A stretch of DNA of 64,000 nt. It comes from Clostridia bacterium (GTDB lineage Bacteria > Bacillota > Clostridia > UMGS1840). The notes under the pieces were generated by a model that saw nothing but the letters and a program-made list of their open reading frames with translations, searched no databases and had not been told where the DNA came from. The translations under genes were made by a program, and so were the position numbers. The first letter of the stretch is position 1. Each line of letters starts with the position of its first letter. The stretch covers positions 142,326 through 206,325 of the forward strand of contig JAZQKB010000037.1 in the NCBI GenBank assembly GCA_045541975.1, written 5' to 3'. This document shows, one piece after another, positions 1-64,000 of this stretch.

Positions 1-1
1 T

Positions 2-202
2 ATTGAATCCACTTATGAAAAAGTGAAAGAAGTGAGCCGTATGATACAGGGAAAACATATTTTACTCTCTGTAGACGGGGGTGTGGATTTAACCAATGTT
101 CGTGCTTTAGAGGTATCTGGAGTTACTATGGTGGTTGCCGGAAGCAGTGTGTTTGGCGCCAAAAACCGGGCAGAAACCATTCGTTTGCTACAAGGAGAAT
201 AA
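2..202 (+). CDS. rpe: Ribulose-phosphate 3-epimerase, C-terminal fragment (5' end outside window)
   Basis: The ORF is open to the window edge and stops at TAA 200-202. Its translation ...LLSVDGGVDLTNVRALEVSGVTMVVAGSSVFGAKNRAETIRLL is the conserved Rpe C-terminus. The rpe-thiN-spoVM order matches Bacillus synteny. Confidence 0.85.
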   Translation: MESTYEKVKEVSRMIQGKHILLSVDGGVDLTNVRALEVSGVTMVVAGSSVFGAKNRAETIRLLQGE

Positions 203-206
203 TGTT

Positions 207-830
207 TTGAATGTGTTAATTATAGCGGCAGGGGAGAATAAGAATCCCAAGCGCCTTTTGGAATATGCCAATGCCGCAGATTATATTATTTGTGCGGATG
301 CAGGATATGACCATGCAAAAGCAGTAGGGATTGTGCCTGATATTTTAGTGGGTGATTTCGATTCCTTACAGGAAGAGCCAGCTGATTTTCTACGAAAAGT
401 AAAACTGCCCGTGGAAAAAGACGAAACCGACACTTTATATGCTTTGCGGTTCGCTTTTTCCAAAGGTGCAACCAATGTGATTGTGTATGGCGGAATCGGC
501 ACTCGTTTTGATCATAGTTATGCCAATATTTGTTTGTTGCAACATGCTATGGTGCGGGATATTACCATGACGGTTACCGACGGTGAAACTGAGATTTATC
601 TCACAGATTCCAATCTTACATTAAGCGGCAAAAAGGGGCAAACTGTTTCGGTTTATTCCTTTTCAGATATTTGTGAGGGCGTTAGCTTGCAAGGGTTTTA
701 TTATCCGCTGGAAAATGCCGTTTTAGAAAAATACGATATTATTGGAACCAGTAATATTGTCATAGAAGACGTGGCGAAAATTACAGTTTCCTCCGGAACA
801 TTACTGATTGTTTGTAACCAATCAAACTGA
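207..830 (+). CDS. thiN: Thiamine pyrophosphokinase
   Basis: This is track ORF 135..830. The motifs LIIAAGE, ADYIICADAGYDHA, VGDFDSL and GGIGTRFDH are typical of TPK. TTG 207 lies 9 nt after AAGGAG (192-197) and avoids overlap with rpe, so I prefer it to TTG 135. Confidence 0.85.
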   Translation: MNVLIIAAGENKNPKRLLEYANAADYIICADAGYDHAKAVGIVPDILVGDFDSLQEEPADFLRKVKLPVEKDETDTLYALRFAFSKGATNVIVYGGIGTRFDHSYANICLLQHAMVRDITMTVTDGETEIYLTDSNLTLSGKKGQTVSVYSFSDICEGVSLQGFYYPLENAVLEKYDIIGTSNIVIEDVAKITVSSGTLLIVCNQSN

Positions 831-904
831 TACCAATATAATGATAGTAGAACTATTGTTATATTGGTATTTTTTTATGAGAAAGAGGATGGAGGTGCCA
901 TCGG

Positions 905-1081
905 ATGAAAAATTTTCGCGGATGTTTTTCTTTAAGCTGGGGATTGGTGCTTTCTGCCTTAGGGTTAGGAATCTTAATTGCATTGTCAGTTCCGTTGATC
1001 ATTATTGTGATTATGTTATCTTGCATCCTGATAGGAGTAGGCTGTCTTTGGTCACTGTGCCGTCGGGGAAGAAAGTTTTAA
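905..1081 (+). CDS. Small hydrophobic membrane peptide (58 aa), unknown function
   Basis: ATG 905 is preceded by GGAGG. The translation MKNFRGCFSLSWGLVLSALGLGILIALSVPLIIIVIMLSCILIGVGCLWSLCRRGRKF has two hydrophobic spans. It is below the 60-aa cutoff of the ORF track. Confidence 0.45.
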   Translation: MKNFRGCFSLSWGLVLSALGLGILIALSVPLIIIVIMLSCILIGVGCLWSLCRRGRKF

Positions 1082-1101
1082 AAAGAAAAGGAGAAGAACT
1101 T

Positions 1102-1176
1102 ATGAAAATTGTTGTTTACCGTCCGCCGTCTTACTTAAAAGGATTTTTTCGATGGATTTTTCGGGTGAAAAAATGA
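1102..1176 (+). CDS. spoVM: Stage V sporulation protein M (24 aa)
   Basis: MKIVVYRPPSYLKGFFRWIFRVKK resembles B. subtilis SpoVM (MKFYTIKLPKFLGGIVRAMLGSFRKD) in length and amphipathic pattern. An RBS AAAGGAGAAG lies upstream and an intrinsic terminator follows. The position after rpe-thiN matches Bacillus. Confidence 0.7.
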   Translation: MKIVVYRPPSYLKGFFRWIFRVKK

Positions 1177-1181
1177 GAAAA

Positions 1182-1210
1182 AAGGGTTGCCGTCTGGCAA
1201 CCCTTTTTTC
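1182..1210 (+). terminator. Rho-independent terminator after spoVM
   Basis: The stem AAGGGTTGCC / GGCAACCCTT has loop GTCT and is followed by TTTTTT. Confidence 0.8.
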
Positions 1211-1272
1211 TTTCCTTTCTCTTTGGTATTTTTTTATCGGTTTTGGCTAAAATGGTAGGAAGAGGTGATTTT

Positions 1273-3729
1273 ATGTTTGAAAAAAAATTTACCGAAAAGG
1301 CAGCAAATGTGCTAACCTATGCAGAACAACTTGCCAGAGATTTTTCACAAAGTTATTTGGGCAGTGAACATCTGTTGTACGGACTTTTGAAAGAAAAAAA
1401 CGGTATTGCCTATCGTATTCTTTCGTCGAACGGATTAACAGAGCGAAATTTGTTGCAAAAAATCAGCGATATTTACGGTGTGCCGTCCTCCGTTTATTCC
1501 GGAAAAGTCACCTTTACGCCAAAAACAAAACAGATGATTGAACTGAGTTTTTTGGAAGCCAAAGAAATGGGACATAACTATATCGGCACCGAACATCTTT
1601 TATTGGCATTGTTGTCTTTGGAGGATTCCATAGCAGGAAGAATCCTTTTGCAACTAAAATTAAATCCCGAAAAAATGAAAACAGATATTTATGATATGGT
1701 GTCCGGAGGGATGCTTCCTCCCAGTTTGGGGGAAAAGACCAAAAACAGCCATACTTCGCGAAAATCAACTGTTGAAACACCGTTTTTAAACAGCGTTTCC
1801 AGAGATTTGACCAAAATGTGCCTGGAGGGAAATGTGGATCCGGTGATTGGCCGTGACAAGGAAATTGAACGGGTGATTCAGGTGCTTTGCCGTCGCAGTA
1901 AAAACAATCCTTGTTTAATTGGCGAACCGGGCGTTGGAAAAACAGCAATTATCGAAGGATTGGCACAAAAAATTGCCGACGGTGATATTCCCGATATCTT
2001 AAAAAACAAGCGAATTTTATCATTAGATATTTCTTCCGTTTTGGCAGGCACCAAATATCGCGGAGAATTTGAAGAACGGGTGAAAAAAGCAGTTGACGAG
2101 GCAAAGAAAAATGAAAATATTATCTTATTTATTGACGAAATTCATAACATTGTGGGAGCCGGTGCTGCTGAAGGCGCAATTGACGCAGCAAACATTTTAA
2201 AACCTTTTTTAAGTCGCGGAGAAATTCATCTGATTGGTGCTACCACCTTTGAAGAATACCGAAAGCACATCGAAAAAGATGCCGCATTAGAACGAAGATT
2301 TCAACCGGTGACGGTTTCGGAACCAACTGTTGAGGCCACTGTTCGTATGTTAGACGGTATTAAAGACCATTATGAAACTCACCATAATGTGAAAATTACC
2401 GAAGAGGCAATTCAAAGTGCCGCGGAATTATCTCACCGATATTTACGAGACCGATTTCTTCCTGATAAAGCCATTGATTTAATTGACGAAGCAGCCTCCC
2501 GCATGAAATTGAAATTGCATACGGTTCCGTCTCACATCCGTGATACCGAAACCAAATTAAAAGGAGTTTTAAAGGAAAAGGAAGAAGCCATTACTACTCA
2601 GGATTACAGTCGTGCATTGGTAATGAGAGAAGAAGAAAATGCCTTGCATGAAAACTATCAAACGCAAATGGATGCATGGAAGGCATCCAGATTTCATGAT
2701 GAACAGGTCATAACATCCAGTCACATCAGCGATATTGTTGCGGAATGGACGGGGATTCCTCTAACCAAATTAGAACAGGATGAACAAACAAAATTGATTC
2801 ATCTGGAAGATAATCTCAAGGAAAGCATTGTTGGTCAGGAAGAGGCGATTTCTGCAGTTTCTCAGGCAATCAGACGGGCAAAAGCAGGTCTGAATGATCC
2901 TGATAGGCCATTAGGTTCCTTTCTGTTTTTAGGTCCAACCGGAGTAGGAAAAACCGAACTTTCCAAAGCGTTAGCTAAGCAAGTGTTTGGCACGGAGGAC
3001 GCCATGATTCGGTTAGATATGTCGGAGTATATGGAAAAGCATAGTGTTTCTAAAATGATTGGTTCTCCGCCGGGATATGTGGGCTATCAGGAGGGTGGGA
3101 AACTAACGGAAAAAATTCGTCGTTATCCCTACAGTCTGGTTCTATTTGACGAAATTGAAAAAGCGCATCCCGATGTGTTTCATATTTTGCTTCAGATTTT
3201 GGATGATGGCATTTTAACCGATTCTTCCGGCAGACGGGTCAGCTTTAAAAATGCACTGCTGATTATGACCTCCAATATTGGTGCCAAGGAATTAACGGAG
3301 GAGATTCGTCCCACGGGATTTCGGGAACACGGTTTGGACCATCAGAAAAATCATGAAGAGCTATCTCAAAGAGTGATCAAAAAACTAAATAAATATTTTC
3401 GTCCGGAATTTTTAAACCGAATTGATGAAATGATTGTGTTTCGGAAATTGCTGGAGCCGGATTTTATAAAAATTGTTGGCATATTACTGAATCAGCTTCA
3501 GAAAAGATTGGAAAAACAAGGCTTTTTTGTGAGCTTTTCGGAGGAAGTGGTTTCTCATATTGCAAAGGTCGGTTCGGATTCCCGCTACGGTGCAAGGCCC
3601 TTAAAACGGGCGGTTCAAAAACAAATTGAAGATTTTTTGGCAGAGGCAATTTTAAAGGGAGAATTTGCGAAGGAAAACCCCGTGAAAATTATTTTAAAAA
3701 ATGATAAAATCTGCTTGGAAATAAATTGA
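1273..3729 (+). CDS. clpC: ATP-dependent Clp protease ATP-binding subunit ClpC
   Basis: The protein has a double Clp_N repeat, two AAA+ modules (GEPGVGKT, GPTGVGKT) and a UVR-like linker. I prefer ATG 1273 (MFEKKFTEKA), which follows GGAAGAGGTG, over track start 1243. Confidence 0.95.
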   Translation: MFEKKFTEKAANVLTYAEQLARDFSQSYLGSEHLLYGLLKEKNGIAYRILSSNGLTERNLLQKISDIYGVPSSVYSGKVTFTPKTKQMIELSFLEAKEMGHNYIGTEHLLLALLSLEDSIAGRILLQLKLNPEKMKTDIYDMVSGGMLPPSLGEKTKNSHTSRKSTVETPFLNSVSRDLTKMCLEGNVDPVIGRDKEIERVIQVLCRRSKNNPCLIGEPGVGKTAIIEGLAQKIADGDIPDILKNKRILSLDISSVLAGTKYRGEFEERVKKAVDEAKKNENIILFIDEIHNIVGAGAAEGAIDAANILKPFLSRGEIHLIGATTFEEYRKHIEKDAALERRFQPVTVSEPTVEATVRMLDGIKDHYETHHNVKITEEAIQSAAELSHRYLRDRFLPDKAIDLIDEAASRMKLKLHTVPSHIRDTETKLKGVLKEKEEAITTQDYSRALVMREEENALHENYQTQMDAWKASRFHDEQVITSSHISDIVAEWTGIPLTKLEQDEQTKLIHLEDNLKESIVGQEEAISAVSQAIRRAKAGLNDPDRPLGSFLFLGPTGVGKTELSKALAKQVFGTEDAMIRLDMSEYMEKHSVSKMIGSPPGYVGYQEGGKLTEKIRRYPYSLVLFDEIEKAHPDVFHILLQILDDGILTDSSGRRVSFKNALLIMTSNIGAKELTEEIRPTGFREHGLDHQKNHEELSQRVIKKLNKYFRPEFLNRIDEMIVFRKLLEPDFIKIVGILLNQLQKRLEKQGFFVSFSEEVVSHIAKVGSDSRYGARPLKRAVQKQIEDFLAEAILKGEFAKENPVKIILKNDKICLEIN

Positions 3730-3816
3730 CAAAAGAGCAAAAATAGTGTATGATATAAGATAGAAAAAATATAATCGGTGAAGTATATACTTCTGCCGTA
3801 TTTTTGAGGGTTTTCT

Positions 3817-4446
3817 ATGCAGATTCAAACGGTTGTAACAGGTCAGCTGGAGGAAAATTGTTATCTGATTTGGGATTGCGAAAAGCATTGTCTTGTGGTT
3901 GATCCCGGTGATGATTTTGAGCATATTTGGAACGTAATATCAGAGAATGGCCTTTTGGTGGAAGCAATTGCTTTAACGCACGGCCATTATGACCATGTGG
4001 GTGCTGTGAATCAACTTCGGGAACAAACCGGTGCGAACGTGATTGCTTACGAGGAAGAAAAGGATTTGATCACAAATCCTCAGATTTCTCTTTCTTGTTA
4101 TTTTAAACCTGATTTTCCAACTCCTGTTGTAGATTCTTATGTGCAAGAAGGGGACATTGTCACGGTTGGTAGTCTTTCCTTTACCGTAATGCATACCCCC
4201 GGACACACTCAAGGCGGTATGTGTCTTTATACAGACGGCGTTTTATTTTCCGGCGATACAGTGTTTTTAGGAACCCTTGGCAGATGGGATTTTCCCACAG
4301 GAGATTTATCTAAACTGATTGATTCCATTACCAAACGGATTTTTTCGCTTCCGTCTGATACTGTGATTTATTCCGGTCACGGTCCTAAAACAACGGTGGG
4401 AGACGAAAAGCATCACAATGAGGTTTTAAGATGGTCGTCAATTTAA
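3817..4446 (+). CDS. MBL-fold metallo-hydrolase (glyoxalase II-like)
   Basis: A THGHYDHVG (HxHxDH) motif and a downstream HTPGHT motif are present, and the ~209-aa length is typical. Confidence 0.85.
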   Translation: MQIQTVVTGQLEENCYLIWDCEKHCLVVDPGDDFEHIWNVISENGLLVEAIALTHGHYDHVGAVNQLREQTGANVIAYEEEKDLITNPQISLSCYFKPDFPTPVVDSYVQEGDIVTVGSLSFTVMHTPGHTQGGMCLYTDGVLFSGDTVFLGTLGRWDFPTGDLSKLIDSITKRIFSLPSDTVIYSGHGPKTTVGDEKHHNEVLRWSSI

Positions 4447-5813
4447 TTAATGAGATAGAATCTTTTCACTATGGGATATATCATCTTCTGAAAATGATTT
4501 TTCCCTTCGATGAAATCATCTGCAATGGTGAAAACGCTGATTTGGATATTTCTTATCAAATCAATGATACTTCAGTAACCGTTACCTGCGGTGAAAGCAT
4601 TCACACAGAGCCATTGATTCAGGATGATGTGCTTCTTACTTTAAAACGCGCCATTTATTTTGTGACGCATGCCAAATTGCCCTTTGGTATTTTAACAGGA
4701 GTACGCCCATCCCAAACGGCACTGAAATTTTCAGAACATGTTACCAGCGGTTTGTCCTCTGTTTATCTGGTTTCGCCCCAAAAGGCAGAAATGATGAAGC
4801 AGTGTGCAGATCAGTTAATAAACACCCGTAAAACACTAACAAAAAAAGAAATTTCTTTATATATTCACATTCCTTTTTGCCCTTCACGATGCGGATACTG
4901 TTCTTTCACATTAGAATATTTAAAACCCTATTCGTTACTGATTGACGATTATTTTGTTGCATTACTTCGGGAAGTAAGAGCTGTTTTGCAAACTGTTTCG
5001 GAATGTAAACTTAGCTTAAATTCTGTCTATATCGGCGGGGGAACACCTACCGTGTTAACCGAGAACCAGTTAGAAGAGCTGATTGGAACAGTTTTTTCTT
5101 ATCAAACTCCCAAGGAGTTTTCGGTGGAGGCAGGACGGGCAGACACGGTAACGCAAGAAAAACTTGCCGTGTTGTCTCAAATGGGGGTAACCCGGATTAG
5201 TATCAATCCTCAAACCTTAAATCAGGCAACTCTTGACAGAATCGGAAGACGGCACACTGTTACCGAATTTCTAAAAGCTTATGAGTTAAGCCGCAAGTTT
5301 TCCTTTGATATTGTCAATACCGATTTAATTGCGGCACTTCCCGGGGAAAGTTTTTTAGATTTTAAATATTCTTTAGATGGAATCCTGTCTTTATCACCTG
5401 AGCACGTCACCGTGCATACCTTATGTAAAAAACGAACTGCCGACCTTCGGTTGCAAAACGAGAAGGAGCAGTTTTTGGAAGCGGAAAAAATGCTTCAGTA
5501 TTCTTATGAAGCGTTAGCTGATTCTTACGAACCATACTATATTTACCGCCAAAAAAATGCAGTTGCAGGTTTGGAAAACATTGGATTTATGCGAAACAAA
5601 AAGGTATGTAGATACAATATTTTTATGATGGAGGAGATTTCATCTGTCATAGCGGTTGGAGCAGGAGGTACCTCCAAGCTGACCGATTTTGCAACAAAAA
5701 AACCGTTTTCTAAACTGCGCACCGATAAGCAACCGGAACGGTATATGAAAGATTTAGACGAAATTATTTTAGAAAAACAAAACTTTTTAAGAGAAGGAAG
5801 CCATCTTCTTTAA
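4431..5813 (+). CDS. hemZ: Radical SAM coproporphyrinogen dehydrogenase-like protein (HemZ type)
   Basis: It has a CPSRCGYCSF radical-SAM cluster motif, a HemN-like core and the long N-terminal extension typical of clostridial HemZ. It overlaps the upstream gene by 16 nt. Confidence 0.75.
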   Translation: MVVNLINEIESFHYGIYHLLKMIFPFDEIICNGENADLDISYQINDTSVTVTCGESIHTEPLIQDDVLLTLKRAIYFVTHAKLPFGILTGVRPSQTALKFSEHVTSGLSSVYLVSPQKAEMMKQCADQLINTRKTLTKKEISLYIHIPFCPSRCGYCSFTLEYLKPYSLLIDDYFVALLREVRAVLQTVSECKLSLNSVYIGGGTPTVLTENQLEELIGTVFSYQTPKEFSVEAGRADTVTQEKLAVLSQMGVTRISINPQTLNQATLDRIGRRHTVTEFLKAYELSRKFSFDIVNTDLIAALPGESFLDFKYSLDGILSLSPEHVTVHTLCKKRTADLRLQNEKEQFLEAEKMLQYSYEALADSYEPYYIYRQKNAVAGLENIGFMRNKKVCRYNIFMMEEISSVIAVGAGGTSKLTDFATKKPFSKLRTDKQPERYMKDLDEIILEKQNFLREGSHLL

Positions 5814-5833
5814 CCCATCAAGGAGGAATTTTT

Positions 5834-6367
5834 GTGAACATTTGGCACGATATGAGGGACGAGAGAATTACTCCCGAACGGTTTTCTGCAGTCATCGAGA
5901 TTGAAAAAGGCGGCAAAAACAAATACGAATTGGATAAAGAAACCGGTCTTTTAAAATTAGACCGTGTGCTGTATACTTCCACTCACTATCCGGCAAACTA
6001 TGGTTTTATTCCAAGAACCTACGCTCAGGACGGTGACCCGCTGGACGTGTTGGTACTGTGTACTGAAGGTATTATGCCCATGACGGTGGTGGAATGTTAT
6101 CCCATTGGGGTTATCCGTATGATTGATGACGGTGCTGTTGATGAGAAAATTATCGCAGTATGTGAAAACGACCCTTATCACAATTCCTTCCGCGATGTGT
6201 CGGAATTGCCCAATCATTTATTTCACGAAATCAAGCATTTTTATGAAGTATATAAAATGCTGGAGTATAAAGAAACCATTGTGAATATGGTGGAAGGTGC
6301 AGACGTGGCAAAACAGGTAATTGCAGACTGCATCGAAAACTACAAAAAAGAATTTTTAGCAAAGTAA
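5834..6367 (+). CDS. ppa: Inorganic pyrophosphatase, family I
   Basis: The translation contains IEIEKGGKNKYELDKETG...YPANYGFIP...DGDPLDVLVL, the canonical soluble PPase signature. It has a GTG start after GGAGG. Confidence 0.92.
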   Translation: MNIWHDMRDERITPERFSAVIEIEKGGKNKYELDKETGLLKLDRVLYTSTHYPANYGFIPRTYAQDGDPLDVLVLCTEGIMPMTVVECYPIGVIRMIDDGAVDEKIIAVCENDPYHNSFRDVSELPNHLFHEIKHFYEVYKMLEYKETIVNMVEGADVAKQVIADCIENYKKEFLAK

Positions 6368-6388
6368 ATGACAAACATGGAGAGCATT

Positions 6389-7591
6389 ATGAAAAATTTA
6401 TTGGTAGCCCAGTCCGGCGGTCCCACTGCCGCCATTAACGCAAGTTTAGCAGGTGTCATCAGCGGTGCCCAAAAAGAAACAACGATTGATAAAATTTACG
6501 GTGCTGTATACGGAATTGAAGGCGTGTTAAACGATCACTTAGTGGAACTTAACAATATTGATTTAGATATTTTAAAACAGACTCCGGCAGCATATTTAGG
6601 TTCCTGCCGTAAGAAGTTGCCGACGGAATCTGACAATCCGGAAATTTATCAGCAGATTTTTTCTTATTTTTCTGAAAAAAACATTGGCTATTTTCTCTAT
6701 ATTGGCGGAAATGACTCCATGGATACTGTTTCCAAATTGTCTGACTATGCCAAAGAACATCACTTGGATTTAAAAATTATTGGTGTGCCCAAAACCATTG
6801 ATAACGATTTAGCAATCACAGATCATACACCTGGATTTGGATCTGCTGCAAAATATGTGTCAACCACGGTAGCAGAAATTGCAGAAGACAGTATGGTATA
6901 TGATTTGAAATCTGTTACCATTGTGGAAATCATGGGGCGTCATGCAGGTTGGTTGACCGGTGCCGCCGTTCTGGCAAGGAATGAAAGCCGTATGGCACCG
7001 CATTTGATTTATTTGCCGGAAGTATCGTTTATAAAAGAACAGTTTGTATCAGATATCCAAGCTTTGTTTGACAAAGGGATCCATCAGGTGATTGTTGCCA
7101 TATCCGAAGGTATTCACGATGAAAAGGGAACCTTCATTTGCGAAGGTGCAACCAGTGCTACCGATTCCTTTGGTCATGCCATGTTAAGCGGTGCGGGGAA
7201 AGCACTGGAAAACTTGGTAAAAGCAGAACTTGGCTGTAAGGCAAGAAGCGTGGAATTGAATGTTTGTCAGCGTTGTGCGGGGCATCTGTTATCCGAAACA
7301 GATATTGACGAAGCTTTTGCCATCGGCGAAGCGGGGGTACGGCAGGCTGCCTTAGGGCATAGCGGAGAAATGATGGTGTTTGAACGCCTCTCTGATACGC
7401 CCTATGAAATCAGTATTTCTTCCGCAGATATTCATAAGAGTGCCAATGTGGAAAAAGGTGTTCCCACAGAGTGGATTGTCAACGGCAACGATGTAACCAA
7501 GGAACTTGTTACTTACCTAAAACCGTTGATTTTAGGAGAAGTTTCTGTGGCTTTTGATGAAAACGGCTTACCAAAACATTTACATAGATAG
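6389..7591 (+). CDS. pfp: 6-phosphofructokinase, pyrophosphate-dependent type
   Basis: It has the PFK fold (QSGGPTAAINAS). GGNDS (Asp at the E. coli Gly104 position) and PKTIDND (Lys at the Gly124 position) form the PPi-type signature. The start is uncertain: ATG 6368, 6377 or 6389. Confidence 0.8.
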   Translation: MKNLLVAQSGGPTAAINASLAGVISGAQKETTIDKIYGAVYGIEGVLNDHLVELNNIDLDILKQTPAAYLGSCRKKLPTESDNPEIYQQIFSYFSEKNIGYFLYIGGNDSMDTVSKLSDYAKEHHLDLKIIGVPKTIDNDLAITDHTPGFGSAAKYVSTTVAEIAEDSMVYDLKSVTIVEIMGRHAGWLTGAAVLARNESRMAPHLIYLPEVSFIKEQFVSDIQALFDKGIHQVIVAISEGIHDEKGTFICEGATSATDSFGHAMLSGAGKALENLVKAELGCKARSVELNVCQRCAGHLLSETDIDEAFAIGEAGVRQAALGHSGEMMVFERLSDTPYEISISSADIHKSANVEKGVPTEWIVNGNDVTKELVTYLKPLILGEVSVAFDENGLPKHLHR

Positions 7592-7603
7592 GAATTACGC
7601 AAA

Positions 7604-8329
7604 ATGTATCAGGATTTTTCATATTACTATGACCGATTTGCCTATGACATTGATTATGGCAAATTTTATCGGTACTACAAGAAAATATTTGAAAAATTTT
7701 CTCTGGATCCCAAACTCATATTAGATATCTGTTGCGGTACGGGAACCTTAACCCGACTGATGGCAAAAGATTATGAGATGATTGGAGTAGACTACTCCTG
7801 GGAAATGCTGGATGTTGCCAGAGCAAAAGACCCTGATGCCACCATTTTATACTTGAATCAGTCTATGACCGATTTCGAGCTTTACGGTACGGTAGATGCC
7901 TGCTATTCCTCCTTGGACAGCGTGAACTACCTTTTAGAACAAGAAGATTTAAAAAAACATTTTAAATTAGTAAAAAACTATTTAAATCCCAACGGATTAT
8001 ACATTTTTGATATTTCCACCATTTATAAATTCCGCCATATTTTGGGGAATAACACATTTACCGATGAAACGGAAACTGAAATGTTTATTTGGCAGAATAC
8101 CTATGAAGACCGACTTTTGACAATGGATTTGGATATTTTTTACCGTCAGGAAGACGATTCCTACAAACGGATATCAGAAACCCACTACGAAAGAGGATAC
8201 ACGGTATCAGAAATCAAAAAAGTTGCGGAACAATGCGGTTTTTTGGTGGAAGGTGTATATGATGAATTTAGTTTGAAACCCGCTCATTCAAAAAGCGAAC
8301 GGATATTTTTTGTGATAAGGAGCATTTAA
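7604..8329 (+). CDS. Class I SAM-dependent methyltransferase
   Basis: It has the ILDICCGTGTLT motif I (GxGxG-like) and a Rossmann-fold pattern, and is 241 aa long. Confidence 0.8.
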   Translation: MYQDFSYYYDRFAYDIDYGKFYRYYKKIFEKFSLDPKLILDICCGTGTLTRLMAKDYEMIGVDYSWEMLDVARAKDPDATILYLNQSMTDFELYGTVDACYSSLDSVNYLLEQEDLKKHFKLVKNYLNPNGLYIFDISTIYKFRHILGNNTFTDETETEMFIWQNTYEDRLLTMDLDIFYRQEDDSYKRISETHYERGYTVSEIKKVAEQCGFLVEGVYDEFSLKPAHSKSERIFFVIRSI

Positions 8330-8332
8330 ACC

Positions 8333-9736
8333 GTGATAGAATTTGTTTCCAAAGATACGATAGAAACCCAAAAAGAATATATGAAAAATGTCCGCTTAAA
8401 AAACGAGGGGACTAAGAAAACCGCTGTGGTTGTTACATACGGCTGTGCTCAGAATGAAACCGATTCGGACAAGCTTTATGCGATGCTTTTTGAGATGGGC
8501 TACCAAAAGGGTGACGACGAAAAAAATGCCGACCTTGTGATTTATAACACCTGTTCTGTTCGTGAAAATGCGGAAGTGAAGGTGTATGGTAAGGTAGGTA
8601 CCCTAAAGGCGAAAAAGAAAAAAAATCCCGATATGGTTATTGGTGTTTGCGGATGCTTAATGCAGCAGCCTCATGCCAGCGAGCGAATCAAAAAGACCTT
8701 TCCTTTTGTGGATATGGTGTTTGGTACGCACGTTATCCATGAGTTTCCAAAAATGTTGCACCATGTGTTAACCGAAAGGGAACGGGTTTTCTCGGTAGAT
8801 TCTGTGGACGGTGTTATTGCAGAGGGGGTTCCCGTTGTTTACGACAAGTGGTATAAAGCATCCATTCCCATTATGTACGGTTGCAACAATTTCTGTACCT
8901 ATTGTGTGGTCCCTTATACCCGTGGCAGAGAAAGAAGTCGTAAATCCGAAGACATTTTAAACGAAATTCATATGCTTTGCAAAAAAGGATTAAAAGAAGT
9001 TACCTTACTTGGTCAAAATGTAAATTCCTACGGCAAAGATTTGGAAAATGATTTAGATTTTCCCGATTTGCTATCTGCCATATGCGAAATTGACCAGATC
9101 AAAAGAATCCGTTTTGTGACCTCTCATCCCAAGGATTTAACCGATAAATTAATTGCAGTCATGGGAGAAAACAAAAAGATTTGTAATAGCTTACACTTAC
9201 CATTTCAGGCGGGGAATAACCGTGTATTAGCTGAAATGAACCGCCGTTATACCAGAGAGGATTATTTGACTCTGGTATCCAAAATCAGAAAGGCAGTTCC
9301 CGATATTGCCTTAACTTCTGATGTTATCGTAGGGTTCCCGGGCGAAACCCAAGAAGAGTTTTACGATACCTTGTCTTTAATCCGTGAGGTTCGTTTTGAT
9401 AACCTGTTTACTTTCATCTATTCTCCCAGAAAAGGTACGAAAGCGGCATTAATGGATGACTCCAGAACCTATGAAGAAAAACTTAAAAACTTTAACGAGC
9501 TTTTAGAAGTGCAAACCGAAATTTGCAGAGAAGCCAACGAAGCATACTTAAATCATACCTACGAAATTATTGACGAAGGGTTAAGCAAAAATAATCCTCT
9601 GATGCGGCAGGGAAGAACCACCACCAATAAGGTGATCAACTACAAAGCAAAAACCGACGTATCGGAAGGTGAGTTTGTAACGGTAAAAGTTACCGAAGTG
9701 ATGTCCTGGTCACTTGTGGGTGAGCAGGAATGTTAG
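8333..9736 (+). CDS. miaB: tRNA-2-methylthio-N6-dimethylallyladenosine synthase
   Basis: It has a UPF0004 N-domain (TYGCAQNE), a radical SAM CNNFCTYC motif and a TRAM C-domain. It has a GTG start. Confidence 0.93.
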   Translation: MIEFVSKDTIETQKEYMKNVRLKNEGTKKTAVVVTYGCAQNETDSDKLYAMLFEMGYQKGDDEKNADLVIYNTCSVRENAEVKVYGKVGTLKAKKKKNPDMVIGVCGCLMQQPHASERIKKTFPFVDMVFGTHVIHEFPKMLHHVLTERERVFSVDSVDGVIAEGVPVVYDKWYKASIPIMYGCNNFCTYCVVPYTRGRERSRKSEDILNEIHMLCKKGLKEVTLLGQNVNSYGKDLENDLDFPDLLSAICEIDQIKRIRFVTSHPKDLTDKLIAVMGENKKICNSLHLPFQAGNNRVLAEMNRRYTREDYLTLVSKIRKAVPDIALTSDVIVGFPGETQEEFYDTLSLIREVRFDNLFTFIYSPRKGTKAALMDDSRTYEEKLKNFNELLEVQTEICREANEAYLNHTYEIIDEGLSKNNPLMRQGRTTTNKVINYKAKTDVSEGEFVTVKVTEVMSWSLVGEQEC

Positions 9737-9757
9737 AACAGGACGGTTGAATTTATT

Positions 9758-12364
9758 ATGCAGATAGAAAAATTATCACCGATGATGCAGCAGTATTTCC
9801 AAATCAAAAAAGATTACGAAGATACATTGTTGTTCTTTCGGTTAGGCGATTTTTATGAAATGTTTTTCTCGGATGCCATCACCGCATCCCGTGAACTGGA
9901 AATTACCTTAACAGGCAGAGATTGCGGTCAGGAGGAACGTGCACCTATGTGCGGTGTTCCGTATCACAGTGCCGAAACTTATATTTCCAAACTGATCAAA
10001 AAAGGCTATAAAGTTGCTATTTGTGAGCAGGTCACAGATCCTAAAGCCGCAAAGGGAATTGTGGAACGGGCAGTTGTTCGTATTATCACACCCGGTACCT
10101 TTTCCGACACCAATGCGCTGGATGAAAAATCCAATCACTATCTTGCATCTGCATATATTACCAAAAAAGGGGCTGGAGTTACCTTTGCCGATATTACCAC
10201 GGGCGATGTGTCTACCACCGAATTTACGGGAGCAGATTTTATTTCTCATTTGACCAGTGAACTGGTAAAATATGCACCTGCAGAAATTTTAGTGAATGCT
10301 GAAGCCTTGATTCATAAAACATTTCTTTCTTCCGTGAAAGAAAGAATTAATACCCGTTTTGAAACGATGGAGGATTCCTTATATTCTTTCTCCAGTGTGG
10401 AAGAAAATTTATCCAAACGTTTTGATGCTTTTTGGGAGAAAAAAGATACTTTAATCAAAAAAGAGCTTTCCTATTTTTCCTTAGCGGTTTGTCTTTACTA
10501 TATTGACAAAACCCAGAAAACTGAGCTTCGTCATATTACAGAGTTTGATTATTACGATACCAAAAGCTTTTTAGAGATTGACGATTGCGCTAAACGAAAT
10601 TTAGAACTTACAGAAACCATGCGGGATAAAAAACGGCAGGGTTCCTTATTTGGTGTTTTGGATGAAACCAAAACTTCCATGGGCGCCCGAATGTTAAAAC
10701 GCTTTATTGAAAAACCTTTGGTAAACCGCACAGCAATTGAACGTCGGTTAGATGCGGTGGAAGAATTAACCCGTAATCAGCCGGATGCAGATGCTATGCG
10801 TACCTACTTAAAAGACATCCGCGATGTGGAACGCCTATTATCTAAAATCTCTTTAAAAACCGTGAATGGCAGAGATTTACTTGCACTTCGTGATTCCTTC
10901 CGGGTATTGCCGCAATTAAAAGATTTGGTAGGTCAATTTAACACTTCTTTATGGAAACAGATGTATCAAGACTGGGATTCTTTGGAAGATATTTTCTCAG
11001 AAATTGATGCTTCCATTTCCGAGGATGCCCCCTTAACCATCCGAGAAGGGGAAATCATCAAAGACGGTTATCACGAAGAGATTGATAAAATCCGTGCAAT
11101 GAAGAAAAACAGCAAAACCATTCTGCTGGATTTGGAAAACAGAGAACGGGAAAAAACCGGCATTGCCAAATTAAAAACCGGCTACAACAAAGTATTCGGC
11201 TACTATATCGAAGTTACCAAGTCTTATCAGGATTTGGTGCCTGACTATTTTATCAGAAAGCAAACCTTAGCCAACTGTGAGCGTTATATCACAGGGGAAT
11301 TAAAAGAAATTGAAGAAGTGCTGTTAAGTGCGGAAGAAAAAATCACCGAGCTGGAATATCAAGTGTTCTGCCAGATTCGGGAAATGATTTTCAAAAACTC
11401 CGAACGAATCAAAAAGACAGCTGATCTGGTTAGTTACTTAGATGTTTTGTGCTCCTTCTATGAAACGGCATTAAAACACAATTATGTGAAACCGGAATTT
11501 AACGCAGGCAATCAGATTGAAATTTTAGACGGCCGTCATCCTGTGGTAGAGCAGGCAAGACGGGATGTTTTGTTTGTGTCAAATGATACGAAACTCACCG
11601 AAAAGGAACATTTCGCCATTATTACCGGGCCTAATATGGCAGGTAAATCCACCTATATGCGTCAGGTTGCCTTAATCTGCATTATGGCGCAGATGGGTTC
11701 CTTTGTGCCTGCAAAATTCGCTTCTTTAGCGGTATTGGATAAAGTATTCACCCGTGTGGGCGCATCCGATGACCTAGCTATGGGGCAGTCCACTTTTATG
11801 GTGGAAATGACAGAGGTATCCACCATTTTAAAAAATGCCACGAAAAACAGTCTGATTATTTTAGACGAAATTGGCCGTGGTACCAGCACCTATGACGGTT
11901 TGTCTATTGCCTGGGCAGTGGTGGAATATATTTGTGAAAAAATCGGAGCCAAAACGTTATTTGCAACCCATTATCACGAGCTGACTCAATTGGAAGATAA
12001 AATGAGTCCTGTGAAAAACTACTGTGTTGCTGTGAAAAAGCGTGGAGATGATATCACGTTTTTACGCCGTATTATTGAAGGCGGTGCGGATGATAGCTAC
12101 GGGGTGGAAGTTGCGAAACTGGCAGGAATCCCTAATCAGGTCATTAAACGTGCTCAGGAACTGGTGCGTGACTTAGAAGGGGATAAAACCGAAATGAGAA
12201 TCCCTCCTGCAACGGTTATGGAGGAAGAAGAGAACCAGTCCTTTGCAGGCTTATTATCTATGAATCTGGTAGCAGAGCTCCAGAAGACTGACGTTACCAC
12301 CCTAACTCCTTTAGAAGCATTAAACCTTTTAAATCACTTAGTAAACGAAGCCAAAAAAATCTAG
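9758..12364 (+). CDS. mutS: DNA mismatch repair protein MutS
   Basis: The N-terminus is TPMMQQY...FFRLGDFYE. It also has the Walker A GPNMAGKST and the TFMVEM and THYHEL motifs. Confidence 0.97.
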   Translation: MQIEKLSPMMQQYFQIKKDYEDTLLFFRLGDFYEMFFSDAITASRELEITLTGRDCGQEERAPMCGVPYHSAETYISKLIKKGYKVAICEQVTDPKAAKGIVERAVVRIITPGTFSDTNALDEKSNHYLASAYITKKGAGVTFADITTGDVSTTEFTGADFISHLTSELVKYAPAEILVNAEALIHKTFLSSVKERINTRFETMEDSLYSFSSVEENLSKRFDAFWEKKDTLIKKELSYFSLAVCLYYIDKTQKTELRHITEFDYYDTKSFLEIDDCAKRNLELTETMRDKKRQGSLFGVLDETKTSMGARMLKRFIEKPLVNRTAIERRLDAVEELTRNQPDADAMRTYLKDIRDVERLLSKISLKTVNGRDLLALRDSFRVLPQLKDLVGQFNTSLWKQMYQDWDSLEDIFSEIDASISEDAPLTIREGEIIKDGYHEEIDKIRAMKKNSKTILLDLENREREKTGIAKLKTGYNKVFGYYIEVTKSYQDLVPDYFIRKQTLANCERYITGELKEIEEVLLSAEEKITELEYQVFCQIREMIFKNSERIKKTADLVSYLDVLCSFYETALKHNYVKPEFNAGNQIEILDGRHPVVEQARRDVLFVSNDTKLTEKEHFAIITGPNMAGKSTYMRQVALICIMAQMGSFVPAKFASLAVLDKVFTRVGASDDLAMGQSTFMVEMTEVSTILKNATKNSLIILDEIGRGTSTYDGLSIAWAVVEYICEKIGAKTLFATHYHELTQLEDKMSPVKNYCVAVKKRGDDITFLRRIIEGGADDSYGVEVAKLAGIPNQVIKRAQELVRDLEGDKTEMRIPPATVMEEEENQSFAGLLSMNLVAELQKTDVTTLTPLEALNLLNHLVNEAKKI

Positions 12365-12377
12365 GTAGGAAATACAT

Positions 12378-14279
12378 ATGGGAACCATTCGTGTATTAGA
12401 TCGGTTATTATCCGATATGATTGCCGCAGGCGAGGTGGTGGAACGTCCTTCCTCTGTGGTGAAAGAATTATTTGAAAATGCCAAAGACGCTGGTGCCGGT
12501 AGAATTACCGTGGAAATCGAAGAAGGCGGTAAGAAGCGAATTTCTGTGACGGATGACGGCAGCGGTATGGACCGTGAGGATGCAGTCCTCTCGGTTGTTC
12601 GTTATGCCACCAGTAAATTAAAAGCGAAAGAAGATTTATTTGCCATTTCTACCATGGGTTTTCGCGGCGAAGCGTTGGCAAGTATTTGTGCGGTTTCTAA
12701 AATTACCATTATTACTAGAAAAGAAGATTCTCTTTCCGGAACCAAGCTTATCTGCGAGGGGGGAGAGGTGGTATCTGTGGAAGATATTGGATGTCCTGTG
12801 GGTACCAAAATTACAGTAGAAGATTTATTCTATAATACTCCTGCAAGATTGAAATTTTTAAAAAAAGATGCCACGGAAGGTGCCTATATTGAAGAAATTG
12901 TGGCACGGCTTATCTTATCCAACCCCCATTTGTCCATTAAGTTTGTGAAAGACGGACGGCAGGTATACTACTCCAAAGGAGACAACGATATCCGTTCTGC
13001 CGTTTATGCAGTATACGGAAGTCAACTGTCGGAACAGCTTATTATGGTAGACACCGAAAAAAACGGTATTACCGTTTCCGGTTGCGTGGGTTCTCCCAAT
13101 TTGGCACGACCTACCCGTAAGTTTGAAAATTTCAGTGTAAACGGTAGAATTTGTAAATCTAAAATTTTAATTCAGGCATTGGAATTTGCGTATTTTCAGA
13201 AAATGGCACAGGGAAAATATCCTTTCTGTGCATTGGATATCCGTGTGGATTACAGCTTATGCGACGTAAATGTTCATCCCCAGAAAGCGGAAGTGAAGTT
13301 TTCGGACGAGCAGAGTATCTACGATGCTATTTACACCGCCGTGAAGGATGCTTTAGAAGAAAAGTTGTTTGTGAAAGAAACAAAAACAGTTCCGATTGCT
13401 ACCTCTAAGGCAGTGCAATATGAAGAAGAAAAACCTTATCAGCAAAGTTCTTTCTTGATTAAAGAACCGGTTTCTGCAGAACATAATCTTTCTAAAAAAC
13501 AGGAACCTGTTTTTAACCGTGTGGATGAATTTACATTTCTCAGAGAATCAAAATCAGACAATGAAAAGTCTGTTTTTGCAACAAAAGAACCCGTTATCAA
13601 TGAATTTACCACGAAAAAAGAAGAATATGTCAAAGAGGTAATCATAGAAGAAAGTCCCGCTTCAGTAAAAAATCCGGAAATGGTTGCAGAGTCTGAAATT
13701 GCGGAAACACAACCATTTCGGGTGATTGGTCAGGTATTTTCTTCCTATATCCTGATTGAAAAAGGAGACGAATTGCTTCTGTTGGATCAGCATGCCGCTC
13801 ACGAACGGTTGAATTACGAAAAAATTCATCGGCAAATGACGGAGCGGGAAGTGCATTCTCAGCTACTGATGGTTCCGAAAATCGTGGAATTTGCTCCCAC
13901 GGATTACCGCTTAATGGTAGAGAATTTGGAGTTATTAGCTAATGTGGGCATTATGGCAGACGATTTTTCCGATAATTCAATTGTTGTGCGGGAAATCCCC
14001 TCAGAAGTGAAAGAAAGAAATGTTGAAAAATTACTATATGAAATTTTGGAAGAAATCAAAAGCAGTGGGAAAGTTTTGCCCGAAAACTTTAATTTGCGAC
14101 TTCTGTTTTTAGTAGCTTGCAAAATGAGTGTGAAAGCAAATACCCAGCTTTCCATGTATCAGATGGAAGAACTGGCCAAAGAAGCATTTTCTTTAAACGG
14201 CAAATCCACCTGTCCTCACGGAAGACCGCTATTTATTTCTTTTACTAAAACTTATATCGAAACTAAATTTGAACGCTAG
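12378..14279 (+). CDS. mutL: DNA mismatch repair protein MutL
   Basis: It has a GHKL ATPase N-domain (IAAGEVVERPSSVVKELFENAKDAGA) and a C-terminal dimerisation domain (DQHAAHER). Confidence 0.97.
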   Translation: MGTIRVLDRLLSDMIAAGEVVERPSSVVKELFENAKDAGAGRITVEIEEGGKKRISVTDDGSGMDREDAVLSVVRYATSKLKAKEDLFAISTMGFRGEALASICAVSKITIITRKEDSLSGTKLICEGGEVVSVEDIGCPVGTKITVEDLFYNTPARLKFLKKDATEGAYIEEIVARLILSNPHLSIKFVKDGRQVYYSKGDNDIRSAVYAVYGSQLSEQLIMVDTEKNGITVSGCVGSPNLARPTRKFENFSVNGRICKSKILIQALEFAYFQKMAQGKYPFCALDIRVDYSLCDVNVHPQKAEVKFSDEQSIYDAIYTAVKDALEEKLFVKETKTVPIATSKAVQYEEEKPYQQSSFLIKEPVSAEHNLSKKQEPVFNRVDEFTFLRESKSDNEKSVFATKEPVINEFTTKKEEYVKEVIIEESPASVKNPEMVAESEIAETQPFRVIGQVFSSYILIEKGDELLLLDQHAAHERLNYEKIHRQMTEREVHSQLLMVPKIVEFAPTDYRLMVENLELLANVGIMADDFSDNSIVVREIPSEVKERNVEKLLYEILEEIKSSGKVLPENFNLRLLFLVACKMSVKANTQLSMYQMEELAKEAFSLNGKSTCPHGRPLFISFTKTYIETKFER

Positions 14280-14287
14280 GAGTACCT

Positions 14288-15211
14288 ATGAATCAGGTTA
14301 TTGTCATTGCAGGCCCCACTGCCTCAGGAAAAACCGGATTATCGGTGGAGGTCGCAAAACAATTGCATACAGAAATTGTGTCTGCAGACTCTATGCAGAT
14401 TTATCAGGGAATGAATGTTGGCACCGCCAAGGTTACCGAAGAGGAAATGTGCGGGATCCCTCATCATATGATTGATATTGTTTCCCCAATGGAGAATTAC
14501 AATGTAAGTCGCTATGTGGAAGATGCAAAGCCGATTGTAGACGGTGTTTTAGCGAAAGGAAAAATTCCCATCATTGCAGGTGGGACAGGATTGTATATCA
14601 ATTCCCTAGTATACGGATACGATTTGGCACCTATTCCGGGAGACGAAAAAGTTCGTGCAGAGATTACCGCTTTATATGAAGAAAAAGGTGGCGAGTATTT
14701 GCTCGGGGAACTTCAAAAAATTGATCCGAAAACTGCACAGAGACTTCATCCTAATAATGCCAGACGTTTGATTCGGGCATTGGAGGTGTACCGAATTTCG
14801 GGAACCACTATTTCTGACCAGGAGGAACGCACCAAAAACGCTCCCAAGCCTTATAATGTGCAATTTTTCGTGTTGGATACCGACCGGGACAAGCTGTATG
14901 AGCGTATTAACCGACGGGTAGACGTGATGCTGGAAAACGGACTGATAGAAGAAGTGAAAACACTATTAGAAAGCGGAATCCCAAAAACCAACACTTCCAT
15001 GCAGGCAATCGGATATAAAGAAATTGTAGAGTATTTAGACGGTTATTTAACCTTAGACGAAGCGGTGGAGAAACTAAAAATGGAATCCCGCCGTTATGCC
15101 AAACGGCAGTTAACCTGGTTTCGCAGAAATGAGGGGGCACACTGGTTGGAAGCTACCTTACCCCGAGAAGAACTGGTCCGTCAGATTCTTGAAAGAATAG
15201 AAAAAAGGTGA
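14288..15211 (+). CDS. miaA: tRNA dimethylallyltransferase
   Basis: It has the P-loop GPTASGKT, SADSMQIYQGMNVGTAK and a RQLTWFR motif. Confidence 0.95.
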   Translation: MNQVIVIAGPTASGKTGLSVEVAKQLHTEIVSADSMQIYQGMNVGTAKVTEEEMCGIPHHMIDIVSPMENYNVSRYVEDAKPIVDGVLAKGKIPIIAGGTGLYINSLVYGYDLAPIPGDEKVRAEITALYEEKGGEYLLGELQKIDPKTAQRLHPNNARRLIRALEVYRISGTTISDQEERTKNAPKPYNVQFFVLDTDRDKLYERINRRVDVMLENGLIEEVKTLLESGIPKTNTSMQAIGYKEIVEYLDGYLTLDEAVEKLKMESRRYAKRQLTWFRRNEGAHWLEATLPREELVRQILERIEKR

Positions 15212-15215
15212 CAAA

Positions 15216-16484
15216 ATGGAAGAACAAAGAATGAAAAAGAAAAGAAAAAATAAAATTCCAACAATTTACTATGTGGTGGGTGGAATCATTCTGCTTTTGG
15301 TTGTGGTTGGATTGTATATTTATTACCACCCCAGCTATAGCACACAGGTGGTATACCATAGCAAAGAAGATGAAGTCATCAAAGGCAAGGCAATTCTGGT
15401 ATGGGATGAAGAGCTTCTTTCCTCCACCTCCAAGGGAATGGCCGTTATGAACTATTCCGACGGAACCAGAGTTACTGCAAGAACTCATGTTGCAACTGTG
15501 TATTCCGGTGATATAGATGAAGGAAAAAAACAGAGCATCCGTTCTCTGAGTGAAAAAATTAATGCTTTAGAAATCAGCATTAAAAATCAGAACCGTGATG
15601 GCAGAGGGGATGGGAATACCGCATCATTACTTTTGGATAAAATGCAGGATGTGGCATATTACGCACAGTTAGGAGAGTTTGGGCCCCTCTATCAGGAAGC
15701 GGATGAAATTGAGAATATTGCTATGGGAATCTCCGGTGAAAATCCGAAGGATGAGTTGGAACGTTTAAAACGTCAGAGAGATGATTTGGAACGTTCTATC
15801 ACCGGAAGCAAGGATGCCTTTTATTCTGTCACTTCCGGATTGATTACCTCTAAAGTAGACGGTTATGAAACCGTGATCAATCAAAAAACTTCTGAAAATG
15901 CAGATTGTCAGTTGTTTTCTAATTTATGGAACAGTGGCTCCGTTGATTATGCCGGCACAACAGGAAACTATGTGTTTGGAAAAATTGTGAATAACTATGA
16001 AGCGACAATGCTTGTGTATGTTTCTAATGCAGATGCAGCAGGGATTACAACAAATCCGGTCAAAGAGCCTGAAAAAACCAATCTGCTGTATTTAAAAACA
16101 TCACGGGTGCCGGAAGGTAGAATTGCATGTACCGTGAAAGACATGACCACAAACGGCACGGATACCGTGCTAACGCTTTCGTTAAGTCAACATCTGGATA
16201 CCTTGATGAATGAACGAAAAATGGAAGTAGAGCTTGTAAAGAAAACTCATAACGGTTTACGGATTCCAAAAGAGGCAGTTCAGGGAGAAGGGGACGACCA
16301 ATTTGTTTTCATTGTGAAAGAAAGCGTTGTGAGAAAGCGTCCCATAAAAGTTTTATTTGAAAAAAATGAGTATGTAATTATTGAAGAAAACAACAATAAT
16401 CCTTCCAATGTGCTGTTGTATGATTTAGTGATTACCGAGTATAAAAATTTAGCGGAAGGTAGTCCTGCACCAAATGCCCGTTAG
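15216..16484 (+). CDS. Membrane-anchored HlyD-like (membrane-fusion/barrel-sandwich) protein
   Basis: It has a single N-terminal TM segment (IYYVVGGIILLLVVVGLYIY), a central coiled-coil and a C-terminal beta-rich domain. The family assignment is tentative. Confidence 0.55.
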   Translation: MEEQRMKKKRKNKIPTIYYVVGGIILLLVVVGLYIYYHPSYSTQVVYHSKEDEVIKGKAILVWDEELLSSTSKGMAVMNYSDGTRVTARTHVATVYSGDIDEGKKQSIRSLSEKINALEISIKNQNRDGRGDGNTASLLLDKMQDVAYYAQLGEFGPLYQEADEIENIAMGISGENPKDELERLKRQRDDLERSITGSKDAFYSVTSGLITSKVDGYETVINQKTSENADCQLFSNLWNSGSVDYAGTTGNYVFGKIVNNYEATMLVYVSNADAAGITTNPVKEPEKTNLLYLKTSRVPEGRIACTVKDMTTNGTDTVLTLSLSQHLDTLMNERKMEVELVKKTHNGLRIPKEAVQGEGDDQFVFIVKESVVRKRPIKVLFEKNEYVIIEENNNNPSNVLLYDLVITEYKNLAEGSPAPNAR

Positions 16485-16521
16485 TTTTTTGTAAAAAAAG
16501 GGAGAAAAGGAGAGAATCCGA

Positions 16522-17208
16522 TTGACAATAGCGGAAAAACTTGATATAATAAAAGATGAAATTTCTGACAGCTTGAGAAGTGCCGGACGTTCTTTCGATG
16601 AAGTACAGTTACTCCCCGTCACCAAGATGAAAACTGTGGAAGAAATTATGCCTGCTCTGGAGTATGGCATTCGTGCAATTGGTGAAAATTATGTTCAGGA
16701 GCTGGTTGCAAAATATGATGTTTTAAAGCCTTATGTGGATGAATTTCATATGATTGGGCATTTGCAGTCGAACAAAGTGAAGTACATCATTGATAAGGTG
16801 AGCCTGATTCATTCCGTGGATTCTTTGTCAGTTTTGTCAGAAATTCAGAAACAGGCGCAGAAAATCGGAAAAGTTCAGGAGATTCTTTTTGAAGTGAATC
16901 TCACCAAGGAGGATTCCAAGTTTGGTGTTTATGAAGAAAACTTGGAAGAGCTGTATCAAAAAGCTAAGCAACTCCCTAACGTTGCGGTGTGCGGTCTGAT
17001 GACAATGCCACCCGTTCATTATGGAGAGGATGAACTTCGGAGAGTATTTTCAAAATTACGAACCCTCTATGAAAATTATAAAACTTCGGATTCTGCCTTT
17101 CGCATTTTATCCATGGGGATGAGCAATGATTATCGGATTGCTATTGAAGAAGGCTCAACCTTGGTACGTATCGGTTCCAAAATTTTTGGTCCGAGAAATT
17201 ATTTGTAA
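16522..17208 (+). CDS. ylmE: YggS/YlmE family pyridoxal-phosphate protein
   Basis: It has LLPVTK (PLP lysine), IGENYVQE, GHLQSNK and MGMSNDY motifs. It has a TTG start after GGAGAAAAGGAG. Confidence 0.9.
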   Translation: MTIAEKLDIIKDEISDSLRSAGRSFDEVQLLPVTKMKTVEEIMPALEYGIRAIGENYVQELVAKYDVLKPYVDEFHMIGHLQSNKVKYIIDKVSLIHSVDSLSVLSEIQKQAQKIGKVQEILFEVNLTKEDSKFGVYEENLEELYQKAKQLPNVAVCGLMTMPPVHYGEDELRRVFSKLRTLYENYKTSDSAFRILSMGMSNDYRIAIEEGSTLVRIGSKIFGPRNYL

Positions 17209-17261
17209 ATGATAAGACGGAAGTGTGCAACTTCCAAATTACAATATAGGAGGAAATGGAA

Positions 17262-17729
17262 ATGTTTGGCGCTATTAAGAAAAAATTAGTTGATTTTGGT
17301 ATTTTAGAAAAGGAAGAGGACGAATTAGAAGAAGAAGCTGTGGAAGGAATTTTCACTTCTAATAAGGAAAATAAATCCAAAGAGATTAAAGAAACAAAAG
17401 AACCGTTCTCTGCACCTAAAAAAGGAAAAATTGTAAACATTCATACCACCACTCAGCTGAAGGTTGTTGTTGTTCAGCCGGTGGCATTTGAAGATTCCAA
17501 AGAAATTGCAGATCATTTGAAAACCAAAAAACCTATTGTGGTGAACTTAGAAAATATTGACCGCGAAGTTGCAAAACGGATCATTGACTTTTTATCCGGT
17601 GCAGTTTATTCTCTGGACGGTAACATCCAGAAGATTTCCAATGGCATTTTCCTGATTGTTCCGTATAATATGGGAATTATGGGAGATTTTAAGGATGAGC
17701 TTCGCAATAAAGTCGCATTTCCGTTCTAA
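17262..17729 (+). CDS. sepF: Cell division protein SepF
   Basis: It has the conserved C-terminal SepF domain (VVVVQPVAFEDSKEIADHLKTKKPIVVNLENIDREVAKRIIDFLSGAVYSLDG). ATG 17262 is 8 nt after AGGAGG, whereas ATG 17256 is only 2 nt after it. Confidence 0.9.
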   Translation: MFGAIKKKLVDFGILEKEEDELEEEAVEGIFTSNKENKSKEIKETKEPFSAPKKGKIVNIHTTTQLKVVVVQPVAFEDSKEIADHLKTKKPIVVNLENIDREVAKRIIDFLSGAVYSLDGNIQKISNGIFLIVPYNMGIMGDFKDELRNKVAFPF

Positions 17730-17744
17730 TCCTTTTTAATTTTT

Positions 17745-18506
17745 ATGCAGACAAAAACAGAACTGTTGGCAAAAATATCCGATAAGGATGACAGGATGCT
17801 GTTATCCTCCGTATATGATAAGCTGGAACAATCCTATCAGAGAAATTATCCTGTGTTTTCCGATTTTTTGGATGAGCGGCAAATCGCTCTTGTAAAATCG
17901 CTGTTTTCTTTTTGGAAAGACGATTTATGTTTTTTCGGAGGTATTGAGAATGCGGGAAGAAATATTTGTCATCTTCGTTTTGGCTATGAAGAGTACCCTA
18001 TTAAGCTAGTGGAACTTTCATTTCCGAAAGGAGCGGATGTTTCTCACCGTGATGTTTTAGGTTCCTTGATGGGACTTGGCATCAAGCGGCAAAAAATCGG
18101 GGATATTTTAGTGGATGGGATTGCTGTTGTAGCAGTAAAAGAAGAAATTTTAAAATATCTGACGGAGAATCTGATTTCTGTTGGCAGATATCCTGTAACA
18201 CTACGGGTTTTAGATGGCTTTTCTGTGAAAAGCACAGCGAATTTTTCCTACCGTCAGACCACGGTAGCAGCACTACGGCTGGATTGCATCGTTTCCGATA
18301 TTACCCGTTTGTCTCGCGAGAAAGCAAAAGAGTTGATTCTTTCGGGAAAAGTAAAAGTGAATCATTTTGAAGAAACCCATTATAATAAGGTGCTTTCGCA
18401 GGGGGATATGATTTCTGTTTCCAAAAAGGGACGGTTTGTTTTGGAGGAAATTGAAGGTGTCACCCGCAAAGACCGAGTAAGAATTACAATCAAGAAATAT
18501 GAATAA
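17745..18506 (+). CDS. ylmH: YlmH-like S4-domain RNA-binding protein
   Basis: It has a C-terminal S4 motif (LRLDCIVSDITRLSREKAKELILSGKVKVN) and sits between sepF and divIVA. Confidence 0.8.
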   Translation: MQTKTELLAKISDKDDRMLLSSVYDKLEQSYQRNYPVFSDFLDERQIALVKSLFSFWKDDLCFFGGIENAGRNICHLRFGYEEYPIKLVELSFPKGADVSHRDVLGSLMGLGIKRQKIGDILVDGIAVVAVKEEILKYLTENLISVGRYPVTLRVLDGFSVKSTANFSYRQTTVAALRLDCIVSDITRLSREKAKELILSGKVKVNHFEETHYNKVLSQGDMISVSKKGRFVLEEIEGVTRKDRVRITIKKYE

Positions 18507-18559
18507 GGCATAGGAGATCCATACTCTTATGCCTTTATCTGAAAAAAGGGGGAATTTTT

Positions 18560-19000
18560 ATGTACACACCGATCGAACTTGAAAACATTACCTTTAAAAA
18601 GGCTGCTTTTGGATACAGCCAAGATGAGGTTGAGCAATTTGTGGAACGTATTTATAAGGATTACGACAAATTGTATAAAGAAAACCTTGCATTAAAAGAC
18701 AAAAACAATATGCTCTCGGATGCCATTCGCGAATACAAATCCATGGAAGATGCATTAAGAGATACTGTAGTCACTGCCCATTCTATTTCCGATGAAGTGA
18801 AGAAAAATGCACATAAAGAAGCTGAAATTATCGTAAAAGAAGCTAATGTGCAAAAAGATGAAATGATTGCCAAAGCCAATGAAGAGCTCTCAGCAATTCA
18901 GACTCAGATTGCAACTTTAAAACAGGAATTTAATATTTACAAATCTAAAATCAGAAGCTTGATTCAGTCTCAGATAGAAATTTTGGAACTGGATCAATAA
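18560..19000 (+). CDS. divIVA: DivIVA domain cell-division protein
   Basis: The N-terminus TPIELENITFKKAAFGYSQDEVEQFVERI is the DivIVA lipid-binding motif, followed by a coiled-coil. Confidence 0.85.
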   Translation: MYTPIELENITFKKAAFGYSQDEVEQFVERIYKDYDKLYKENLALKDKNNMLSDAIREYKSMEDALRDTVVTAHSISDEVKKNAHKEAEIIVKEANVQKDEMIAKANEELSAIQTQIATLKQEFNIYKSKIRSLIQSQIEILELDQ

Positions 19001-19010
19001 AGGTATATTT

Positions 19011-19469
19011 ATGATAGCATTGTATCTTGGAATCGTTCTATTTTTAATCTTTGTTACCAGAATCTTGGCATACTGGGGAATTTATGCCTTGGCACAGTCT
19101 GAAATCATTGTGATACCTGAAGTTTTGAAATTGACATTGGTACAGAATTTTGGCGCAGGCTTTGGCATTTTTGAAGGCGCAAAAATTCTGTTGATCAGTG
19201 TGTCGGTGATTTTGTTTCTTGCAATTACTTATTATGTGGTCGCTAAGAAAAAAGAAATCCGTTTTTCCACGCTGATTCCGTTAGCAATGGTGGCAGGAGG
19301 CGGTATTTCTAATGTGGCAGACCGCTTTCAGTTTGGTTATGTGGTAGATTACATCAATGTTTATTGCATTAACTATCCTGTTTTTAACCTTGCGGATATT
19401 TGCATCGTATTCGGCGTGTTTTGGATTGCGGCAAAAATTTTATTTGCCAAAGAACCGCAGGAGCAGTAG
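19011..19469 (+). CDS. lspA: Signal peptidase II (lipoprotein signal peptidase)
   Basis: It has four TM segments and the NFGAGFG and NVADRF...VVDYI...FNLAD catalytic Asp motifs. Confidence 0.88.
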   Translation: MIALYLGIVLFLIFVTRILAYWGIYALAQSEIIVIPEVLKLTLVQNFGAGFGIFEGAKILLISVSVILFLAITYYVVAKKKEIRFSTLIPLAMVAGGGISNVADRFQFGYVVDYINVYCINYPVFNLADICIVFGVFWIAAKILFAKEPQEQ

Positions 19470-19479
19470 GAGTTAACCT

Positions 19480-20391
19480 ATGGAGCTGATTGTTTCAACA
19501 ACTGAAAAAATTAGAATTGATAAATACCTTGCAGATGCATGTTCCGATTTCACCAGAAGTTTTGTGCAAAAACTGATTGAGGAAGGCAATATCACAGTAA
19601 ACGGTAATGTTTGCACCAAAAAAACAGCAGTTTTGGATGGCGATGTGGTTGTTTGCCGGATTCCCGAGCCGAAAGAACTTTCGGTTACAGCAGAGAATAT
19701 TCCGCTGGAAATTGTTTATGAAGATGATTCTCTGATTGTGGTCAAGAAGCCACGGGGAATGGTAGTTCATCCTGCGAACGGAAATTTAGATGGCACTTTG
19801 GTGAATGCACTTTTATATCACTGTAAGGGGCGTCTTTCTTCCATTAACGGTGTAATTCGTCCCGGAATTGTTCACCGCATTGATAAGGATACCAGTGGTA
19901 TCCTTTTAGTAGCCAAAACAGATGCGGCTCATCTTTCTTTGGCAGAACAAATTAAAGAGCATTCTGTGAAAAGAGAATATATTGCCTTGCTGGACGGTGT
20001 TATCAAAGATGATGAGGGCACTGTAGATAAGCCTATCGGACGAAGTGAAAAAGACCGCAAAAAAATGGCAATCACTCAAAAAAATTCAAGAAATGCTGTA
20101 ACACACTACAAAGTTTTAGAGCGCTATAAGGGATACTGTTTGGTGAAATGCCGTTTAGAAACCGGCAGAACGCATCAGATTCGTGTGCATATGGCAAGTC
20201 TTGGACATCCGGTAACCGGTGACCCGGTATACGGAGCCAAAAAACAGAAACTGTTTCAAAACGGACAGCTTCTCCATGCAAAAACCATTGGTTTTATTCA
20301 TCCAAAAACCGAAGAATACATGGAATTTACTTCTGAACTTCCTCTGGATTTTCAGAATGTTTTAACCAAGCTGAATCATCAGGAGAATTGA
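19480..20391 (+). CDS. rluD: 23S rRNA pseudouridine synthase, RluD/RluA family
   Basis: It has an S4 N-domain, the HRIDKDTSGILLVAK catalytic motif and the GRTHQIRVH motif. Confidence 0.92.
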   Translation: MELIVSTTEKIRIDKYLADACSDFTRSFVQKLIEEGNITVNGNVCTKKTAVLDGDVVVCRIPEPKELSVTAENIPLEIVYEDDSLIVVKKPRGMVVHPANGNLDGTLVNALLYHCKGRLSSINGVIRPGIVHRIDKDTSGILLVAKTDAAHLSLAEQIKEHSVKREYIALLDGVIKDDEGTVDKPIGRSEKDRKKMAITQKNSRNAVTHYKVLERYKGYCLVKCRLETGRTHQIRVHMASLGHPVTGDPVYGAKKQKLFQNGQLLHAKTIGFIHPKTEEYMEFTSELPLDFQNVLTKLNHQEN

Positions 20392-20395
20392 TAAC

Positions 20396-20788
20396 ATGAA
20401 AACCTTAGAAGAAATTCGTGCTTTTTTTGAAAATGACCGCTTTGCAACTGACAACGGAATGGTGATAGACGAGGTTGCAGAGCATTATGCAAAATGCAGT
20501 TTGACCATCTCTAACCGACATAAAAATGCAGTTGGCGGTGTGATGGGTGGTGTATATTTTACATTGGCAGATTTTTGCTATGCGGTTGCAACCAACCATC
20601 AGGAACCCAAGTGGGTATCCTTAAACTCCACCATATCTTTTTTGGGAAGGGCCAAAGGGGAGCGCTTAATTGCAACAGCAGCGTGTATTAAAAACGGACG
20701 TTCTACAAACTGCTATACCATTACGATTACAGATGAACTTAACAATCTTGTTGCAACTGTTTCGATTACAGGTTTTGCAACGAAATAA
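20396..20788 (+). CDS. PaaI-family hotdog-fold thioesterase
   Basis: It is 130 aa and has the pattern HKNAVGGVMGGVYFTLADF typical of PaaI/YigI thioesterases. Confidence 0.8.
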   Translation: MKTLEEIRAFFENDRFATDNGMVIDEVAEHYAKCSLTISNRHKNAVGGVMGGVYFTLADFCYAVATNHQEPKWVSLNSTISFLGRAKGERLIATAACIKNGRSTNCYTITITDELNNLVATVSITGFATK

Positions 20789-20797
20789 GCATAACAT

Positions 20798-20832
20798 AAA
20801 AAAGGCTATCCATTCAGGATAGCCTTTTTTGA
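20798..20832. terminator. Bidirectional terminator between convergent genes
   Basis: The stem AAAGGCTATCC / GGATAGCCTTT is flanked by an A-run and a T-run. Confidence 0.8.
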
Positions 20833-20844
20833 TACTGTAGTTTT

Positions 20845-21276
20845 TTAAACTAAAGTTTCGTCTTTGGATTTTTCTTTCAGTAAGTCTCTGATTTCTTCCA
20901 ATAAAACAACGTCGTCTGCCTTTTTCGGCGGTTCTTCTTCTTGGGGTTCTTCTTTTCTTTTTCTGCTTAAAGAAGCCACAACCTTAATAAAGACAAAAAT
21001 TGCCATTGCAATGATTAAGAAGTCAATGATTTTCTGAATAAATACACCGTATTTAATCACAGCTCCGTTAAAGGTATAAGACAGCTCTGTAAAATTGATG
21101 CCGCCTAACAGAAGTCCGATTGCAGGCATAATGATATCTGCAACTAAAGAGGAAACAATCTCTTTAAAAGCACCACCGATAATAACACCGACTGCCATGT
21201 CAAGAACATTGCCTTTTAATGCAAATTCTTTGAATTCAGCGATAAATCCGCCAACTTTTTCTTTTGCTTTTTTCAT
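20845..21276 (-). CDS. mscL: Large-conductance mechanosensitive channel
   Basis: The translation [37 protein letters not shown] is the MscL signature. Confidence 0.93.
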
Positions 21277-21320
21277 GGTTGAAATCCTTTCTTTTTTAGG
21301 TTAAATATAAAAAATAATTT

Positions 21321-22796
21321 TTATTTGGAGCTAAGTAATTGCTTTAGAATCTTTGTTGCCAACAATATACCAAGATAAATAACCGCACCAATTAGAATAG
21401 GAATCACAAACATAATTTTTCCAAAGTAACCAACGGTATATTGGAACGTAAGATGTGTTACAACAAATACCAGGGAGGAAGCGACAATAATCATTAGGTT
21501 TTTTATAAATCCCTTATCAATTAATCCGGGATTTTCTTTGATGAGCAAAATGAACATTATCACAGAGAACACAATGCAAACGCCTGCAGTAGATCCTACA
21601 ATGCCGTAGAAAGAACCTTGGAAAAAGTAATCACAGATAATGTTTGCAACTAAAATACCTATGGCGGAAAGAACGGTTATTCGGTATTTTCCTTTGGCGT
21701 AAAAAATCTTAAATAAAAGTTCTTGCGTCATAAAGGCACATACACATAGAGAATATAGCAAGAAAGCGGGGGCAACCAAGTTGACCGATTCTACTGTGAA
21801 TTTTCCTCTTTGGTATAACAGTGTGATAATATCTCTGTGATAAATTCCCACAATGACTAAAAAAGGAATGAAGATTGCAAATAAAAAGCTCAGAGAATAT
21901 CGAATTAAATTGTTGGTTTTTTCGGTATCGTTGTCCTTCATTGCTTTGGTCAGAGATGGGAAGAATACCGCAGACATTGCGACCAGAAAAATGCTTGAGA
22001 TAGTGGTAAATAAGTTGCTGGAATAATGAATTGCGGAGGGGAATCCTTCATTTGCACTGGCAAATGACTTGTCAATCATAAATAAACATTGAAACACCAT
22101 ATTGGAAATCAGAATAAACAAAATTTCCATAGGCTTCACAGAGCGGAGCTTGTCCGATTGGTTCGTGTTACTCCATAATTTGTAGCCTTCTTTTTTTAAG
22201 GAGGGGAGCAGAAACAGAAAATGCGCTGCCCAACCCAATGTGGTGACAAGTCCTAAAACGTAGATATCTGTTACTCCCAGTAGCATACTTCCAATAATCA
22301 GTACATTAAAAGGTAGGCTGACAATGGAGGTAATAAAAAACCTGTTTTTGTTTTGCAACAATCCCATAGCTGTGTAGGTTAGTACGATAAAGCTAAGAGA
22401 GGGAAGCATAATCCAAAATAATCGGAGAGCTGTTTGAAAATCATTTCCTTCCAAACCGGGAAGCAACAATTTTGTTGCAGGGTAGGATAATAGGTATAGC
22501 ACTCCTGTGCCTGACAGAGAGTAGAGCAAAGCTTTTTTAAAGAAAAAGCCAACAAATTCCCGTTCCTCGTTGTCATCTTCCAACAGTTTGTTATTAATAC
22601 TTTTAATGACAAAAGTAGACAGAGCCACTCCTAATGCAGTAAAGATGACACTGGCAACAGAAAAAACCTGTGCATAAATATCCATGGAAATTCCTGTTCC
22701 GAAGTTGTTACCCAGGAACATTTCTCTGAAATAACCCATGGCTTTTGCAACAAGAATGCCGGTCACCATTAAAATGTAGGAGAAACTCAAATTCAT
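21321..22796 (-). CDS. MurJ/MviN-like polytopic flippase family protein
   Basis: It is about 490 aa with roughly 14 hydrophobic spans, and its N-terminal pattern (KAMGYFREMFLGNNFG) resembles MurJ. The start is ambiguous (22796 or 22820). Confidence 0.7.
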   Translation of the reverse strand: MNLSFSYILMVTGILVAKAMGYFREMFLGNNFGTGISMDIYAQVFSVASVIFTALGVALSTFVIKSINNKLLEDDNEEREFVGFFFKKALLYSLSGTGVLYLLSYPATKLLLPGLEGNDFQTALRLFWIMLPSLSFIVLTYTAMGLLQNKNRFFITSIVSLPFNVLIIGSMLLGVTDIYVLGLVTTLGWAAHFLFLLPSLKKEGYKLWSNTNQSDKLRSVKPMEILFILISNMVFQCLFMIDKSFASANEGFPSAIHYSSNLFTTISSIFLVAMSAVFFPSLTKAMKDNDTEKTNNLIRYSLSFLFAIFIPFLVIVGIYHRDIITLLYQRGKFTVESVNLVAPAFLLYSLCVCAFMTQELLFKIFYAKGKYRITVLSAIGILVANIICDYFFQGSFYGIVGSTAGVCIVFSVIMFILLIKENPGLIDKGFIKNLMIIVASSLVFVVTHLTFQYTVGYFGKIMFVIPILIGAVIYLGILLATKILKQLLSSK

Positions 22797-22849
22797 GTTA
22801 ACACCCTGTGAATGATTCACAGTTCCTTTCTGTCTTTGACAAACACTGA

Positions 22850-24202
22850 TTAAGATCTGTCTTCTAAGGGGATATAGCTATTATCCTTAGAGATGCATTT
22901 GTAAGCAGGACGCATAATTTTTTTGTTCATTGAAATTTCTTCTAAAATATGTGCGCCCCAACCAGCAATTCTGGAAATGGCAAATAAGGGGGTAAAGAGT
23001 TCTTTCGGGATATTCAGCATCTGATATACAAAGCCGGAATACAAATCCACATTGGCGCAGATATCTTTGCTGGTTTTTTTATTGATAACAATGGGAGCTA
23101 ACCGTTCCACCGCTTCGTATACTTTGAATTGATCCATCGCACCTTTTTCCTCAGCAAGTTCTCTTGCCTTTTCACGGAGCAGTTCTGCACGGGGGTCAGA
23201 GATGGTATAAACTGCGTGTCCCATACCGTAAATTAAACCGGTTTTATCGTAAGCCTGTTTGTCCAGAATTTTGGAAAGGTGTGCCATAATTTGTTCATCA
23301 TCTTCCCAGTTCTGAACATTTTTGCACAAGTCTTCCATCATTTCAACCACTTTGATATTTGCACCACCGTGACGGGGACCTTTTAAAGAACCGATTGCCG
23401 CTGCAATGGCAGAGTAAACGTCAGTACCGGAAGAGGTTACAACGTGAGTGGTGAACGTGGAGTTGTTACCGCCACCGTGTTCTGCATGTAAAATCAGCAT
23501 CAAATCAAGAATTTCAGCTTCCAGCGGAGTGAATTTTCTACTGGTACGGATTAAGCGCAGAAAGTTTTCAGCGATAGAGTACTCGTCTTTACAGTGATGA
23601 ATTACCAAGCTTTTTCCGTCATAGTAATGTCTTTTGGCTTGATAACCGTATGCCGCAATGGTGCTCAGTCTGGCAATTAGTGCAATAATCTGACGGATTA
23701 CATTGGGGATACTGGTATCGTCCGGTGATTCATCATAGGAGTATAATGCCAGCACACCACGAGCCAGTTTGTTCATAATATCTTTACTGGGCGCTTTTAA
23801 AATCATATCTTCAGCAAAACCAAAGGGCAGCTCACGGTATGCTGCAATGTTGTCGCAGAAGGTTTCAAATTCTTCTTTGTTGGGCAATTTGGAAAACAGC
23901 AGTAAAAAGATCACTTCTTCAAAGCCCATTCTTTTTCCTTTTAATCCCGCAATAATATCACGGATTTCAATCCCTCTGTAAGAAAGTTTTCCGGGGATTG
24001 CGATTTTCTCATCATTTTCAATGATGTAACTGCTGACATTCCCAACAGTGGTTAAACCAACCAAAACACCGGTTCCGTTGGCATTACGCAGACCTCTCTT
24101 TACGTCGTATTTTCCGTAAAGAGAAGTGTCAATCTGGGAAAATTCTTTTACCCTATCGGATAAGTGTTCAATATATTCCTGTGTCAGATGAGGTTCTTTC
24201 AT
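22850..24202 (-). CDS. Citrate synthase (citrate/2-methylcitrate synthase family)
   Basis: The motifs LILHAEHGGGNNSTF, GPRHGGAN and GMGHAVY are canonical citrate synthase active-site motifs. Confidence 0.9.
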   Translation of the reverse strand: MKEPHLTQEYIEHLSDRVKEFSQIDTSLYGKYDVKRGLRNANGTGVLVGLTTVGNVSSYIIENDEKIAIPGKLSYRGIEIRDIIAGLKGKRMGFEEVIFLLLFSKLPNKEEFETFCDNIAAYRELPFGFAEDMILKAPSKDIMNKLARGVLALYSYDESPDDTSIPNVIRQIIALIARLSTIAAYGYQAKRHYYDGKSLVIHHCKDEYSIAENFLRLIRTSRKFTPLEAEILDLMLILHAEHGGGNNSTFTTHVVTSSGTDVYSAIAAAIGSLKGPRHGGANIKVVEMMEDLCKNVQNWEDDEQIMAHLSKILDKQAYDKTGLIYGMGHAVYTISDPRAELLREKARELAEEKGAMDQFKVYEAVERLAPIVINKKTSKDICANVDLYSGFVYQMLNIPKELFTPLFAISRIAGWGAHILEEISMNKKIMRPAYKCISKDNSYIPLEDRS

Positions 24203-24351
24203 GTTCTATATCTCCTTTCAACACGGGTTGGAGCCATCAAAAAAGAGGCACTTGCCTTGTCTTAAAATATAATCTTACAGTTTATTTTACAATAAATTGC
24301 TAAAATAGTCAATAAGAATTGGAATAAAATCGTAAAAATATTTGAAATCAG

Positions 24352-24380
24352 TTGACATCCGGGGCATCATTTGATAAAAT
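24352..24380 (+). promoter_or_regulatory. Putative sigma-A promoter for lepB
   Basis: TTGACA (24352-24357), a 17-nt spacer and TAAAAT (24375-24380) are present, with an extended -10 TG at 24372-24373. Confidence 0.55.
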
Positions 24381-24433
24381 AAATAGATGTAAGATTGTAT
24401 CATTTTTGTGAATTTAGAAAGGATATTTCAGAT

Positions 24434-25162
24434 ATGAATCATGAAGCAGAAAATAAAAACATACCCGAGTTTTTAGCAGAAGAAAAAGAGGGAACTCCTG
24501 CAGCTATGGAGAATGTGGATAACGTAGCAGAAGGGGAATCTTCTGCTAAAGGTACAACAGATACAGATGACCAAAAAACAAAGAAAAAAGAGAAAAAGAA
24601 AAAAACATGGCAGAGAGAACTGCTGGAATGGATTGAATGCTTGGGAGTTGCTCTTTTGGTGGTGTTTTTATTAACCACCTTTGTTGGCAGAACTGTTCAG
24701 GTAAGCGGTCCCTCTATGGAGCCCACTTTGCAGGATAAGGATATGTTGGTGGTGTATCACTTGGGATATACGCCGTCTAACGGAGATATCATCGTGTTAA
24801 ATCCGAAAGGCGATAACAAGCCTTATATCAAACGTATCATTGCCATTGGCGGTCAGACGGTAGATTTTAAAATGAATATTGATCCCGAAGATAACTCCAA
24901 GTATTTTGATGTATATGTAGACGGAAAAGTGTTGGAGGAAGATTATATTGCTGATTACATCAGAACTGATCCCAGATCTTATACCTCCGAGGAATACCCG
25001 ATGACGGTTCCTGAAGGACATGTATATGTTTTGGGGGATAACCGTAATCACAGTGTTGACAGCCGTTTTGAAGCAACCGTTGGGATGGTAAATCACAAAG
25101 ATATTATCGGAAAGGCAATTTTTAGATTCTGGCCGCTTAACAGCTTCGGTTTGTTATACTAA
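24434..25162 (+). CDS. lepB: Signal peptidase I
   Basis: It has a TM anchor, the SGPSMEPTL catalytic Ser box, the YIKRIIAIGGQ Lys box and GDNRNHSVDSR. ATG 24434 follows GAAAGGA. Confidence 0.9.
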   Translation: MNHEAENKNIPEFLAEEKEGTPAAMENVDNVAEGESSAKGTTDTDDQKTKKKEKKKKTWQRELLEWIECLGVALLVVFLLTTFVGRTVQVSGPSMEPTLQDKDMLVVYHLGYTPSNGDIIVLNPKGDNKPYIKRIIAIGGQTVDFKMNIDPEDNSKYFDVYVDGKVLEEDYIADYIRTDPRSYTSEEYPMTVPEGHVYVLGDNRNHSVDSRFEATVGMVNHKDIIGKAIFRFWPLNSFGLLY

Positions 25163-25190
25163 AGACCAAATAAAAATCGGGAGGATTTAT

Positions 25191-26042
25191 ATGAATATCA
25201 ACTGGTATCCCGGTCATATGGCGAAAACCAAACGCCTAATTTCCGAGGATTTAAAATTAGTGGATGCCGTGGTGGAAGTGTTGGACGCAAGAATTCCCGT
25301 TTCCTCAAAGAATCCCGACATAGATGAATTGTGCCAGAATAAGCCTAAAATCGTACTGTTAAATAAGTCAGATATGGCAGATGATGCAATTACCGATCGC
25401 TGGGTTTCATTCTACAAACAGCAGGGCATTTTAGCATTGAAAGTCAATTGTGAAACCGGCGAGGGCTTAAAACGGATTACCTCTGACCTAAAAGAGCTTT
25501 TAAAAGAGAAACTGCTCCGCAATGAGCAAAAGGGTATTTTTAAACCGATTCGGATTATGGTGGTTGGTATTCCTAATTCCGGAAAGTCATCGTTTATTAA
25601 CCGTATGGCGAACAATAAGCGTTTAAAAACGGAAGACCGGCCCGGTGTTACCGTGCATAAGCAGTGGGTGAAAGTGTCTAATGAAATTGAACTGATGGAC
25701 ACTCCCGGAATTTTGTGGCCAAAACTTGGTGACGAACAGGTGTCTTTGCATCTTGCGTTTACCGGTGCCATCAAAAGCCAGATTTTGGATGTGGAAGAAT
25801 TGGGTGTGTATCTGATTGACTATCTGCTCCAAAACCATGCGGAAGCACTGGTAGAGCGTTACAAAATTACATTAACGGCAGATGACGATAAGCTGAAAGT
25901 TTACGATAAAATTGCTTATAAACGTGGCTATATTTTCAGAAAAAACGATCCCGACTACGAACGTTGTGCCAATGCAGTATTAGACGATTTCAAAAACGGA
26001 CGGTTCGGGAATATCAGCTTAGAAACTCCGGAGGAATTATGA
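25191..26042 (+). CDS. rbgA: Ribosome biogenesis GTPase YlqF/RbgA
   Basis: It has the circularly permuted GTPase motifs NKSD ... GIPNSGKSS ... DTPG and the N-terminal WYPGHMAK. Confidence 0.92.
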   Translation: MNINWYPGHMAKTKRLISEDLKLVDAVVEVLDARIPVSSKNPDIDELCQNKPKIVLLNKSDMADDAITDRWVSFYKQQGILALKVNCETGEGLKRITSDLKELLKEKLLRNEQKGIFKPIRIMVVGIPNSGKSSFINRMANNKRLKTEDRPGVTVHKQWVKVSNEIELMDTPGILWPKLGDEQVSLHLAFTGAIKSQILDVEELGVYLIDYLLQNHAEALVERYKITLTADDDKLKVYDKIAYKRGYIFRKNDPDYERCANAVLDDFKNGRFGNISLETPEEL

Positions 26043-26647
26043 GTGAATTTATTGACGATTTAGAACTCATTGGAGACGGAAAAGACTACCAATATATCTG
26101 TGGTGTTGACGAAGCAGGCAGAGGTCCGCTATGTGGCCCTGTTGCTGCTGCGGCAGTCATTATGCCAAAAGGTTCCCGTATTGAAGGCGTAAACGATTCT
26201 AAAAAGCTTACAGAAAAGAAAAGGGAAGCTCTTTACGAACAGATTATCAAAGAAGCAATTGCCTATCATGTTTGTTTGATTGATAACGAGGAAATTGATG
26301 AAATTAATATTTTAAATGCCACTTTAAAAGCAATGGAAAATGCTATCAATGGACTTTCCCAAAAAGCGGATTTTGCATTGATAGATGGCAACCGCAACAA
26401 AGGAATCACCACGCCTAATCAGATGGTGGTAAAAGGGGATGCCAAGTCTTATTCCATTGCCTGTGCATCTATTCTGGCGAAGGTGACCCGAGACCGTTTG
26501 ATGGACGAGTACGATAAAATGTACCCCGCGTACGGTTTTTCAAAGCATAAAGGCTACGGCACCAAAGCCCATTACGAAGCTATTGAGCAATATGGCATTA
26601 CTCCGATTCACAGAAAAACATTTCTGAAAAAAATTCTGGAGAAATAA
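26039..26647 (+). CDS. rnhB: Ribonuclease HII
   Basis: It has GVDEAGRGPLCGPV and DSKKLT motifs. ATG 26039 overlaps the ylqF stop (ATGA). Confidence 0.93.
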   Translation: MSEFIDDLELIGDGKDYQYICGVDEAGRGPLCGPVAAAAVIMPKGSRIEGVNDSKKLTEKKREALYEQIIKEAIAYHVCLIDNEEIDEINILNATLKAMENAINGLSQKADFALIDGNRNKGITTPNQMVVKGDAKSYSIACASILAKVTRDRLMDEYDKMYPAYGFSKHKGYGTKAHYEAIEQYGITPIHRKTFLKKILEK

Positions 26648-26648
26648 T

Positions 26649-27017
26649 ATGGAAAAATACCGTCAGGCAATTGGAAAGCTAGGCGAGATGAAAGCGAAAA
26701 ATTATCTCAGACGGCGAGGTTATCAGATTTTAGAAACCAATTACCGAACCCGGGCAGGGGAATTGGATATTATTGCAAAAGATAAAGAATGCCTTGTGTT
26801 TGTGGAAGTGAAAACAAGAACTTCGGACGAATACGGCGCTCCTGCAGAAGCAGTTTCATATTACAAACAACAGCATATGTTAAAGAGCGCCAAGTATTAT
26901 CTTTCCCGTCACGGTGGAGACTGTGAATGTCGGTTTGATGTAATTGAGGTTCGTCTTACAAATCACGGTCTTTTCAAACTTGCGAAAATCAATCATTTAA
27001 AAAATGTGTTGCAATGA
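26649..27017 (+). CDS. YraN family (UPF0102) putative endonuclease
   Basis: GELDIIA...LVFVEVKTR is the signature of this family. It is 122 aa and follows rnhB, as in many Firmicutes. Confidence 0.85.
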   Translation: MEKYRQAIGKLGEMKAKNYLRRRGYQILETNYRTRAGELDIIAKDKECLVFVEVKTRTSDEYGAPAEAVSYYKQQHMLKSAKYYLSRHGGDCECRFDVIEVRLTNHGLFKLAKINHLKNVLQ

Positions 27018-27024
27018 GGAAATT

Positions 27025-27696
27025 ATGGAACAGTTTACCCAAGATTTAAAATCATATTTGTTGGAAAACGGTGCAACGGATGTTGGCTTTGCTAAAGTGT
27101 CTTATGATTCTTTGGAATATGCTGTTTCCATTGTGGTAAAGCTCTCTGATTTTGTAATTTCTCAAATTGACACAGCTCCCACTTACACCTATTTTAATCA
27201 CTATAAAACGGTCAACGCTTTGATTGACCGATTAGGTTTGTTGTGTGGACAGAAAATTGAAGAGCAGGGAGGATTATACTTTCCCATTCCCGCTTCCCAG
27301 ACTGTAAACGGGCATAATACCTATGCGGGTGAATATTCTCACAAAAAGGCAGCCGTTTATGCAGGGCTTGGAACAATTGGAAAAAATGCTTTGTTTTTAC
27401 ACAAACAATACGGTCCTGCCATTCGGCTTGGAACAGTGTTCACCAATTTGCCTTTAGCTGTTGGAGAGCCGCTGTCGGAAGACTTGTGTGACGGATGTAA
27501 TCGTTGTGTAAAAAGTTGCCCTGCACAAGCATTGTATGGTAAAAAATTCAGTTGGGACGCCCCCGATTTGTCCCTTTTGGATCGTAAAGCTTGTTCCGAT
27601 TATATGAAAAAACAGTTTATGCACATTGGACGCGGTTCGGTTTGCGGAATTTGTATGAAACAGTGTATGGAACATTTTAAAGCGCATCATAATTAG
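27025..27696 (+). CDS. 4Fe-4S ferredoxin-type protein, epoxyqueuosine-reductase (QueG)-like
   Basis: It has a CDGCNRCVKSCP cluster motif plus a second Cys group, CGICMKQC. The family assignment is tentative. Confidence 0.6.
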   Translation: MEQFTQDLKSYLLENGATDVGFAKVSYDSLEYAVSIVVKLSDFVISQIDTAPTYTYFNHYKTVNALIDRLGLLCGQKIEEQGGLYFPIPASQTVNGHNTYAGEYSHKKAAVYAGLGTIGKNALFLHKQYGPAIRLGTVFTNLPLAVGEPLSEDLCDGCNRCVKSCPAQALYGKKFSWDAPDLSLLDRKACSDYMKKQFMHIGRGSVCGICMKQCMEHFKAHHN

Positions 27697-27731
27697 GAAA
27701 TTACTCGCAGAAAGGAAACAAGAAGAGGTTT

Positions 27732-29015
27732 ATGAAACAGTTATCACTGATTTTAATTGGTGGGGGAGACCGTGGCAGCAGTTATTTAAAATATCTGCTG
27801 CAGAACCCTGAAAAATTTAAGTTGGTTGGGATTGCAGAACCCATCCGTGAAAAACGAGAATACTTAAGAGATTTGTATAACGTGCCGCGGGAAAACTGCT
27901 ATGAAAGTTATGAAGACATTTTAGCACTTCCCAAATTTGCGGATATTGCTATGATTTGCACTCAGGATAAAATGCACTATGCGCCTGCTCTTTTGGCGAT
28001 GGAAAAGAAGTATGATTTGCTGATGGAGAAACCCATTTCTGTTTCTCCTGAAGAATGTTATAAAATGTATCGTGCGGCAGAGGAACACGGCGTAAAAAGT
28101 GTGGTTTGTCATGTGCTTCGCTATACTCCGTTTTATAAAGCAATTAAAAAATTTATTGCAGACGGCAATATGGGCGAAATTATGAATATGATTCATACCG
28201 AGGGCGTTGGTAATGTACATATCAGCCATAGCTATGTGAGAGGGAACTGGAGAAAAGAATCCGAATCTTCTCCCATGCTTCTGGCAAAATGCTGTCATGA
28301 TACCGATTTATTGCAGTGGTTGGTAGGGGAACTTTGCACCAAAGTGCAGTCTGTGGGTACTCTCTCTTATTTTTGTGAAAAGAATAAACCGGAGGGTGCT
28401 CCCAAACGCTGTCTGGACGGATGTCCTCATAAAGACACCTGCTATTACTATGCTCCCGATTTATACCGTCTTCCCACTGCGGAAGTGCAACATTTCCGTG
28501 CGATTGTTGCCAATAAATTTGCCCCCACCGATGATGAATTAGATGAAATCTTAAAAACATCTCCTTACGGCAGATGCGTGTATCAGTGTGATAATGATGT
28601 GGTTGACCATCAGATTGTGAATATGCAGTTCGGAGAAGATAAATATGCTTCTCTTACCATGTCCGGCTTTAATAAAGGAGGTCGAGTGACCACTATTATG
28701 GGAACTGAAGGGGAACTTCGTGCGGATATGGAAGAACAGTCTGTCACCTTCTATAGCTTTAAAACGCACGAAACCACTTCTGTTTATCAACCTGAAGCAG
28801 GATTTGACCAGACCATTGCCGGCGGACACGGTGGCGGTGATATGGGTATTATGGCGGATTTATATGATTATCTGGCATTAGGACAGCCGTCTGATTCCAT
28901 TTCCGATTTAAAAGTATCCTGTATGAGTCATCTGATTTGTTTTGCTGCGGAGGATGCCCGTAAAAAAGGCATCACCGTGGATATGGGAACGTATTTAAAA
29001 CAGTTTGAGTCTTAA
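27732..29015 (+). CDS. Gfo/Idh/MocA family NAD(P)-dependent oxidoreductase
   Basis: It has an N-terminal Rossmann LILIGGGDRGSSY motif, an EKP motif (LLMEKPIS) and a C-terminal alpha/beta domain. Confidence 0.85.
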   Translation: MKQLSLILIGGGDRGSSYLKYLLQNPEKFKLVGIAEPIREKREYLRDLYNVPRENCYESYEDILALPKFADIAMICTQDKMHYAPALLAMEKKYDLLMEKPISVSPEECYKMYRAAEEHGVKSVVCHVLRYTPFYKAIKKFIADGNMGEIMNMIHTEGVGNVHISHSYVRGNWRKESESSPMLLAKCCHDTDLLQWLVGELCTKVQSVGTLSYFCEKNKPEGAPKRCLDGCPHKDTCYYYAPDLYRLPTAEVQHFRAIVANKFAPTDDELDEILKTSPYGRCVYQCDNDVVDHQIVNMQFGEDKYASLTMSGFNKGGRVTTIMGTEGELRADMEEQSVTFYSFKTHETTSVYQPEAGFDQTIAGGHGGGDMGIMADLYDYLALGQPSDSISDLKVSCMSHLICFAAEDARKKGITVDMGTYLKQFES

Positions 29016-29024
29016 TATGATAAA

Positions 29025-29057
29025 ATAGACACTCCAATCTCAGAGTGTCTATTTTTG
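29025..29057 (+). terminator. Rho-independent terminator
   Basis: The stem ATAGACACTC / GAGTGTCTAT is followed by TTTTT. Confidence 0.8.
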
Positions 29058-29075
29058 GAAAGGTAACAAAAAATT

Positions 29076-29546
29076 ATGGAAAAAACAAACGCAATGCGTA
29101 TTTTAGAAAAGCAAAAAATTCCGTATGATGTGGAAACTTATGATGCTTCCGACGGCGTGATAGACGGGGTGTCTGTTGCCGGAAAAATCGGGCAGGATCC
29201 TAAATTTGTATATAAGACTTTAGTGACGCAGGGAAAATCCAAGAATTATTTTGTGTTTGTGATTCCAGTAGCTTGTGAGTTGGATTTAAAAGCAGCTGCA
29301 AAATCCGTAGGCGAAAAATCTGTAGAAATGATTGCTGTAAAAGATATCAATAAAATCACCGGTTATATTCGTGGCGGGTGTTCTCCTGTGGGAATGAAAA
29401 AACAGTTTCAGACCGTGATTGATGAATCCGCAAAAGAATTAGAATATTTCTATGTCAGCGGCGGAAAAATTGGACTGCAACTGAAAGTAAATCCCGTATC
29501 TTTGGCAGAACTCATCCACGCGGATTTTTCCGCAATTGCTTTTTAG
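29076..29546 (+). CDS. ybaK: Cys-tRNA(Pro)/Cys-tRNA(Cys) deacylase YbaK
   Basis: The translation has TNAMRILEKQKIPY...YKTLV...GYIRGGCSPVGMKK, which is the YbaK family pattern. Confidence 0.88.
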   Translation: MEKTNAMRILEKQKIPYDVETYDASDGVIDGVSVAGKIGQDPKFVYKTLVTQGKSKNYFVFVIPVACELDLKAAAKSVGEKSVEMIAVKDINKITGYIRGGCSPVGMKKQFQTVIDESAKELEYFYVSGGKIGLQLKVNPVSLAELIHADFSAIAF

Positions 29547-29552
29547 CCCACT

Positions 29553-29571
29553 CTTGACACGAACTTTGTCG
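29553..29571. repeat. Island left-boundary motif CTTGACACGAACTTTGTCG
   Basis: Its first 10 nt are the exact reverse complement of 31743-31752. Positions 29554-29571 recur directly at 31918-31934 (15/18). Confidence 0.6.
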
Positions 29572-29595
29572 ATTTTTGCGAAAGGAACTCATACT

Positions 29596-30414
29596 ATGGA
29601 CTCTATCAAACTATCAACAAAAGTTAGTTCTGATGAAAGAATAATTTCAACAAAAGATGCTATTAAGAATATATCTTTTGATCTAGAAAAACTAGGCGTA
29701 TACTTGGCGAGTATGCATCAATTATATGATTATAATGCAATGACATCTTCAATAAGCAATGCTCTTGACGAGTTTAGTAATGCTCTTATCAACGTAGGTT
29801 GCAATAAGGAATATGTTGCTGCTTATAAAAAGTGGGGAAATTTTGGTTGGTCATTTAATACAAATGTAAGTAAAAAGTTTTTTCTTACTGCTCCAAATTC
29901 TTTAGAAGAAGCTGATTCCATTATGCATGAGTATTGCAACTCGGAAACAATAACAAAAATGATGGAAAAACTAAAATCTGCCGGTGTTAACGAAAAAGAT
30001 TTGGAAGAGGCTTATTTTGATTATGATAATCGACAATATAAATCATCTGTTATGCTGCTATTTAGTTTGCTTGATCAACAGTTAATCAAAAGAAAATTCT
30101 TTAAAGAAGATGGTCGTTTAAAAACTGGGGCAGGTGTTATCGGAGAATTGAAAAAAAGCAAAAAACAACACAAAGAAAGCACACATTTACATTATATACA
30201 ATTCACTTTAATCATTTATTGTTTGATTAAACTGTTTGAGAGTAGTGAAAACTTTGAAATAGAGCCATTTGTTATTAATAGAAATTTTTTGATTCATGGA
30301 ATGAGTAACAGAGAAGTAAACGAATGTGATTGTCTAAAGGTTTGGTCTGCGTTATATAGTTTTGTAGTTGTTTATCCTGAACTTGAAAAAGAGATTTTAT
30401 CAAATGCTATTTAA
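29596..30414 (+). CDS. Hypothetical protein with C-terminal HEPN-like R-x4-H motif (island gene A, 272 aa)
   Basis: ATG 29596 follows GAAAGGA. The track ORF from 29536 is read-through from the ybaK stop region. The protein is predicted to be all-helical and has INRNFLIHG (R229-H234, nt 30280-30297). I recognise no other family. Confidence 0.6.
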   Translation: MDSIKLSTKVSSDERIISTKDAIKNISFDLEKLGVYLASMHQLYDYNAMTSSISNALDEFSNALINVGCNKEYVAAYKKWGNFGWSFNTNVSKKFFLTAPNSLEEADSIMHEYCNSETITKMMEKLKSAGVNEKDLEEAYFDYDNRQYKSSVMLLFSLLDQQLIKRKFFKEDGRLKTGAGVIGELKKSKKQHKESTHLHYIQFTLIIYCLIKLFESSENFEIEPFVINRNFLIHGMSNREVNECDCLKVWSALYSFVVVYPELEKEILSNAI

Positions 30415-30435
30415 AAAAACAAAGGAGATGTAATC

Positions 30436-31716
30436 ATGGGATTATTTGGGCCCTCAAAAAAAGAAAAAGTATTGCAGGCAGAAGTGGAAAGATTAAGTAG
30501 TTTGATGTTGCCTGAACATAGGGAAATTGATTCCCTTAATAAACAAATCGAAGTATTAAAAGCAGAAATAACAAACTTAGAAAAGACAATTGATGTTGAC
30601 CAAAAGAAGATTACTGATTTAAAAGCTAATATCAATACTTTGAATCATGAAATATTAGAGAAGAAAAAACAAATATCAATTTTCGATGTCGATATTGATG
30701 CTCAAGAATATGGTTTATACAAGCCGACTTTTGAATTTGCGAATTCAGACTTATATAAGGATAAATTAAAGGAATTGAGAGACAGACAAAAAGAATGTAT
30801 AAAAAATGATTCTGCAGCTCTTGGCAGTACTAATTGGACTGTTGATGGTAGTCAGGCAAAGGGACGTGCAATGGTTAAAGATAATAAGAAACTATTGCTC
30901 CGAGCTTTTAATGTTGAATGCGATGATATTGTTGCAAATGTTAAAGTATCAAATTTGGATAAATCTATCGAACGAATTAATAAGATAAGTGAACAAATTT
31001 CAAAGCTTGGAAAAACGATGTCAATTTCCATTACCCCTGGTTATATAAGATTGAAAATTGAAGAAGTAAAATTAGCATTGGATTTCCAACAAAAGAAACA
31101 AGAGGAAAAAGAGACGCTTAAAGAACTGCGAGCACAAGAAAGAGAAGAAGCAAAAGTTTTAAAAGAAATAGAAGAAGAAAGAAAACGCTTAAAGAAAGAA
31201 CAAACACATTATCAAAATGCTTTAGATAAAATTTTGAGTCAAATTGAAAAAAATGGTGAAACTGATGATTTGCTTGAGAAAAAAGCTCAGTTAGAAGCAC
31301 AAATTAATGATACAGCAGCTGCAATAGAAAATGTGGATTATCGTGAAGCAAACAGAAAAGCAGGTTATGTATACATAATAAGTAATATTGGTGCTTTTGG
31401 TGAAAATGTATATAAAATAGGCATGACGAGACGATTAGACCCACAGGAAAGAGTTGATGAACTTGGTGATGCATCTGTACCATTCAATTTTGATGTGCAT
31501 GCATTGATTTTTACAGATGATGCTCCTGGATTAGAAACTGCTTTACATAACGCTTTTGAATCAAGAAAATTAAATAAAATTAATTCTCGACGTGAATTTT
31601 TTGCAGTTTCTCTTGATGAAATCAAAGCGGAAGTTAGAAAGAATTTTGACAAAACAGTAGAATGGATAGATGTTCCAGAAGCAGAACAATACAGACAATC
31701 TTTATTGATTAAATAG
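30436..31716 (+). CDS. Coiled-coil / DUF4041 / T5orf172 (GIY-YIG-like) nuclease-domain protein (island gene B, 426 aa)
   Basis: An RBS AAAGGAG precedes it. The N-terminal heptad region spans aa ~10-80. The DUF4041-like core includes EYGLYKPTFEF...WTVDGSQAKGRAMV...LLLRAFNVECD. The C-terminal part, GYVYIISN...VYKIGMTRR...DELGDASVPFNFDVH...REFF, is T5orf172/MUG113-type. Confidence 0.8.
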   Translation: MGLFGPSKKEKVLQAEVERLSSLMLPEHREIDSLNKQIEVLKAEITNLEKTIDVDQKKITDLKANINTLNHEILEKKKQISIFDVDIDAQEYGLYKPTFEFANSDLYKDKLKELRDRQKECIKNDSAALGSTNWTVDGSQAKGRAMVKDNKKLLLRAFNVECDDIVANVKVSNLDKSIERINKISEQISKLGKTMSISITPGYIRLKIEEVKLALDFQQKKQEEKETLKELRAQEREEAKVLKEIEEERKRLKKEQTHYQNALDKILSQIEKNGETDDLLEKKAQLEAQINDTAAAIENVDYREANRKAGYVYIISNIGAFGENVYKIGMTRRLDPQERVDELGDASVPFNFDVHALIFTDDAPGLETALHNAFESRKLNKINSRREFFAVSLDEIKAEVRKNFDKTVEWIDVPEAEQYRQSLLIK

Positions 31717-31739
31717 TCATGATCTGTATAGGATGATTC

Positions 31740-31786
31740 TACTCGTGTCAAGTCCATACAATTTAAAACATTAGTTTGCCGATTTT
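31740..31786 (+). repeat. 47-bp dispersed repeat, copy 1
   Basis: TACTCGTGTCAAGTCCATACAATTTAAAACATTAGTTTGCCGATTTT matches 59493-59538 with 2 mismatches and 1 indel. Confidence 0.85.
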
Positions 31787-31917
31787 GATATTTACATATA
31801 CTGTCGGGAGCGAGAAAATTCGGTATTCTCGCGGGTTCTAAGGAAAAGTATTAAAGGAAAAACAGTGAGAAAATTAAGGAAAAATTAGTAGGTCCTATTA
31901 TTCACTGTTCTCCTGAC

Positions 31918-31934
31918 TTGACAAGAACTTGACG
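31918..31934. repeat. Island right-side direct copy of the boundary motif (TTGACAAGAACTTGACG)
   Basis: It aligns to 29554-29571 with 1 gap and 2 mismatches. Confidence 0.5.
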
Positions 31935-31988
31935 CCAAAAAGGTTTACATCTATACCTTATGTGTCGCAATCATAAAAGAAGACATCG

Positions 31989-32015
31989 CTTGTAACAAGT
32001 CTATAAGATTTAAAA
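31989..32015 (+). repeat. Degenerate partial copy of the 47-bp repeat (5' half only)
   Basis: CTTGTAACAAGTCTATAAGATTTAAAA can be compared with CTCGTGTCAAGTCTATAAAATTTAAAA at 59495. Confidence 0.55.
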
Positions 32016-32084
32016 TATTTTTCTGAGTATGGAACAAATTTCCTTTTGATGCCGTCTAACTGGATAGAAAGGGAGGCGATAAAT

Positions 32085-32315
32085 TTGAAAAAAATATGTT
32101 GTATTCTTATATTACTTTTTTTAAGTACCTTATCGACTACTTCCGCTCAGGAAAAACTACTTCAGTTTCCGTCTACCGTACAAGAATCGGTTCTTACACA
32201 CGAAGTCATTCAGGATGATTTGGTATATCACGGTGAAGAACACGAGTTTCATGATCTGCTCTACCGTGGAGAAGAAATCACAATTGTAAAACTATCCGAA
32301 AACGAATGTGAATAA
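32085..32315 (+). CDS. Small secreted acidic protein (76 aa), unknown function
   Basis: TTG 32085 lies 8 nt after GGGAGG. The signal peptide is KKICCILILLFLSTLSTTSA|QE. The mature part is rich in E/D/H. A terminator follows. Confidence 0.5.
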   Translation: MKKICCILILLFLSTLSTTSAQEKLLQFPSTVQESVLTHEVIQDDLVYHGEEHEFHDLLYRGEEITIVKLSENECE

Positions 32316-32330
32316 TGTTTCATAAGAATA

Positions 32331-32370
32331 AAAAACAAAAACCCGAATGCATATTGCATTCGGGTTTTCT
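32331..32370. terminator. Bidirectional terminator
   Basis: The perfect palindrome ACCCGAATGCA TAT TGCATTCGGGT is flanked by an A-run and a T-run, between convergent genes. Confidence 0.85.
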
Positions 32371-32384
32371 GTTATGCAAAATAA

Positions 32385-32654
32385 TTATTCAGCAGCTTTG
32401 ATTTCTTCAAAACATGCGCTGCAATATACAGGTTTGTCATCTCTGGGGATGAAGGGAACTTTTGCTTCGCCGCCGCATTTTGCGCAAACAGCAGTGTGCA
32501 GTTCTCTTTTAGCTCCTTTTCTTGCAGTTCTGCAATCTTTGCATCTGGAAGGTTTGTTCTGGAAACCTTTTTCAGCATAGAATTCCTGTTCACCTGCGGT
32601 GAATACAAATTCAGCTCCACAGTCTTTGCAGATTAAAGTTTCGTCTTGATACAT
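32385..32654 (-). CDS. Zinc-ribbon protein with four CxxC motifs
   Basis: MYQDETLICKDCGAEFVFTAGEQEFYAEKGF..CKDCR...CAKCG...CSAC belongs to a widespread small cytoplasmic zinc-ribbon family. Confidence 0.8.
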   Translation of the reverse strand: MYQDETLICKDCGAEFVFTAGEQEFYAEKGFQNKPSRCKDCRTARKGAKRELHTAVCAKCGGEAKVPFIPRDDKPVYCSACFEEIKAAE

Positions 32655-32737
32655 GAGATACTCTCCTTAGTAAATGTGTATATAAATATTTTTTAGCCTT
32701 TTTTATTGAACTTCTTGACGTTGCTGGGGCAGTTTTA

Positions 32738-33298
32738 TTATAAGAACAGGGGCGCTGCCTTTTTTTTGATTCTCTGCAAAGCATTGTCAATTGATTTTGG
32801 CGATTTACCAAGGACAGTTGCAATTTCTTTGTAGGTCATACCGGAACTAACTAGATATAGTACCGAAAGTTCAAATTTACTTAAAATCTCTTTCAGCTTT
32901 TCGTTTAGGATGCTAACATCTTCATGGTCGAAAAACGCTTCTTCCGGTCCCTCCGTTTTTAATTCTTTCCAAACGGTTTCGTCAGCTTCTATAGAAACTG
33001 ATTGGTTGAGGGGAGCGTGTTTTTTTCTGAGAGAATTTTTAATGACTGTTTTTAAGCGTAATACAATGCATCGTTTTGCAAACAATTCAAAAGGGACTTC
33101 TTTTTTTGCATCATAACTTTTTACTGCCTGAAACAATCCGATCATACCTTCTTGCATCAGATCGTCTCTGTCGGCACCACTTAAAAAATACTTAAATGCC
33201 ATCGTACGAATAAAAGGTTTAAACTGCAGGAACAATTCTTCCAATGCGTTTTCGTCTAACTGTTTTGCTTTTGCAATTAGAATTGAATCAAGTTCCAT
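32738..33298 (-). CDS. Sigma-70 family sigma factor, SigH-like
   Basis: Region 2 is DLMQEGMIGLFQAVKSYD. FELFAKRCIVLRLKTVIKNSLRKKHAPLNQSVSI parallels the SigH-specific segment. Region 4 HTH is MTYKEIATVLGKSPKSIDNALQRIKKK. At 186 aa it is shorter than B. subtilis SigH. Confidence 0.75.
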   Translation of the reverse strand: MELDSILIAKAKQLDENALEELFLQFKPFIRTMAFKYFLSGADRDDLMQEGMIGLFQAVKSYDAKKEVPFELFAKRCIVLRLKTVIKNSLRKKHAPLNQSVSIEADETVWKELKTEGPEEAFFDHEDVSILNEKLKEILSKFELSVLYLVSSGMTYKEIATVLGKSPKSIDNALQRIKKKAAPLFL

Positions 33299-33339
33299 AA
33301 GACTGCATAATCCTTCTACATACTATACATTATACAGTA

Positions 33340-33368
33340 ATTATTGCATAAATTTATAGAGTTGTCAA
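33340..33368 (-). promoter_or_regulatory. Putative promoter of the sigH-like gene
   Basis: On the minus strand there is TTGACA (33368-33363), a 17-nt spacer and AATAAT (33345-33340), preceded by TGC (extended -10). Confidence 0.4.
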
Positions 33369-33482
33369 GTATTTTTCTGCAAAATTTACAAAAAAATATT
33401 ATATTTTTCGAGCGGTATTGTCACTTTTTGCTAAAATTTAACAAAAAAACTGATGATAATTACCAAAGGGATCGAAAAGAGA

Positions 33483-34052
33483 TTATCGGAAGGATTCCAA
33501 AATTTCTAATAATTCATATTCTGAGTTTACAAAAATACCGGATGAAAGAATTTTTCGATCTTCGTCAGTCAGAACAGATAAGTTGATTTTTTCCTCCATT
33601 ATGATTTCATTGGGAGTATTTTTTTTAACGACAATAATTTTATTGTTGTTAAGTTTTAAAAGAAAATGGTTGTCACAGTCTATATCCACAGTTTCTTCGA
33701 CTTCAATTAACTGTTCTTCAAAATTAAGAATTTTCCAATTTGGATGAAAGTCTAGTACTTCTGTTTGGCTTTTATGCTCTAGCTCATCCGGAAGAGGCAA
33801 AAGTCGATTCTTCTGGTGACCGCATGCATACAATGTGGACAGTTTTAGTGTGGCGGTTTTTTGAAGGGTAGGCACCGTTTCCTGTTTTAGTACTGTAGTA
33901 GCAGGGGGGCCTTGGGATATTAAACCTACAACGAGCAAAACCAACACAAGAATTGCACCGGGAATCAGTAGAATTTTAAAAAATCGTTTTCTTTTTTTTC
34001 GACGTTCGTAGTAATAAGGCGCAAACATCTCATCACTTCCTTTTTTTGTCAT
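33483..34052 (-). CDS. Membrane-anchored BofC-like domain protein
   Basis: It has an N-terminal TM segment (ILLIPGAILVLVLLVVGLI). The C-terminal pattern NHFLLKLNNNKIIVVKK...LTDEDRKILSSGIFVNSEYELLEILESF resembles the BofC C-domain. The assignment is tentative. Confidence 0.5.
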   Translation of the reverse strand: MTKKGSDEMFAPYYYERRKKRKRFFKILLIPGAILVLVLLVVGLISQGPPATTVLKQETVPTLQKTATLKLSTLYACGHQKNRLLPLPDELEHKSQTEVLDFHPNWKILNFEEQLIEVEETVDIDCDNHFLLKLNNNKIIVVKKNTPNEIIMEEKINLSVLTDEDRKILSSGIFVNSEYELLEILESFR

Positions 34053-34206
34053 TGTTGCCTGAAGAAGTGAAAATATACACTTTTACTAAAATCTGTTATG
34101 TTTTTTTAAAAAAAGGAAATACTACTGTTGCCGGAATGTGATGGCTTCGATTGATTATTGCTGAGGGTATTCTTTTGTTTTGGTAAAACGGACAAAAAAC
34201 CAAATC

Positions 34207-34364
34207 GGAAAACTTTGTTTGTTCGTTTTTAGTCAATCTGTGGAAAAACACGAAAAAACTTCCGGAAATTTGCCTTTGGAAAATCCATTGAAAACTTGAT
34301 GTTTTAACGGGTTTTTATTATTTTTGAAAAACTTTTGAAAACTTTGAAAAAAACTGTGGAAAAC
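34207..34364 (+). repeat. Array of at least 8 direct T(T/G)GAAAA(A)C repeats upstream of the BMC promoter
   Basis: Copies lie at 34207, 34241, 34277, 34288, 34324, 34335, 34344 and 34357. The inverted pair TGAAAAC-N5-GTTTTAA lies at 34289-34308. Confidence 0.7.
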
Positions 34365-34366
34365 TA

Positions 34367-34395
34367 TTGACAAAATCAAAAAAAAAGAGTATAAT
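34367..34395 (+). promoter_or_regulatory. Consensus sigma-A promoter of the BMC operon
   Basis: TTGACA (34367-34372), a 17-nt spacer and TATAAT (34390-34395) lie about 45 nt upstream of the aldolase ATG. Confidence 0.75.
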
Positions 34396-34439
34396 ACAGA
34401 CAAAAACAAAAATAAACACAGAAAAAGGGGTTTTTGATT

Positions 34440-35234
34440 ATGGCTATGATGAACGAGTACGAAATCAAAAAAGAAATGTGTGAAGTCGGCAGAAGAATTT
34501 ATATGAACGGCTTCGTTGCCGCTAACGACGGTAATATTACAGTAAAAATTTCCGACAATGTATTTTTTGCAACTCCCACCGGTGTATCCAAGGGTTATAT
34601 GACTCCTGATATGATCATCAAGGTTGACGGAGAAGGTAAAGTCCTGGAAGGAAAATTAAAACCCTCCAGCGAATTAAAAATGCATTTAAGAGTATATAAA
34701 GAAAGACCTGACGTAAGAGCAGTTGTGCATGCACATCCGCCCACAGCTACCGGTTTTGCAATTGCAGGTGTTCCGCTGGATAAATACACCATGCCGGAAG
34801 CAATCATTTTCTTAGGTACTGTTCCGATTGCAAAATACGGTACTCCTTCTACCGATGAAATTCCGGATGCAGTTTCCGAACACTTACAGAGCTATGATGC
34901 CTTCTTACTGGAAAACCATGGTGCATTAACCGTTGGTAACTCCTTAATGAATGCATACTTCAAAATGGAAACCTTAGAATTTTATGCAAAGATTTCCTTA
35001 AATGCAAGATTATTAGGTGGTGAACAGGAATTAACCTGTGACCAGATTGATAAACTGATGCAGGTGAGAGCTGCATTTAAAGTACCCGGCAAACATCCCG
35101 GTTGCAAAAAATGCGAAAAGAACGGAACTCCCGAATGTAAAGAAGCACAGAGACTGGCTAAAAAAGAAGATAACCCGGATGCTGCTCTGGTTGCAGAAAT
35201 TACTCAGAAAGTTCTGGCAGCAATGGGTAAATAA
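34440..35234 (+). CDS. Class II aldolase (L-fuculose/rhamnulose-1-phosphate aldolase-like) with C-terminal extension
   Basis: It has the class II aldolase/adducin fold (AANDGNITVK, SSELKMHL, VVHAHPP, LLENHGALTVG). A ~50-aa tail follows, with CKKCEKNGTPEC and the amphipathic DAALVAEITQKVLAAMGK. ATG 34440 is 9 nt after AAAGGGG. Confidence 0.85.
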   Translation: MAMMNEYEIKKEMCEVGRRIYMNGFVAANDGNITVKISDNVFFATPTGVSKGYMTPDMIIKVDGEGKVLEGKLKPSSELKMHLRVYKERPDVRAVVHAHPPTATGFAIAGVPLDKYTMPEAIIFLGTVPIAKYGTPSTDEIPDAVSEHLQSYDAFLLENHGALTVGNSLMNAYFKMETLEFYAKISLNARLLGGEQELTCDQIDKLMQVRAAFKVPGKHPGCKKCEKNGTPECKEAQRLAKKEDNPDAALVAEITQKVLAAMGK

Positions 35235-35324
35235 TTCAATTGCTACACTATTATATATAATAGAAAGGAAAGGTCTGACCGGAATACCGTTTGTATTTTC
35301 GTAGGACAAAGATGGTGAACACTT

Positions 35325-36989
35325 ATGCGATCTAACCGATTTAAAGTGCTGGGGCAAAGACCTGTCCATCAAGATGGGTTCATGAAGGAATGGGAAGAAG
35401 TTGGCTTTGTTGCCATGGATTCCAAGTATGATCCAAAGCCCTCTTTGAAAATCGAAAACGGTATCATCGTGGAAATGGACGGCAAGCGTCGGGAAGAGTT
35501 TGACTTTATCGACAGCTTTATCGCAGACCATGCCATCGACTTATCTGTTGCAGAAAAAGCAATGGCGATTGACAGTTTACAGTATGCCAGAGATTTGTGC
35601 GATATTAACACCGATAATAAAGAATTAAAGAAGCTGTTCTCCGGTTTGACCGCTGCAAAGCTGAAGGAAATCATGAATCACATGAATGTGGTTGAAATGA
35701 TGATGGCGATGCAGAAAATGAGAGAAAGAAAAACACCTTCCAACCAATGTCACGTCACCAACTTAGACGATAACCCGGTGCAGATTGCCTGCGATGCCGC
35801 AGAAGCAACCTTCCGAGGTTTTGACGAAACCGAAACCACCGTAGGGATTGCCCGGTATGCACCCCTTTGCGCAGTTGGTCTTTTCATCGGATCTCAGGTT
35901 GGTCGTCCTGGCGTTCTGTCTCAGTGTGGGGTAGAAGAAGCTGTGGAATTAAAACTTGGTATGAAAGGGTTTACCACCTATGCGGAAACCATTTCCGTAT
36001 ACGGTACCGAGAAAGTATTTATTGACGGGGATGACACGCCCTATTCTAAAGCATTTTTAGCATCTGCTTACGCTTCCCGTGGCATGAAGATGCGCTGCAC
36101 CTCCGGTACAGGCTCTGAAGTTTTAATGGGAAATGCGGAAAAGAAATCCATGCTTTATCTGGAAATCCGTTGTCTTCTGGTTATTAAAGGTGCAGGCGTT
36201 CAGGGTACTCAGAACGGTGCAATCAGTTGTATCGGTATCACCGGCTCTGTGCCTTCCGGTATTCGTTGTGTGTTAGCGGAAAATTTAGTTGCCGCTCAGC
36301 TTGGTTTGGAGGTTGCCTCCGGTAACGACCAGACCTTCTCTCACAGTGATATCAGAAGAACGGCAAGAATGCTGATGCAGATGCTTCCCGGAACAGACTT
36401 TATCTTCTCTGGGTATAGCTCCATCCCCAACTACGACAATATGTTTGCCGGTGCGAACTTTGATGCAGAGGATTTTGATGACTACAATGTTCTTCAACGT
36501 GATTTGAAAGTGGACGGCGGTCTTCGTCCCGTATCGGAAGAAGATGTGATCCGTGTTCGTATGAAAGCAGCAAAAGCTGTTCAGGCAGTGTTTGCCTGCT
36601 TAGGATTCCCCAAAGTTACGGACGAACAGGTAGAGCAGGCTGTTTACGCTCACGGCAGTAAAGATATTACTGCAAAACGTAACGTTAACGAAGATCTTGC
36701 TGCTGCACAGAAGTTAGTTGACGGCGATATCACCGGGGTAGACATTGTGCAGGCACTGAATAATTCAGGCTTTCACGATGTGGCAGTTGCAGTATTTAAT
36801 ATGTTAAAACAGCGTTTATCTGCTGACTATCTGCAAACTGCTTCCATTTTAAATGACCAGTTTGAAGTGTTAAGCTCGGTGAACCATCCCAATGATTATA
36901 ACGGTCCCGGTACCGGTTACCGTGTTTCCGGCGAACGTTGGGAAGAAATTAAAAATATTAAGGATACCTTAGATCCTACCGCTATTTAG
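35325..36989 (+). CDS. pduC: B12-dependent diol (propanediol) dehydratase large subunit
   Basis: It is 554 aa. The N-terminus MRSNRFKVLGQRPVHQDGFMKEWEEVGFVAMDS and the full-length pattern match PduC/PddA. Confidence 0.95.
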   Translation: MRSNRFKVLGQRPVHQDGFMKEWEEVGFVAMDSKYDPKPSLKIENGIIVEMDGKRREEFDFIDSFIADHAIDLSVAEKAMAIDSLQYARDLCDINTDNKELKKLFSGLTAAKLKEIMNHMNVVEMMMAMQKMRERKTPSNQCHVTNLDDNPVQIACDAAEATFRGFDETETTVGIARYAPLCAVGLFIGSQVGRPGVLSQCGVEEAVELKLGMKGFTTYAETISVYGTEKVFIDGDDTPYSKAFLASAYASRGMKMRCTSGTGSEVLMGNAEKKSMLYLEIRCLLVIKGAGVQGTQNGAISCIGITGSVPSGIRCVLAENLVAAQLGLEVASGNDQTFSHSDIRRTARMLMQMLPGTDFIFSGYSSIPNYDNMFAGANFDAEDFDDYNVLQRDLKVDGGLRPVSEEDVIRVRMKAAKAVQAVFACLGFPKVTDEQVEQAVYAHGSKDITAKRNVNEDLAAAQKLVDGDITGVDIVQALNNSGFHDVAVAVFNMLKQRLSADYLQTASILNDQFEVLSSVNHPNDYNGPGTGYRVSGERWEEIKNIKDTLDPTAI

Positions 36990-37057
36990 AATTTAAAAGA
37001 AAGGATTAGTGCATTTTTACTTTTATAAAATTGAATAAAAATGTATGTGGTATCAGT

Positions 37058-37714
37058 ATGGAATATAATGAACAGTTAATTAAAGAAGTCACCAGGCAGG
37101 TAATGGCAGCAATTCAGAATGCTGAAGCAATGCCGGAACCAGTGAAGACCGTTTCTTCCTCCAACGGAAAACGGCTACAGATTACTGAAGAAGGCGATGC
37201 TCCCAAAGGTGTGAGCCCTTCTGAAGTAGTAATCGGGCTCGGTGCTTCCTTTTCTAAAGATATGTTTGAAACCATGTCGGGTGTGAGCCATTATGATTTG
37301 GTCCGTGAAATTGCAGCAGGGGTTGAAGAAGAGGGGATGACTCCTCGATTCATCCGTGTGTATCATACATCGGATGTTGCCTTTATCGCTTTGACTGCGG
37401 CAAAATACTCCGGTTCCGGCATCGGTGTGGGTATTCAGTCCAAAGGAACCACCACCATTCATCAGAAGGATTTATTCCCGCTGACGAATCTGGAACTGTT
37501 TCCCCAGGCACCGCTGATTACGTTGGAAATTTACCGTAAAATCGGTAAAAACGCAGCACGTTATGCCAAAGGTCAGTCTCCGGAGCCAATCAGCGTGATG
37601 AATGACTGTATGGTGCGTCCGAAATTCCAGGCGAAAGCGGCTTTGCTTCACATTAAGGAAACCGAAAATGTGGTAGATAAGAAACCGCCTGTCGCATTAA
37701 AAATTGAATTTTAA
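37058..37714 (+). CDS. pduD: Diol dehydratase medium subunit
   Basis: The core GVGIQSKGTTTIHQKDLFPLTNLELFPQAPL is typical. The N-terminus MEYNEQLIKEVTRQVMAAIQ parallels the Salmonella PduD targeting peptide, so I prefer ATG 37058 to TTG 37031. Confidence 0.92.
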   Translation: MEYNEQLIKEVTRQVMAAIQNAEAMPEPVKTVSSSNGKRLQITEEGDAPKGVSPSEVVIGLGASFSKDMFETMSGVSHYDLVREIAAGVEEEGMTPRFIRVYHTSDVAFIALTAAKYSGSGIGVGIQSKGTTTIHQKDLFPLTNLELFPQAPLITLEIYRKIGKNAARYAKGQSPEPISVMNDCMVRPKFQAKAALLHIKETENVVDKKPPVALKIEF

Positions 37715-37726
37715 GGGGTGGCAGTG

Positions 37727-38344
37727 ATGGATGTAAATATTTCTGAAATTGTAAAAGCTGTTGCCGAAAAAATTCAGGCAGAAACAGGAAACGGCGGGAT
37801 TTCAAGCAAAGAAATCAATGATATCTTACAAAAGATTGAAACTCCAAAACCGAAAAAAGCAGAGAAAACTCCGGATGAAATTGCGGATGAGTTAACAAAA
37901 AAAGTTCTTCGTGATATGAAGGGCGGCGGTACTTCCTTCAAAAAAGGAACTTACACTTATCCTTTAGCAAAAAATCATCCCGATTTGTTAAAATCCAAAA
38001 CCGGAAAATCTTTTTCTGAAATCACATTTGAAAATCTGATTCAGGGAAAAGTGACTCACGAGGATTTTAAAACTAACCGTGAAACTCTGTTGATGCAAGC
38101 GGAAATTGCCGAAAAAGCCGGCAAAAAACAGTTTGCAGGCAATATGAGAAGAGCAGCAGAATTAACAGCTGTTCCTGATGATGAAGTGCTGAAAATTTAC
38201 GATAAGCTCCGTCCCAATCGGGCAACCAAACGGGAGCTTTTGGATATTGCAGATCACTTAAGAAGCGATTATCAGGCGAATATTACTGCAGCATTCATTG
38301 AAGAAATTGTTGCGGTATACGAAAAGCGAAATATTCTGTTATAG
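37727..38344 (+). CDS. pduE: Diol dehydratase small subunit with extended N-terminus
   Basis: The core YPLAKNHPDLLKSKTGKSFSEITFENL...RAAELTAVPDDEVLKIYDKLRPNRATKRELL is typical. The N-terminal helix is MDVNISEIVKAVAEKIQ. Confidence 0.92.
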   Translation: MDVNISEIVKAVAEKIQAETGNGGISSKEINDILQKIETPKPKKAEKTPDEIADELTKKVLRDMKGGGTSFKKGTYTYPLAKNHPDLLKSKTGKSFSEITFENLIQGKVTHEDFKTNRETLLMQAEIAEKAGKKQFAGNMRRAAELTAVPDDEVLKIYDKLRPNRATKRELLDIADHLRSDYQANITAAFIEEIVAVYEKRNILL

Positions 38345-38371
38345 AGTAGCAAAAAGAAAGGAGAAAAAATC

Positions 38372-40225
38372 ATGGCGATTCGTGACGTTGTTGCTGGTGT
38401 TGACATCGGAAACTCCACTACCGAAGCAGTTCTGATGAACATTCGGGACGGCCATTGTGATTTTCTCTCCTATGCGATGATTCCTACTACCGGCGTAAAA
38501 GGAACTCGCGAAAATAAAACCGGTGTGATTGCAGCCTTGAAACAAGGCGCAAAAGATGCCGGACTTAGTCTTTCAGATATCGGTGAGGTGCTGATTAACG
38601 AAGCAACTCCCGTCATCTCCGAATTATCCACCGATGTAATCTCTCAAACCACTATTATCGGCTCTGTAATGATTGGGCACAACCCCGACACTCCCGGCGG
38701 TAACGGTATTGGAGTGGGATTTACCCACGATGTGAGAAGCTTGCATCTTTGCAACCGTAGTGATGACTATATCGCTGTGGTTGATGCCACTGTGGACTTC
38801 GAGGAAGCGGCAAGCTATGTAAACCGTGCTATTGATGACGGAATCTCCGTTACGGGGATGATCTGCAAAAAAGATGATGGTGTGCTGATTGCGAACCGTC
38901 TTAATGTAACTTTGCCCATTGTGGACGAGGTTATGCAGATTGAAAAAATTCCGTTTGGAAAATTAGCAGCGATTGAAGTTGCCTCTGAATCAGGCACTAT
39001 TAAAGTGCTATCCAATCCTTATGGGATTGCAGGAATTTTCAAATTGACGCCGGAGGAAACCAAAAGCGTCATCCCAATTTCCAAGAGTTTAATCGGACTT
39101 CGGTCCGGCGTTGTCATCAACAATGATGAAGGCGGCGTTAAAACTCAGGAAATTCCGGTTGGTAATATTTATATTTACGGAACCGGCGGTGATTTCAGTG
39201 TTCCTGTTTCCCAGGGTGCCGATAAAATAACCGAAACGGTGTTAAAAAGCGGCGATATTTTTGATATTGCCGGTGAAAAAAACACCAATACGGGAAACTC
39301 CTTTGAACGGATTAAACGCCGCATGGCAGATTTAACCGGTCAAATGGCAGATTCCATTAAAATATCCGACCTTTCCGCAACTGATACCTTAGCGCCAATG
39401 AAGGTGTCTGGCGGTTTGGCGAATGAATATGCGATGGAAAGCGTGGTTATGCTTTCTTCCATGGTAAAAACCTCTCATCTTCCTATGAAACAGATTGCCG
39501 ACGTGGTAACCGATGAAATCGGTGTTGACGTTTCGATCATGGGAAAAGAGGCAGATAACGCAATTATCGGTGCGTTAACAACATCAGGTGCAGATACACC
39601 GTTAGCGATTTTAGACTTAGGCGGCGGCTCCACCGATGCTGCTCTGATGGACAAATCCGGCAATATCAAAAGTGTGCATACTGCAGGAGCAGGGGAGATG
39701 GTTACCACCATCATTGACTTAGAACTTGCTCTTTCCGACCGTGACACGGCGGAACTGATTAAGCGGTATCCCTTGGCAAGGGTGGAAACCTTCAATATGC
39801 TTCGCTTTGAAGACCAAACAGTGAAGTTTACAAAAGATCAGTTACCTCCTGAGCTATATAAACGGGTTGTTATTCTCACCGAAGATAAAATGATTCCTAT
39901 CCGGAAAAAGAATCTGACAATGGAGCAGATTGCTGTAATCCGAAAGGAAGCCAAACGAAAAGTATTTGTGCAAAATGCGCTGAAGGCGTTAACCAAAATT
40001 GCTCCTGAAGGAAACTTAAGAAATATTCAGTTTGTGGTTATGGTTGGCGGAAGTGCTTTGGACTTTGAAGTGCCCGACCTCATCAATGAGGCACTCTCAA
40101 AATATAATATTGTGGCAGGACGCGGAAATGTGCTGGGTAAATTCGGACCCCGTGCCGCAGTTGCTGCAGGACTGGTGTTAAGCCAGTATTCCAAACAGAT
40201 GAGATTGGGAGGTGAGAACGTTTGA
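38372..40225 (+). CDS. pduG: Diol dehydratase reactivase large (alpha) subunit
   Basis: It is 617 aa. The N-terminus VAGVDIGNSTTE and the ILDLGGGSTDAA motif (ASKHA fold) are typical of PduG/DdrA. Confidence 0.92.
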   Translation: MAIRDVVAGVDIGNSTTEAVLMNIRDGHCDFLSYAMIPTTGVKGTRENKTGVIAALKQGAKDAGLSLSDIGEVLINEATPVISELSTDVISQTTIIGSVMIGHNPDTPGGNGIGVGFTHDVRSLHLCNRSDDYIAVVDATVDFEEAASYVNRAIDDGISVTGMICKKDDGVLIANRLNVTLPIVDEVMQIEKIPFGKLAAIEVASESGTIKVLSNPYGIAGIFKLTPEETKSVIPISKSLIGLRSGVVINNDEGGVKTQEIPVGNIYIYGTGGDFSVPVSQGADKITETVLKSGDIFDIAGEKNTNTGNSFERIKRRMADLTGQMADSIKISDLSATDTLAPMKVSGGLANEYAMESVVMLSSMVKTSHLPMKQIADVVTDEIGVDVSIMGKEADNAIIGALTTSGADTPLAILDLGGGSTDAALMDKSGNIKSVHTAGAGEMVTTIIDLELALSDRDTAELIKRYPLARVETFNMLRFEDQTVKFTKDQLPPELYKRVVILTEDKMIPIRKKNLTMEQIAVIRKEAKRKVFVQNALKALTKIAPEGNLRNIQFVVMVGGSALDFEVPDLINEALSKYNIVAGRGNVLGKFGPRAAVAAGLVLSQYSKQMRLGGENV

Positions 40226-41172
40226 TATATACCAAAAAAGGAGACGAAGGATATTCCGGAAACTTAAAAAACATCCGCTATCCTAAGGATTACATCTTAT
40301 TTGATTTACTTGGTACCATCGACGAGCTCTCATCTCATTTAGGACTTGCCAAAACAGAATCTATTGAAGTGGTTTGTGATACCATAACAGCTTTGCAAAA
40401 AGAATTTATCCTGCTGATGGGTTTTATTGCAGGCGGTGATCACTTCGATACCAAACAGGCAACCGGCCGGTTAGAAAAACTGATTGATGCCTTTTCGGCA
40501 AAAATCACCCGTGACGGAAAATTCACTATCAGCGGACAGACTAAGGGCGGTGCGCACTTAGATGTGGCTAGAACAGTTGCCCGTCGGGCAGAGCGAGAAG
40601 CGGTAAAAGCCTCCAAACTGTTTTTGGTGAAAAAAGAGGACTTGTCCTACTTTAACAGACTGTCCGATTTGCTCTATGTGTTGGCAAGATATCAGGATCA
40701 GCTCTATGTACCAAAAGATGAAAAAATAATTGTATATGATAAACCAAGCGATGGCACGTTTAACATGAAACTGGCAGAAAAGCTTTGCCAGACAGTAATC
40801 AGCCGTGCCAGAGAAATGGGAGTCAAGGTTGTGTGTGCTGTTTGTGACGGTGGCGGAAACCTGATGACCATGCTCCGTGATGATGATGCCTATATTGCAA
40901 GCATCAATGTTGCACAAAACAAGGCATACACGGCAGTCAGCTTAAAAATGCCCACAGAAACTTTAGCAGGACTTACCAAGCCTGGTGATTCTCTCTATGG
41001 CATCCAGCATCAGGACAGCCGTCTTGTAGTGTTTGGCGGAGGAATCCCCCTCATTATTAATGACGTGATCGTGGGTGGCTTTGGTGTTAGTGGCGGAAGC
41101 TTAGAGCAGGATACCGCACTGGCAGCATATGCGAAAGAAATTTTTGGGAAGTTTACAAACTCGAATGAATAA
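40222..41172 (+). CDS. pduO: PduO-type ATP:cob(I)alamin adenosyltransferase fused to a GlcG/DUF336 domain
   Basis: The N-domain is IYTKKGDEGYS...LYVLARY. The C-domain, VCAVCDGGGNLMTMLRDDDAYIASINVAQNKAYTAV...GGFGVSGGS, is DUF336. TTG 40222 overlaps the pduG stop. Confidence 0.88.
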   Translation: MIYTKKGDEGYSGNLKNIRYPKDYILFDLLGTIDELSSHLGLAKTESIEVVCDTITALQKEFILLMGFIAGGDHFDTKQATGRLEKLIDAFSAKITRDGKFTISGQTKGGAHLDVARTVARRAEREAVKASKLFLVKKEDLSYFNRLSDLLYVLARYQDQLYVPKDEKIIVYDKPSDGTFNMKLAEKLCQTVISRAREMGVKVVCAVCDGGGNLMTMLRDDDAYIASINVAQNKAYTAVSLKMPTETLAGLTKPGDSLYGIQHQDSRLVVFGGGIPLIINDVIVGGFGVSGGSLEQDTALAAYAKEIFGKFTNSNE

Positions 41173-41191
41173 AGGAAAGGATGTGTTCAAA

Positions 41192-42637
41192 ATGAACGAA
41201 CAACAAATTGCAAGCATTGTTGAACAGGTAATTAAAGGAATGGCCGCAAAAGGTGCCGCTCCGAAAGCATCCGGTAAATATAAAGGTGTTTTCTCCACCA
41301 TGGAAGAAGCAATTGAAGCGGCAAAAACAGCCTACAAACTGTTCCGCAGCTATTCTTTGGAACAGAAAGAAAACATGATTACCAAAATCAGAGAAAAAAT
41401 TATGGCAGAAGCCGAAACCATGGCAAAAATGGGCGTGGAAGAAACCGGCATGGGCAGAGTGACTGATAAAATTATCAAACACACTCTGGTTGCTCAGAAA
41501 ACTCCCGGTACTGAAGATCTGCAGCCCAGAGCATACAGCGGTGATACCGGCTTAACTCTGGTAGAAATGGCTCCCTTTGGATTAATCGGAAGTATTACGC
41601 CTACCACCAACCCCTCCGAAACCGTTCTTTGTAACTCCATCGGGATGTTAGCAGCAGGAAACTGTGTAATTTTTAATCCCCATCCGAGAGCAATCAACAC
41701 TTCTAACTATGCAGTTGACTTGATCAACCGTGCAGTATTGGAAGCTGGCGGTCCGGAAAATGTGGTTGTATCTGTAACCAAACCTACTTTAAAAACTGCT
41801 GACGCTATGATTAAATGCCCTGACGTAAAACTGTTAGTGGCAACCGGTGGTCCCGGTGTTGTAAGAACACTGTTATCCTCCGGGAAAAAAGCAATCGGTG
41901 CCGGTGCAGGGAATCCGCCTGTAATTGTTGATGAAACTGCCGACATCAGAAAAGCAGCCAAAGATATCGTTGCAGGTGCAAGCTTTGATAACAACCTGCC
42001 TTGTATCGCTGAAAAAGAATGTTTCGCAGTTGCAAGCATTAAAGATGAGCTGATTCATTATATGACTCAGAACGGCGCGTATCTTTTGACCAAACAGTCT
42101 GATATTGATAAATTGGTAAAAGTTGCGTTAACCGAAGAAGAATGCAAACAGGGTGAAGGTTGCTCCGACAGAGCAAAACGTAAACTGATGCTTAATAAAG
42201 ATTGGGTAGGCAAAGATGCAAATCTCTTCTTAGAAGCAATCGGTATTACCGATGCTCCCAAGGATACCCGTTTGATCATCTGTGAAACCACCGAAGATCA
42301 TCCCTTCGTATCAGAAGAACTGATGATGCCGATTTTACCCATCGTGTCTGTAAAAGATGTAGACGAAGCAATCCGTCTGGGTGTAAAATACGAACACGGC
42401 AACCGTCACAGTGCTCACATGCATTCTAAAAACATTGATAACTTAACCAAATTTGCAAGAGAAGTGGAAACCACAATCTTTGTAAAAAATGCACCTTCCT
42501 ATGCAGGCATTGGTGCAGGCGGAGAAGGACACACCACCTTCACCATTGCAGGTCCTACCGGCGAAGGTATCACCTCCGCAAGAAGCTTCACCCGTCAGAG
42601 AAGATGCGTTCTGGTGGATGGCTTCAGAATCATTTAG
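41192..42637 (+). CDS. pduP: CoA-acylating (propion)aldehyde dehydrogenase
   Basis: It belongs to the EutE/PduP family (TPTTNPSETV, catalytic NNLPCIAEKE). ATG 41192 follows AAAGGAAAGGA. The N-terminal helix is MNEQQIASIVEQVIKGM. Confidence 0.9.
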   Translation: MNEQQIASIVEQVIKGMAAKGAAPKASGKYKGVFSTMEEAIEAAKTAYKLFRSYSLEQKENMITKIREKIMAEAETMAKMGVEETGMGRVTDKIIKHTLVAQKTPGTEDLQPRAYSGDTGLTLVEMAPFGLIGSITPTTNPSETVLCNSIGMLAAGNCVIFNPHPRAINTSNYAVDLINRAVLEAGGPENVVVSVTKPTLKTADAMIKCPDVKLLVATGGPGVVRTLLSSGKKAIGAGAGNPPVIVDETADIRKAAKDIVAGASFDNNLPCIAEKECFAVASIKDELIHYMTQNGAYLLTKQSDIDKLVKVALTEEECKQGEGCSDRAKRKLMLNKDWVGKDANLFLEAIGITDAPKDTRLIICETTEDHPFVSEELMMPILPIVSVKDVDEAIRLGVKYEHGNRHSAHMHSKNIDNLTKFAREVETTIFVKNAPSYAGIGAGGEGHTTFTIAGPTGEGITSARSFTRQRRCVLVDGFRII

Positions 42638-42673
42638 TGAAAAATCTACTATATAGAAATGAGGGTTCGTAAG

Positions 42674-43897
42674 ATGGAAATGAACGAAAAAGCGATTGAA
42701 TCAATCGTAAAACAAGTTTTAACCAACTTAAACGGCGGCTCTGACTGTAGCTGTGGTGGAAACTGTACTTGCGGAAAATCTGCAGGTCCCATCCCCAAAA
42801 CTGCAAAAGCTGCAATGCTCACCTCTTTGGAGCATTATGATATCAAAGAGTTTCCCATTCCCGAGCTTGGTGATGATGATATCTTAGTTAAAGTAGAAGG
42901 CTGTGGTATCTGCGGAACTGATGCTCACGAATTTAAACGTGATCCTTTCGGCTTAATTCCTGTTGTGTTAGGTCATGAAGGCACTGGCGAAATCGTGAAA
43001 ATGGGTAAAAACGTGAAAAAAGACAGCGCTGGCAAAGCTTTAAAATTGGGTGACAAAGTTGTTACCTGTATGATCTTTAAAGATGACCCCAACATCACCA
43101 TGTTTGACTTAAACAAACAGAATGTTGGTGACGGTGCAGATGTTTACGGTTTGATTCCTGATGATGATATTCATCTGAACGGTTGGTTTGCCGATTATAT
43201 GGTAATCAGAGGCGGTTCCACTGTATTTAATGTAAGTGATCTGGACTTAGAAAGCAGAATTTTAATCGAACCTGCTGCAGTTTTAATTCATGCTGTAGAA
43301 CGTGCGAAAACTGTTGGTATCTTAAGATTTAACAGCCGTGTGGTTGTTCAGGGTTGCGGACCGATTGGTCTGTTATGTATTGCAATTCTGCGCACCATGG
43401 GCGTTGAAAACATTGTTGCAGTAGACGGTGAAGAAAAGAGATTGGCTTTCGCCAAAGAAATGGGCGCAACCAAATCTGTAAACTTCAAAAACCATAAAGG
43501 TATTGAAGAATTAACCGAAGCTGTGAAAGATGCATTCGGCGGTTACTATGCTGACTTTGCATTCCAGTGTACCGGTTCTCCCATCGCTCACTCCAACGTA
43601 TACAAATTCGTAAGAAAAGGCGGCGGTTTGTGTGAACTTGGCTTCTTCATCAACGGTGGAGATGCTACCATCAACCCCCACTTTGACATTTGCGCAAAAG
43701 AACTGACTGTTGTTGGTTCCTGGGTATATACCTTACGCGATTATGCAACCACCTTCGATTTCTTAAAAAGAGCTCAGGGTATCGGTTTACCGATTAAAAA
43801 GCTGATTACTCACAAGTATCCGCTTTCCCAGATCAACGAGGCTCATCAGACCAATCTGAAGATGGAAGGCTTAAAAATCGCCATCATCAATGAATAA
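42674..43897 (+). CDS. Zinc-dependent MDR alcohol dehydrogenase with N-terminal targeting-like helix
   Basis: It has GICGTDAHE and VLGHEGTGE catalytic zinc motifs and a GCGPIGL Rossmann motif. The N-terminal extension is MEMNEKAIESIVKQVLTNLNGGSDCSCGGNCTCG. ATG 42674 is 8 nt after GAGGG. Confidence 0.85.
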   Translation: MEMNEKAIESIVKQVLTNLNGGSDCSCGGNCTCGKSAGPIPKTAKAAMLTSLEHYDIKEFPIPELGDDDILVKVEGCGICGTDAHEFKRDPFGLIPVVLGHEGTGEIVKMGKNVKKDSAGKALKLGDKVVTCMIFKDDPNITMFDLNKQNVGDGADVYGLIPDDDIHLNGWFADYMVIRGGSTVFNVSDLDLESRILIEPAAVLIHAVERAKTVGILRFNSRVVVQGCGPIGLLCIAILRTMGVENIVAVDGEEKRLAFAKEMGATKSVNFKNHKGIEELTEAVKDAFGGYYADFAFQCTGSPIAHSNVYKFVRKGGGLCELGFFINGGDATINPHFDICAKELTVVGSWVYTLRDYATTFDFLKRAQGIGLPIKKLITHKYPLSQINEAHQTNLKMEGLKIAIINE

Positions 43898-43930
43898 TCA
43901 GAGTGAATCTGAACATAAGGAGGATTTACA

Positions 43931-44431
43931 ATGAATGCATTGGGAATGGTTGAGGTTTACGGTTTCACCACCGCAATCGTTTGTGCCGATGCTGCAGCAA
44001 AAGCAGCGGCGGTAAACATCATTGCGCTGGATACCACAAAACCTGCCAACGGCGACAGCGCGGAAGTTCCCTTGGTAATGATTGTGAAAATGGAAGGCTC
44101 CGTTTCTGCAGTATCTGCAGGTGTTGCAGCGGCAAAAGCACAGGCGGAACAACGAGGACTCTACATTGTTTCACACATCATTTCCCGTCCGGGTCCTGAC
44201 ATTGAAAAACTTGCATTCTTAAGCAAGGTAGGAAATGAACCAATTGGGAAAAAATCCGTCAAAAAAGAAGTAAAAGAAACAAAAGAAGAACCGGTCAGCG
44301 AAAAAACTCCTGCAGTTACCGAAGCAGAAACTGTAGAAGAAAAACCGGTAGCGAGCGCTCCTAAAAAACGGGGACGTCCCGCAAAAGCGAAACCCGCTGA
44401 AAATCCCGACCAGCAAAAAATCGGGGAATAA
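43931..44431 (+). CDS. BMC-H shell protein with long K/E/P-rich C-terminal tail (PduK-like)
   Basis: It has a single Pfam00936-type BMC domain (ALGMVEVYGFTTAIVCADAAAKAA). A ~75-aa low-complexity tail follows and contains KKRGRPAKAKP. Confidence 0.85.
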   Translation: MNALGMVEVYGFTTAIVCADAAAKAAAVNIIALDTTKPANGDSAEVPLVMIVKMEGSVSAVSAGVAAAKAQAEQRGLYIVSHIISRPGPDIEKLAFLSKVGNEPIGKKSVKKEVKETKEEPVSEKTPAVTEAETVEEKPVASAPKKRGRPAKAKPAENPDQQKIGE

Positions 44432-44483
44432 AATAGTATAATAAAAATTATTATAAAAGGCCAAAGGCCAGGAGGATTTTAAA

Positions 44484-44762
44484 ATGAATTTTGAAGCATT
44501 AGGAATGGTTGAAACCAGAGGTTTAGTAGCTGCAATCGAAGCAGCTGATGCAATGGTAAAAGCAGCTAACGTTACCTTAGTTGGTACCGAAAAAATCGGT
44601 TCCGGTTTAGTAAGCGTTATGGTTAGAGGCGATGTTGGTGCAGTAAAAGCTGCTACCGAAGCTGGATCTCAGGCAGCTGCAAGATTAGGCGAAATCGTTG
44701 CTGTACACGTAATTCCCAGACCCCATGGCGATGTTGAAAAAATCTTACCTGAACTGAAGTAA
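44484..44762 (+). CDS. pduA: BMC-H shell protein, PduA/PduJ type (copy 1)
   Basis: [27 protein letters not shown]...KIGSGLV...[10 protein letters not shown] is the canonical hexamer sequence. It is 92 aa. Confidence 0.93.
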
Positions 44763-44846
44763 GATTGATCCTTGACTCTATCGAACGGATGTCTCTCGCT
44801 CCGTTTGGAGTGAGAGATAATCCCGTAGTGAAAGGAGAATGAAAAC

Positions 44847-45119
44847 ATGGAAGCAGTAGGCTTATTGGAAGTGCAGGCTTTGGCTGCCGCAATTGAAGGC
44901 TTAGACGCTATGCTCAAGGCTGCCAACGTGAGACTGGTTCATATTGAACGCCGTCTTGGCGGTCGATTGGTGACCATGGTTGTTGCAGGAACAGTTTCTG
45001 CAGTCACTTCCGCAGTAGAAGCCGGACGGACGGCTGCCGCCCGTATCGGCAATGTGAAATGTTGTGAAGTAATTGCAAGACCTCATAGTGAGGTTACCAA
45101 ATTCTTCACCGATTTCTAA
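44847..45119 (+). CDS. BMC-H shell protein, divergent (Arg-containing pore loop)
   Basis: It has a BMC domain (AVGLLEVQALAAAIEGLDAMLKAANV), but the pore loop is RRLGGRL rather than KIGSGL. It is more GC-rich than its neighbours. Confidence 0.85.
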   Translation: MEAVGLLEVQALAAAIEGLDAMLKAANVRLVHIERRLGGRLVTMVVAGTVSAVTSAVEAGRTAAARIGNVKCCEVIARPHSEVTKFFTDF

Positions 45120-45167
45120 AATCCTATTTCGTAAAAAACAAAAATATAAATTATGGAGGTATTCGTA

Positions 45168-45446
45168 ATGAACTTTGAAGCATTAGGAATGGTTGAAACC
45201 AGAGGTTTAGTAGCTGCAATCGAAGCAGCTGATGCAATGGTAAAAGCAGCTAACGTTACCTTAATCGGTACTGAAAAAATCGGTTCCGGTTTAGTAAGCG
45301 TTATGGTTAGAGGAGACGTTGGTGCAGTAAAATCTGCTACCGAAGCTGGCGCTGAAGCTGCTGCAAGACTGGGCGAAATCGTTGCTGTTCACGTTATTCC
45401 GAGACCGCACGGTGATGTAGAAAAAATTCTGCCCCAGATTAAATAA
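45168..45446 (+). CDS. pduJ: BMC-H shell protein, PduA/PduJ type (copy 2)
   Basis: It shares 86/92 aa with copy 1. ATG 45168 follows GGAGG. Confidence 0.93.
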
Positions 45447-45617
45447 TTGCATAATTAGAAACCAATTGCAGGCGGTACACGGCACATAGCCGTGTGCCGC
45501 AATGCAAAAAAACAAATGGTGATCATAAAGAATCAGTTTGTTCTTTTGGGTTGCACCCTTGAACCTAAACGAATGAACTGAACTCTCATCGTTTTTTCAA
45601 ATGATTTCAGAAAGGTT

Positions 45618-46289
45618 GTGGAAATTTTGGAACGTGAAAAAATTGTTAGTGAAGTTGTAAAACAAGTATTAGCAATGTATAAACAAAAAGAAAGTGCACC
45701 TGTAACGCAGGTGGATGATTCTGAGATTAAGGTTGGAGTATCTCAGCGTCATATTCATTTATCCCAGGAAGACTTGGAAAAGCTCTTTGGCAAAGGTTAT
45801 GAATTAACGATGTTAAAGCCTTTAATGGGGAAAGAATATGCTGCCAAAGAGGTTGTAACTTTAGTTGGAAAATCCCTAAAATCGATCGAAAATGTTCGTG
45901 TTTTGGGACCTGTTAGAAAAAATACCCAGGTTGAAATTTCAAGAACAGACACCTTTGTATTAAAAGTAAGTCCTCCGGTTCGTCCTTCCGGCGAAATCAA
46001 AGGATCTGAACGTCTGGTTGTGGTAGGGCCGAAGGGAGCCATCTACTTAGATGAAGGCGTTATTATTGCAAACCGTCATATTCATATGACTCCGGAAACC
46101 GCACGAAAATTCGGTGTAACCGATAATTCTTTGGTAGACGTGGAAATTGACGGCGTAAAACCCACCAAATTTTTTGATGTGCAGGTTCGTGTGCGTGACG
46201 ATTTCAACACCGAAATGCATATTGATACTGACGACGCAAACTCCGCAGGATTAAAGAACGGAGATAACGTAAGAATCATCTCCAGATAA
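45618..46289 (+). CDS. pduL: Phosphate propanoyltransferase
   Basis: It has two PduL repeats with GVSQRHIHLS and IANRHIHM motifs. GTG 45618 follows GAAAGG. The N-terminal helix is EKIVSEVVKQVLAMY. Confidence 0.9.
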   Translation: MEILEREKIVSEVVKQVLAMYKQKESAPVTQVDDSEIKVGVSQRHIHLSQEDLEKLFGKGYELTMLKPLMGKEYAAKEVVTLVGKSLKSIENVRVLGPVRKNTQVEISRTDTFVLKVSPPVRPSGEIKGSERLVVVGPKGAIYLDEGVIIANRHIHMTPETARKFGVTDNSLVDVEIDGVKPTKFFDVQVRVRDDFNTEMHIDTDDANSAGLKNGDNVRIISR

Positions 46290-46319
46290 CATAAACTATA
46301 GAAAAGGGAATGTATTATT

Positions 46320-46577
46320 ATGGTAGTAGGAAAAGTTACTGGTTCTATTTTCTCCACCCGCAAGTTAGACAGCCTCACCGGTTCTAAACTGATGGTGGTA
46401 AACATCGGCAAAGGAAAGGACGATTTCGTGGTTGCCATTGATACCTTAGGTGCAGGCATCGGCGAAGTGGTTCTTGTAACCATGGGTGACAGTGCAAGAT
46501 TTGCTTGTCAGAATGAAAAAACTCCCGTTGATGCAGTAATCGTGGGCATTGTGGATGAATCTAACTATAATCAGTAA
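46320..46577 (+). CDS. pduN: BMC-P pentameric vertex protein (EutN/PduN)
   Basis: MVVGKVTGSIFSTRKLDSLTGSKLMVV...DTLGAGIGEVVLV is EutN/CcmL family. It is 85 aa. Confidence 0.92.
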   Translation: MVVGKVTGSIFSTRKLDSLTGSKLMVVNIGKGKDDFVVAIDTLGAGIGEVVLVTMGDSARFACQNEKTPVDAVIVGIVDESNYNQ

Positions 46578-46627
46578 TTCGTTTTTTAAAAGCGAGTATA
46601 GTTGCTTTATAAAAGGAATTGAATTTG

Positions 46628-47944
46628 ATGATGCAAACCTTAAAAGAATTGATACAAAAAGCCGGTGTGGTCGGTGCCGGCGGAGCGGGTTTTCCCACTC
46701 ATGTAAAATTAGCTGATAACATTGAAACTATTTTAATTAATGGGACCGAGTGTGAGCCTCTTTTAAAAACTGACTTTTATTTGCTGTGTGAAAAACGAGA
46801 CCGTTTAGAATCTGCTTTAGAAGCTTTGGTGGAACAAACCGGTGCTAAAAACGGTGTCATCGGTATTAAAAAACATACAGCAGAATTACTTGGAATGACC
46901 GAAGAAACTACCCGTGGTAAGATTTCTTACCGGTTTACCGGCGATGTTTATCCGTCCGGTGACGAAGTGGTTTTAATTCAGGAAACCTTAGGGAAAACTG
47001 TTCCCGGTGGACGACTTCCCATTTCAGTTGGCGTTGTGGTGATGAATGTGGAAACACTTTATAACGTTGCTAACGCTTTAGAGGAAACTCCTGTAACTCA
47101 TAAATTTGTAACAATTGCCGGAAAAACGCCAAAAACTTATGTGTTGAACGTTCCGGTGGGAACACCTGTTTCCCATATTTTTGACAGCCTGAACATTGAA
47201 GTTCCCCAAAATTGCTCTGTGTTAGACGGCGGTCCGATGATGGGAAGTATGATTAATCCGAAAACCGCAGTTGTTACCAAGACAACTAAAAGTCTTTTGG
47301 TCATTGAAGATCATACCCTTTGTATCCGTTTAAAAACCAGAAGTTTGGCAGATGCATTGCACCGTTCCTCCGGGAATTGTTGCGGATGCAGAATGTGTAC
47401 GGATATGTGTCCCCGTTATTTGATGGGGTATCCCATTGAACCTCATAAAATTGTGCAGAGATTATCTGCTAAAGCTTCCGACACCAAAACCTTCATGGGT
47501 GCATTTTATTGCTCAAATTGCGGTGTTTGTCAGACCATTGCCTGTCCGCAAAATATCAGTCCCAACCGCTTATTTGCCCGTGTGAAAGCGGAGCTTTTAA
47601 AGAATGGTGTGAAAGCCGGTATGATGGAAGAATCGACTCCCATTGCAGAACGGGTTTATCGCAGAGTTCCCAGCAAACGGTTAGTAAATCGGTTAGGCGT
47701 TTTGAAATATTATCGGGATGAATATGAGTTTACACAAATTCCAGAACCAAAACAAGTAACGCTTCCCTTAAAACAGCATATCGGTGCTCCCGGGGAAGTA
47801 ATTGTGAAAGTTGGTGATTCGGTGACGGTTGGTCAGCTCATCATTCAGCCGAAAGAAAATGCACTTGGTGCCAATATTCACAGCTCTGTGAACGGTACGG
47901 TGTCTTCAGTCAGCGAATCCTGTGTTGTGATTACCGTTGGTTAA
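46628..47944 (+). CDS. pduS: PduS-like cobalamin reductase (RnfC/NuoF-like flavo Fe-S protein)
   Basis: It has GVVGAGGAGFPTHVK and two 4Fe-4S motifs, CCGCRMCTDMCP and CSNCGVCQTIACP. The start is ambiguous (46619, 46625 or 46628). Confidence 0.88.
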   Translation: MMQTLKELIQKAGVVGAGGAGFPTHVKLADNIETILINGTECEPLLKTDFYLLCEKRDRLESALEALVEQTGAKNGVIGIKKHTAELLGMTEETTRGKISYRFTGDVYPSGDEVVLIQETLGKTVPGGRLPISVGVVVMNVETLYNVANALEETPVTHKFVTIAGKTPKTYVLNVPVGTPVSHIFDSLNIEVPQNCSVLDGGPMMGSMINPKTAVVTKTTKSLLVIEDHTLCIRLKTRSLADALHRSSGNCCGCRMCTDMCPRYLMGYPIEPHKIVQRLSAKASDTKTFMGAFYCSNCGVCQTIACPQNISPNRLFARVKAELLKNGVKAGMMEESTPIAERVYRRVPSKRLVNRLGVLKYYRDEYEFTQIPEPKQVTLPLKQHIGAPGEVIVKVGDSVTVGQLIIQPKENALGANIHSSVNGTVSSVSESCVVITVG

Positions 47945-47971
47945 CGGTTTTAAAAGTAAGGCGGTATAAAA

Positions 47972-48520
47972 ATGATGGTATCCATTGGAATTATTGAAGT
48001 GAGTAACATTGCAAAAGGTTATTTCATTTGTGACAATATTTTAAAAAAATCACAGGTTTCCATGGTGATGGCGCAGCCCATCTGCCCCGGAAAATTTGTG
48101 ATGATTTTTGGTGGAAGCATGTCATCAGTTCATATTGCCTGCGAATATGCCCAAACCAATTTTGCCGATAAAATTTTAGATATTTCTGAGTTTGGCAATA
48201 TTGATGTCCGGGTATTTGATGCCTTAAACGGTGCCGCAAGCGGTGAAACCAGCGGTGCGCTTGGCATTATTGAAACCTTTTCCGTTGCATCTTGCATTTT
48301 GTCTGCGGATGCTGCCTTAAAAGCTGCAGCTGTGGAAATCTGTGAGCTTCGTGTGGCACGAGGCATGGGTGGTAAATCCTATGTGGCATTATCCGGCACT
48401 GTTGCGGCAGTTACCGCAGGGGTAGAAGCCGGTGCTCAGTTTGCTATTGAAAACGGTATCTTAAACGATACTGCTATTATTCCGTCTCCCCACGAGGATT
48501 TGTGGCAATATTTACAATAA
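47972..48520 (+). CDS. pduT: BMC-T tandem-domain shell protein, PduT-like
   Basis: It has two fused BMC domains in 182 aa. Cys38 in PICPGK sits at the position of the PduT pore 4Fe-4S ligand. Confidence 0.85.
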   Translation: MMVSIGIIEVSNIAKGYFICDNILKKSQVSMVMAQPICPGKFVMIFGGSMSSVHIACEYAQTNFADKILDISEFGNIDVRVFDALNGAASGETSGALGIIETFSVASCILSADAALKAAAVEICELRVARGMGGKSYVALSGTVAAVTAGVEAGAQFAIENGILNDTAIIPSPHEDLWQYLQ

Positions 48521-48533
48521 GTGATAAAAATAT

Positions 48534-48575
48534 TAGGCTTTAAAATGATGATTCCACTTTAAAGCCTATTTCATT
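48534..48575 (+). terminator. Terminator closing the BMC operon
   Basis: The stem TAGGCTTTAAA / TTTAAAGCCTA has a 13-nt loop and is followed by TTTCATT. The T-tract is weak. Confidence 0.6.
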
Positions 48576-48612
48576 ATTAGGAAAAACGACAAAAAGATAC
48601 GGAGGTGTTCTT

Positions 48613-49371
48613 TTGTTTGCATTAGAACGAAGAAAACGCATCTTAGAGCTTTTAAATCAGAATGGAAGTGTTCTGGTAAACGATTTAAGCCGTGATTTAG
48701 AAGTTACGGTAGAAACTATCCGTCGAGACTTAGAAAAGCTGGAGCAAAATGAACAGCTTACCCGTACTCACGGTGGCGCCGTTCCTTTTGAAGAATCTAA
48801 TATGGATTTATCCTTGGAAAAACGGCGCGGTTTAAATATTGAAGGGAAAATCGCTATTGCTAAAAAAGCGGTTAATCATATTCGTCCCGGTGATACCATC
48901 TTTTTAGACGGTTCTACCACTTCCTATTACTTATCCAAGCAGTTAAAAGATATGAAAAATATCACCATTATCACCAACAATTTGCAGATTTTGGAGGAGT
49001 TGTCCAATTGCGATAAATTGAAGGTGATTTCTACTGGTGGTGTTTTGGATGTGAACAACCAGTCTTTTGTTGGTGAAGTTGCCGTGGATAATATCAACAA
49101 AAATTTCTGTGCCAACAAAATGTTTTTCAGTAGCAAAGGGATGACAATGGAGCAGGGCGTTTTAGAATCCAACGACGTGGAGTTTCAGATTAAACGTGCC
49201 ATGCTAAACAATGCAATGACAAAATTTTTACTGTTGGATAAATCTAAACTGGAAAAAGTTGGCTTTATTAAACTCAGTAATTTTGCAGAAATTGATATGC
49301 TCTTTACCGATGAAGAATTATCCGATGAATGGAAAAAAGTATTGAAAAAGAACAAAGTGACTGTAGAATAA
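48613..49371 (+). CDS. DeoR family transcriptional regulator
   Basis: It has an N-terminal HTH (ERRKRILELLNQNGSVLVNDLSRDLEVTVETIRRDLEKLE) and a DeoR C-terminal sugar-phosphate sensor domain. TTG 48613 follows GGAGGTG. Confidence 0.9.
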   Translation: MFALERRKRILELLNQNGSVLVNDLSRDLEVTVETIRRDLEKLEQNEQLTRTHGGAVPFEESNMDLSLEKRRGLNIEGKIAIAKKAVNHIRPGDTIFLDGSTTSYYLSKQLKDMKNITIITNNLQILEELSNCDKLKVISTGGVLDVNNQSFVGEVAVDNINKNFCANKMFFSSKGMTMEQGVLESNDVEFQIKRAMLNNAMTKFLLLDKSKLEKVGFIKLSNFAEIDMLFTDEELSDEWKKVLKKNKVTVE

Positions 49372-49390
49372 ATCTAAGGAGGAAAAAACT

Positions 49391-50860
49391 ATGAGCAAAA
49401 ACGTATTAGCATTTGATTTTGGGGCTTCCAGCGGAAGAGCTATTATCGGTAATTATGATAACAATAAAATCACCTTAAAAGAAGTGCATCGTTTTCCAAA
49501 TGATCCCGTATTTGTTGGTGGAACTTTGTATTGGGACGTACTTCGTTTATTATTTGAAATCAAACAGGGTATCTTAGCTGCACATCATAATGGCGGTTTT
49601 GACAGTATCGGTATTGATACTTGGGGTGTAGACTTTGGTCTTTTAGATAAAGATGGCAGACTTTTGGAAAATCCTGTTCACTACCGTGATACCAGAACGG
49701 ATAACATTATGGAAGAAGTGTTCCAGATTGTTCCCAAAGAAGAAATCTATCAGAAAACCGGCACACAGTTTATGTCCTTTAATACCTTGTTCCAGCTTTA
49801 TTACCTGGCAAAATACCGTAAGGATTTGTTAGACCGTGCAGACTGTTTCTTACTGTTTCCTGATTTATTGGCATATTTCTTAACTGGTGAAAAAACCGTG
49901 GAATATACCCATGCTTCCACTACCCAGTTAGTCAATGCCGAAACCAGAGAATGGGATTTTGATCTGATTGATAAATTAGGTATCCCCAGACGGTTATTTC
50001 CGAAAATTGTAAAACCGGGTACCAAAAAAGGCATGCTTTCCAAAGAAATTTGCGATGAATTAGGTGTTCCTTCCGTTCCCGTTTGTGCAGTTGGTTCTCA
50101 TGATACTGCTTCTGCAGTTATGGCTGTTCCTTCTGAAAAAGAAGACTTTATCTATATCAGCTGCGGAACCTGGTCTTTATTCGGTACTGAAGCCAAAGAA
50201 CCTTATATCAACGAAAAATCTCAAAAATATAACCTGACCAATGAAGGCGGTTACGATAACACCATCCGTTTCTTAAAAAATATTATGGGTCTGTGGCTCA
50301 TTCAGGAATCCAGACGCCAGTGGATCCGTGAAGGCTTTGCCGTAACTTACGGAGACTTGGAAAAAGAAGCATTAGCTGAAGATGCTTTCAAATGTTTTAT
50401 TGATTCTGATTATCCCAAATTTGGGAAACCCGGTAATCTTCCCCAGTATATTAAAGATTACTGCAAAGACACTAACCAGTTTGTTCCTGAGAGACGTGGG
50501 GAAGTAATGCGTTGTATTTATGAAAGCTTAGCTTTAAAATATCGCTACGCTTTTGAAAATATTCAGGATGTTACCGGCAAAAAATACGAAGTGATTCATA
50601 TTGTTGGCGGCGGAACTAAGGATAATCTGTTGTGTCAGATGACTGCAAACTCTTGTGGGGTTGATGTTGTGGCAGGCCCCATCGAAGCAACTGCTTTGGG
50701 TAATGTTGCTGCTCAGCTAATTGCAGGCGGCGATATCAAAGACTTAAAAGAAGCCCGTCAGATTATTAAAAATTCTGAAACTACCACCACCTACAAACCG
50801 CAGGATGTGGATGCGTGGGACAAAGCATATTCTAAATTTTTAAAACTGGATATTCAGTAA
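49391..50860 (+). CDS. rhaB: Rhamnulokinase
   Basis: It is FGGY family. The N-terminus LAFDFGASSGRAIIG...VHRFPNDPV...GTLYWDV is typical of RhaB. Confidence 0.85.
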   Translation: MSKNVLAFDFGASSGRAIIGNYDNNKITLKEVHRFPNDPVFVGGTLYWDVLRLLFEIKQGILAAHHNGGFDSIGIDTWGVDFGLLDKDGRLLENPVHYRDTRTDNIMEEVFQIVPKEEIYQKTGTQFMSFNTLFQLYYLAKYRKDLLDRADCFLLFPDLLAYFLTGEKTVEYTHASTTQLVNAETREWDFDLIDKLGIPRRLFPKIVKPGTKKGMLSKEICDELGVPSVPVCAVGSHDTASAVMAVPSEKEDFIYISCGTWSLFGTEAKEPYINEKSQKYNLTNEGGYDNTIRFLKNIMGLWLIQESRRQWIREGFAVTYGDLEKEALAEDAFKCFIDSDYPKFGKPGNLPQYIKDYCKDTNQFVPERRGEVMRCIYESLALKYRYAFENIQDVTGKKYEVIHIVGGGTKDNLLCQMTANSCGVDVVAGPIEATALGNVAAQLIAGGDIKDLKEARQIIKNSETTTTYKPQDVDAWDKAYSKFLKLDIQ

Positions 50861-50877
50861 TCGTTTTTCAAAATAAA

Positions 50878-50909
50878 ATACCCTCCGTTTTTTACGGAGG
50901 GTATTTTTA
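50878..50909. terminator. Bidirectional terminator
   Basis: The stem ATACCCTCCG / CGGAGGGTAT is followed by a T-run and lies between convergent rhaB and the NifS-like gene. Confidence 0.8.
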
Positions 50910-52040
50910 TGATTTCTTTGAAATGTGGTACACTGCATCAATGAGTTTATTGATTTCTTTTTTTGTGGTGCGGTATCCCGGACTGATTCGTACAGTGCCT
51001 TGGGTATTGGTGCCAAGTTCCCGATGCATCAAGGGCGCACAGTGAAATCCGCCTCTGGTACTGATTTGAAATTCTTTTGAAAGGATGGTTGATACTTCTT
51101 CGGAAAATAAGTTTTTCACATTAAATGACAGAATCCCTACATAATTTTGGAAGTTTCCGTCGTGATACAGTGTCACACCGTTCATTTGCTGTAGCTTTTC
51201 AAACGCTATTTTACAAAGCTCCAACTTATGCTCCAATAAAGCCGATGGTGTTTGCTTTAAAATAAATTTTACTCCTTCACCGAGTCCTAAAATACCCGGT
51301 GCGTTCAAAGTTCCTACCTCAAATTGGTCAGGTAAAAAATCAGGCTGATGAAACTCGTTGGATAAGCTTCCCGTTCCGCCCTCTAAAACAGAAGAAAGAA
51401 TAAGATCCGGTGAAACAAATAACACGCCGGTTCCTTGCGGTCCTAATAGTGATTTATGACCACTGAATACAGCCATAGTGTGATTCATATCACGAAGATT
51501 GATGTCAATATTGCCTGCAGCCTGAGAAAAATCAAACAACACCGTCCAACCAAGAGAATTTGCCTTCTTATAAATTTTTCGGTAGGGGAGTAATCTCCCT
51601 GTTACATTGGATGCTACATTCACAATCAGTAATTTGCAAAACGGAATGTCACAACGCTTCAGTTTTGTAAAATCCGGTGTAAAATCTTGATTGGATGGAA
51701 GAAGTGTTACCGCATAGTTTCCATTGGAAAATAGCTGACGTAGTACAGAATTGTGTTCAGTTACCGTTGTGACTACAGTTCCGCCTTCCGGCAGAAATCC
51801 TTTGATTGCAAAATTTAAACCGTGACTGGAATTTATTGTATAAATGATGTTTTCATAATCGGTTCTACCAATTAATGTTCCAATGTTTTCACGGATAGAT
51901 AAAATTTTATCTGCATAATAAAATGCTTCTTTGGATGAGTTTCTTCCGATATTGACAGGATTGGAAAGTGCATCCCATACTGCTTTTTTTACACAAAACG
52001 GCTTTGGATTACTGGTAGCGGCATTATCCAGGTAAATCAT
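50907..52040 (-). CDS. Class V aminotransferase / cysteine desulfurase family protein
   Basis: It starts IYLDNAATS, has the [16 protein letters not shown]-lysine motif, and has a conserved Cys in the RGGFHCAPL motif near the C-terminus. Confidence 0.85.
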
Positions 52041-52290
52041 CGGATAACTCCTTATACCGTCCGTCAGGCGTCATTTGGTAGATTCCTAAGAATCCTTTCT
52101 TTTGTGTTTTTAAAATACGAAACATTTCATTCTTGTGTTCTTCTGAAAAAACAAGTGCATATGAACACCCGCCGGCAATTGCCTTTGGCGTTTTCATTAT
52201 TTCAGGACGGTTATATGACCAGAATCGGTTACGAACCTGCCCTGCATAAGATAACGAATGGAATACTGCAATATATTGAGAAGAGTTCAT
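52024..52290 (-). CDS. DUF3343-like small protein (putative sulfur/selenium carrier)
   Basis: ATG 52290 follows GAAGGAA. It is 88 aa and has [11 protein letters not shown]...[16 protein letters not shown], resembling DUF3343. The track ORF extends further upstream, which seems implausible. Confidence 0.55.
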
Positions 52291-52381
52291 GTTGATTCCT
52301 TCTTTACATTCAATATAAAAAATCCCCCTAACCATTCTATGTTTTTTCATAAAATGAGTGAGAGAGATTTGTCTTTTTGTG

Positions 52382-53122
52382 TTATTCAGACTTTCTTCGC
52401 GGGGTTCGTTCATCCGTAAAACCGGATAATTTTGCCCGGCATAAACCACCGAACACTTTTTCTTTTAAGTCGGGATATGCTTTCCTTAATGAATAAATTA
52501 AATCCTTGATTTCCTGACGCTTGCTTTCCCCGTCGTTGGGGCAGGGATTTTTAAACACGGGAAGTTGTAAGCGTTCCGCAGTGGATTTGATTTCTGCTTC
52601 CGGTGCAAAAATCAGCGGTCGAATTTGAGTAATATCTCTTCGGCTTAAGTAGGTGACAGGCGAAAAACAGCCGATATTTCCTTCGTAAAACAGTTTCATG
52701 AAGAAGGTTTCTACCACATCGTCATAGTGATGTCCTAGCGCAACTTTATTGCAGCCTAATTGCTTTGCATAATCCATCAGAGCTCCTTTTCGGAGCTTGG
52801 CGCACAAAGAACAAGGATTTTCTTCTTTTCGGATATCAAACACAATTTCTTTGATTTGCGTTTTCATCACATGGTAGGGGATTTCGTTTTCTTCTGCCAG
52901 TCGTTTGATTTGTGCAGTTTCTAATGGGGTATCAAATCCTAAATCTATGGTAATGCCGACAAGCTGGAAGGGGATCGGATAAAACCGTTTCAACATAATC
53001 ATGGCCTGAAATAAAACGATGGAGTCTTTTCCACCGGAAATTCCAACCGCAATGACATCGTTTTCCGAAATCATATGATAGTCATCAATCGCCCGTCGTA
53101 AGTAGCTGAGCATCTTTCTCAT
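52382..53122 (-). CDS. TtcA-like PP-loop ATPase (tRNA thiolation family)
   Basis: It has the SGGKDS PP-loop and CSLCAKLRKG and GHHYDD motifs. ATG 53122 (MRKMLSYLRRAI) follows GAAAGGA and is preferred over 53158. Confidence 0.85.
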   Translation of the reverse strand: MRKMLSYLRRAIDDYHMISENDVIAVGISGGKDSIVLFQAMIMLKRFYPIPFQLVGITIDLGFDTPLETAQIKRLAEENEIPYHVMKTQIKEIVFDIRKEENPCSLCAKLRKGALMDYAKQLGCNKVALGHHYDDVVETFFMKLFYEGNIGCFSPVTYLSRRDITQIRPLIFAPEAEIKSTAERLQLPVFKNPCPNDGESKRQEIKDLIYSLRKAYPDLKEKVFGGLCRAKLSGFTDERTPRRKSE

Positions 53123-54074
53123 AAGGTGCAATCCTTTCTGTGTCATCTTTTGGCTCATATAGTTTGTAGCCGGAAAAACTGTCGTAGGAAATGGTCATTT
53201 TATAGCCTTGTTCCGGAAGGTAATAGTTTTTCACTTCGCATCCGGCATGTTTTGCCAATAGTTTCTTTTCATCTAATGAAAAGTCAGTAAGCTCTGCAGA
53301 AAATTCTGTATCGCAGTTTGGTAACAAAACCGTGAAGTCTGCTGTTGCTTTATCGTTTTCCTGAGTTAAATGAACGATGATTTTTGTGTTGGCAATCTTC
53401 TGAAAAGGGACGAAAAATGAATCCAGAAGATCAATCAGTTTTTCACGGCTTCCTAACACAAATGCAGATTTAAACTCATGGTAGGTAATCCAGATATTAT
53501 CGGGATAGGAAGTTTCCAATTGATCCAGATAATTTTTTACCGTTAGGGAAAATTGAAATGCTTCCTGATGATACTTTTCGATGGGATTTGCTTTTACAAT
53601 TTTTTCTACACAGTCGTCCATTTTTTGATAAAGGTTGGAAAGAGCTTCTTTTAAATGCCTGATTTGTTGCAGATTTCTGGTAGTTTTCAGTTCATCTATT
53701 ATTTGATAAATCTTGTGGTTTTCTTCTAATAGCATGGTTTCCAGCACAGATTTTTTCCGAACAGGAACATCGGCTGAATTGGTGTGATCCATAGTTTCAT
53801 TGACATAAACCAAAACAGTTTCTGTTTTCTGAAATTTTGTTCGTACCACACTTGCCCGAAATAACGAACCGGTATTTTTGGCACATAAATTCAAGAAAGA
53901 TTTGTGGTTTGGTTCCAGTTTTGCAATCTGATTGATGGAAAGTGGTAAAAGTATTTCGTCCATCCGTTTTCCGGGCAGGGAAGATAAGGGAGTATCAAAT
54001 AAACAATGAGAGGGACTTTGTGCATGAACCAGCGTTCCGTTACTAAAAACCAAAAGCGTGTAATTTTTCCTCAT
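53085..54074 (-). CDS. Hypothetical protein (329 aa), no recognised family
   Basis: This long ORF is translationally coupled to mrnC (4-nt overlap at 54071-54074). It has a central helical segment and a possible degenerate sensor/kinase-like layout, with no catalytic motifs. Confidence 0.5.
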   Translation of the reverse strand: MRKNYTLLVFSNGTLVHAQSPSHCLFDTPLSSLPGKRMDEILLPLSINQIAKLEPNHKSFLNLCAKNTGSLFRASVVRTKFQKTETVLVYVNETMDHTNSADVPVRKKSVLETMLLEENHKIYQIIDELKTTRNLQQIRHLKEALSNLYQKMDDCVEKIVKANPIEKYHQEAFQFSLTVKNYLDQLETSYPDNIWITYHEFKSAFVLGSREKLIDLLDSFFVPFQKIANTKIIVHLTQENDKATADFTVLLPNCDTEFSAELTDFSLDEKKLLAKHAGCEVKNYYLPEQGYKMTISYDSFSGYKLYEPKDDTERIAPYEKDAQLLTTGD

Positions 54075-54469
54075 AGGGATTCTCCCATCAATTTTTTTGC
54101 AATGTGATATGCTTGCTCCATCAATTCGGAAAGACGTTGCTGGTTTCCTGAAAGATACAAATAACCAAGCAAAGCTTCAAAGCCGGTGGCATTGTGATAT
54201 TCTTTAAAATCAGCGTTTTTTGCTTTCGTATTAACTTTGGTATTCCGGCCCCGTTTAAAGATGTCGGTTTCATCAGGTGTCAGAGTTTCCAGTAATTGTT
54301 CCACAATCTGACATTGAGCTTTGGCACTGACAAAGTTTTTGGCTTCTTTATGTAAACGATTTACCTTTTTGTCACCGTTTTCAGTTAGTTTCGTGCGGAT
54401 AAACACCTCATAAACTGCGTCACCCACATAGGCGAGCGTTAAGGAGGAATAAGACTGATAAGGATTCAT
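54071..54469 (-). CDS. mrnC: Mini-ribonuclease 3
   Basis: It is 132 aa and has LAYVGDAVYE...NATGFEALLGYLYL, the single RNase III domain pattern of Mini-III. Confidence 0.9.
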   Translation of the reverse strand: MNPYQSYSSLTLAYVGDAVYEVFIRTKLTENGDKKVNRLHKEAKNFVSAKAQCQIVEQLLETLTPDETDIFKRGRNTKVNTKAKNADFKEYHNATGFEALLGYLYLSGNQQRLSELMEQAYHIAKKLMGESL

Positions 54470-54493
54470 AAATGTGTTCCTTTCCGTTTTGGG

Positions 54494-56641
54494 TTAGGAT
54501 TTCTTTTTTAAAGTGAGTGCAATTCTGTTTTTTTGCAGGTCCACGGATAATACGGTGGCGGTTACAACCTGTCCCACAGAAAGCATTTCTGAGGGGTGAC
54601 GGATGAATTTATCCGAAATCTGAGAAATGTGAACCAACCCGTCGTGATGCACGCCTAAGTCGATAAAGGCACCAAAATCCACAACGTTTCGCACGGTTCC
54701 GGTTACTTCCATTCCTTCCTTTAAATCCTTGATATCTAAAATATCCTTGCGAAGGAGCGGAGGCGGTAATTCGTCACGGATATCACGCCCCGGCTTGGCA
54801 AGTTCTTTCACAATATCTTGTAGGGTGGGAAGACCAATATTTAATTCTTCTGCTAATGTTTTTGCACCGTAGCCGTCGATTTTTACAGATAGCTCTGAAA
54901 GATTTCCTTTTGAAACGTCAGTCAAATCGTAGGAAAAGCGTCCTAAAATTTCTTTGCAGGCATCATAGGTTTCGGGATGAACGCCGGTGTTATCCAACAC
55001 GTTTTTGCCGTCAGGAATCCGTAAGAAACCGGCGCACTGGGTGTATGCTTTCGGTCCTAATTTTGGCACCTTTAATAGTTGAGAACGGGATTTAAAAGCA
55101 CCGTTTTCTTCACGGTATTTCACAATGTTATTGGCAACCGATGCACTTAAGCCGGCCACATATTCTAAAAGAGATGGAGAGGCGGTATTTAAGTCTACAC
55201 CGACTTTGTTCACACAGTCTTCAACTACGCCAAGTAACGCTTCGGATAAGCGCTTCTGAGGCATATCGTGCTGATACTGCCCAACTCCGATGGCTTTGGG
55301 ATCAATTTTTACAAGTTCCGACAAAGGATCCTGCAAACGTCTGCCAATAGATACAGCACTTCTTAAGGAAACGTCAAATTCCGGAAATTCCTGTGCACCT
55401 AATTTGGATGCAGAATATACCGAAGCACCTGCTTCGGATACTACCATATAGGAAAGGGGACGGTCAATTTCTGAAATTAATTCTGCAATAAATAATTCCG
55501 ATTCTTTCGATGCGGTACCGTTTCCAATAGAAATGATTTCAACCTGGTGTTTTTCAATCAGTTTTTTTAAGGCGATTTTTGCTTCTGCAATTTTATTCTG
55601 AGGGGGAGTAGGGTAAATTACAGTGGTATCCAACACTTTACCTGTTTGGTCACATACCGCAATTTTGCATCCGGTACGGTATGCAGGGTCCACTGCTAAC
55701 ACAACTTTTCCTTTAATGGGCGGTTGCATCAACAGAGCTTTTAGGTTTAATCCAAAAATACGGATTGCCTGTTCGGATGCCATGTCGGTCAACATAGAAC
55801 GGACTTCTCTTTCCAAAGAAGGATGAATCAACCGTTTATAAGCATCAGTGATTGCTTCTTTTACGTAACTTGTCCAAATAGATTCGCTCTTTAAATATTC
55901 ATCTTCCAGTACCCGGATACAGATTGCTTCGTCAATCAAAACGGATACTTTCAGCATATCTTCTTTTTCACCACGGTTAATGGCAAGTACACGGTGAGAA
56001 GGAATTTTGTGTACCGGTTCAGAATACTCATAATACATCTGATAAACGGAGTCGACGTCTTCTTCTTTTGCCTGCGTACTGATGAGAGCGGATTTATTGT
56101 AAAGTTTGCGGATTTTATCACGGCAGGAGGGATTATCGCTCACATTTTCTGCCAAAATATCCATAGCACCCTGCAAAGCATCTTCGGGAGTTTCCACGGC
56201 ATCGTTTAAAAAATCTTTGGCAATTTCTAAAACATCACCGGTTTTATCTTCTTGCAAAAGCATTCTTTCATAAAGAGGAGTAAGACCTTTTTCTTTTGCC
56301 ACAGATGCACGGGTTTTCTTTTTCTGTTTAAAGGGACGGTAAATGTCTTCCACTCGTGCTAAGGTGGTTGCTTCTTCAATATCTTTTAAAATTTCATCAG
56401 TCATTTTTTCCTGCTCGGTAATAGAATTAATGACTTCCTGTTTTCGTTCTTCTAAGTTCCGAAGATAGGTTAAACGGTCAAAAATTTCTCGTAATACCTG
56501 GTCATCGCAAGAATTAGTCAATTCTTTTCGGTAACGAGCAATAAAGGGAATCGTATTTTTTTCGTCAATTAACGTAACGATGTTTTGTATGTATTTTTCC
56601 CCAATGGAAAACTCCTGGGAAAGCATATTGATGATGTTCAT
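54494..56641 (-). CDS. tex: Tex-like transcription accessory protein (S1 domain)
   Basis: It has the N-terminal Tex region (TIPFIARYRKE), a YqgF-like domain, HhH motifs and a C-terminal S1 domain (GTVRNVVDFGAFIDLGVHHDGLVHIS). ATG 56641 follows GAGGAGG. Confidence 0.93.
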   Translation of the reverse strand: MNIINMLSQEFSIGEKYIQNIVTLIDEKNTIPFIARYRKELTNSCDDQVLREIFDRLTYLRNLEERKQEVINSITEQEKMTDEILKDIEEATTLARVEDIYRPFKQKKKTRASVAKEKGLTPLYERMLLQEDKTGDVLEIAKDFLNDAVETPEDALQGAMDILAENVSDNPSCRDKIRKLYNKSALISTQAKEEDVDSVYQMYYEYSEPVHKIPSHRVLAINRGEKEDMLKVSVLIDEAICIRVLEDEYLKSESIWTSYVKEAITDAYKRLIHPSLEREVRSMLTDMASEQAIRIFGLNLKALLMQPPIKGKVVLAVDPAYRTGCKIAVCDQTGKVLDTTVIYPTPPQNKIAEAKIALKKLIEKHQVEIISIGNGTASKESELFIAELISEIDRPLSYMVVSEAGASVYSASKLGAQEFPEFDVSLRSAVSIGRRLQDPLSELVKIDPKAIGVGQYQHDMPQKRLSEALLGVVEDCVNKVGVDLNTASPSLLEYVAGLSASVANNIVKYREENGAFKSRSQLLKVPKLGPKAYTQCAGFLRIPDGKNVLDNTGVHPETYDACKEILGRFSYDLTDVSKGNLSELSVKIDGYGAKTLAEELNIGLPTLQDIVKELAKPGRDIRDELPPPLLRKDILDIKDLKEGMEVTGTVRNVVDFGAFIDLGVHHDGLVHISQISDKFIRHPSEMLSVGQVVTATVLSVDLQKNRIALTLKKKS

Positions 56642-56866
56642 AAAATTAAGGCTCCTCCTCATATTCTCACCATTCTATTTTACCCGATTTTAAAGTCAAT
56701 GTCAAGAAATAATCAACAGAATCTTTCTACCAAAAAAAGAGGAAAAATAGGACATTATTTTTGTTTTTTTAAAAAACTATTGATTTTTTTTGCAAAATAT
56801 TGTAAAATGAAAAGGCTAAAATAACGAATGTATTGAAACAGATTAGATACATTAAAAGGAGTTTCT

Positions 56867-57952
56867 ATGAAACGTATTGGAATTTTAACGGGCGGTGGAG
56901 ACTGTCCCGGTTTAAACCCTGTCATTCGTGCAGTGGTAAAAACTGCGATTGAAAAATATGGTTTATCCGTGGTTGGTTTCAAAAACGGCTATAAAGGGTT
57001 GTATGAAAACCAGGCTGTGGAACTGACATTGGAAAATACCACCGGTATTTTACACAGAGGCGGAACTATTTTATATAGCTCCAACAAAGATAATCTGTTT
57101 GACTATCTTGTTCCTGATGAAAACGGCAACATGGTAAAAAGAGACGTTTCTTACGTTGGCGTGGAAAACATCAAGAAAAACAATATTGATGCTATGATTA
57201 TCATTGGTGGAGACGGCACCTTAACCAGTGGCCGTGATTTTGCAAGACTTGGCGTTCCGGTAATCGGGGTACCCAAAACGATTGATAATGACTTGTCTTC
57301 TACTGACACCACCTTCGGTTTTGATACTGCTGTAGGCGTTGCAGCCGAAGCGATTGATAGAATCCATACTACTGCGGAGTCTCATCACAGAATTATCACC
57401 GTGGAAATTATGGGAAGATACGCAGGCTTCTTAGGCTTGTCCGCAGGGATTGCAGGTGGTGCTGACGTTATCTTAATTCCCGAAATTTCCTATGATATCA
57501 ACAAAGTGGCAGACCACATCAGAAAACGTATTGCTCAGGGCAAGGAATTTTCTGTGGTAGCTGTTTCGGAAGGTGCAAAATCCATTACCGGTGAAGTGGT
57601 AGTTCAGAAAGTGATTGAAAACAGCCCTGACCCGATTCGTTTGGGTGGTGTTGCACAGAAAGTGGCAGACGACTTGGAAGAAATGGTCGGCTTAGAAGCC
57701 CGTGCTACCATTTTAGGACATATTCAGAGAGGCGGCACTCCGTCCTCTGCTGACAGAATCCTTTCTACCCGCTATGGCGTAGCTGCTGTGGAACTTGCTA
57801 TGGCAGGAAAATTTGGCAATATGGTTGCCTTAAAAGACAATCAGATGACTTATGCTTCTTTAGAAGATGTGATCGGTGCTAACAAAGCTGTTGACCCCAA
57901 CGGCGAACTCGTACAAGCTGCAAAAGCAATCGGAACTTGCTTCGGTGATTAA
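56867..57952 (+). CDS. pfkA: 6-phosphofructokinase
   Basis: It has GILTGGGDCPGLN, IIIGGDGTL and PKTIDNDL motifs, giving a Gly104/Lys124 mixed signature. It is 361 aa. Confidence 0.9.
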   Translation: MKRIGILTGGGDCPGLNPVIRAVVKTAIEKYGLSVVGFKNGYKGLYENQAVELTLENTTGILHRGGTILYSSNKDNLFDYLVPDENGNMVKRDVSYVGVENIKKNNIDAMIIIGGDGTLTSGRDFARLGVPVIGVPKTIDNDLSSTDTTFGFDTAVGVAAEAIDRIHTTAESHHRIITVEIMGRYAGFLGLSAGIAGGADVILIPEISYDINKVADHIRKRIAQGKEFSVVAVSEGAKSITGEVVVQKVIENSPDPIRLGGVAQKVADDLEEMVGLEARATILGHIQRGGTPSSADRILSTRYGVAAVELAMAGKFGNMVALKDNQMTYASLEDVIGANKAVDPNGELVQAAKAIGTCFGD

Positions 57953-57964
57953 TTTAAGTAAAAA

Positions 57965-57998
57965 GTGCAGATTTTATCAAAAAGTCTGCGCTTTTTTA
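57965..57998 (+). terminator. Weak terminator after pfkA
   Basis: A 7-bp stem GTGCAGA / TCTGCGC with a 13-nt loop is followed by TTTTTT. Confidence 0.5.
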
Positions 57999-58007
57999 TT
58001 TCTTTGT

Positions 58008-58036
58008 TTGACATCCAATCAACAATATGTTACAAT
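58008..58036 (+). promoter_or_regulatory. Putative sigma-A promoter of the MFS transporter gene
   Basis: TTGACA (58008-58013), a 17-nt spacer and TACAAT (58031-58036). Confidence 0.6.
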
Positions 58037-58069
58037 ATATGTAATTTTAATTCAATAAAGAGGTATTCT

Positions 58070-59293
58070 ATGAATCAAACAAATCAGAAATTATCAGTTC
58101 GTTGGCTTTATATGATTGTTGGCGTAATTGCGATGCTGTTTGCCGGTGTGTTATATGCCTGGTCTATTTTAAAATCTCCGTTATCCACGGAATTTGGATG
58201 GGGAGCATCCGACCTTGCGCTTTGCTTTACCCTTGCAATGACATTTTTCTGCGTAGGAGGACTTTTCGGGGCACGGTTATCGGCAAAAGCAGGGCATCAG
58301 ATTGCTTTGCTGGTTTCAGGGATTCTCTCGGCGGCAGGCTTTTCGTTAACTGCAGCCCTTGGAAATGTTCCTGTCATTGTGCTCTACGGTACATACGGAG
58401 TTCTTGCCGGACTGGGTATCGGGATTGCTTATAATGTAGTGATTGCAACGGTAAGTGCCTGGTTTCCCGACAAAAAAGGATTATGCTCCGGTTGCCTGAT
58501 GATGGGATTTGGTGCATCTGCTTTGGTCTTGGGCAATGTGGCAGACGCTATGTTTAAAAGTACCGTTGGCTGGCGTATGACCTATGTCATTGTCGGAGTT
58601 GCTATTTTTGTGATCATCGCTTTAGCAGGTTTTATTTTGAAAAAACCGTCTTCTGATACTGTTCTTCCTGCTCCGAAAGTAACAAAAAATTCAAATGTTG
58701 AAGAGTTCGATAAAAAAGACTACACATCCTTACAAATGTTAAAAAGACCGTCCTTCTGGATGGCATTCTTTGCCATTTCTTTCTTAGCTGCCGTAGGTAG
58801 TTCTGTGATTAGTTTTGCGAAAGATTTAGCATTATCTGTCAATGCACCTGAAGCCTTGGCAGTATCCTTGGTGGGTGTGTTATCGATATGTAACGGAATC
58901 GGACGAATCCTGACCGGTGCAATTTTTGATTCTATCGGTCGCCGTAAAACTATGATTTGTGCTAATATTCTTACCATCGGTGCAGCAGCTGTTACGCTGT
59001 TTGCCGTATCTGTAAATTCATTGTGGCTTTGTATTGTAGGTTTATGTCTGACAGGCTTGTCCTACGGTGCTTGTCCCACCATTACTGCTGCATGCACCTC
59101 TTCGTTCTACGGTATGAAGCATTTCCCCAACAATATGGCAATTATGACCTTTACCGTTATGGCAGGTTCTCTGATTGCTACCGCCTCTAACACCGTTTTG
59201 GAAGCAACCGGGAATTATTTTGCACCCTTTGTAATGCTGCTTGCCTTAACCTTTGTAGCGTTAGTATTAAATCTTTTTATTAAAAAACCGTAA
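58070..59293 (+). CDS. MFS transporter (oxalate/formate antiporter-like family)
   Basis: It has about 12 TM spans, and the N-terminus RWLYMIVGVIAMLFAGVLYAWSI is typical of the OFA family. ATG 58070 follows AAGAGG, and the track start 57965 lies inside the terminator/promoter. Confidence 0.8.
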   Translation: MNQTNQKLSVRWLYMIVGVIAMLFAGVLYAWSILKSPLSTEFGWGASDLALCFTLAMTFFCVGGLFGARLSAKAGHQIALLVSGILSAAGFSLTAALGNVPVIVLYGTYGVLAGLGIGIAYNVVIATVSAWFPDKKGLCSGCLMMGFGASALVLGNVADAMFKSTVGWRMTYVIVGVAIFVIIALAGFILKKPSSDTVLPAPKVTKNSNVEEFDKKDYTSLQMLKRPSFWMAFFAISFLAAVGSSVISFAKDLALSVNAPEALAVSLVGVLSICNGIGRILTGAIFDSIGRRKTMICANILTIGAAAVTLFAVSVNSLWLCIVGLCLTGLSYGACPTITAACTSSFYGMKHFPNNMAIMTFTVMAGSLIATASNTVLEATGNYFAPFVMLLALTFVALVLNLFIKKP

Positions 59294-59300
59294 TATAAAA

Positions 59301-59338
59301 TGCAGATTCTTTTGGAACAGAAGAATCTGCATTTTTTA
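59301..59338 (+). terminator. Rho-independent terminator
   Basis: The stem TGCAGATTCTT / AAGAATCTGCA is followed by TTTTTT. Confidence 0.85.
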
Positions 59339-59348
59339 CTTTGGATAT

Positions 59349-59377
59349 TTGACATCACAGCCTTGCTATGGTAAAAT
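59349..59377 (+). promoter_or_regulatory. Strong putative sigma-A promoter (extended -10)
   Basis: TTGACA (59349-59354), a 17-nt spacer ending in TGG, and TAAAAT (59372-59377). Confidence 0.6.
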
Positions 59378-59492
59378 GAACATATAAATTTTTTATTTAT
59401 TTTAATTTATATTGTTGTTCGATTTTTCTTGAAAGTAAGTAGCTTATATGAATATAGGTTTAATGTTTTATGGAGAAGGCGTAGAGAGTATT

Positions 59493-59538
59493 TACTCGTG
59501 TCAAGTCTATAAAATTTAAAAATTAGTTTGCCGATTTT
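59493..59538 (+). repeat. 47-bp dispersed repeat, copy 2
   Basis: TACTCGTGTCAAGTCTATAAAATTTAAAAATTAGTTTGCCGATTTT is nearly identical to 31740-31786 and in the same orientation. Confidence 0.85.
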
Positions 59539-59606
59539 AACATTTTGTTTTAGGGTATTATATAAACAGATGAGTTTATTGGTATCGTTATGAAAGGAGA
59601 AATCAT

Positions 59607-60521
59607 ATGAAATATATTACCATTGGAAACAAGCTGAAAGCGTCTGCGGTGTCACTTGGCTGTATGCGAATGAGCGACCTGGATGAAAAACAGGTGGATG
59701 CTATCATGGATACTGCTTTAGAGCAGGGCATCAACTTTTTTGATCATGCAGATATTTACGGTGGCGGAAATTCGGAACGGTTTTTCGGTGACTATTTAAA
59801 ACGAAATCCCGGTACTCGCGACAAGCTTTTGATTCAGAGTAAATGCTCCATTCACGACGGGCAGTTTGATTTTTCCAAAGAACATATTTTAAAATCGGTA
59901 GACGGAATTTTATCCCGTCTTGGTGTGGAGTATCTGGATGTGTTATTGTTACACCGTCCGGACACTTTAATGGAGCCGGAAGAAGTGGCAGAAGCATTTC
60001 ATCAGTTGGAAACCGCTGGAAAAGTCAAATATTTTGGGGTTTCCAATCAGAATATGATGCAGATGGAGCTGTTAAAAACTGCAGTAACTCAACCGCTTAT
60101 TATTAATCAGTTGCAGTTTTCTGTGACCGAGGCAGGTCTTGTGACCTCCGGCATGAATGTGAATATGAAAAACCAAGAATCGGTCATGCATGACGGTTCC
60201 TTTTTGGAATATAGCCGTATCAAAAACATTACCATTCAGACCTGGTCGCCCTTTCAGTTCGGATTCTTTGGCGGTAGCTTTATTGACCATGAAGATTTCC
60301 CCGAGCTAAATAAAAAACTGGCTGAAATTGCAGAAAAATACGGCATCACAAAAACCGGTGTTGCAGCTGCCTGGATTCTTCGTCATCCCGCCAATATGCA
60401 GTTAATTGCAGGCACGATGAATCCGTCCCGTCTTTGTGAAATTTCCAAAGCTGCAGATGTTACCTTAACCCGTTCGGAATGGTATGAGATTTACCGTGCT
60501 GCCGGACATACCCTTCCGTAA
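59607..60521 (+). CDS. Aldo/keto reductase
   Basis: It has the AKR pattern LGCMRM...INFFDHADIYGGG...LLLHRPD...GVSN and is 304 aa. Confidence 0.88.
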   Translation: MKYITIGNKLKASAVSLGCMRMSDLDEKQVDAIMDTALEQGINFFDHADIYGGGNSERFFGDYLKRNPGTRDKLLIQSKCSIHDGQFDFSKEHILKSVDGILSRLGVEYLDVLLLHRPDTLMEPEEVAEAFHQLETAGKVKYFGVSNQNMMQMELLKTAVTQPLIINQLQFSVTEAGLVTSGMNVNMKNQESVMHDGSFLEYSRIKNITIQTWSPFQFGFFGGSFIDHEDFPELNKKLAEIAEKYGITKTGVAAAWILRHPANMQLIAGTMNPSRLCEISKAADVTLTRSEWYEIYRAAGHTLP

Positions 60522-60553
60522 ATATCCTTGAGCCATAAGTGAGGAAAAAAGAA

Positions 60554-61888
60554 ATGATTTGTCTTCCCAATGAGGTAGAAACGCTATTAGAACAATTAAA
60601 TCAAGCCGGTCATTCCGCCTATGTAGTAGGTGGCTGTGTTCGTGATAGCCTTTTGGGATTAACTCCCGGCGACTGGGATATTTGCACATCCGCTTTGCCG
60701 GAGGAAATGAAAGTATGCTTTTCAGAATATCATATGATAGAAACTGGTTTAAAACACGGAACACTCACAGTTCGTCTTAATAATCAGTCTTATGAAATCA
60801 CCACTTTTCGTAAAGACGGTGATTATATTGATTGCCGTCATCCGGAAAGTGTCAGCTTTGTGTCAGATATCAAAGAGGATCTTGCCAGACGCGATTTTAC
60901 CGTTAATGCCATGGCGTATCATCCAAAGGAAGGCTTGATTGATTACTACGAAGGTCAGAAAGATTTATCCAGCAAAATGATTCGATGTGTGGGGGATAGC
61001 GGAAAACGGTTTTCTGAAGATGCTCTCCGGATTATGAGAGGTCTTCGTTTTGCTTCAACCTACGGTTTTTCTATTGATTCTAAAACTGCAGATGCAATGG
61101 TTCACCAAAAGCATCTGCTACATAAAATTGCAGTGGAACGCCTTTCTGTGGAATTAAAAAAATTGTTATTGGGAAATTTTTTGGAGAATGTTTTGCTAAC
61201 ATACCGTGATATATTTAGTGAAATCATTCCGGAATTTACGGCCATGTTTGATTTGAACCAACAAAGTCCGCATCACCTCTATGACGTGTGGACACATACC
61301 GTAAAAAGTGTTGGCGAATCGGAAAAAGACATTTTTGTCCGCCTTGCTGTGTTATTTCACGATATCGGAAAACCGAAAACTTTTTTTGTCGACGACAACG
61401 GGGTAGGGCACTTTTATTCTCATGCAGCAGTTGGTTCTGATATCACCAAACAAATTTTAAAACGGTTAAAATTTGATAATGAAACCGTGGATACCGTTAC
61501 AAAATTGGTAAAATATCATGATGCTCAAATGGAAGCCAGCGAAAAATCGGTCAAGCGGTGGCTCAATAAAATTGGAGAAATTCAGTTTGAACGATTGCTT
61601 CTGGTAAAAGAAGCAGATGCTAAAACCACCTTACATGTTCAAGAAAAACTGACCAAGATATCAGAATTTCGAGCAGTTTTTCAAAAGGTTTTAAACGAGA
61701 AAGCTTGTTTTTCTTTAAAAGATTTAGCTGTTTCGGGAAGTGATTTAATTACACACGGTATTTCAGAAGGAAAACAGATTGGAATCATCTTGAAACAACT
61801 GCTTAATTTGGTGATTGACGGTGAAATCATCAATCAAAAGGACGAACTGTTATCCTATGTGGATGATGAATGTAAAAAAATGAGATAA
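60554..61888 (+). CDS. cca: CCA-adding tRNA nucleotidyltransferase with HD domain
   Basis: It has GGCVRDSLLG...DWDI, RRDFTVNAM, and the HD motif LFHDIGKP. ATG 60554 follows GAGGA. Confidence 0.9.
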   Translation: MICLPNEVETLLEQLNQAGHSAYVVGGCVRDSLLGLTPGDWDICTSALPEEMKVCFSEYHMIETGLKHGTLTVRLNNQSYEITTFRKDGDYIDCRHPESVSFVSDIKEDLARRDFTVNAMAYHPKEGLIDYYEGQKDLSSKMIRCVGDSGKRFSEDALRIMRGLRFASTYGFSIDSKTADAMVHQKHLLHKIAVERLSVELKKLLLGNFLENVLLTYRDIFSEIIPEFTAMFDLNQQSPHHLYDVWTHTVKSVGESEKDIFVRLAVLFHDIGKPKTFFVDDNGVGHFYSHAAVGSDITKQILKRLKFDNETVDTVTKLVKYHDAQMEASEKSVKRWLNKIGEIQFERLLLVKEADAKTTLHVQEKLTKISEFRAVFQKVLNEKACFSLKDLAVSGSDLITHGISEGKQIGIILKQLLNLVIDGEIINQKDELLSYVDDECKKMR

Positions 61889-61903
61889 ATTTATGTTTTC
61901 ATC

Positions 61904-61932
61904 TTGCCAAAGAATAAAAATTATAGTATAAT
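61904..61932 (+). promoter_or_regulatory. Putative sigma-A promoter of the dCMP deaminase gene
   Basis: TTGCCA (61904-61909), a 17-nt spacer and TATAAT (61927-61932). Confidence 0.55.
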
Positions 61933-61968
61933 ATACGAAAAATAATACAGTGATTGGGAGGGGTATCT

Positions 61969-62454
61969 ATGGAGAGAAAAGACAAACAGAATTATTATCT
62001 TGATATTGCGGAAGCAGTTGTTACAAGGGGAACTTGCTTAAGACGTAATTTCGGAGCAATTATTGTAAAAAATGATGAAATTATTTCCACAGGATATACC
62101 GGCGCTCCCAGAGGCAGAAAAAACTGTGCGGATTTGGGAAGTTGTGTCAGAGAAAATCTGAATGTGCCCAGAGGTCAGCGGTATGAGTTGTGCCGTTCGG
62201 TTCATGCTGAAGCAAACTGTATTATTAGTGCAAAACGGTCTGATATGATTGGTTCTACCATTTATTTGGTTGGAAAGGAAATGTCGGACGGCAGTTATGT
62301 GCAAAATGCGAATCCTTGTGCTATGTGTAAACGCCTCATTATCAATGCAGGTATTGAATGGGTAATTGTAAGAAATACCAAAGATGATTTTACGACCGTT
62401 CATGTAAGAGACTGGATTTATAATGACGATACCTTAGGCAGCGGTTCTTATTAA
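61969..62454 (+). CDS. comEB: Deoxycytidylate (dCMP) deaminase, ComEB family
   Basis: It has the zinc motifs HAEANC and PCAMCKRLI. It is about 160 aa, and ATG 61969 follows GGGAGG. Confidence 0.88.
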   Translation: MERKDKQNYYLDIAEAVVTRGTCLRRNFGAIIVKNDEIISTGYTGAPRGRKNCADLGSCVRENLNVPRGQRYELCRSVHAEANCIISAKRSDMIGSTIYLVGKEMSDGSYVQNANPCAMCKRLIINAGIEWVIVRNTKDDFTTVHVRDWIYNDDTLGSGSY

Positions 62455-62485
62455 ATCAACATAAAAATGGAAGGAAGTTACAACA

Positions 62486-63832
62486 ATGGGCAAGTTAACA
62501 GTTGATTTTTCAAAAACAAAAGGATTTATTGATGCCACTGAGTTTGATAAAATTTCTTATCAGGCGAAAGCGGCAATTGATTTATTACATCAGAAAAACG
62601 GCCCCGGAAATGATTTTTTAGGATGGCTGGATTTACCCCAAACCTATGATAAAGAAGAGTTTGCTCGCATTAAAGCTGCGGCGAAAAAAATCAAAGCGCA
62701 GTCTGATGCATTAATCACCATCGGTATTGGCGGATCATACTTAGGTGCAAGAGCTGCTATCGAGTTTTTAAACGGTCCTTTATACAATGTGAAGACTAAA
62801 GAGTTTCCGCAGATTTTCTTTGCAGGCAACACCATCAGTTCCGAGTATCATAGCGATTTATTAGCATTAATGGAAGAAAAAGATTTCTCGATCAATGTTA
62901 TTTCCAAATCCGGTACTACCACAGAGCCTGCTTTAGCATTTCGTCTGTTTAAAAATCTGATGGAGAAAAAGTACGGCAAAGAAGGTGCCAGAGAACGTAT
63001 TTATGTTACTACCGATGCTAATAAAGGTACCCTGCTTAACTTAGCACGGGAAGAAGGGTATGAAACTTTTGTAGTGCCTGATGTGGTTGGCGGAAGATTT
63101 TCTGTTTTAACTGCGGTAGGTTTGTTACCCATTGCTTGTGCCGGTGCAGATCTGGATGCTTTAATGCAGGGTGCTTGTGACGCAATGAACGATTATAAGA
63201 GCACTAATATTAGCGAAAATGATTGTTTAAAATATGCAGTTGCCCGTAATCTGCTATACCTTAAGGGAAAAAATGTGGAAACATTAGTCTCCTATGAACC
63301 TGCTATGGTAATGTTCTCCGAGTGGTACAAACAGTTATTTGGCGAAAGCGAAGGAAAAGAACAAAAAGGCATTCTGCCCACATCCATGAATTTCTCCACT
63401 GATTTACATTCTTTAGGACAGTATGTGCAGGAAGGTTTAAGAAATCTGTTTGAAACCGTTATCACTGTGAAAAATCCCACAACTGATATCACCATCTCCG
63501 AAGACCCGGACAATGTGGACGGCCTTAATTTCTTAGCAGGAAAAACCGTAGATTTTGTAAATAAAAAAGCATTTTTAGGAACTTTAATGGCACACTATGA
63601 TGGCGGTGTTCCCAATATTGTAATTTCCATGGATAAAAAAGATGAATACAATCTGGGATACTTATTCTATTTCTTTGAAAAAGCATGTGCAATTTCCGGT
63701 TATATGTTAGGTGTTAATCCCTTTGATCAGCCTGGGGTAGAAGTGTATAAGAAGAATATGTTTGCACTCCTTGGAAAAGACGGTTATCAGGATATGAAGG
63801 CCGAACTGGAAGACAGAATTAACTCCCTGTAA
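62486..63832 (+). CDS. pgi: Glucose-6-phosphate isomerase
   Basis: It is the Firmicutes-type 448-aa PGI, with [33 protein letters not shown] and [10 protein letters not shown] motifs. Confidence 0.93.
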
Positions 63833-63870
63833 GTGTAACAAAAAAGTAACGAAATATTACGAAAAAATAC

Positions 63871-63899
63871 TTGCAATTTTTTCATAACCATGCTATACT
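63871..63899 (+). promoter_or_regulatory. Putative sigma-A promoter (extended -10) for the gene beyond the window
   Basis: TTGCAA (63871-63876), a 17-nt spacer ending in TGC, and TATACT (63894-63899). Confidence 0.5.
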
Positions 63900-64000
63900 T
63901 AAAATAAGAAAAAATAATTACATATTATTTTCTCTTTCAGATATTGTATTTTTTAAAATTTGATATGCAATATCAGGCAAAATAACTTAAGAAAGGGTTT

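Follow-up and report, generated by a model that had tools for sequence, protein, structure and literature searches.

The closest described relative of the gene analyzed here is PD-lambda-1 of E. coli (Vassallo et al. 2022, PMC9519451), which has since been renamed SNIPE (bioRxiv 10.1101/2025.11.03.685801; Saxton et al., Nature 2026, PMC13190303). The E. coli protein is kept in the inner membrane by an N-terminal transmembrane (TM) helix, and it associates with ManYZ (PMC13190303). Its DUF4041 domain is a DNA-binding domain that probably also contacts the tape measure protein, and its GIY-YIG nuclease (E414) cleaves phage DNA during injection. Removal of the TM helix causes relocation to the nucleoid and toxicity (PMC13190303). 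SNIPE separates self from non-self by location, with the nuclease held at the membrane, which is the site of phage DNA entry.

Many relatives do not carry this anchor. Among 474 SNIPE homologues, 59% have one TM helix, 7% have two and 34% have none, and the TM-less examples in Extended Data Fig. 10 include PH-domain proteins, DUF4428 proteins and proteins described as having no TM and no globular domain (PMC13190303). The authors argue that TM-less homologues reach the membrane by other means, and name coiled coils resembling DivIVA or a T3SS ATPase, as well as PH domains, as what targets them there (PMC13190303). A TM helix is missing from about a third or more of the homologues found in nature, among them those of the gut Clostridia clade examined below, which is very abundant. 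Because such homologues are frequent and the system relies on location to tell self from non-self, the question becomes how they avoid cutting the host chromosome.

We examined one such gene, called gene B, which lies directly downstream of another gene, called gene A, in a 64,000-nucleotide stretch of a Clostridia bacterium contig (the window). On the basis of homology and gene distribution, gene B probably encodes a stand-alone, TM-less SNIPE-family anti-phage nuclease that is carried on a small mobile cassette of uncultured gut Clostridia and does not need gene A.

Family assignment and architecture of gene B

The gene B ORF is uninterrupted over 426 codons (Table 1), and the predicted protein begins MGLFGPSKKEKVLQAEVERLSSLMLPEHREID. 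Its ATG is the first start codon past the upstream stop, and so an N-terminal extension is impossible. Among the 120 close homologue clusters in the matches listed, 117 share the MGLFG start, mostly as MGLFGPSKK, which indicates that the start is real; two further clusters have an M-F-G start or an upstream extension. A start-codon or truncation artefact is ruled out by this conserved start and by the position of gene A directly upstream. The close relatives among these 120 are 425-436 aa long (412 aa in one cluster), are 76-95% identical, and come from gut and rumen Clostridia metagenomes.

Table 1. Features of the gene A-gene B cassette, in positions of the window
Feature	Position	Strand	Basis or remark
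Left cassette boundary, CTTGACACGAAC, remnant of the 3' end (last 12 nt) of the 190-bp repeat	29553..29564	+	Follows the ybaK-like stop codon directly
Gene A, 272-aa all-helical orphan protein	29596..30414	+	21 nt upstream of gene B
Ribosome-binding site of gene B, AAAGGAG	30421..30427	+	8 nt before the ATG; read from sequence
Gene B, 426-aa SNIPE/PD-lambda-1-family nuclease, TM-less class	30436..31716	+	ORF, PADLOC, BLASTP, AF2
N-terminal motif MGLFGPSKKEK, residues 1-11: short hydrophobic GLFG, then basic cluster	30436..30468	+	Sequence, conservation
N-terminal helices, residues 8-22 and 26-91, variable 'adapter' coiled coil	30457..30708	+	AF2
Globular DUF4041 domain, residues about 104-215 (Pfam match 152-207)	30745..31080	+	Pfam, AF2
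Long helical hairpin linker, residues 201-273 and 277-305	31036..31350	+	AF2
T5orf172/GIY-YIG nuclease domain, residues 310-402: GYVY, YKIG, R332/R333, E367, N380	31363..31641	+	Pfam PF10544/PF13455
Repeat element of ~190 bp with ~14-bp terminal inverted repeats, ACTCGTGTCAAGTC ... GACTTGACAAGAAC	31741..31928	+	Immediately 3' of gene B, right boundary

Profile searches place the protein firmly in the SNIPE family. The PADLOC model PD-Lambda-1 (PDLC03976) matches gene B with E=1.7e-151. The match spans positions 59-472 of the 491 in the profile, and gene B has no counterpart to the first 58. The protein also belongs to PHROGs family phrog_1847 (E=7e-147), and tblastn of phage genomes located homologues in 44 phage records, one of which is annotated 'PD-lambda-1' (Escherichia phage PhiR26_1). 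BLASTP aligns gene B to this 500-aa phage protein with 42% identity over 389 residues (E=2e-96). The phage homologue has a strong TM helix at residues 5-24, and its mean Kyte-Doolittle hydropathy over 19 residues (KD19) reaches 3.37 at residues 6-24. The membrane-tethered DUF4041 nucleases to which the initial annotation referred do exist, as SNIPE/PD-lambda-1.

The domain content fits this assignment. Pfam PF13250 (DUF4041) matches residues 152-207 of gene B over the complete model (1-56 of 56, E=2.4e-21), and the T5orf172/MUG113 families (PF10544/PF13455) match residues 310-402 with E of about 1e-17. The GIY-YIG-like elements read from the sequence at the outset are all located in the protein, with GYVYII at 310-315, VYKIGMT at 325-331, RR at 332-333 and RREFF, which includes the noted REFF, at 385-389. 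The GIY and YIG strands and the Arg, Glu and Asn positions expected of such a nuclease are all found. Across a curated alignment of 138 diverse homologues, no variation is seen at G310, Y313, K327, G329, R332, R333 and N380, and conservation of E367 is 90% or higher. Gene B E367 aligns with Glu414 of the PhiR26_1 protein, which we take as the published E414 on the assumption that the residue numbering is the same. The catalytic Glu is therefore likely to be E367 and not the Glu of REFF, as judged from this alignment.

An AlphaFold2 (AF2) model built with the 138-sequence alignment (pLDDT 93, pTM 0.72) is elongated and mostly helical, with a globular domain at residues ~104-200 that corresponds to DUF4041 and an alpha/beta nuclease domain at residues 310-425, and thus has the extended helical architecture with a terminal nuclease that is characteristic of SNIPE. 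Residues 1-7 are disordered in the model. The long coiled coils proposed by the initial annotation correspond to modeled helices at residues 26-91, 201-273 and 277-305. The N-terminal coiled coil (the region of residues 12-90) has the lowest conservation within the protein, and a weak coiled-coil similarity links gene B to gp26, the tail needle of phage P22 (E=0.0046). A Foldseek search of the PDB returned no global structural match (best E=0.31), and the matches obtained were local ones to coiled coils and to the GIY-YIG domain of Slx1.

The single-pass N-terminal TM helix of E. coli SNIPE is not found in gene B by hydropathy. The usual KD19 threshold for a TM helix is ~1.6, and the maximum in gene B is 0.83, which is far under this value. 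The longest run free of D, E, K, R, H, N and Q is 11 aa. Cys makes up 0.5% of the protein and is absent from the N-terminal segment, and so there is no lipobox. These findings agree with the earlier observation that gene B carries no long hydrophobic stretch and no TM or lipid anchor. The label 'cytoplasmic variant' that was attached to this observation is unproven.

The missing TM helix does not bar gene B from membership, because the defining paper counts the TM-less 34% of homologues in the SNIPE family. Given the homology, the intact nuclease residues and the missing TM helix, gene B is a complete SNIPE homologue that lacks the anchor only. By sequence, it is a genuine SNIPE/PD-lambda-1 nuclease and falls in the TM-less class that has already been published.

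Our own searches likewise indicate that this class is common. More than 8000 clusters are related to gene B at E<=1e-5. An exhaustive HMMER search of 1.84 billion cluster representatives returned 4235 relatives, and among the best 150 of these 4235 an N-terminal hydrophobic segment is present in 79 and absent in 71. In the curated alignment (n=138), 76 representatives have a TM helix and 62 do not. Four of the gene B relatives at the genome loci described below carry a Zn-ribbon that is DUF4428-like.

The N-terminal GLFG element

In place of the TM helix, gene B begins with a short hydrophobic GLFG element followed by a cluster of basic residues. A single regular expression for this type of motif matches 33 of the 62 TM-less representatives, which come from many phyla, and leaves 29 of the 62 without a match under the expression used. 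The same expression matches 4 of 76 TM-bearing sequences, in each case inside the TM helix itself, and 13 of 673 control ORFs (~2%). Variants of the motif include MGLFG/N/D, MALFG, MDLFG, MGFFDFLKR, MALFDFFKK, MSILDIFRIK and MGIFKNK. In actinobacterial forms that have a long Pro/Trp-rich extension, GLFG-RK is internal and is located where the coiled coil starts. That the motif tracks with the absence of a TM helix is one point that may be new.

Conservation also points to strong constraint on the element. Among 43 MGLFG-type proteins from the genome loci, residues 6-11 have a conservation of 0.83, compared to 0.88 for the nuclease domain and 0.54 for residues 12-90; residues 6-11 played no part in the selection of these proteins. 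Since residues 6-11 are conserved at the position where other members have their TM helix, the GLFG plus basic element is a candidate anchor substitute. It may replace the TM helix through peripheral membrane contact or through docking.

A classical amphipathic membrane-targeting helix at the N-terminus was rejected, because the hydrophobic moment of the motif in gene B is near zero (0.06) and the motif contains Gly-Pro. A Pfam search of gene B found no PspA/ESCRT-III module (PspA_IM30, Snf7), no DivIVA and no other known membrane-binding module. A literature search on 'MGLFG' returned nothing relevant, and the searched text of PMC13190303 makes no mention of an N-terminal GLFG plus basic motif and contains no occurrence of 'amphipathic'.

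It is quite possible, although we propose it tentatively, that gene B is not free in the cytoplasm but is located at or near the membrane, or is auto-inhibited, by way of its conserved GLFG and Lys-rich N-terminal motif and the coiled coil. In the TM-less subclass, this combination would stand in for the TM helix. The GLFG-KK start offers a concrete handle for mutational testing.

The cassette, neighboring genes and gene A

Genes A and B differ in composition from their surroundings, with a GC content of 30-33% at 29.5-32 kb versus about 40% in the flanks. A contig from a different Clostridia MAG (locus L007) shares 97% nucleotide identity with the window, and does so only across positions 29552-31901. 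The matching region comprises A, B and the downstream repeat, and the flanks are unrelated. On the left, the match begins just after the stop codon of a ybaK-like gene (29544-29546). The ~190-bp repeat that marks the right boundary flanks the A-B pair on both sides in L007. At another locus, L008, three copies of the repeat, spaced about 1.1-1.2 kb apart, lie between genes that are unrelated to each other, and 34 further loci carrying the repeat were located by scanning metagenomes. The A-B pair thus sits in a portable, repeat-bounded cassette.

Rfam holds no family for the repeat. RNAalifold analysis of 16 copies yielded two covarying pairs, and with two such pairs only, the reading of the repeat as a structured RNA is unproven. 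The element resembles an intergenic repeat of a MITE-like or recombination-prone kind, located at the cassette edges.

To describe the wider gene context, we clustered all ORFs from 80 species-level genome loci of B relatives. A tyrosine integrase recurs at 26 loci, and the other recurrent neighbors are a large serine recombinase (downstream of B in 10 of 11 loci), XRE/CI/LexA-like repressors and ImmA/IrrE peptidases. Related loci are flanked by repressor genes of the CI/ImmA type on one side and by integrases or recombinases on the other, an arrangement that corresponds to the end of a prophage or integrative element where repressor and integrase genes lie, and no conserved partner from outside the mobile-element repertoire was found among the 80 loci.

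This survey bears on the possibility that a TM-less SNIPE is anchored in trans, with a separate small membrane protein or a host membrane protein, and not its own N-terminus, recruiting the nuclease. The association of E. coli SNIPE with ManYZ provides a precedent, and small hydrophobic proteins (~80 aa, predicted membrane) adjoin TM-less B homologues at four loci, one of which is L008. Unrelated single-TM proteins are encoded 12-32 nt upstream of B at three others. However, there is no such small membrane gene beside B in the window, and no neighbor family is conserved beyond a few loci. A membrane protein is encoded immediately upstream of B at 22 of the 80 loci, which is about the usual share of membrane proteins, and an adjacent membrane protein was therefore rejected as a general partner. 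We consider anchoring in trans to be distinctly unlikely.

A different possibility is a two-gene system, in which gene B is genuinely cytoplasmic and gene A localizes, activates or restrains it, for example as a sensor or as an antitoxin-like inhibitor. The initial annotation had suggested that the localization or activation of gene B might depend on gene A. The two genes are on the same strand and only 21 nt apart, and since E. coli SNIPE is toxic when its TM helix is removed, a TM-less gene B needs some restraint. The pairing also recurs, as A-B pairs are found on at least six contigs, including the window and L007, with identities for gene A from 65% to 98% and a spacing between the genes of 2-25 nt. 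Because pairs with gene A at identities as low as 65% occur on this many contigs, some functional coupling in the subclade may exist.

Gene A itself offers few clues. It most likely starts at the ATG at 29596, which is preceded by the ribosome-binding site GAAAGGAA, to give 272 aa. There is no TM helix (maximum KD19 1.24), and searches of Pfam, NCBIfam, PADLOC and PHROGs gave no family match. The AF2 model is all-helical (pLDDT 81), and when compared with the PDB and BFVD by Foldseek it has no significant match except one uncharacterized Siphoviridae protein. A PDB profile search returned only a designer-PPR match, which we judged to be spurious. Near the C-terminus is an invariant R229-N-x3-H234-G that fits the Rx4-6H pattern of HEPN proteins, in which it opens the final helix of a four-helix bundle. 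One family member matches HEPN_Apea with E=0.19, which does not pass the threshold, and the only fold hint is the structure 2hsb at rank 46 with a probability of 0.25. These profile and fold signals are too faint for gene A to be assigned to HEPN.

The distribution of the two genes speaks against dependence of B on A. Gene A is present at two of the 80 species-level loci of B relatives and absent at 78. Two B copies that are 94-95% identical to that of the window, including the one at L008, have no gene A within 6 kb upstream. The gene A family comprises 17 clusters with a single-sequence query, or 18 with a profile, of 5.8 billion proteins, versus more than 8000 clusters for gene B. Moreover, at least six other contexts have gene A but no B. 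A T4SS conjugative element and an integrase island, both B-less, carry homologues that are 70-71% identical, one further B-less homologue is beside a Mor gene and one is solitary. The most distant homologues (40-44%) belong to two type I R-M operons, where they directly follow hsdS.

Because the two genes are separable in both directions, A and B are better regarded as neighbors in a defense cassette than as obligate partners. As judged from these occurrences, gene A is a rare gene that is tied to mobile elements and defense islands, and B can do without it. In most cases TM-less homologues stand alone and have no conserved partner, an outcome that had been named in advance as counting against a link between the two genes. 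The proposed dependence on gene A is therefore not upheld, and the two-gene system is very unlikely.

Finally, it is extremely improbable that gene B is not for defense and is instead an SMC/Rad50-like coiled-coil protein with a structural or chromosome-related role or a homing-type GIY-YIG endonuclease that spreads the cassette, since the weak SMC/Rad50 matches and the 'chromosome segregation ATPase' source annotations, together with the location of gene B in a mobile cassette, are set against SMC/Rad50 scores of tens of bits versus cut-offs of hundreds in the coiled coil only, no ATPase domain, and full-length homology to an experimentally validated defense protein.

Proposed role and comparison with known systems

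Gene B most likely acts as a single-gene defense against incoming phage DNA, as suggested by its homology to SNIPE. By the same homology, it would cleave this DNA, probably that of a siphovirus, during genome injection.

The novelty that remains is modest, and consists of the GLFG plus basic motif, the orphan gene A with its defense-island habits and the repeat-bounded cassette. Two bolder proposals can be based on these features, and we consider it rather unlikely that either one is correct. In the first, the GLFG plus basic motif would be an unrecognized, portable signal for peripheral targeting to the membrane or the injection site that takes over the function of the TM helix in roughly one in four SNIPE homologues. 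In the second, protein A, an orphan that may be a HEPN-like RNase and is also encoded within type I R-M operons, and a TM-less SNIPE would form a coupled two-gene cassette in a Clostridia subclade, mobilized by the 190-bp inverted-repeat element.

The N-terminal element invites a comparison with the membrane-insertion motifs at the N-termini of ESCRT-III, PspA and Vipp1 proteins, such as MGLFGK... in CHMP3, MGLFDR... in Vipp1 and MGIFSRF... in PspA. The Gly-Leu-Phe element, the basic residues and the long helical hairpin of gene B are similar, although this is an analogy only. No sequence homology is detectable, the resemblance is confined to a motif of five residues, and in gene B the motif has a Gly-Pro break and a low hydrophobic moment.

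In its nuclease domain, gene B resembles Slx1 and I-TevI, with which it shares the GIY...YIG strands and the Arg, Glu and Asn catalytic positions. The local Foldseek matches to the Slx1 GIY-YIG domain are to entries 4xm5, 7cq2 and 7cq4, with probabilities of 0.6-0.85. However, gene B differs from both enzymes in that its nuclease is of the T5orf172 subfamily and is fused to DUF4041 and coiled coils.

The closest similarity is to E. coli SNIPE/PD-lambda-1. As measured against the phage PhiR26_1 homologue, ~390 residues of gene B are homologous at 42% identity. The domain order of coiled coil, DUF4041, helical hairpin and GIY-YIG/T5orf172 nuclease is the same, and both are single genes on mobile DNA. 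In contrast, the E. coli protein has an N-terminal TM helix where gene B starts with MGLFGPSKKEK, and the host of gene B belongs to Gram-positive-type gut Clostridia, so the ManYZ/LamB context does not apply. TM-less SNIPE proteins are a common and already published class of which gene B is an ordinary member, and among the published TM-less homologues it fits the class that has neither a TM helix nor a globular N-terminal domain.

The repeat-flanked A-B cassette

The module formed by gene A and gene B (window 29552-31901) recurs with 97% nucleotide identity in another Clostridia metagenome-assembled genome (L007, 5117-7465), where its flanks are completely different from those in the window. 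This combination is indicative of a recent horizontal transfer of the cassette. In the window it is preceded by a ybaK-like tRNA-editing gene, and the insertion site immediately follows that gene's stop codon.

The cassette is flanked by an intergenic repeat of ~190 bp, which ends in terminal inverted repeats of ~14 bp (ACTYGTGTCAAGTC ... GACTTGACACGAGT) and carries TTGACA boxes that face outward. Beyond the copies tabulated, the repeat occurs in 34 further metagenome loci (L099-L132), and in L008, which carries gene B without gene A, its copies form an array with unrelated genes between them. Some copies contain a nested insertion, and others retain the 5' 70 nt alone. The repeat has only two covarying pairs, and no Rfam match was found for it.

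A strong hairpin terminator (window 32337-32369) was scored on the minus strand, and its palindromic stem would fold on the plus strand as well. Between the repeat and this hairpin is a small plus-strand ORF (window 32046-32315) of 89 aa; its product has an N-terminus that resembles a signal peptide, MKKICCILILLFLSTLSTTSAQ, and no family match.

Features in the window and in related genome or metagenome loci (L-numbers, own coordinates)
Feature	Locus	Position
~190-bp repeat	Window	31741-31928
~190-bp repeat, partial	Window	59493-59545
~190-bp repeat	L007	4943-5131, 7282-7465
~190-bp repeat	L008	7571-7757, 8780-8969, 9891-10078
~190-bp repeat	L042	7282-7466
Gene A homologue	L089	1825-2652
Gene A homologue	L090	848-1669
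~80-aa predicted membrane protein gene	L008	7317-7559
~80-aa predicted membrane protein gene	L018	5714-5974
~80-aa predicted membrane protein gene	L019	4008-4268
~80-aa predicted membrane protein gene	L021	545-805
Zn-ribbon N-terminal SNIPE variants	L068, L074, L081, L082; P0174	

The gene A family

Gene A (window 29596-30414) is a member of an orphan family, made up of 18 clusters, in which the C-terminal motif INRNxLxHG, a HEPN-like Rx4H pattern, is invariant. The family's remotest members lie directly 3' of hsdS in type I restriction-modification operons, which suggests that gene A is itself a defence gene.

Possible partners and N-termini of SNIPE homologues

In four loci, a gene for a hydrophobic protein of ~80 aa with the motif F/W-R-I/F-G-I-G adjoins a TM-less SNIPE homologue; it lies upstream in three of them and downstream in the fourth. 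This predicted membrane protein could serve as an anchor in trans; the window has no member of the family.

In locus L097, SNIPE residues 1-77 (2033-2263) are just 78% identical to those of the window (30436-30666), and gene A on the same contig is 97% identical. This pattern is consistent with an N-terminal 'adapter' coiled coil that is diversifying rapidly or recombining. Other homologues carry an N-terminal Zn-ribbon (CxxC...CxxC), whose two Cys pairs enclose a G-L/M-F-L-K/R element reminiscent of the GLFG motif found in plain TM-less members.

Follow-up and report, generated by a model that had tools for sequence, protein, structure and literature searches.

The window, by which we mean the whole 64-kb stretch of DNA that was analysed, contains between positions 34440 and 50860 a run of 18 genes, all on the plus strand. 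Their order, established from open reading frames (ORFs) and NCBIfam and Pfam assignments, is the one proposed in the first-pass annotation: class II aldolase, PduCDE, PduG, PduO, PduP, Zn-dependent alcohol dehydrogenase (Zn-ADH), four BMC-H, PduL, BMC-P, PduS, PduT, DeoR and rhamnulokinase. None of the 18 ORFs is disrupted, and all reach scores at the level of their families (NCBIfam).

The aldolase (34440-35234; PF00596, 173 bits) belongs to the FucA/RhaD family and comprises 264 residues, including a Cys-rich linker. It is followed by a B12-dependent diol dehydratase, formed by the large subunit PduC (35325-36989; NF011979, 951 bits, cut-off 788), which is 64% identical to E. coli PduC, the medium subunit PduD (37055-37714; NF011616, 290 bits, cut-off 248), whose ORF opens at 37031 with the likely ATG at 37055, and the small subunit PduE (37727-38344; NF011972, 182 bits), whose ORF opens at 37718. 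The stop codon of the reactivase alpha subunit PduG (38372-40225; TIGR04491, 791 bits, cut-off 400) overlaps the start of PduO (40222-41172), a two-domain adenosyltransferase in which the N-terminal domain (PF01923; score 110 bits against a cut-off of 108) precedes an HbpS/DUF336 domain. The cobalamin recycling set PduG, PduO and PduS is present, but PduH, the partner of PduG, is absent: no pduH lies between pduG and pduO, and tblastn found no match to PduH/GdrB in the window. Since the reactivase known so far has an alpha2beta2 architecture, reactivation here may work differently or be impaired.

The next two genes encode a PduP-type CoA-acylating aldehyde dehydrogenase (AldDH; 41192-42637; NF011927, 700 bits, cut-off 403), whose ORF opens at 41129 and whose likely ATG at 41192 is preceded by the ribosome-binding site AAAGGAAAGGA, and the Zn-ADH (42659-43897; PF08240 and PF00107), which also has a Cys-rich linker and is a predicted lactaldehyde reductase or propanol dehydrogenase. 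Four BMC-H shell proteins follow: one of 166 residues whose K/E/P-rich tail ends in PKKRGRPAKAKP (43931-44431; PF00936), a PduA/J-like one (44484-44762; EutM model, 132 bits; 79% identity to E. coli PduA), a divergent one recognized by BMC models (44847-45119), and a second PduA/J-like one (45168-45446; ORF opening at 45153; 78% identity to E. coli PduA from 45168). Behind these are the phosphate propanoyltransferase PduL (45618-46289; NF011652, 246 bits, cut-off 209), a BMC-P vertex protein of 85 residues (46320-46577; CcmL and EutN models), an RnfC-like flavin/FeS oxidoreductase of the PduS type (46619-47944; PF01512, PF13534, PF13375) and a BMC-T(s) shell protein of the PduT type, whose pore cysteine is in the motif PICPGK (47972-48520; TIGR02526). 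Every shell ORF is BMC-H, BMC-P or PduT, and the locus has a single shell set, with a single AldDH and a single PTAC. The series ends with a DeoR-family regulator (48613-49371; AgaR, GlpR and FucR models) and the rhamnulokinase RhaB (49391-50860; TIGR02627, 529.4 bits, cut-off 527.95), which provides a deoxy-sugar context.

The start codon of the aldolase lies 45 nt downstream of a sigma-70-type promoter on the plus strand (TTGACA-17-TATAAT, 34367-34395), which matches the consensus at 12/12 positions and is the only such match in the 18 kb from 33400 to 51400. The 90-nt spacer between the aldolase and pduC contains no terminator-like or promoter-like site. Because this one promoter precedes the aldolase, gene junctions are short or overlapping, and no strong terminator occurs until 50875, we consider the genes a single operon; the sole strong promoter serves the aldolase and pduCDE together, and we see no sign that the aldolase is transcribed independently. 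The terminator that had been placed after pduT does exist as a hairpin (48534-48568), but it is AT-rich and weak (15-bp stem, 4 G-C pairs, poor T-run) and might be a weak terminator, an attenuator or an operator. The strong intrinsic terminator (50875-50907; 14-bp stem, 6 G-C pairs) lies after the kinase gene and is shared with a convergent gene. DeoR is probably the controller of the operon.

In tblastn searches of the 64-kb window we found no homologue of rhaA or of an acetate/propionate kinase, as had been noted for rhaA and propionate kinase before. The window also contains no rhamnose sugar transporter, no genes for B12 synthesis or uptake and no cobalamin riboswitch.

Comparison with catalogued microcompartment types

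The signature of the locus is that of PDU1, the propanediol-utilisation type found in Salmonella and E. coli (PDU1AB) and in Firmicutes (PDU1C-F): PF02286, PF02287 and PF02288, the identifying Pfams of PDU1 (Axen 2014, PMC4207490), are all present in its PduCDE and recur in homologous loci. PDU1 loci further share with it PduG, PduO, PduP, PduL, PduS, PduT and the PduA/J-like BMC-H proteins (74-79% identity). Yet PduP, PduL and PduT are merely 34-45% identical to their PDU1 counterparts, the BMC-P protein does not match PduN of E. coli at E<=1e-3, and tblastn with E. coli PduB, PduH, PduK, PduM, PduQ, PduU and PduV found nothing in the window. A Zn-ADH takes the place of the Fe-ADH PduQ, and an aldolase and a kinase are added.

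The remainder of the locus points to GRM5, the fucose/rhamnose microcompartment with a glycyl-radical enzyme that is known from Ruminococcus, Roseburia inulinivorans and Clostridium phytofermentans (Petit 2013, Axen 2014, Zarzycki 2015, Ferlez 2019, Sutter 2021), thus from the same host class, Clostridia. Both have a class II aldolase that bears an encapsulation peptide (EP), in our locus a predicted one, at its C-terminus, a Zn-type ADH, a PduP-type AldDH, PduL and a DeoR regulator, and the shell set (four BMC-H proteins and a single BMC-P, with PduS beside PduT) is the one that the catalogue describes for GRM5. The GRM5 lactaldehyde reductase carries the Pfams PF08240/PF00107 (PMC6325248), and the same activity is predicted for the Zn-ADH of the window. 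Gene order is equal outside the signature cassette, and the core proteins are 45-85% identical. In detail, the aldolase is 57-66% identical to aldolases of loci with a glycyl-radical enzyme (GRE), the Zn-ADH 80-85% to its counterpart in Lachnospiraceae-type GRM5 loci, and the BMC-P 48-59% to that of GRM5-type loci. Identities to GRM5-type proteins exceed those to E. coli for PduP (62-76% vs 45%), PduL (53-71% vs 44%) and PduT (44-48% vs 34%). The adjacency of PduT and DeoR is also found in Lachnospiraceae-type GRM5 loci.

The differences lie in the cassette and in PduO. GRM loci are all defined by a GRE (PF01228/PF02901) and its activating enzyme (PF04055; Ferlez 2019, PMC6325248), and the GRM types are therefore excluded as a match: tblastn with a GRM5-type GRE and activase yielded nothing in the 64 kb, nor does any ORF of the locus have a suitable size. 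PduCDE and PduG instead lie between the aldolase and PduO, and PduO is a full-length adenosyltransferase, whereas the Lachnospiraceae-type GRM5 loci examined have only its DUF336 domain. Apart from PduCDE, PduG and PduO's adenosyltransferase half, the whole locus matches GRM5 and not classical PDU1. The earlier description of the locus as PDU-type was thus only half right, as it holds for the B12 enzyme set but not for the shell and core, which are of the GRM5 type. The reading that fits the locus best is that of a GRM5 counterpart dependent on B12.

PVM and PVM-like loci (Planctomycetes, Verrucomicrobia and some Firmicutes) resemble the locus in having DeoR and a pfam00596 aldolase, which in them is the entry enzyme for fuculose- or rhamnulose-phosphate. 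However, PVM has no diol dehydratase, whereas the window has PduCDE, a Zn-ADH, and one BMC-P against four BMC-H. No catalogued type matches the locus outright, as the descriptions of PDU1 and GRM5 also lack such content.

Predicted encapsulation signals and proposed pathway

The closest PDB relatives of the aldolase are L-fuculose-1-phosphate aldolases, but its identity to the FucA proteins of solved structure is only about 30%, and its score stays under the cut-offs of all named NCBIfam equivalogs. In an alignment of 31 homologues, E78, H97, H99 and H160 are invariant, and a variable linker leads to a conserved terminal helix, which in our sequence is the EP-like ALVAEITQKVLAAMGK. This helix is part of a C-terminal extension of about 55 residues that is absent from free FucA enzymes (207-222 residues), and the homologues that share it are located in BMC loci. 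EP-like helices are also present at the N-termini of PduD (MEYNEQLIKEVTRQVMAAI), PduE, PduP, Zn-ADH and PduL (EREKIVSEVVKQVLAMYK). In PduE, an N-terminal extension of about 80 residues contains two of them, and the alignment with PduE of E. coli begins only at residue 81. An amphipathic motif, which was chosen post hoc, occurs in 4 of 6 cargo termini and is nearly matched in the other 2, against 0 of 52 other proteins in the window. We predict from these features that the aldolase, PduD, PduE, PduP, Zn-ADH and PduL carry encapsulation peptides.

The locus is therefore likely, in our reading, to encode one catabolic microcompartment for the lower half of L-rhamnose, and possibly also L-fucose, fermentation, with a shell and core of the GRM5 family and, where that family has its glycyl-radical enzyme, a B12-dependent diol dehydratase cassette. 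Rhamnulose would be phosphorylated by RhaB in the cytosol, and the encapsulated aldolase would cleave rhamnulose-1-phosphate into DHAP and L-lactaldehyde. The encapsulated Zn-ADH would then reduce lactaldehyde to 1,2-propanediol with NADH, PduCDE would dehydrate this to propionaldehyde, and PduP would convert the aldehyde to propionyl-CoA, regenerating NADH, so that the lumen would be redox-balanced; surplus aldehyde could be reduced to 1-propanol. PduL would form propionyl-phosphate, from which a kinase encoded elsewhere could gain ATP, and PduG, PduO and PduS/PduT would serve enzyme reactivation and the re-adenosylation of cobalamin. For the steps from aldol cleavage through propionyl-phosphate, we infer this scheme from the families to which the proteins belong and from models published for GRM5 (PMC6325248; PMC4207490) and PDU. 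In short, the organelle probably turns rhamnose into propionate through a vitamin-B12 enzyme, where close relatives use a different radical enzyme.

It is also conceivable, though rather unlikely, that the compartment is an ordinary 1,2-propanediol BMC with which a cytosolic aldolase and kinase are merely co-regulated, propanediol being made outside, as in Salmonella and Listeria, and diffusing in. Ravcheev et al. (PMC6620236) read PduCD beside aldolase BMC genes as two coupled pathways rather than one organelle, a report on Listeria (PMC8386454) links cytosolic rhamnose catabolism to a B12-dependent PDU BMC, and in our motif scan the rhamnulokinase had no EP-like helix at either terminus. This sits poorly with the extension and terminal helix of the aldolase, with the EP-like helix of the Zn-ADH, which would be the enzyme making propanediol, and with the C-terminal EPs described for Pfam00596 aldolases in several BMC types.

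We judge it still less probable that the chemistry is PVM-like, lactaldehyde being disproportionated within the shell to 1,2-propanediol and lactyl-CoA or lactate while PduCDE only scavenges external propanediol or glycerol. Such a pathway has been favoured for aldolase BMCs (Erbilgin 2014, Ravcheev 2019), relatives of the 'O-type' have aldolase, AldDH, ADH and shell without a dehydratase within reach, and for PduC and PduD NCBIfam cannot tell diol from glycerol dehydratase. PduCDE, however, comes right behind the aldolase within one operon, EP-like helices are borne by PduD and PduE, the full cofactor-recycling set of PduG, PduO and PduS is present, and PduE scores 182 bits with the diol model against 109 bits with the glycerol DhaB3 model.

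Recurrence and possible exchange of the signature cassette

PduC comes directly after the aldolase in 10 of the 80 best genomes representing species, among them those of the isolates Clostridium methylpentosum DSM 5476, Bianquea renquensis NSJ-32, C. disporicum and Vallitalea maricola. Beyond these, the adjacency occurs in the loci L001, L002 and L087-L089, and overall in at least 12 independent assemblies and three further metagenome contigs. One locus (L005) has 86% DNA identity to ours over 11 kb with unchanged order, and another (L012) has the genes from the aldolase through PduCDE, PduG, PduO, PduP and Zn-ADH to BMC-H in identical order. That the juxtaposition is an artefact of assembly or binning, or that the locus is decaying and non-functional, is very improbable in view of the isolate genomes, the independent contigs, the conservation of L005 and the intactness of all ORFs, even though the closest relatives are MAGs and pduH is missing.

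In C. methylpentosum and in L010, the operon reads rhaA-rhaB-ackA-aldolase-pduCDE, so that in C. methylpentosum it includes rhaA, rhaB and an acetate/propionate kinase itself. Our locus lacks the upstream rhaA and ackA, and deoR-rhaB lies at its downstream end; protein identities to C. methylpentosum reach only 44-74%, and its 3' block is of a different, Lachnospiraceae-type lineage.

The shared promoter, the terminal helix and this recurrence support the view, already taken in the first-pass annotation, that an aldolase/kinase front end and a B12 diol-dehydratase set are combined in one BMC operon. The novelty implied there stands insofar as no catalogued type matches, but not for the arrangement itself, which was remarked on in C. 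methylpentosum DSM 5476 by Ravcheev et al. 2019 (PMC6620236) and appears in the supplementary trees of Sutter et al. 2021, where such loci are labelled 'PDU1D_GRM5 (omitted)'. There, 'PDU1D_GRM5' is an 'unresolvable' initial assignment, left out of the published types; like ours, these loci combine a B12 dehydratase with fucose/rhamnose BMC genes. The combination was thus known before but never named or studied, and the literature searched offered no experimental result on any such locus.

What is new here is the relationship to the GRE loci. Operons that are otherwise syntenic carry, at one and the same position between aldolase and PduO, either PduCDE-PduG or GRE with its activating enzyme (AE); a full-length PduO is retained in some GRE loci; and the nearest neighbours of our genes switch at the pduG/pduO junction, from H-type loci to the non-H loci L054 and L063 from pduO onward. 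The differing nearest relatives of the 5' block (aldolase-PduCDE-PduG) and the 3' block (PduO to RhaB) probably reflect a module swap in the history of the operon. The loci can be arranged in a graded series, from aldolase-[PduCDE-G]-PduO over aldolase-[GRE-AE] with full-length PduO and GRE with the DUF336 half only, to GRE without PduO. We tentatively raise the possibility, for which we would give somewhat less than even chances, that the B12-dependent aldolase microcompartment is the ancestral, or at least a repeatedly recurring, state of the GRM5 family, in which GRE and activase replaced PduCDE-PduG in situ several times. If so, this would answer the question of Axen et al. 2014 (PMC4207490) why GRM loci without a cobalamin enzyme keep PduO, DUF336 and PduS, and the radical signature enzyme would be a hot-swappable cassette in a fixed chassis of shell and core.

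Gene content and transcription signals of the locus

The locus extends over positions 34440-50860 of the window. An ORF listing together with NCBIfam and Pfam scans recovered every gene named in the first-pass annotation, in the same order and all on the + strand. The first half encodes a class II aldolase, PduC, PduD, PduE, PduG, a two-domain PduO, a PduP-type aldehyde dehydrogenase (AldDH) and a Zn-type alcohol dehydrogenase (Zn-ADH); the second half encodes four BMC-H proteins, PduL, one BMC-P, PduS, PduT, a DeoR regulator and a rhamnulokinase. In the family scans, PduC, PduD, PduG, PduP and PduL scored far above their curated cut-offs, PduO and the rhamnulokinase barely above them. The proposed position of the aldolase as first gene of the operon is supported by the sole perfect TTGACA-17-TATAAT match in 18 kb, which lies 45 nt 5' of the aldolase start, and by the 90-nt spacer between aldolase and pduC, which contains neither a promoter-like nor a terminator-like site. 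The terminator proposed after pduT corresponds to a weak, AT-rich hairpin; the convincing terminator is at 50875-50907, downstream of the kinase.

As first noted, the window contains no isomerase or propionate kinase: tblastn searches of its 64 kb found neither rhaA nor an acetate/propionate kinase, and no glycyl radical enzyme (GRE) or activating enzyme (AE) either. The flanks, in which we looked for B12 synthesis or uptake genes, rhaA, fucI, fucO and pduW, hold only chromosomal housekeeping genes. An Rfam scan of the whole window (1-64000) gave no family at gathering score; the B12-dependent operon thus has no cobalamin riboswitch nearby.

Upstream of the operon, two genes on the - strand (32738-34052) are oriented divergently to it, one for an ECF-type sigma factor of 186 aa, the other for a 189-aa protein. 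The two are conserved together with the operon in the homologous locus L005 and in the metagenome contigs L087-L089, and may form a regulatory pair. Positions 30000-34000 are low in GC (0.31-0.35; the BMC operon has 0.42-0.45, the flanks ~0.40). A gene of the DUF4041/T5orf172 (GIY-YIG-like) kind lies within this stretch, at 30436-31716, and synteny with L005 stops ~2 kb upstream of the aldolase. On the other side, genes for a class-V aminotransferase/cysteine-desulfurase-like protein, a Se/S-carrier-like protein and a PP-loop ATPase (50907-53158, - strand) converge on the operon terminator and probably constitute a thiolation or selenation system.

Comparison with PDU1 and GRM5 microcompartments

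As PDU reference we used the pdu operon of E. coli strain Q5 (PDU1AB), having dropped a first E. coli hit that proved to be a dha glycerol-dehydratase regulon. Identity to the E. coli proteins was 64% for PduC, 50% for PduD, 49% for PduE, 45% for PduP, 44% for PduL, 34% for PduT and 31% for PduO. PduB, PduH, PduM, PduQ, PduU and PduV of E. coli have no counterpart in the window, and the window BMC-P does not match E. coli PduN.

Homologues of the aldolase were traced to their contigs and their alignment was scanned against one genome per species. This gave 586 confirmed relatives, of which the best 80 were kept, and all window proteins were mapped onto these loci by tblastn. In this set the usual context of the aldolase family is the GRM5 architecture, consisting of aldolase, AldDH, Zn-ADH, four BMC-H, PduL, BMC-P, PduS and PduT, with GRE and activase at varying places; the Zn-ADH of GRM5 loci is a predicted lactaldehyde reductase in the literature. 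AldDH, ADH, PduL, BMC-P and PduT of the window are 44-85% identical to their counterparts in GRM5-type loci, well above their identity to PDU1AB, so the chassis is of the GRM5 type. PduCDE and PduG are the PDU-type parts, along with that half of PduO which is the adenosyltransferase. The locus differs from GRM loci in the defining feature, as it has neither GRE nor AE, and from PDU1 in several, among them the lack of PduB and PduQ. We therefore classify it as a deoxy-sugar microcompartment of the GRM5 family, in a variant that depends on B12.

This variant is recurrent in Clostridia, which supports the initial interpretation that an aldolase/kinase front end is joined to a B12 enzyme set. Among the best 80 of the 586 relatives, PduC directly follows the aldolase in 10 species-level loci (L005, L007, L010, L012, L017, L019, L049, L056, L060, L073), including those of Clostridium methylpentosum DSM 5476 (L012), Bianquea renquensis NSJ-32 (L049), a Ca. 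Epulonipiscium MAG (L056), C. disporicum (L060) and Vallitalea maricola (L073). The same adjacency is found in the loci L001 and L002 and in three short metagenome contigs of identical gene order, reached via the aldolase homologue P0001 (99% identical); a look-up of the exact PduC sequence of the window gave no record. L005 shares 86% DNA identity with the window over 11 kb. An assembly artefact can be rejected, since isolate genomes have this gene order too. The operon of C. methylpentosum and of L010 consists, in order, of deoR (reversed), rhaA, rhaB, ackA, aldolase, pduCDE, pduG, pduO, pduP, ADH and shell genes, and thus holds the genes that had been found missing from the window. C. methylpentosum has been described as a fermenter of methylpentoses and some pentoses only, yielding propionate and propanol.

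The first-pass annotation implied that the arrangement is new. It is indeed not a catalogued type, but it had been noticed before: Ravcheev et al. read such co-localisation as a coupling of two pathways, and in the supplementary shell-protein trees of the BMC catalogue (Sutter et al. 2021) proteins of C. methylpentosum, C. grantii and a Ruminococcus MAG carry the label 'PDU1D_GRM5 (omitted)'. There, compound labels denote unresolvable initial locus-type categories, and 'omitted' sequences were dropped in later locus-scoring iterations. In the accessible part of the catalogue, the descriptions of the subtypes PDU1AB, C, D and E mention no aldolase. As far as the literature searched extends, the arrangement was noticed twice in passing, but it was given no name, no entry as a catalogued type and no study of its own; we found no experiments on a B12 aldolase BMC there. 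For BMC taxonomy, the variant fills a gap where the published scheme set such loci aside as unresolvable.

Exchange of the dehydratase cassette

The cassette series and the mosaic junction described here are the more interesting part of the system. The arrangement itself had been noticed before, and its chemistry is predictable from known modules. Gene maps of the relatives fall into five arrangements. PduCDE and PduG lie between aldolase and PduO-PduP-ADH in the window, L005, L010, L012, L017, L001, L002 and L007; GRE and AE occupy the same position in L021, L024, L027, L040 and L048; and in L009, L011, L013 and others PduO directly follows the aldolase. In the remaining two, GRE-AE is located 3' of PduT (L003, L008, L016 and others) or 5' of the aldolase (Lachnospiraceae type: L066, L067, L078 and others). 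The signature enzymes PduCDE-PduG and GRE-AE thus occupy one slot between aldolase and PduO.

Among the five loci with GRE-AE in this slot, we checked the domain content of PduO in L024. It is a full two-domain adenosyltransferase (PF01923, 151 bits, plus an HbpS-like domain) in a locus without a cobalamin enzyme; PduO of L066 has the HbpS/DUF336 domain only. A full adenosyltransferase beside a GRE would most simply be a relic of a B12-dependent predecessor. If true, this would answer the puzzle of cobalamin-associated genes in GRM loci posed by Axen et al.

Nine loci (L009, L011, L013, L033, L036, L039, L047, L054, L063) have aldolase, full-length PduO adenosyltransferase, AldDH, Zn-ADH, shell, PduS and PduT, with neither PduCDE nor GRE within the range examined (~1.5 kb beyond PduT in L013). 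Their dehydratase may be encoded elsewhere, or the organelles may stop at propanediol/lactyl-CoA.

Aldolase, AldDH and ADH were concatenated for a distance-based neighbour-joining tree (58 loci, 1103 columns, 200 bootstraps). It rules out that the B12-type loci all form one clade (0/200 replicates). L005 and the window are nested with GRM5 loci of the Lachnospiraceae type and with loci that have no dehydratase in range (96%), and L010 is on the far side of a split among GRE loci that has 100% support. Within the window operon, most nearest neighbours of aldolase, PduC, PduD and PduG are B12-type (L002, L007, L017, L012; 52-75%); the two closest to the aldolase are L035 and L014, neither of them B12-type. 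From PduO onward, the nearest loci are non-B12 (L054, L063, L065, L071, L079), with ADH 80-85% identical to these vs ~52% to B12-type loci and PduO 66% vs at most 47%. The switch falls at the junction of pduG and pduO, which overlap, and the operon is a mosaic.

At this junction (window region 38372-41172) pduO starts (40222) before pduG has ended (40225), and pduH, for the reactivase beta subunit, is absent from the window: neither E. coli PduH nor a second probe, GdrB of the E. coli dha regulon, gave a tblastn match. Most B12-type relatives likewise leave no space for pduH. PduC falls into two groups, a PduH-less one comprising the window, L002, L007, L017, L001, L010 and L012, and a second one comprising L049, L073, L056 and L060, of which only L049 and L073 have a PduH-like ORF between PduG and PduO.

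The shared slot, the persistence of PduO, the non-monophyly, the mosaic and the two PduC groups together show repeated exchange of the radical-enzyme cassette within one chassis, the direction of which is not proven. In these loci, two radical enzymes that are unrelated and have separate maintenance machineries can replace each other at a single site while the rest of the operon is conserved. The PDU1AB/GRM4 pair to which Sutter et al. (2021) drew attention is a parallel, and for engineers the loci offer a natural case of cargo swapping in a fixed shell. In Clostridia of gut and sediment, deoxy-sugars (fucose, rhamnose) are fermented by a major route that yields propionate and propanol, and the choice between a B12-dependent and a B12-independent dehydratase decides whether it needs cobalamin, a shared and often limiting cofactor.

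Predicted encapsulation and chemistry

Compared with free FucA enzymes, the aldolase has an extension of ~50 residues. Across 31 aligned homologues, it begins with a Cys motif that is conserved (PGxHPGCxKC…GTxxC), continues with a linker varying in sequence and length, and ends in a helix that is conserved again (LVAEITKKVLA). BMC encapsulation peptides (EPs) are built in this way, and encapsulation is predicted. Aldolases of this family (pfam00596) have C-terminal EPs in the ACI and SPU5 loci of the catalogue and are noted there also for PVM, the aldolase microcompartment of Planctomycetes/Verrucomicrobia, and GRM5 (Sutter et al. 2021). EP-like amphipathic helices are further found at the N-termini of PduD, PduE (two helices), PduP, Zn-ADH and PduL. 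A first EP regular expression was over-specified, matching PduP only and four hydrophobic, probably membrane, segments. The motif h-xx-hh-xx-hh-xx-h with required polar spacers, chosen post hoc and hence supporting evidence only, matched four of the six cargo termini, missed the other two by one residue, and matched none of the 52 other window proteins.

E78, H97, H99 and H160 of the aldolase, the FucA-type Zn ligands and catalytic Glu, are invariant in the 31 homologues. Since it scored below the cut-off of every named equivalog in the NCBIfam scan, no substrate specificity can be assigned to it.

Family membership and the GRM5 and PDU models suggest the following steps. RhaB would form rhamnulose-1-P, which the encapsulated aldolase would cleave to DHAP and L-lactaldehyde. 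The latter would be reduced with NADH to 1,2-propanediol by the encapsulated Zn-ADH, dehydrated to propionaldehyde by PduCDE and converted by PduP to propionyl-CoA, returning NADH, with 1-propanol as a further ADH product. PduL would then yield propionyl-phosphate, and a kinase encoded elsewhere would make ATP. PduG, PduO and PduS/PduT would keep adenosylcobalamin active. The window locus would thus be a condensed version that retains the B12 enzyme. Weak points of this mechanism are the lack of PduH, the lack of isomerase, transporter, kinase and B12 supply in the window, and the reliance on predicted encapsulation.

The first BMC-H (43931-44431; 166 aa) carries a K/E/P-rich tail of ~60 residues after the BMC domain, ending in an AT-hook-like PKKRGRPAKAKP; its homologues in other loci align over residues 1-105 only, so the tail is lineage-specific. 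Cys-rich segments adjoin the EP-like helices of the aldolase (35080-35150, residues ~216-235; PGKHPGCKKCEKNGTPEC, kept in 31 homologues) and of the Zn-ADH (42725-42775, residues ~27-40; SDCSCGGNCTCGK), and could be metal or redox sites.
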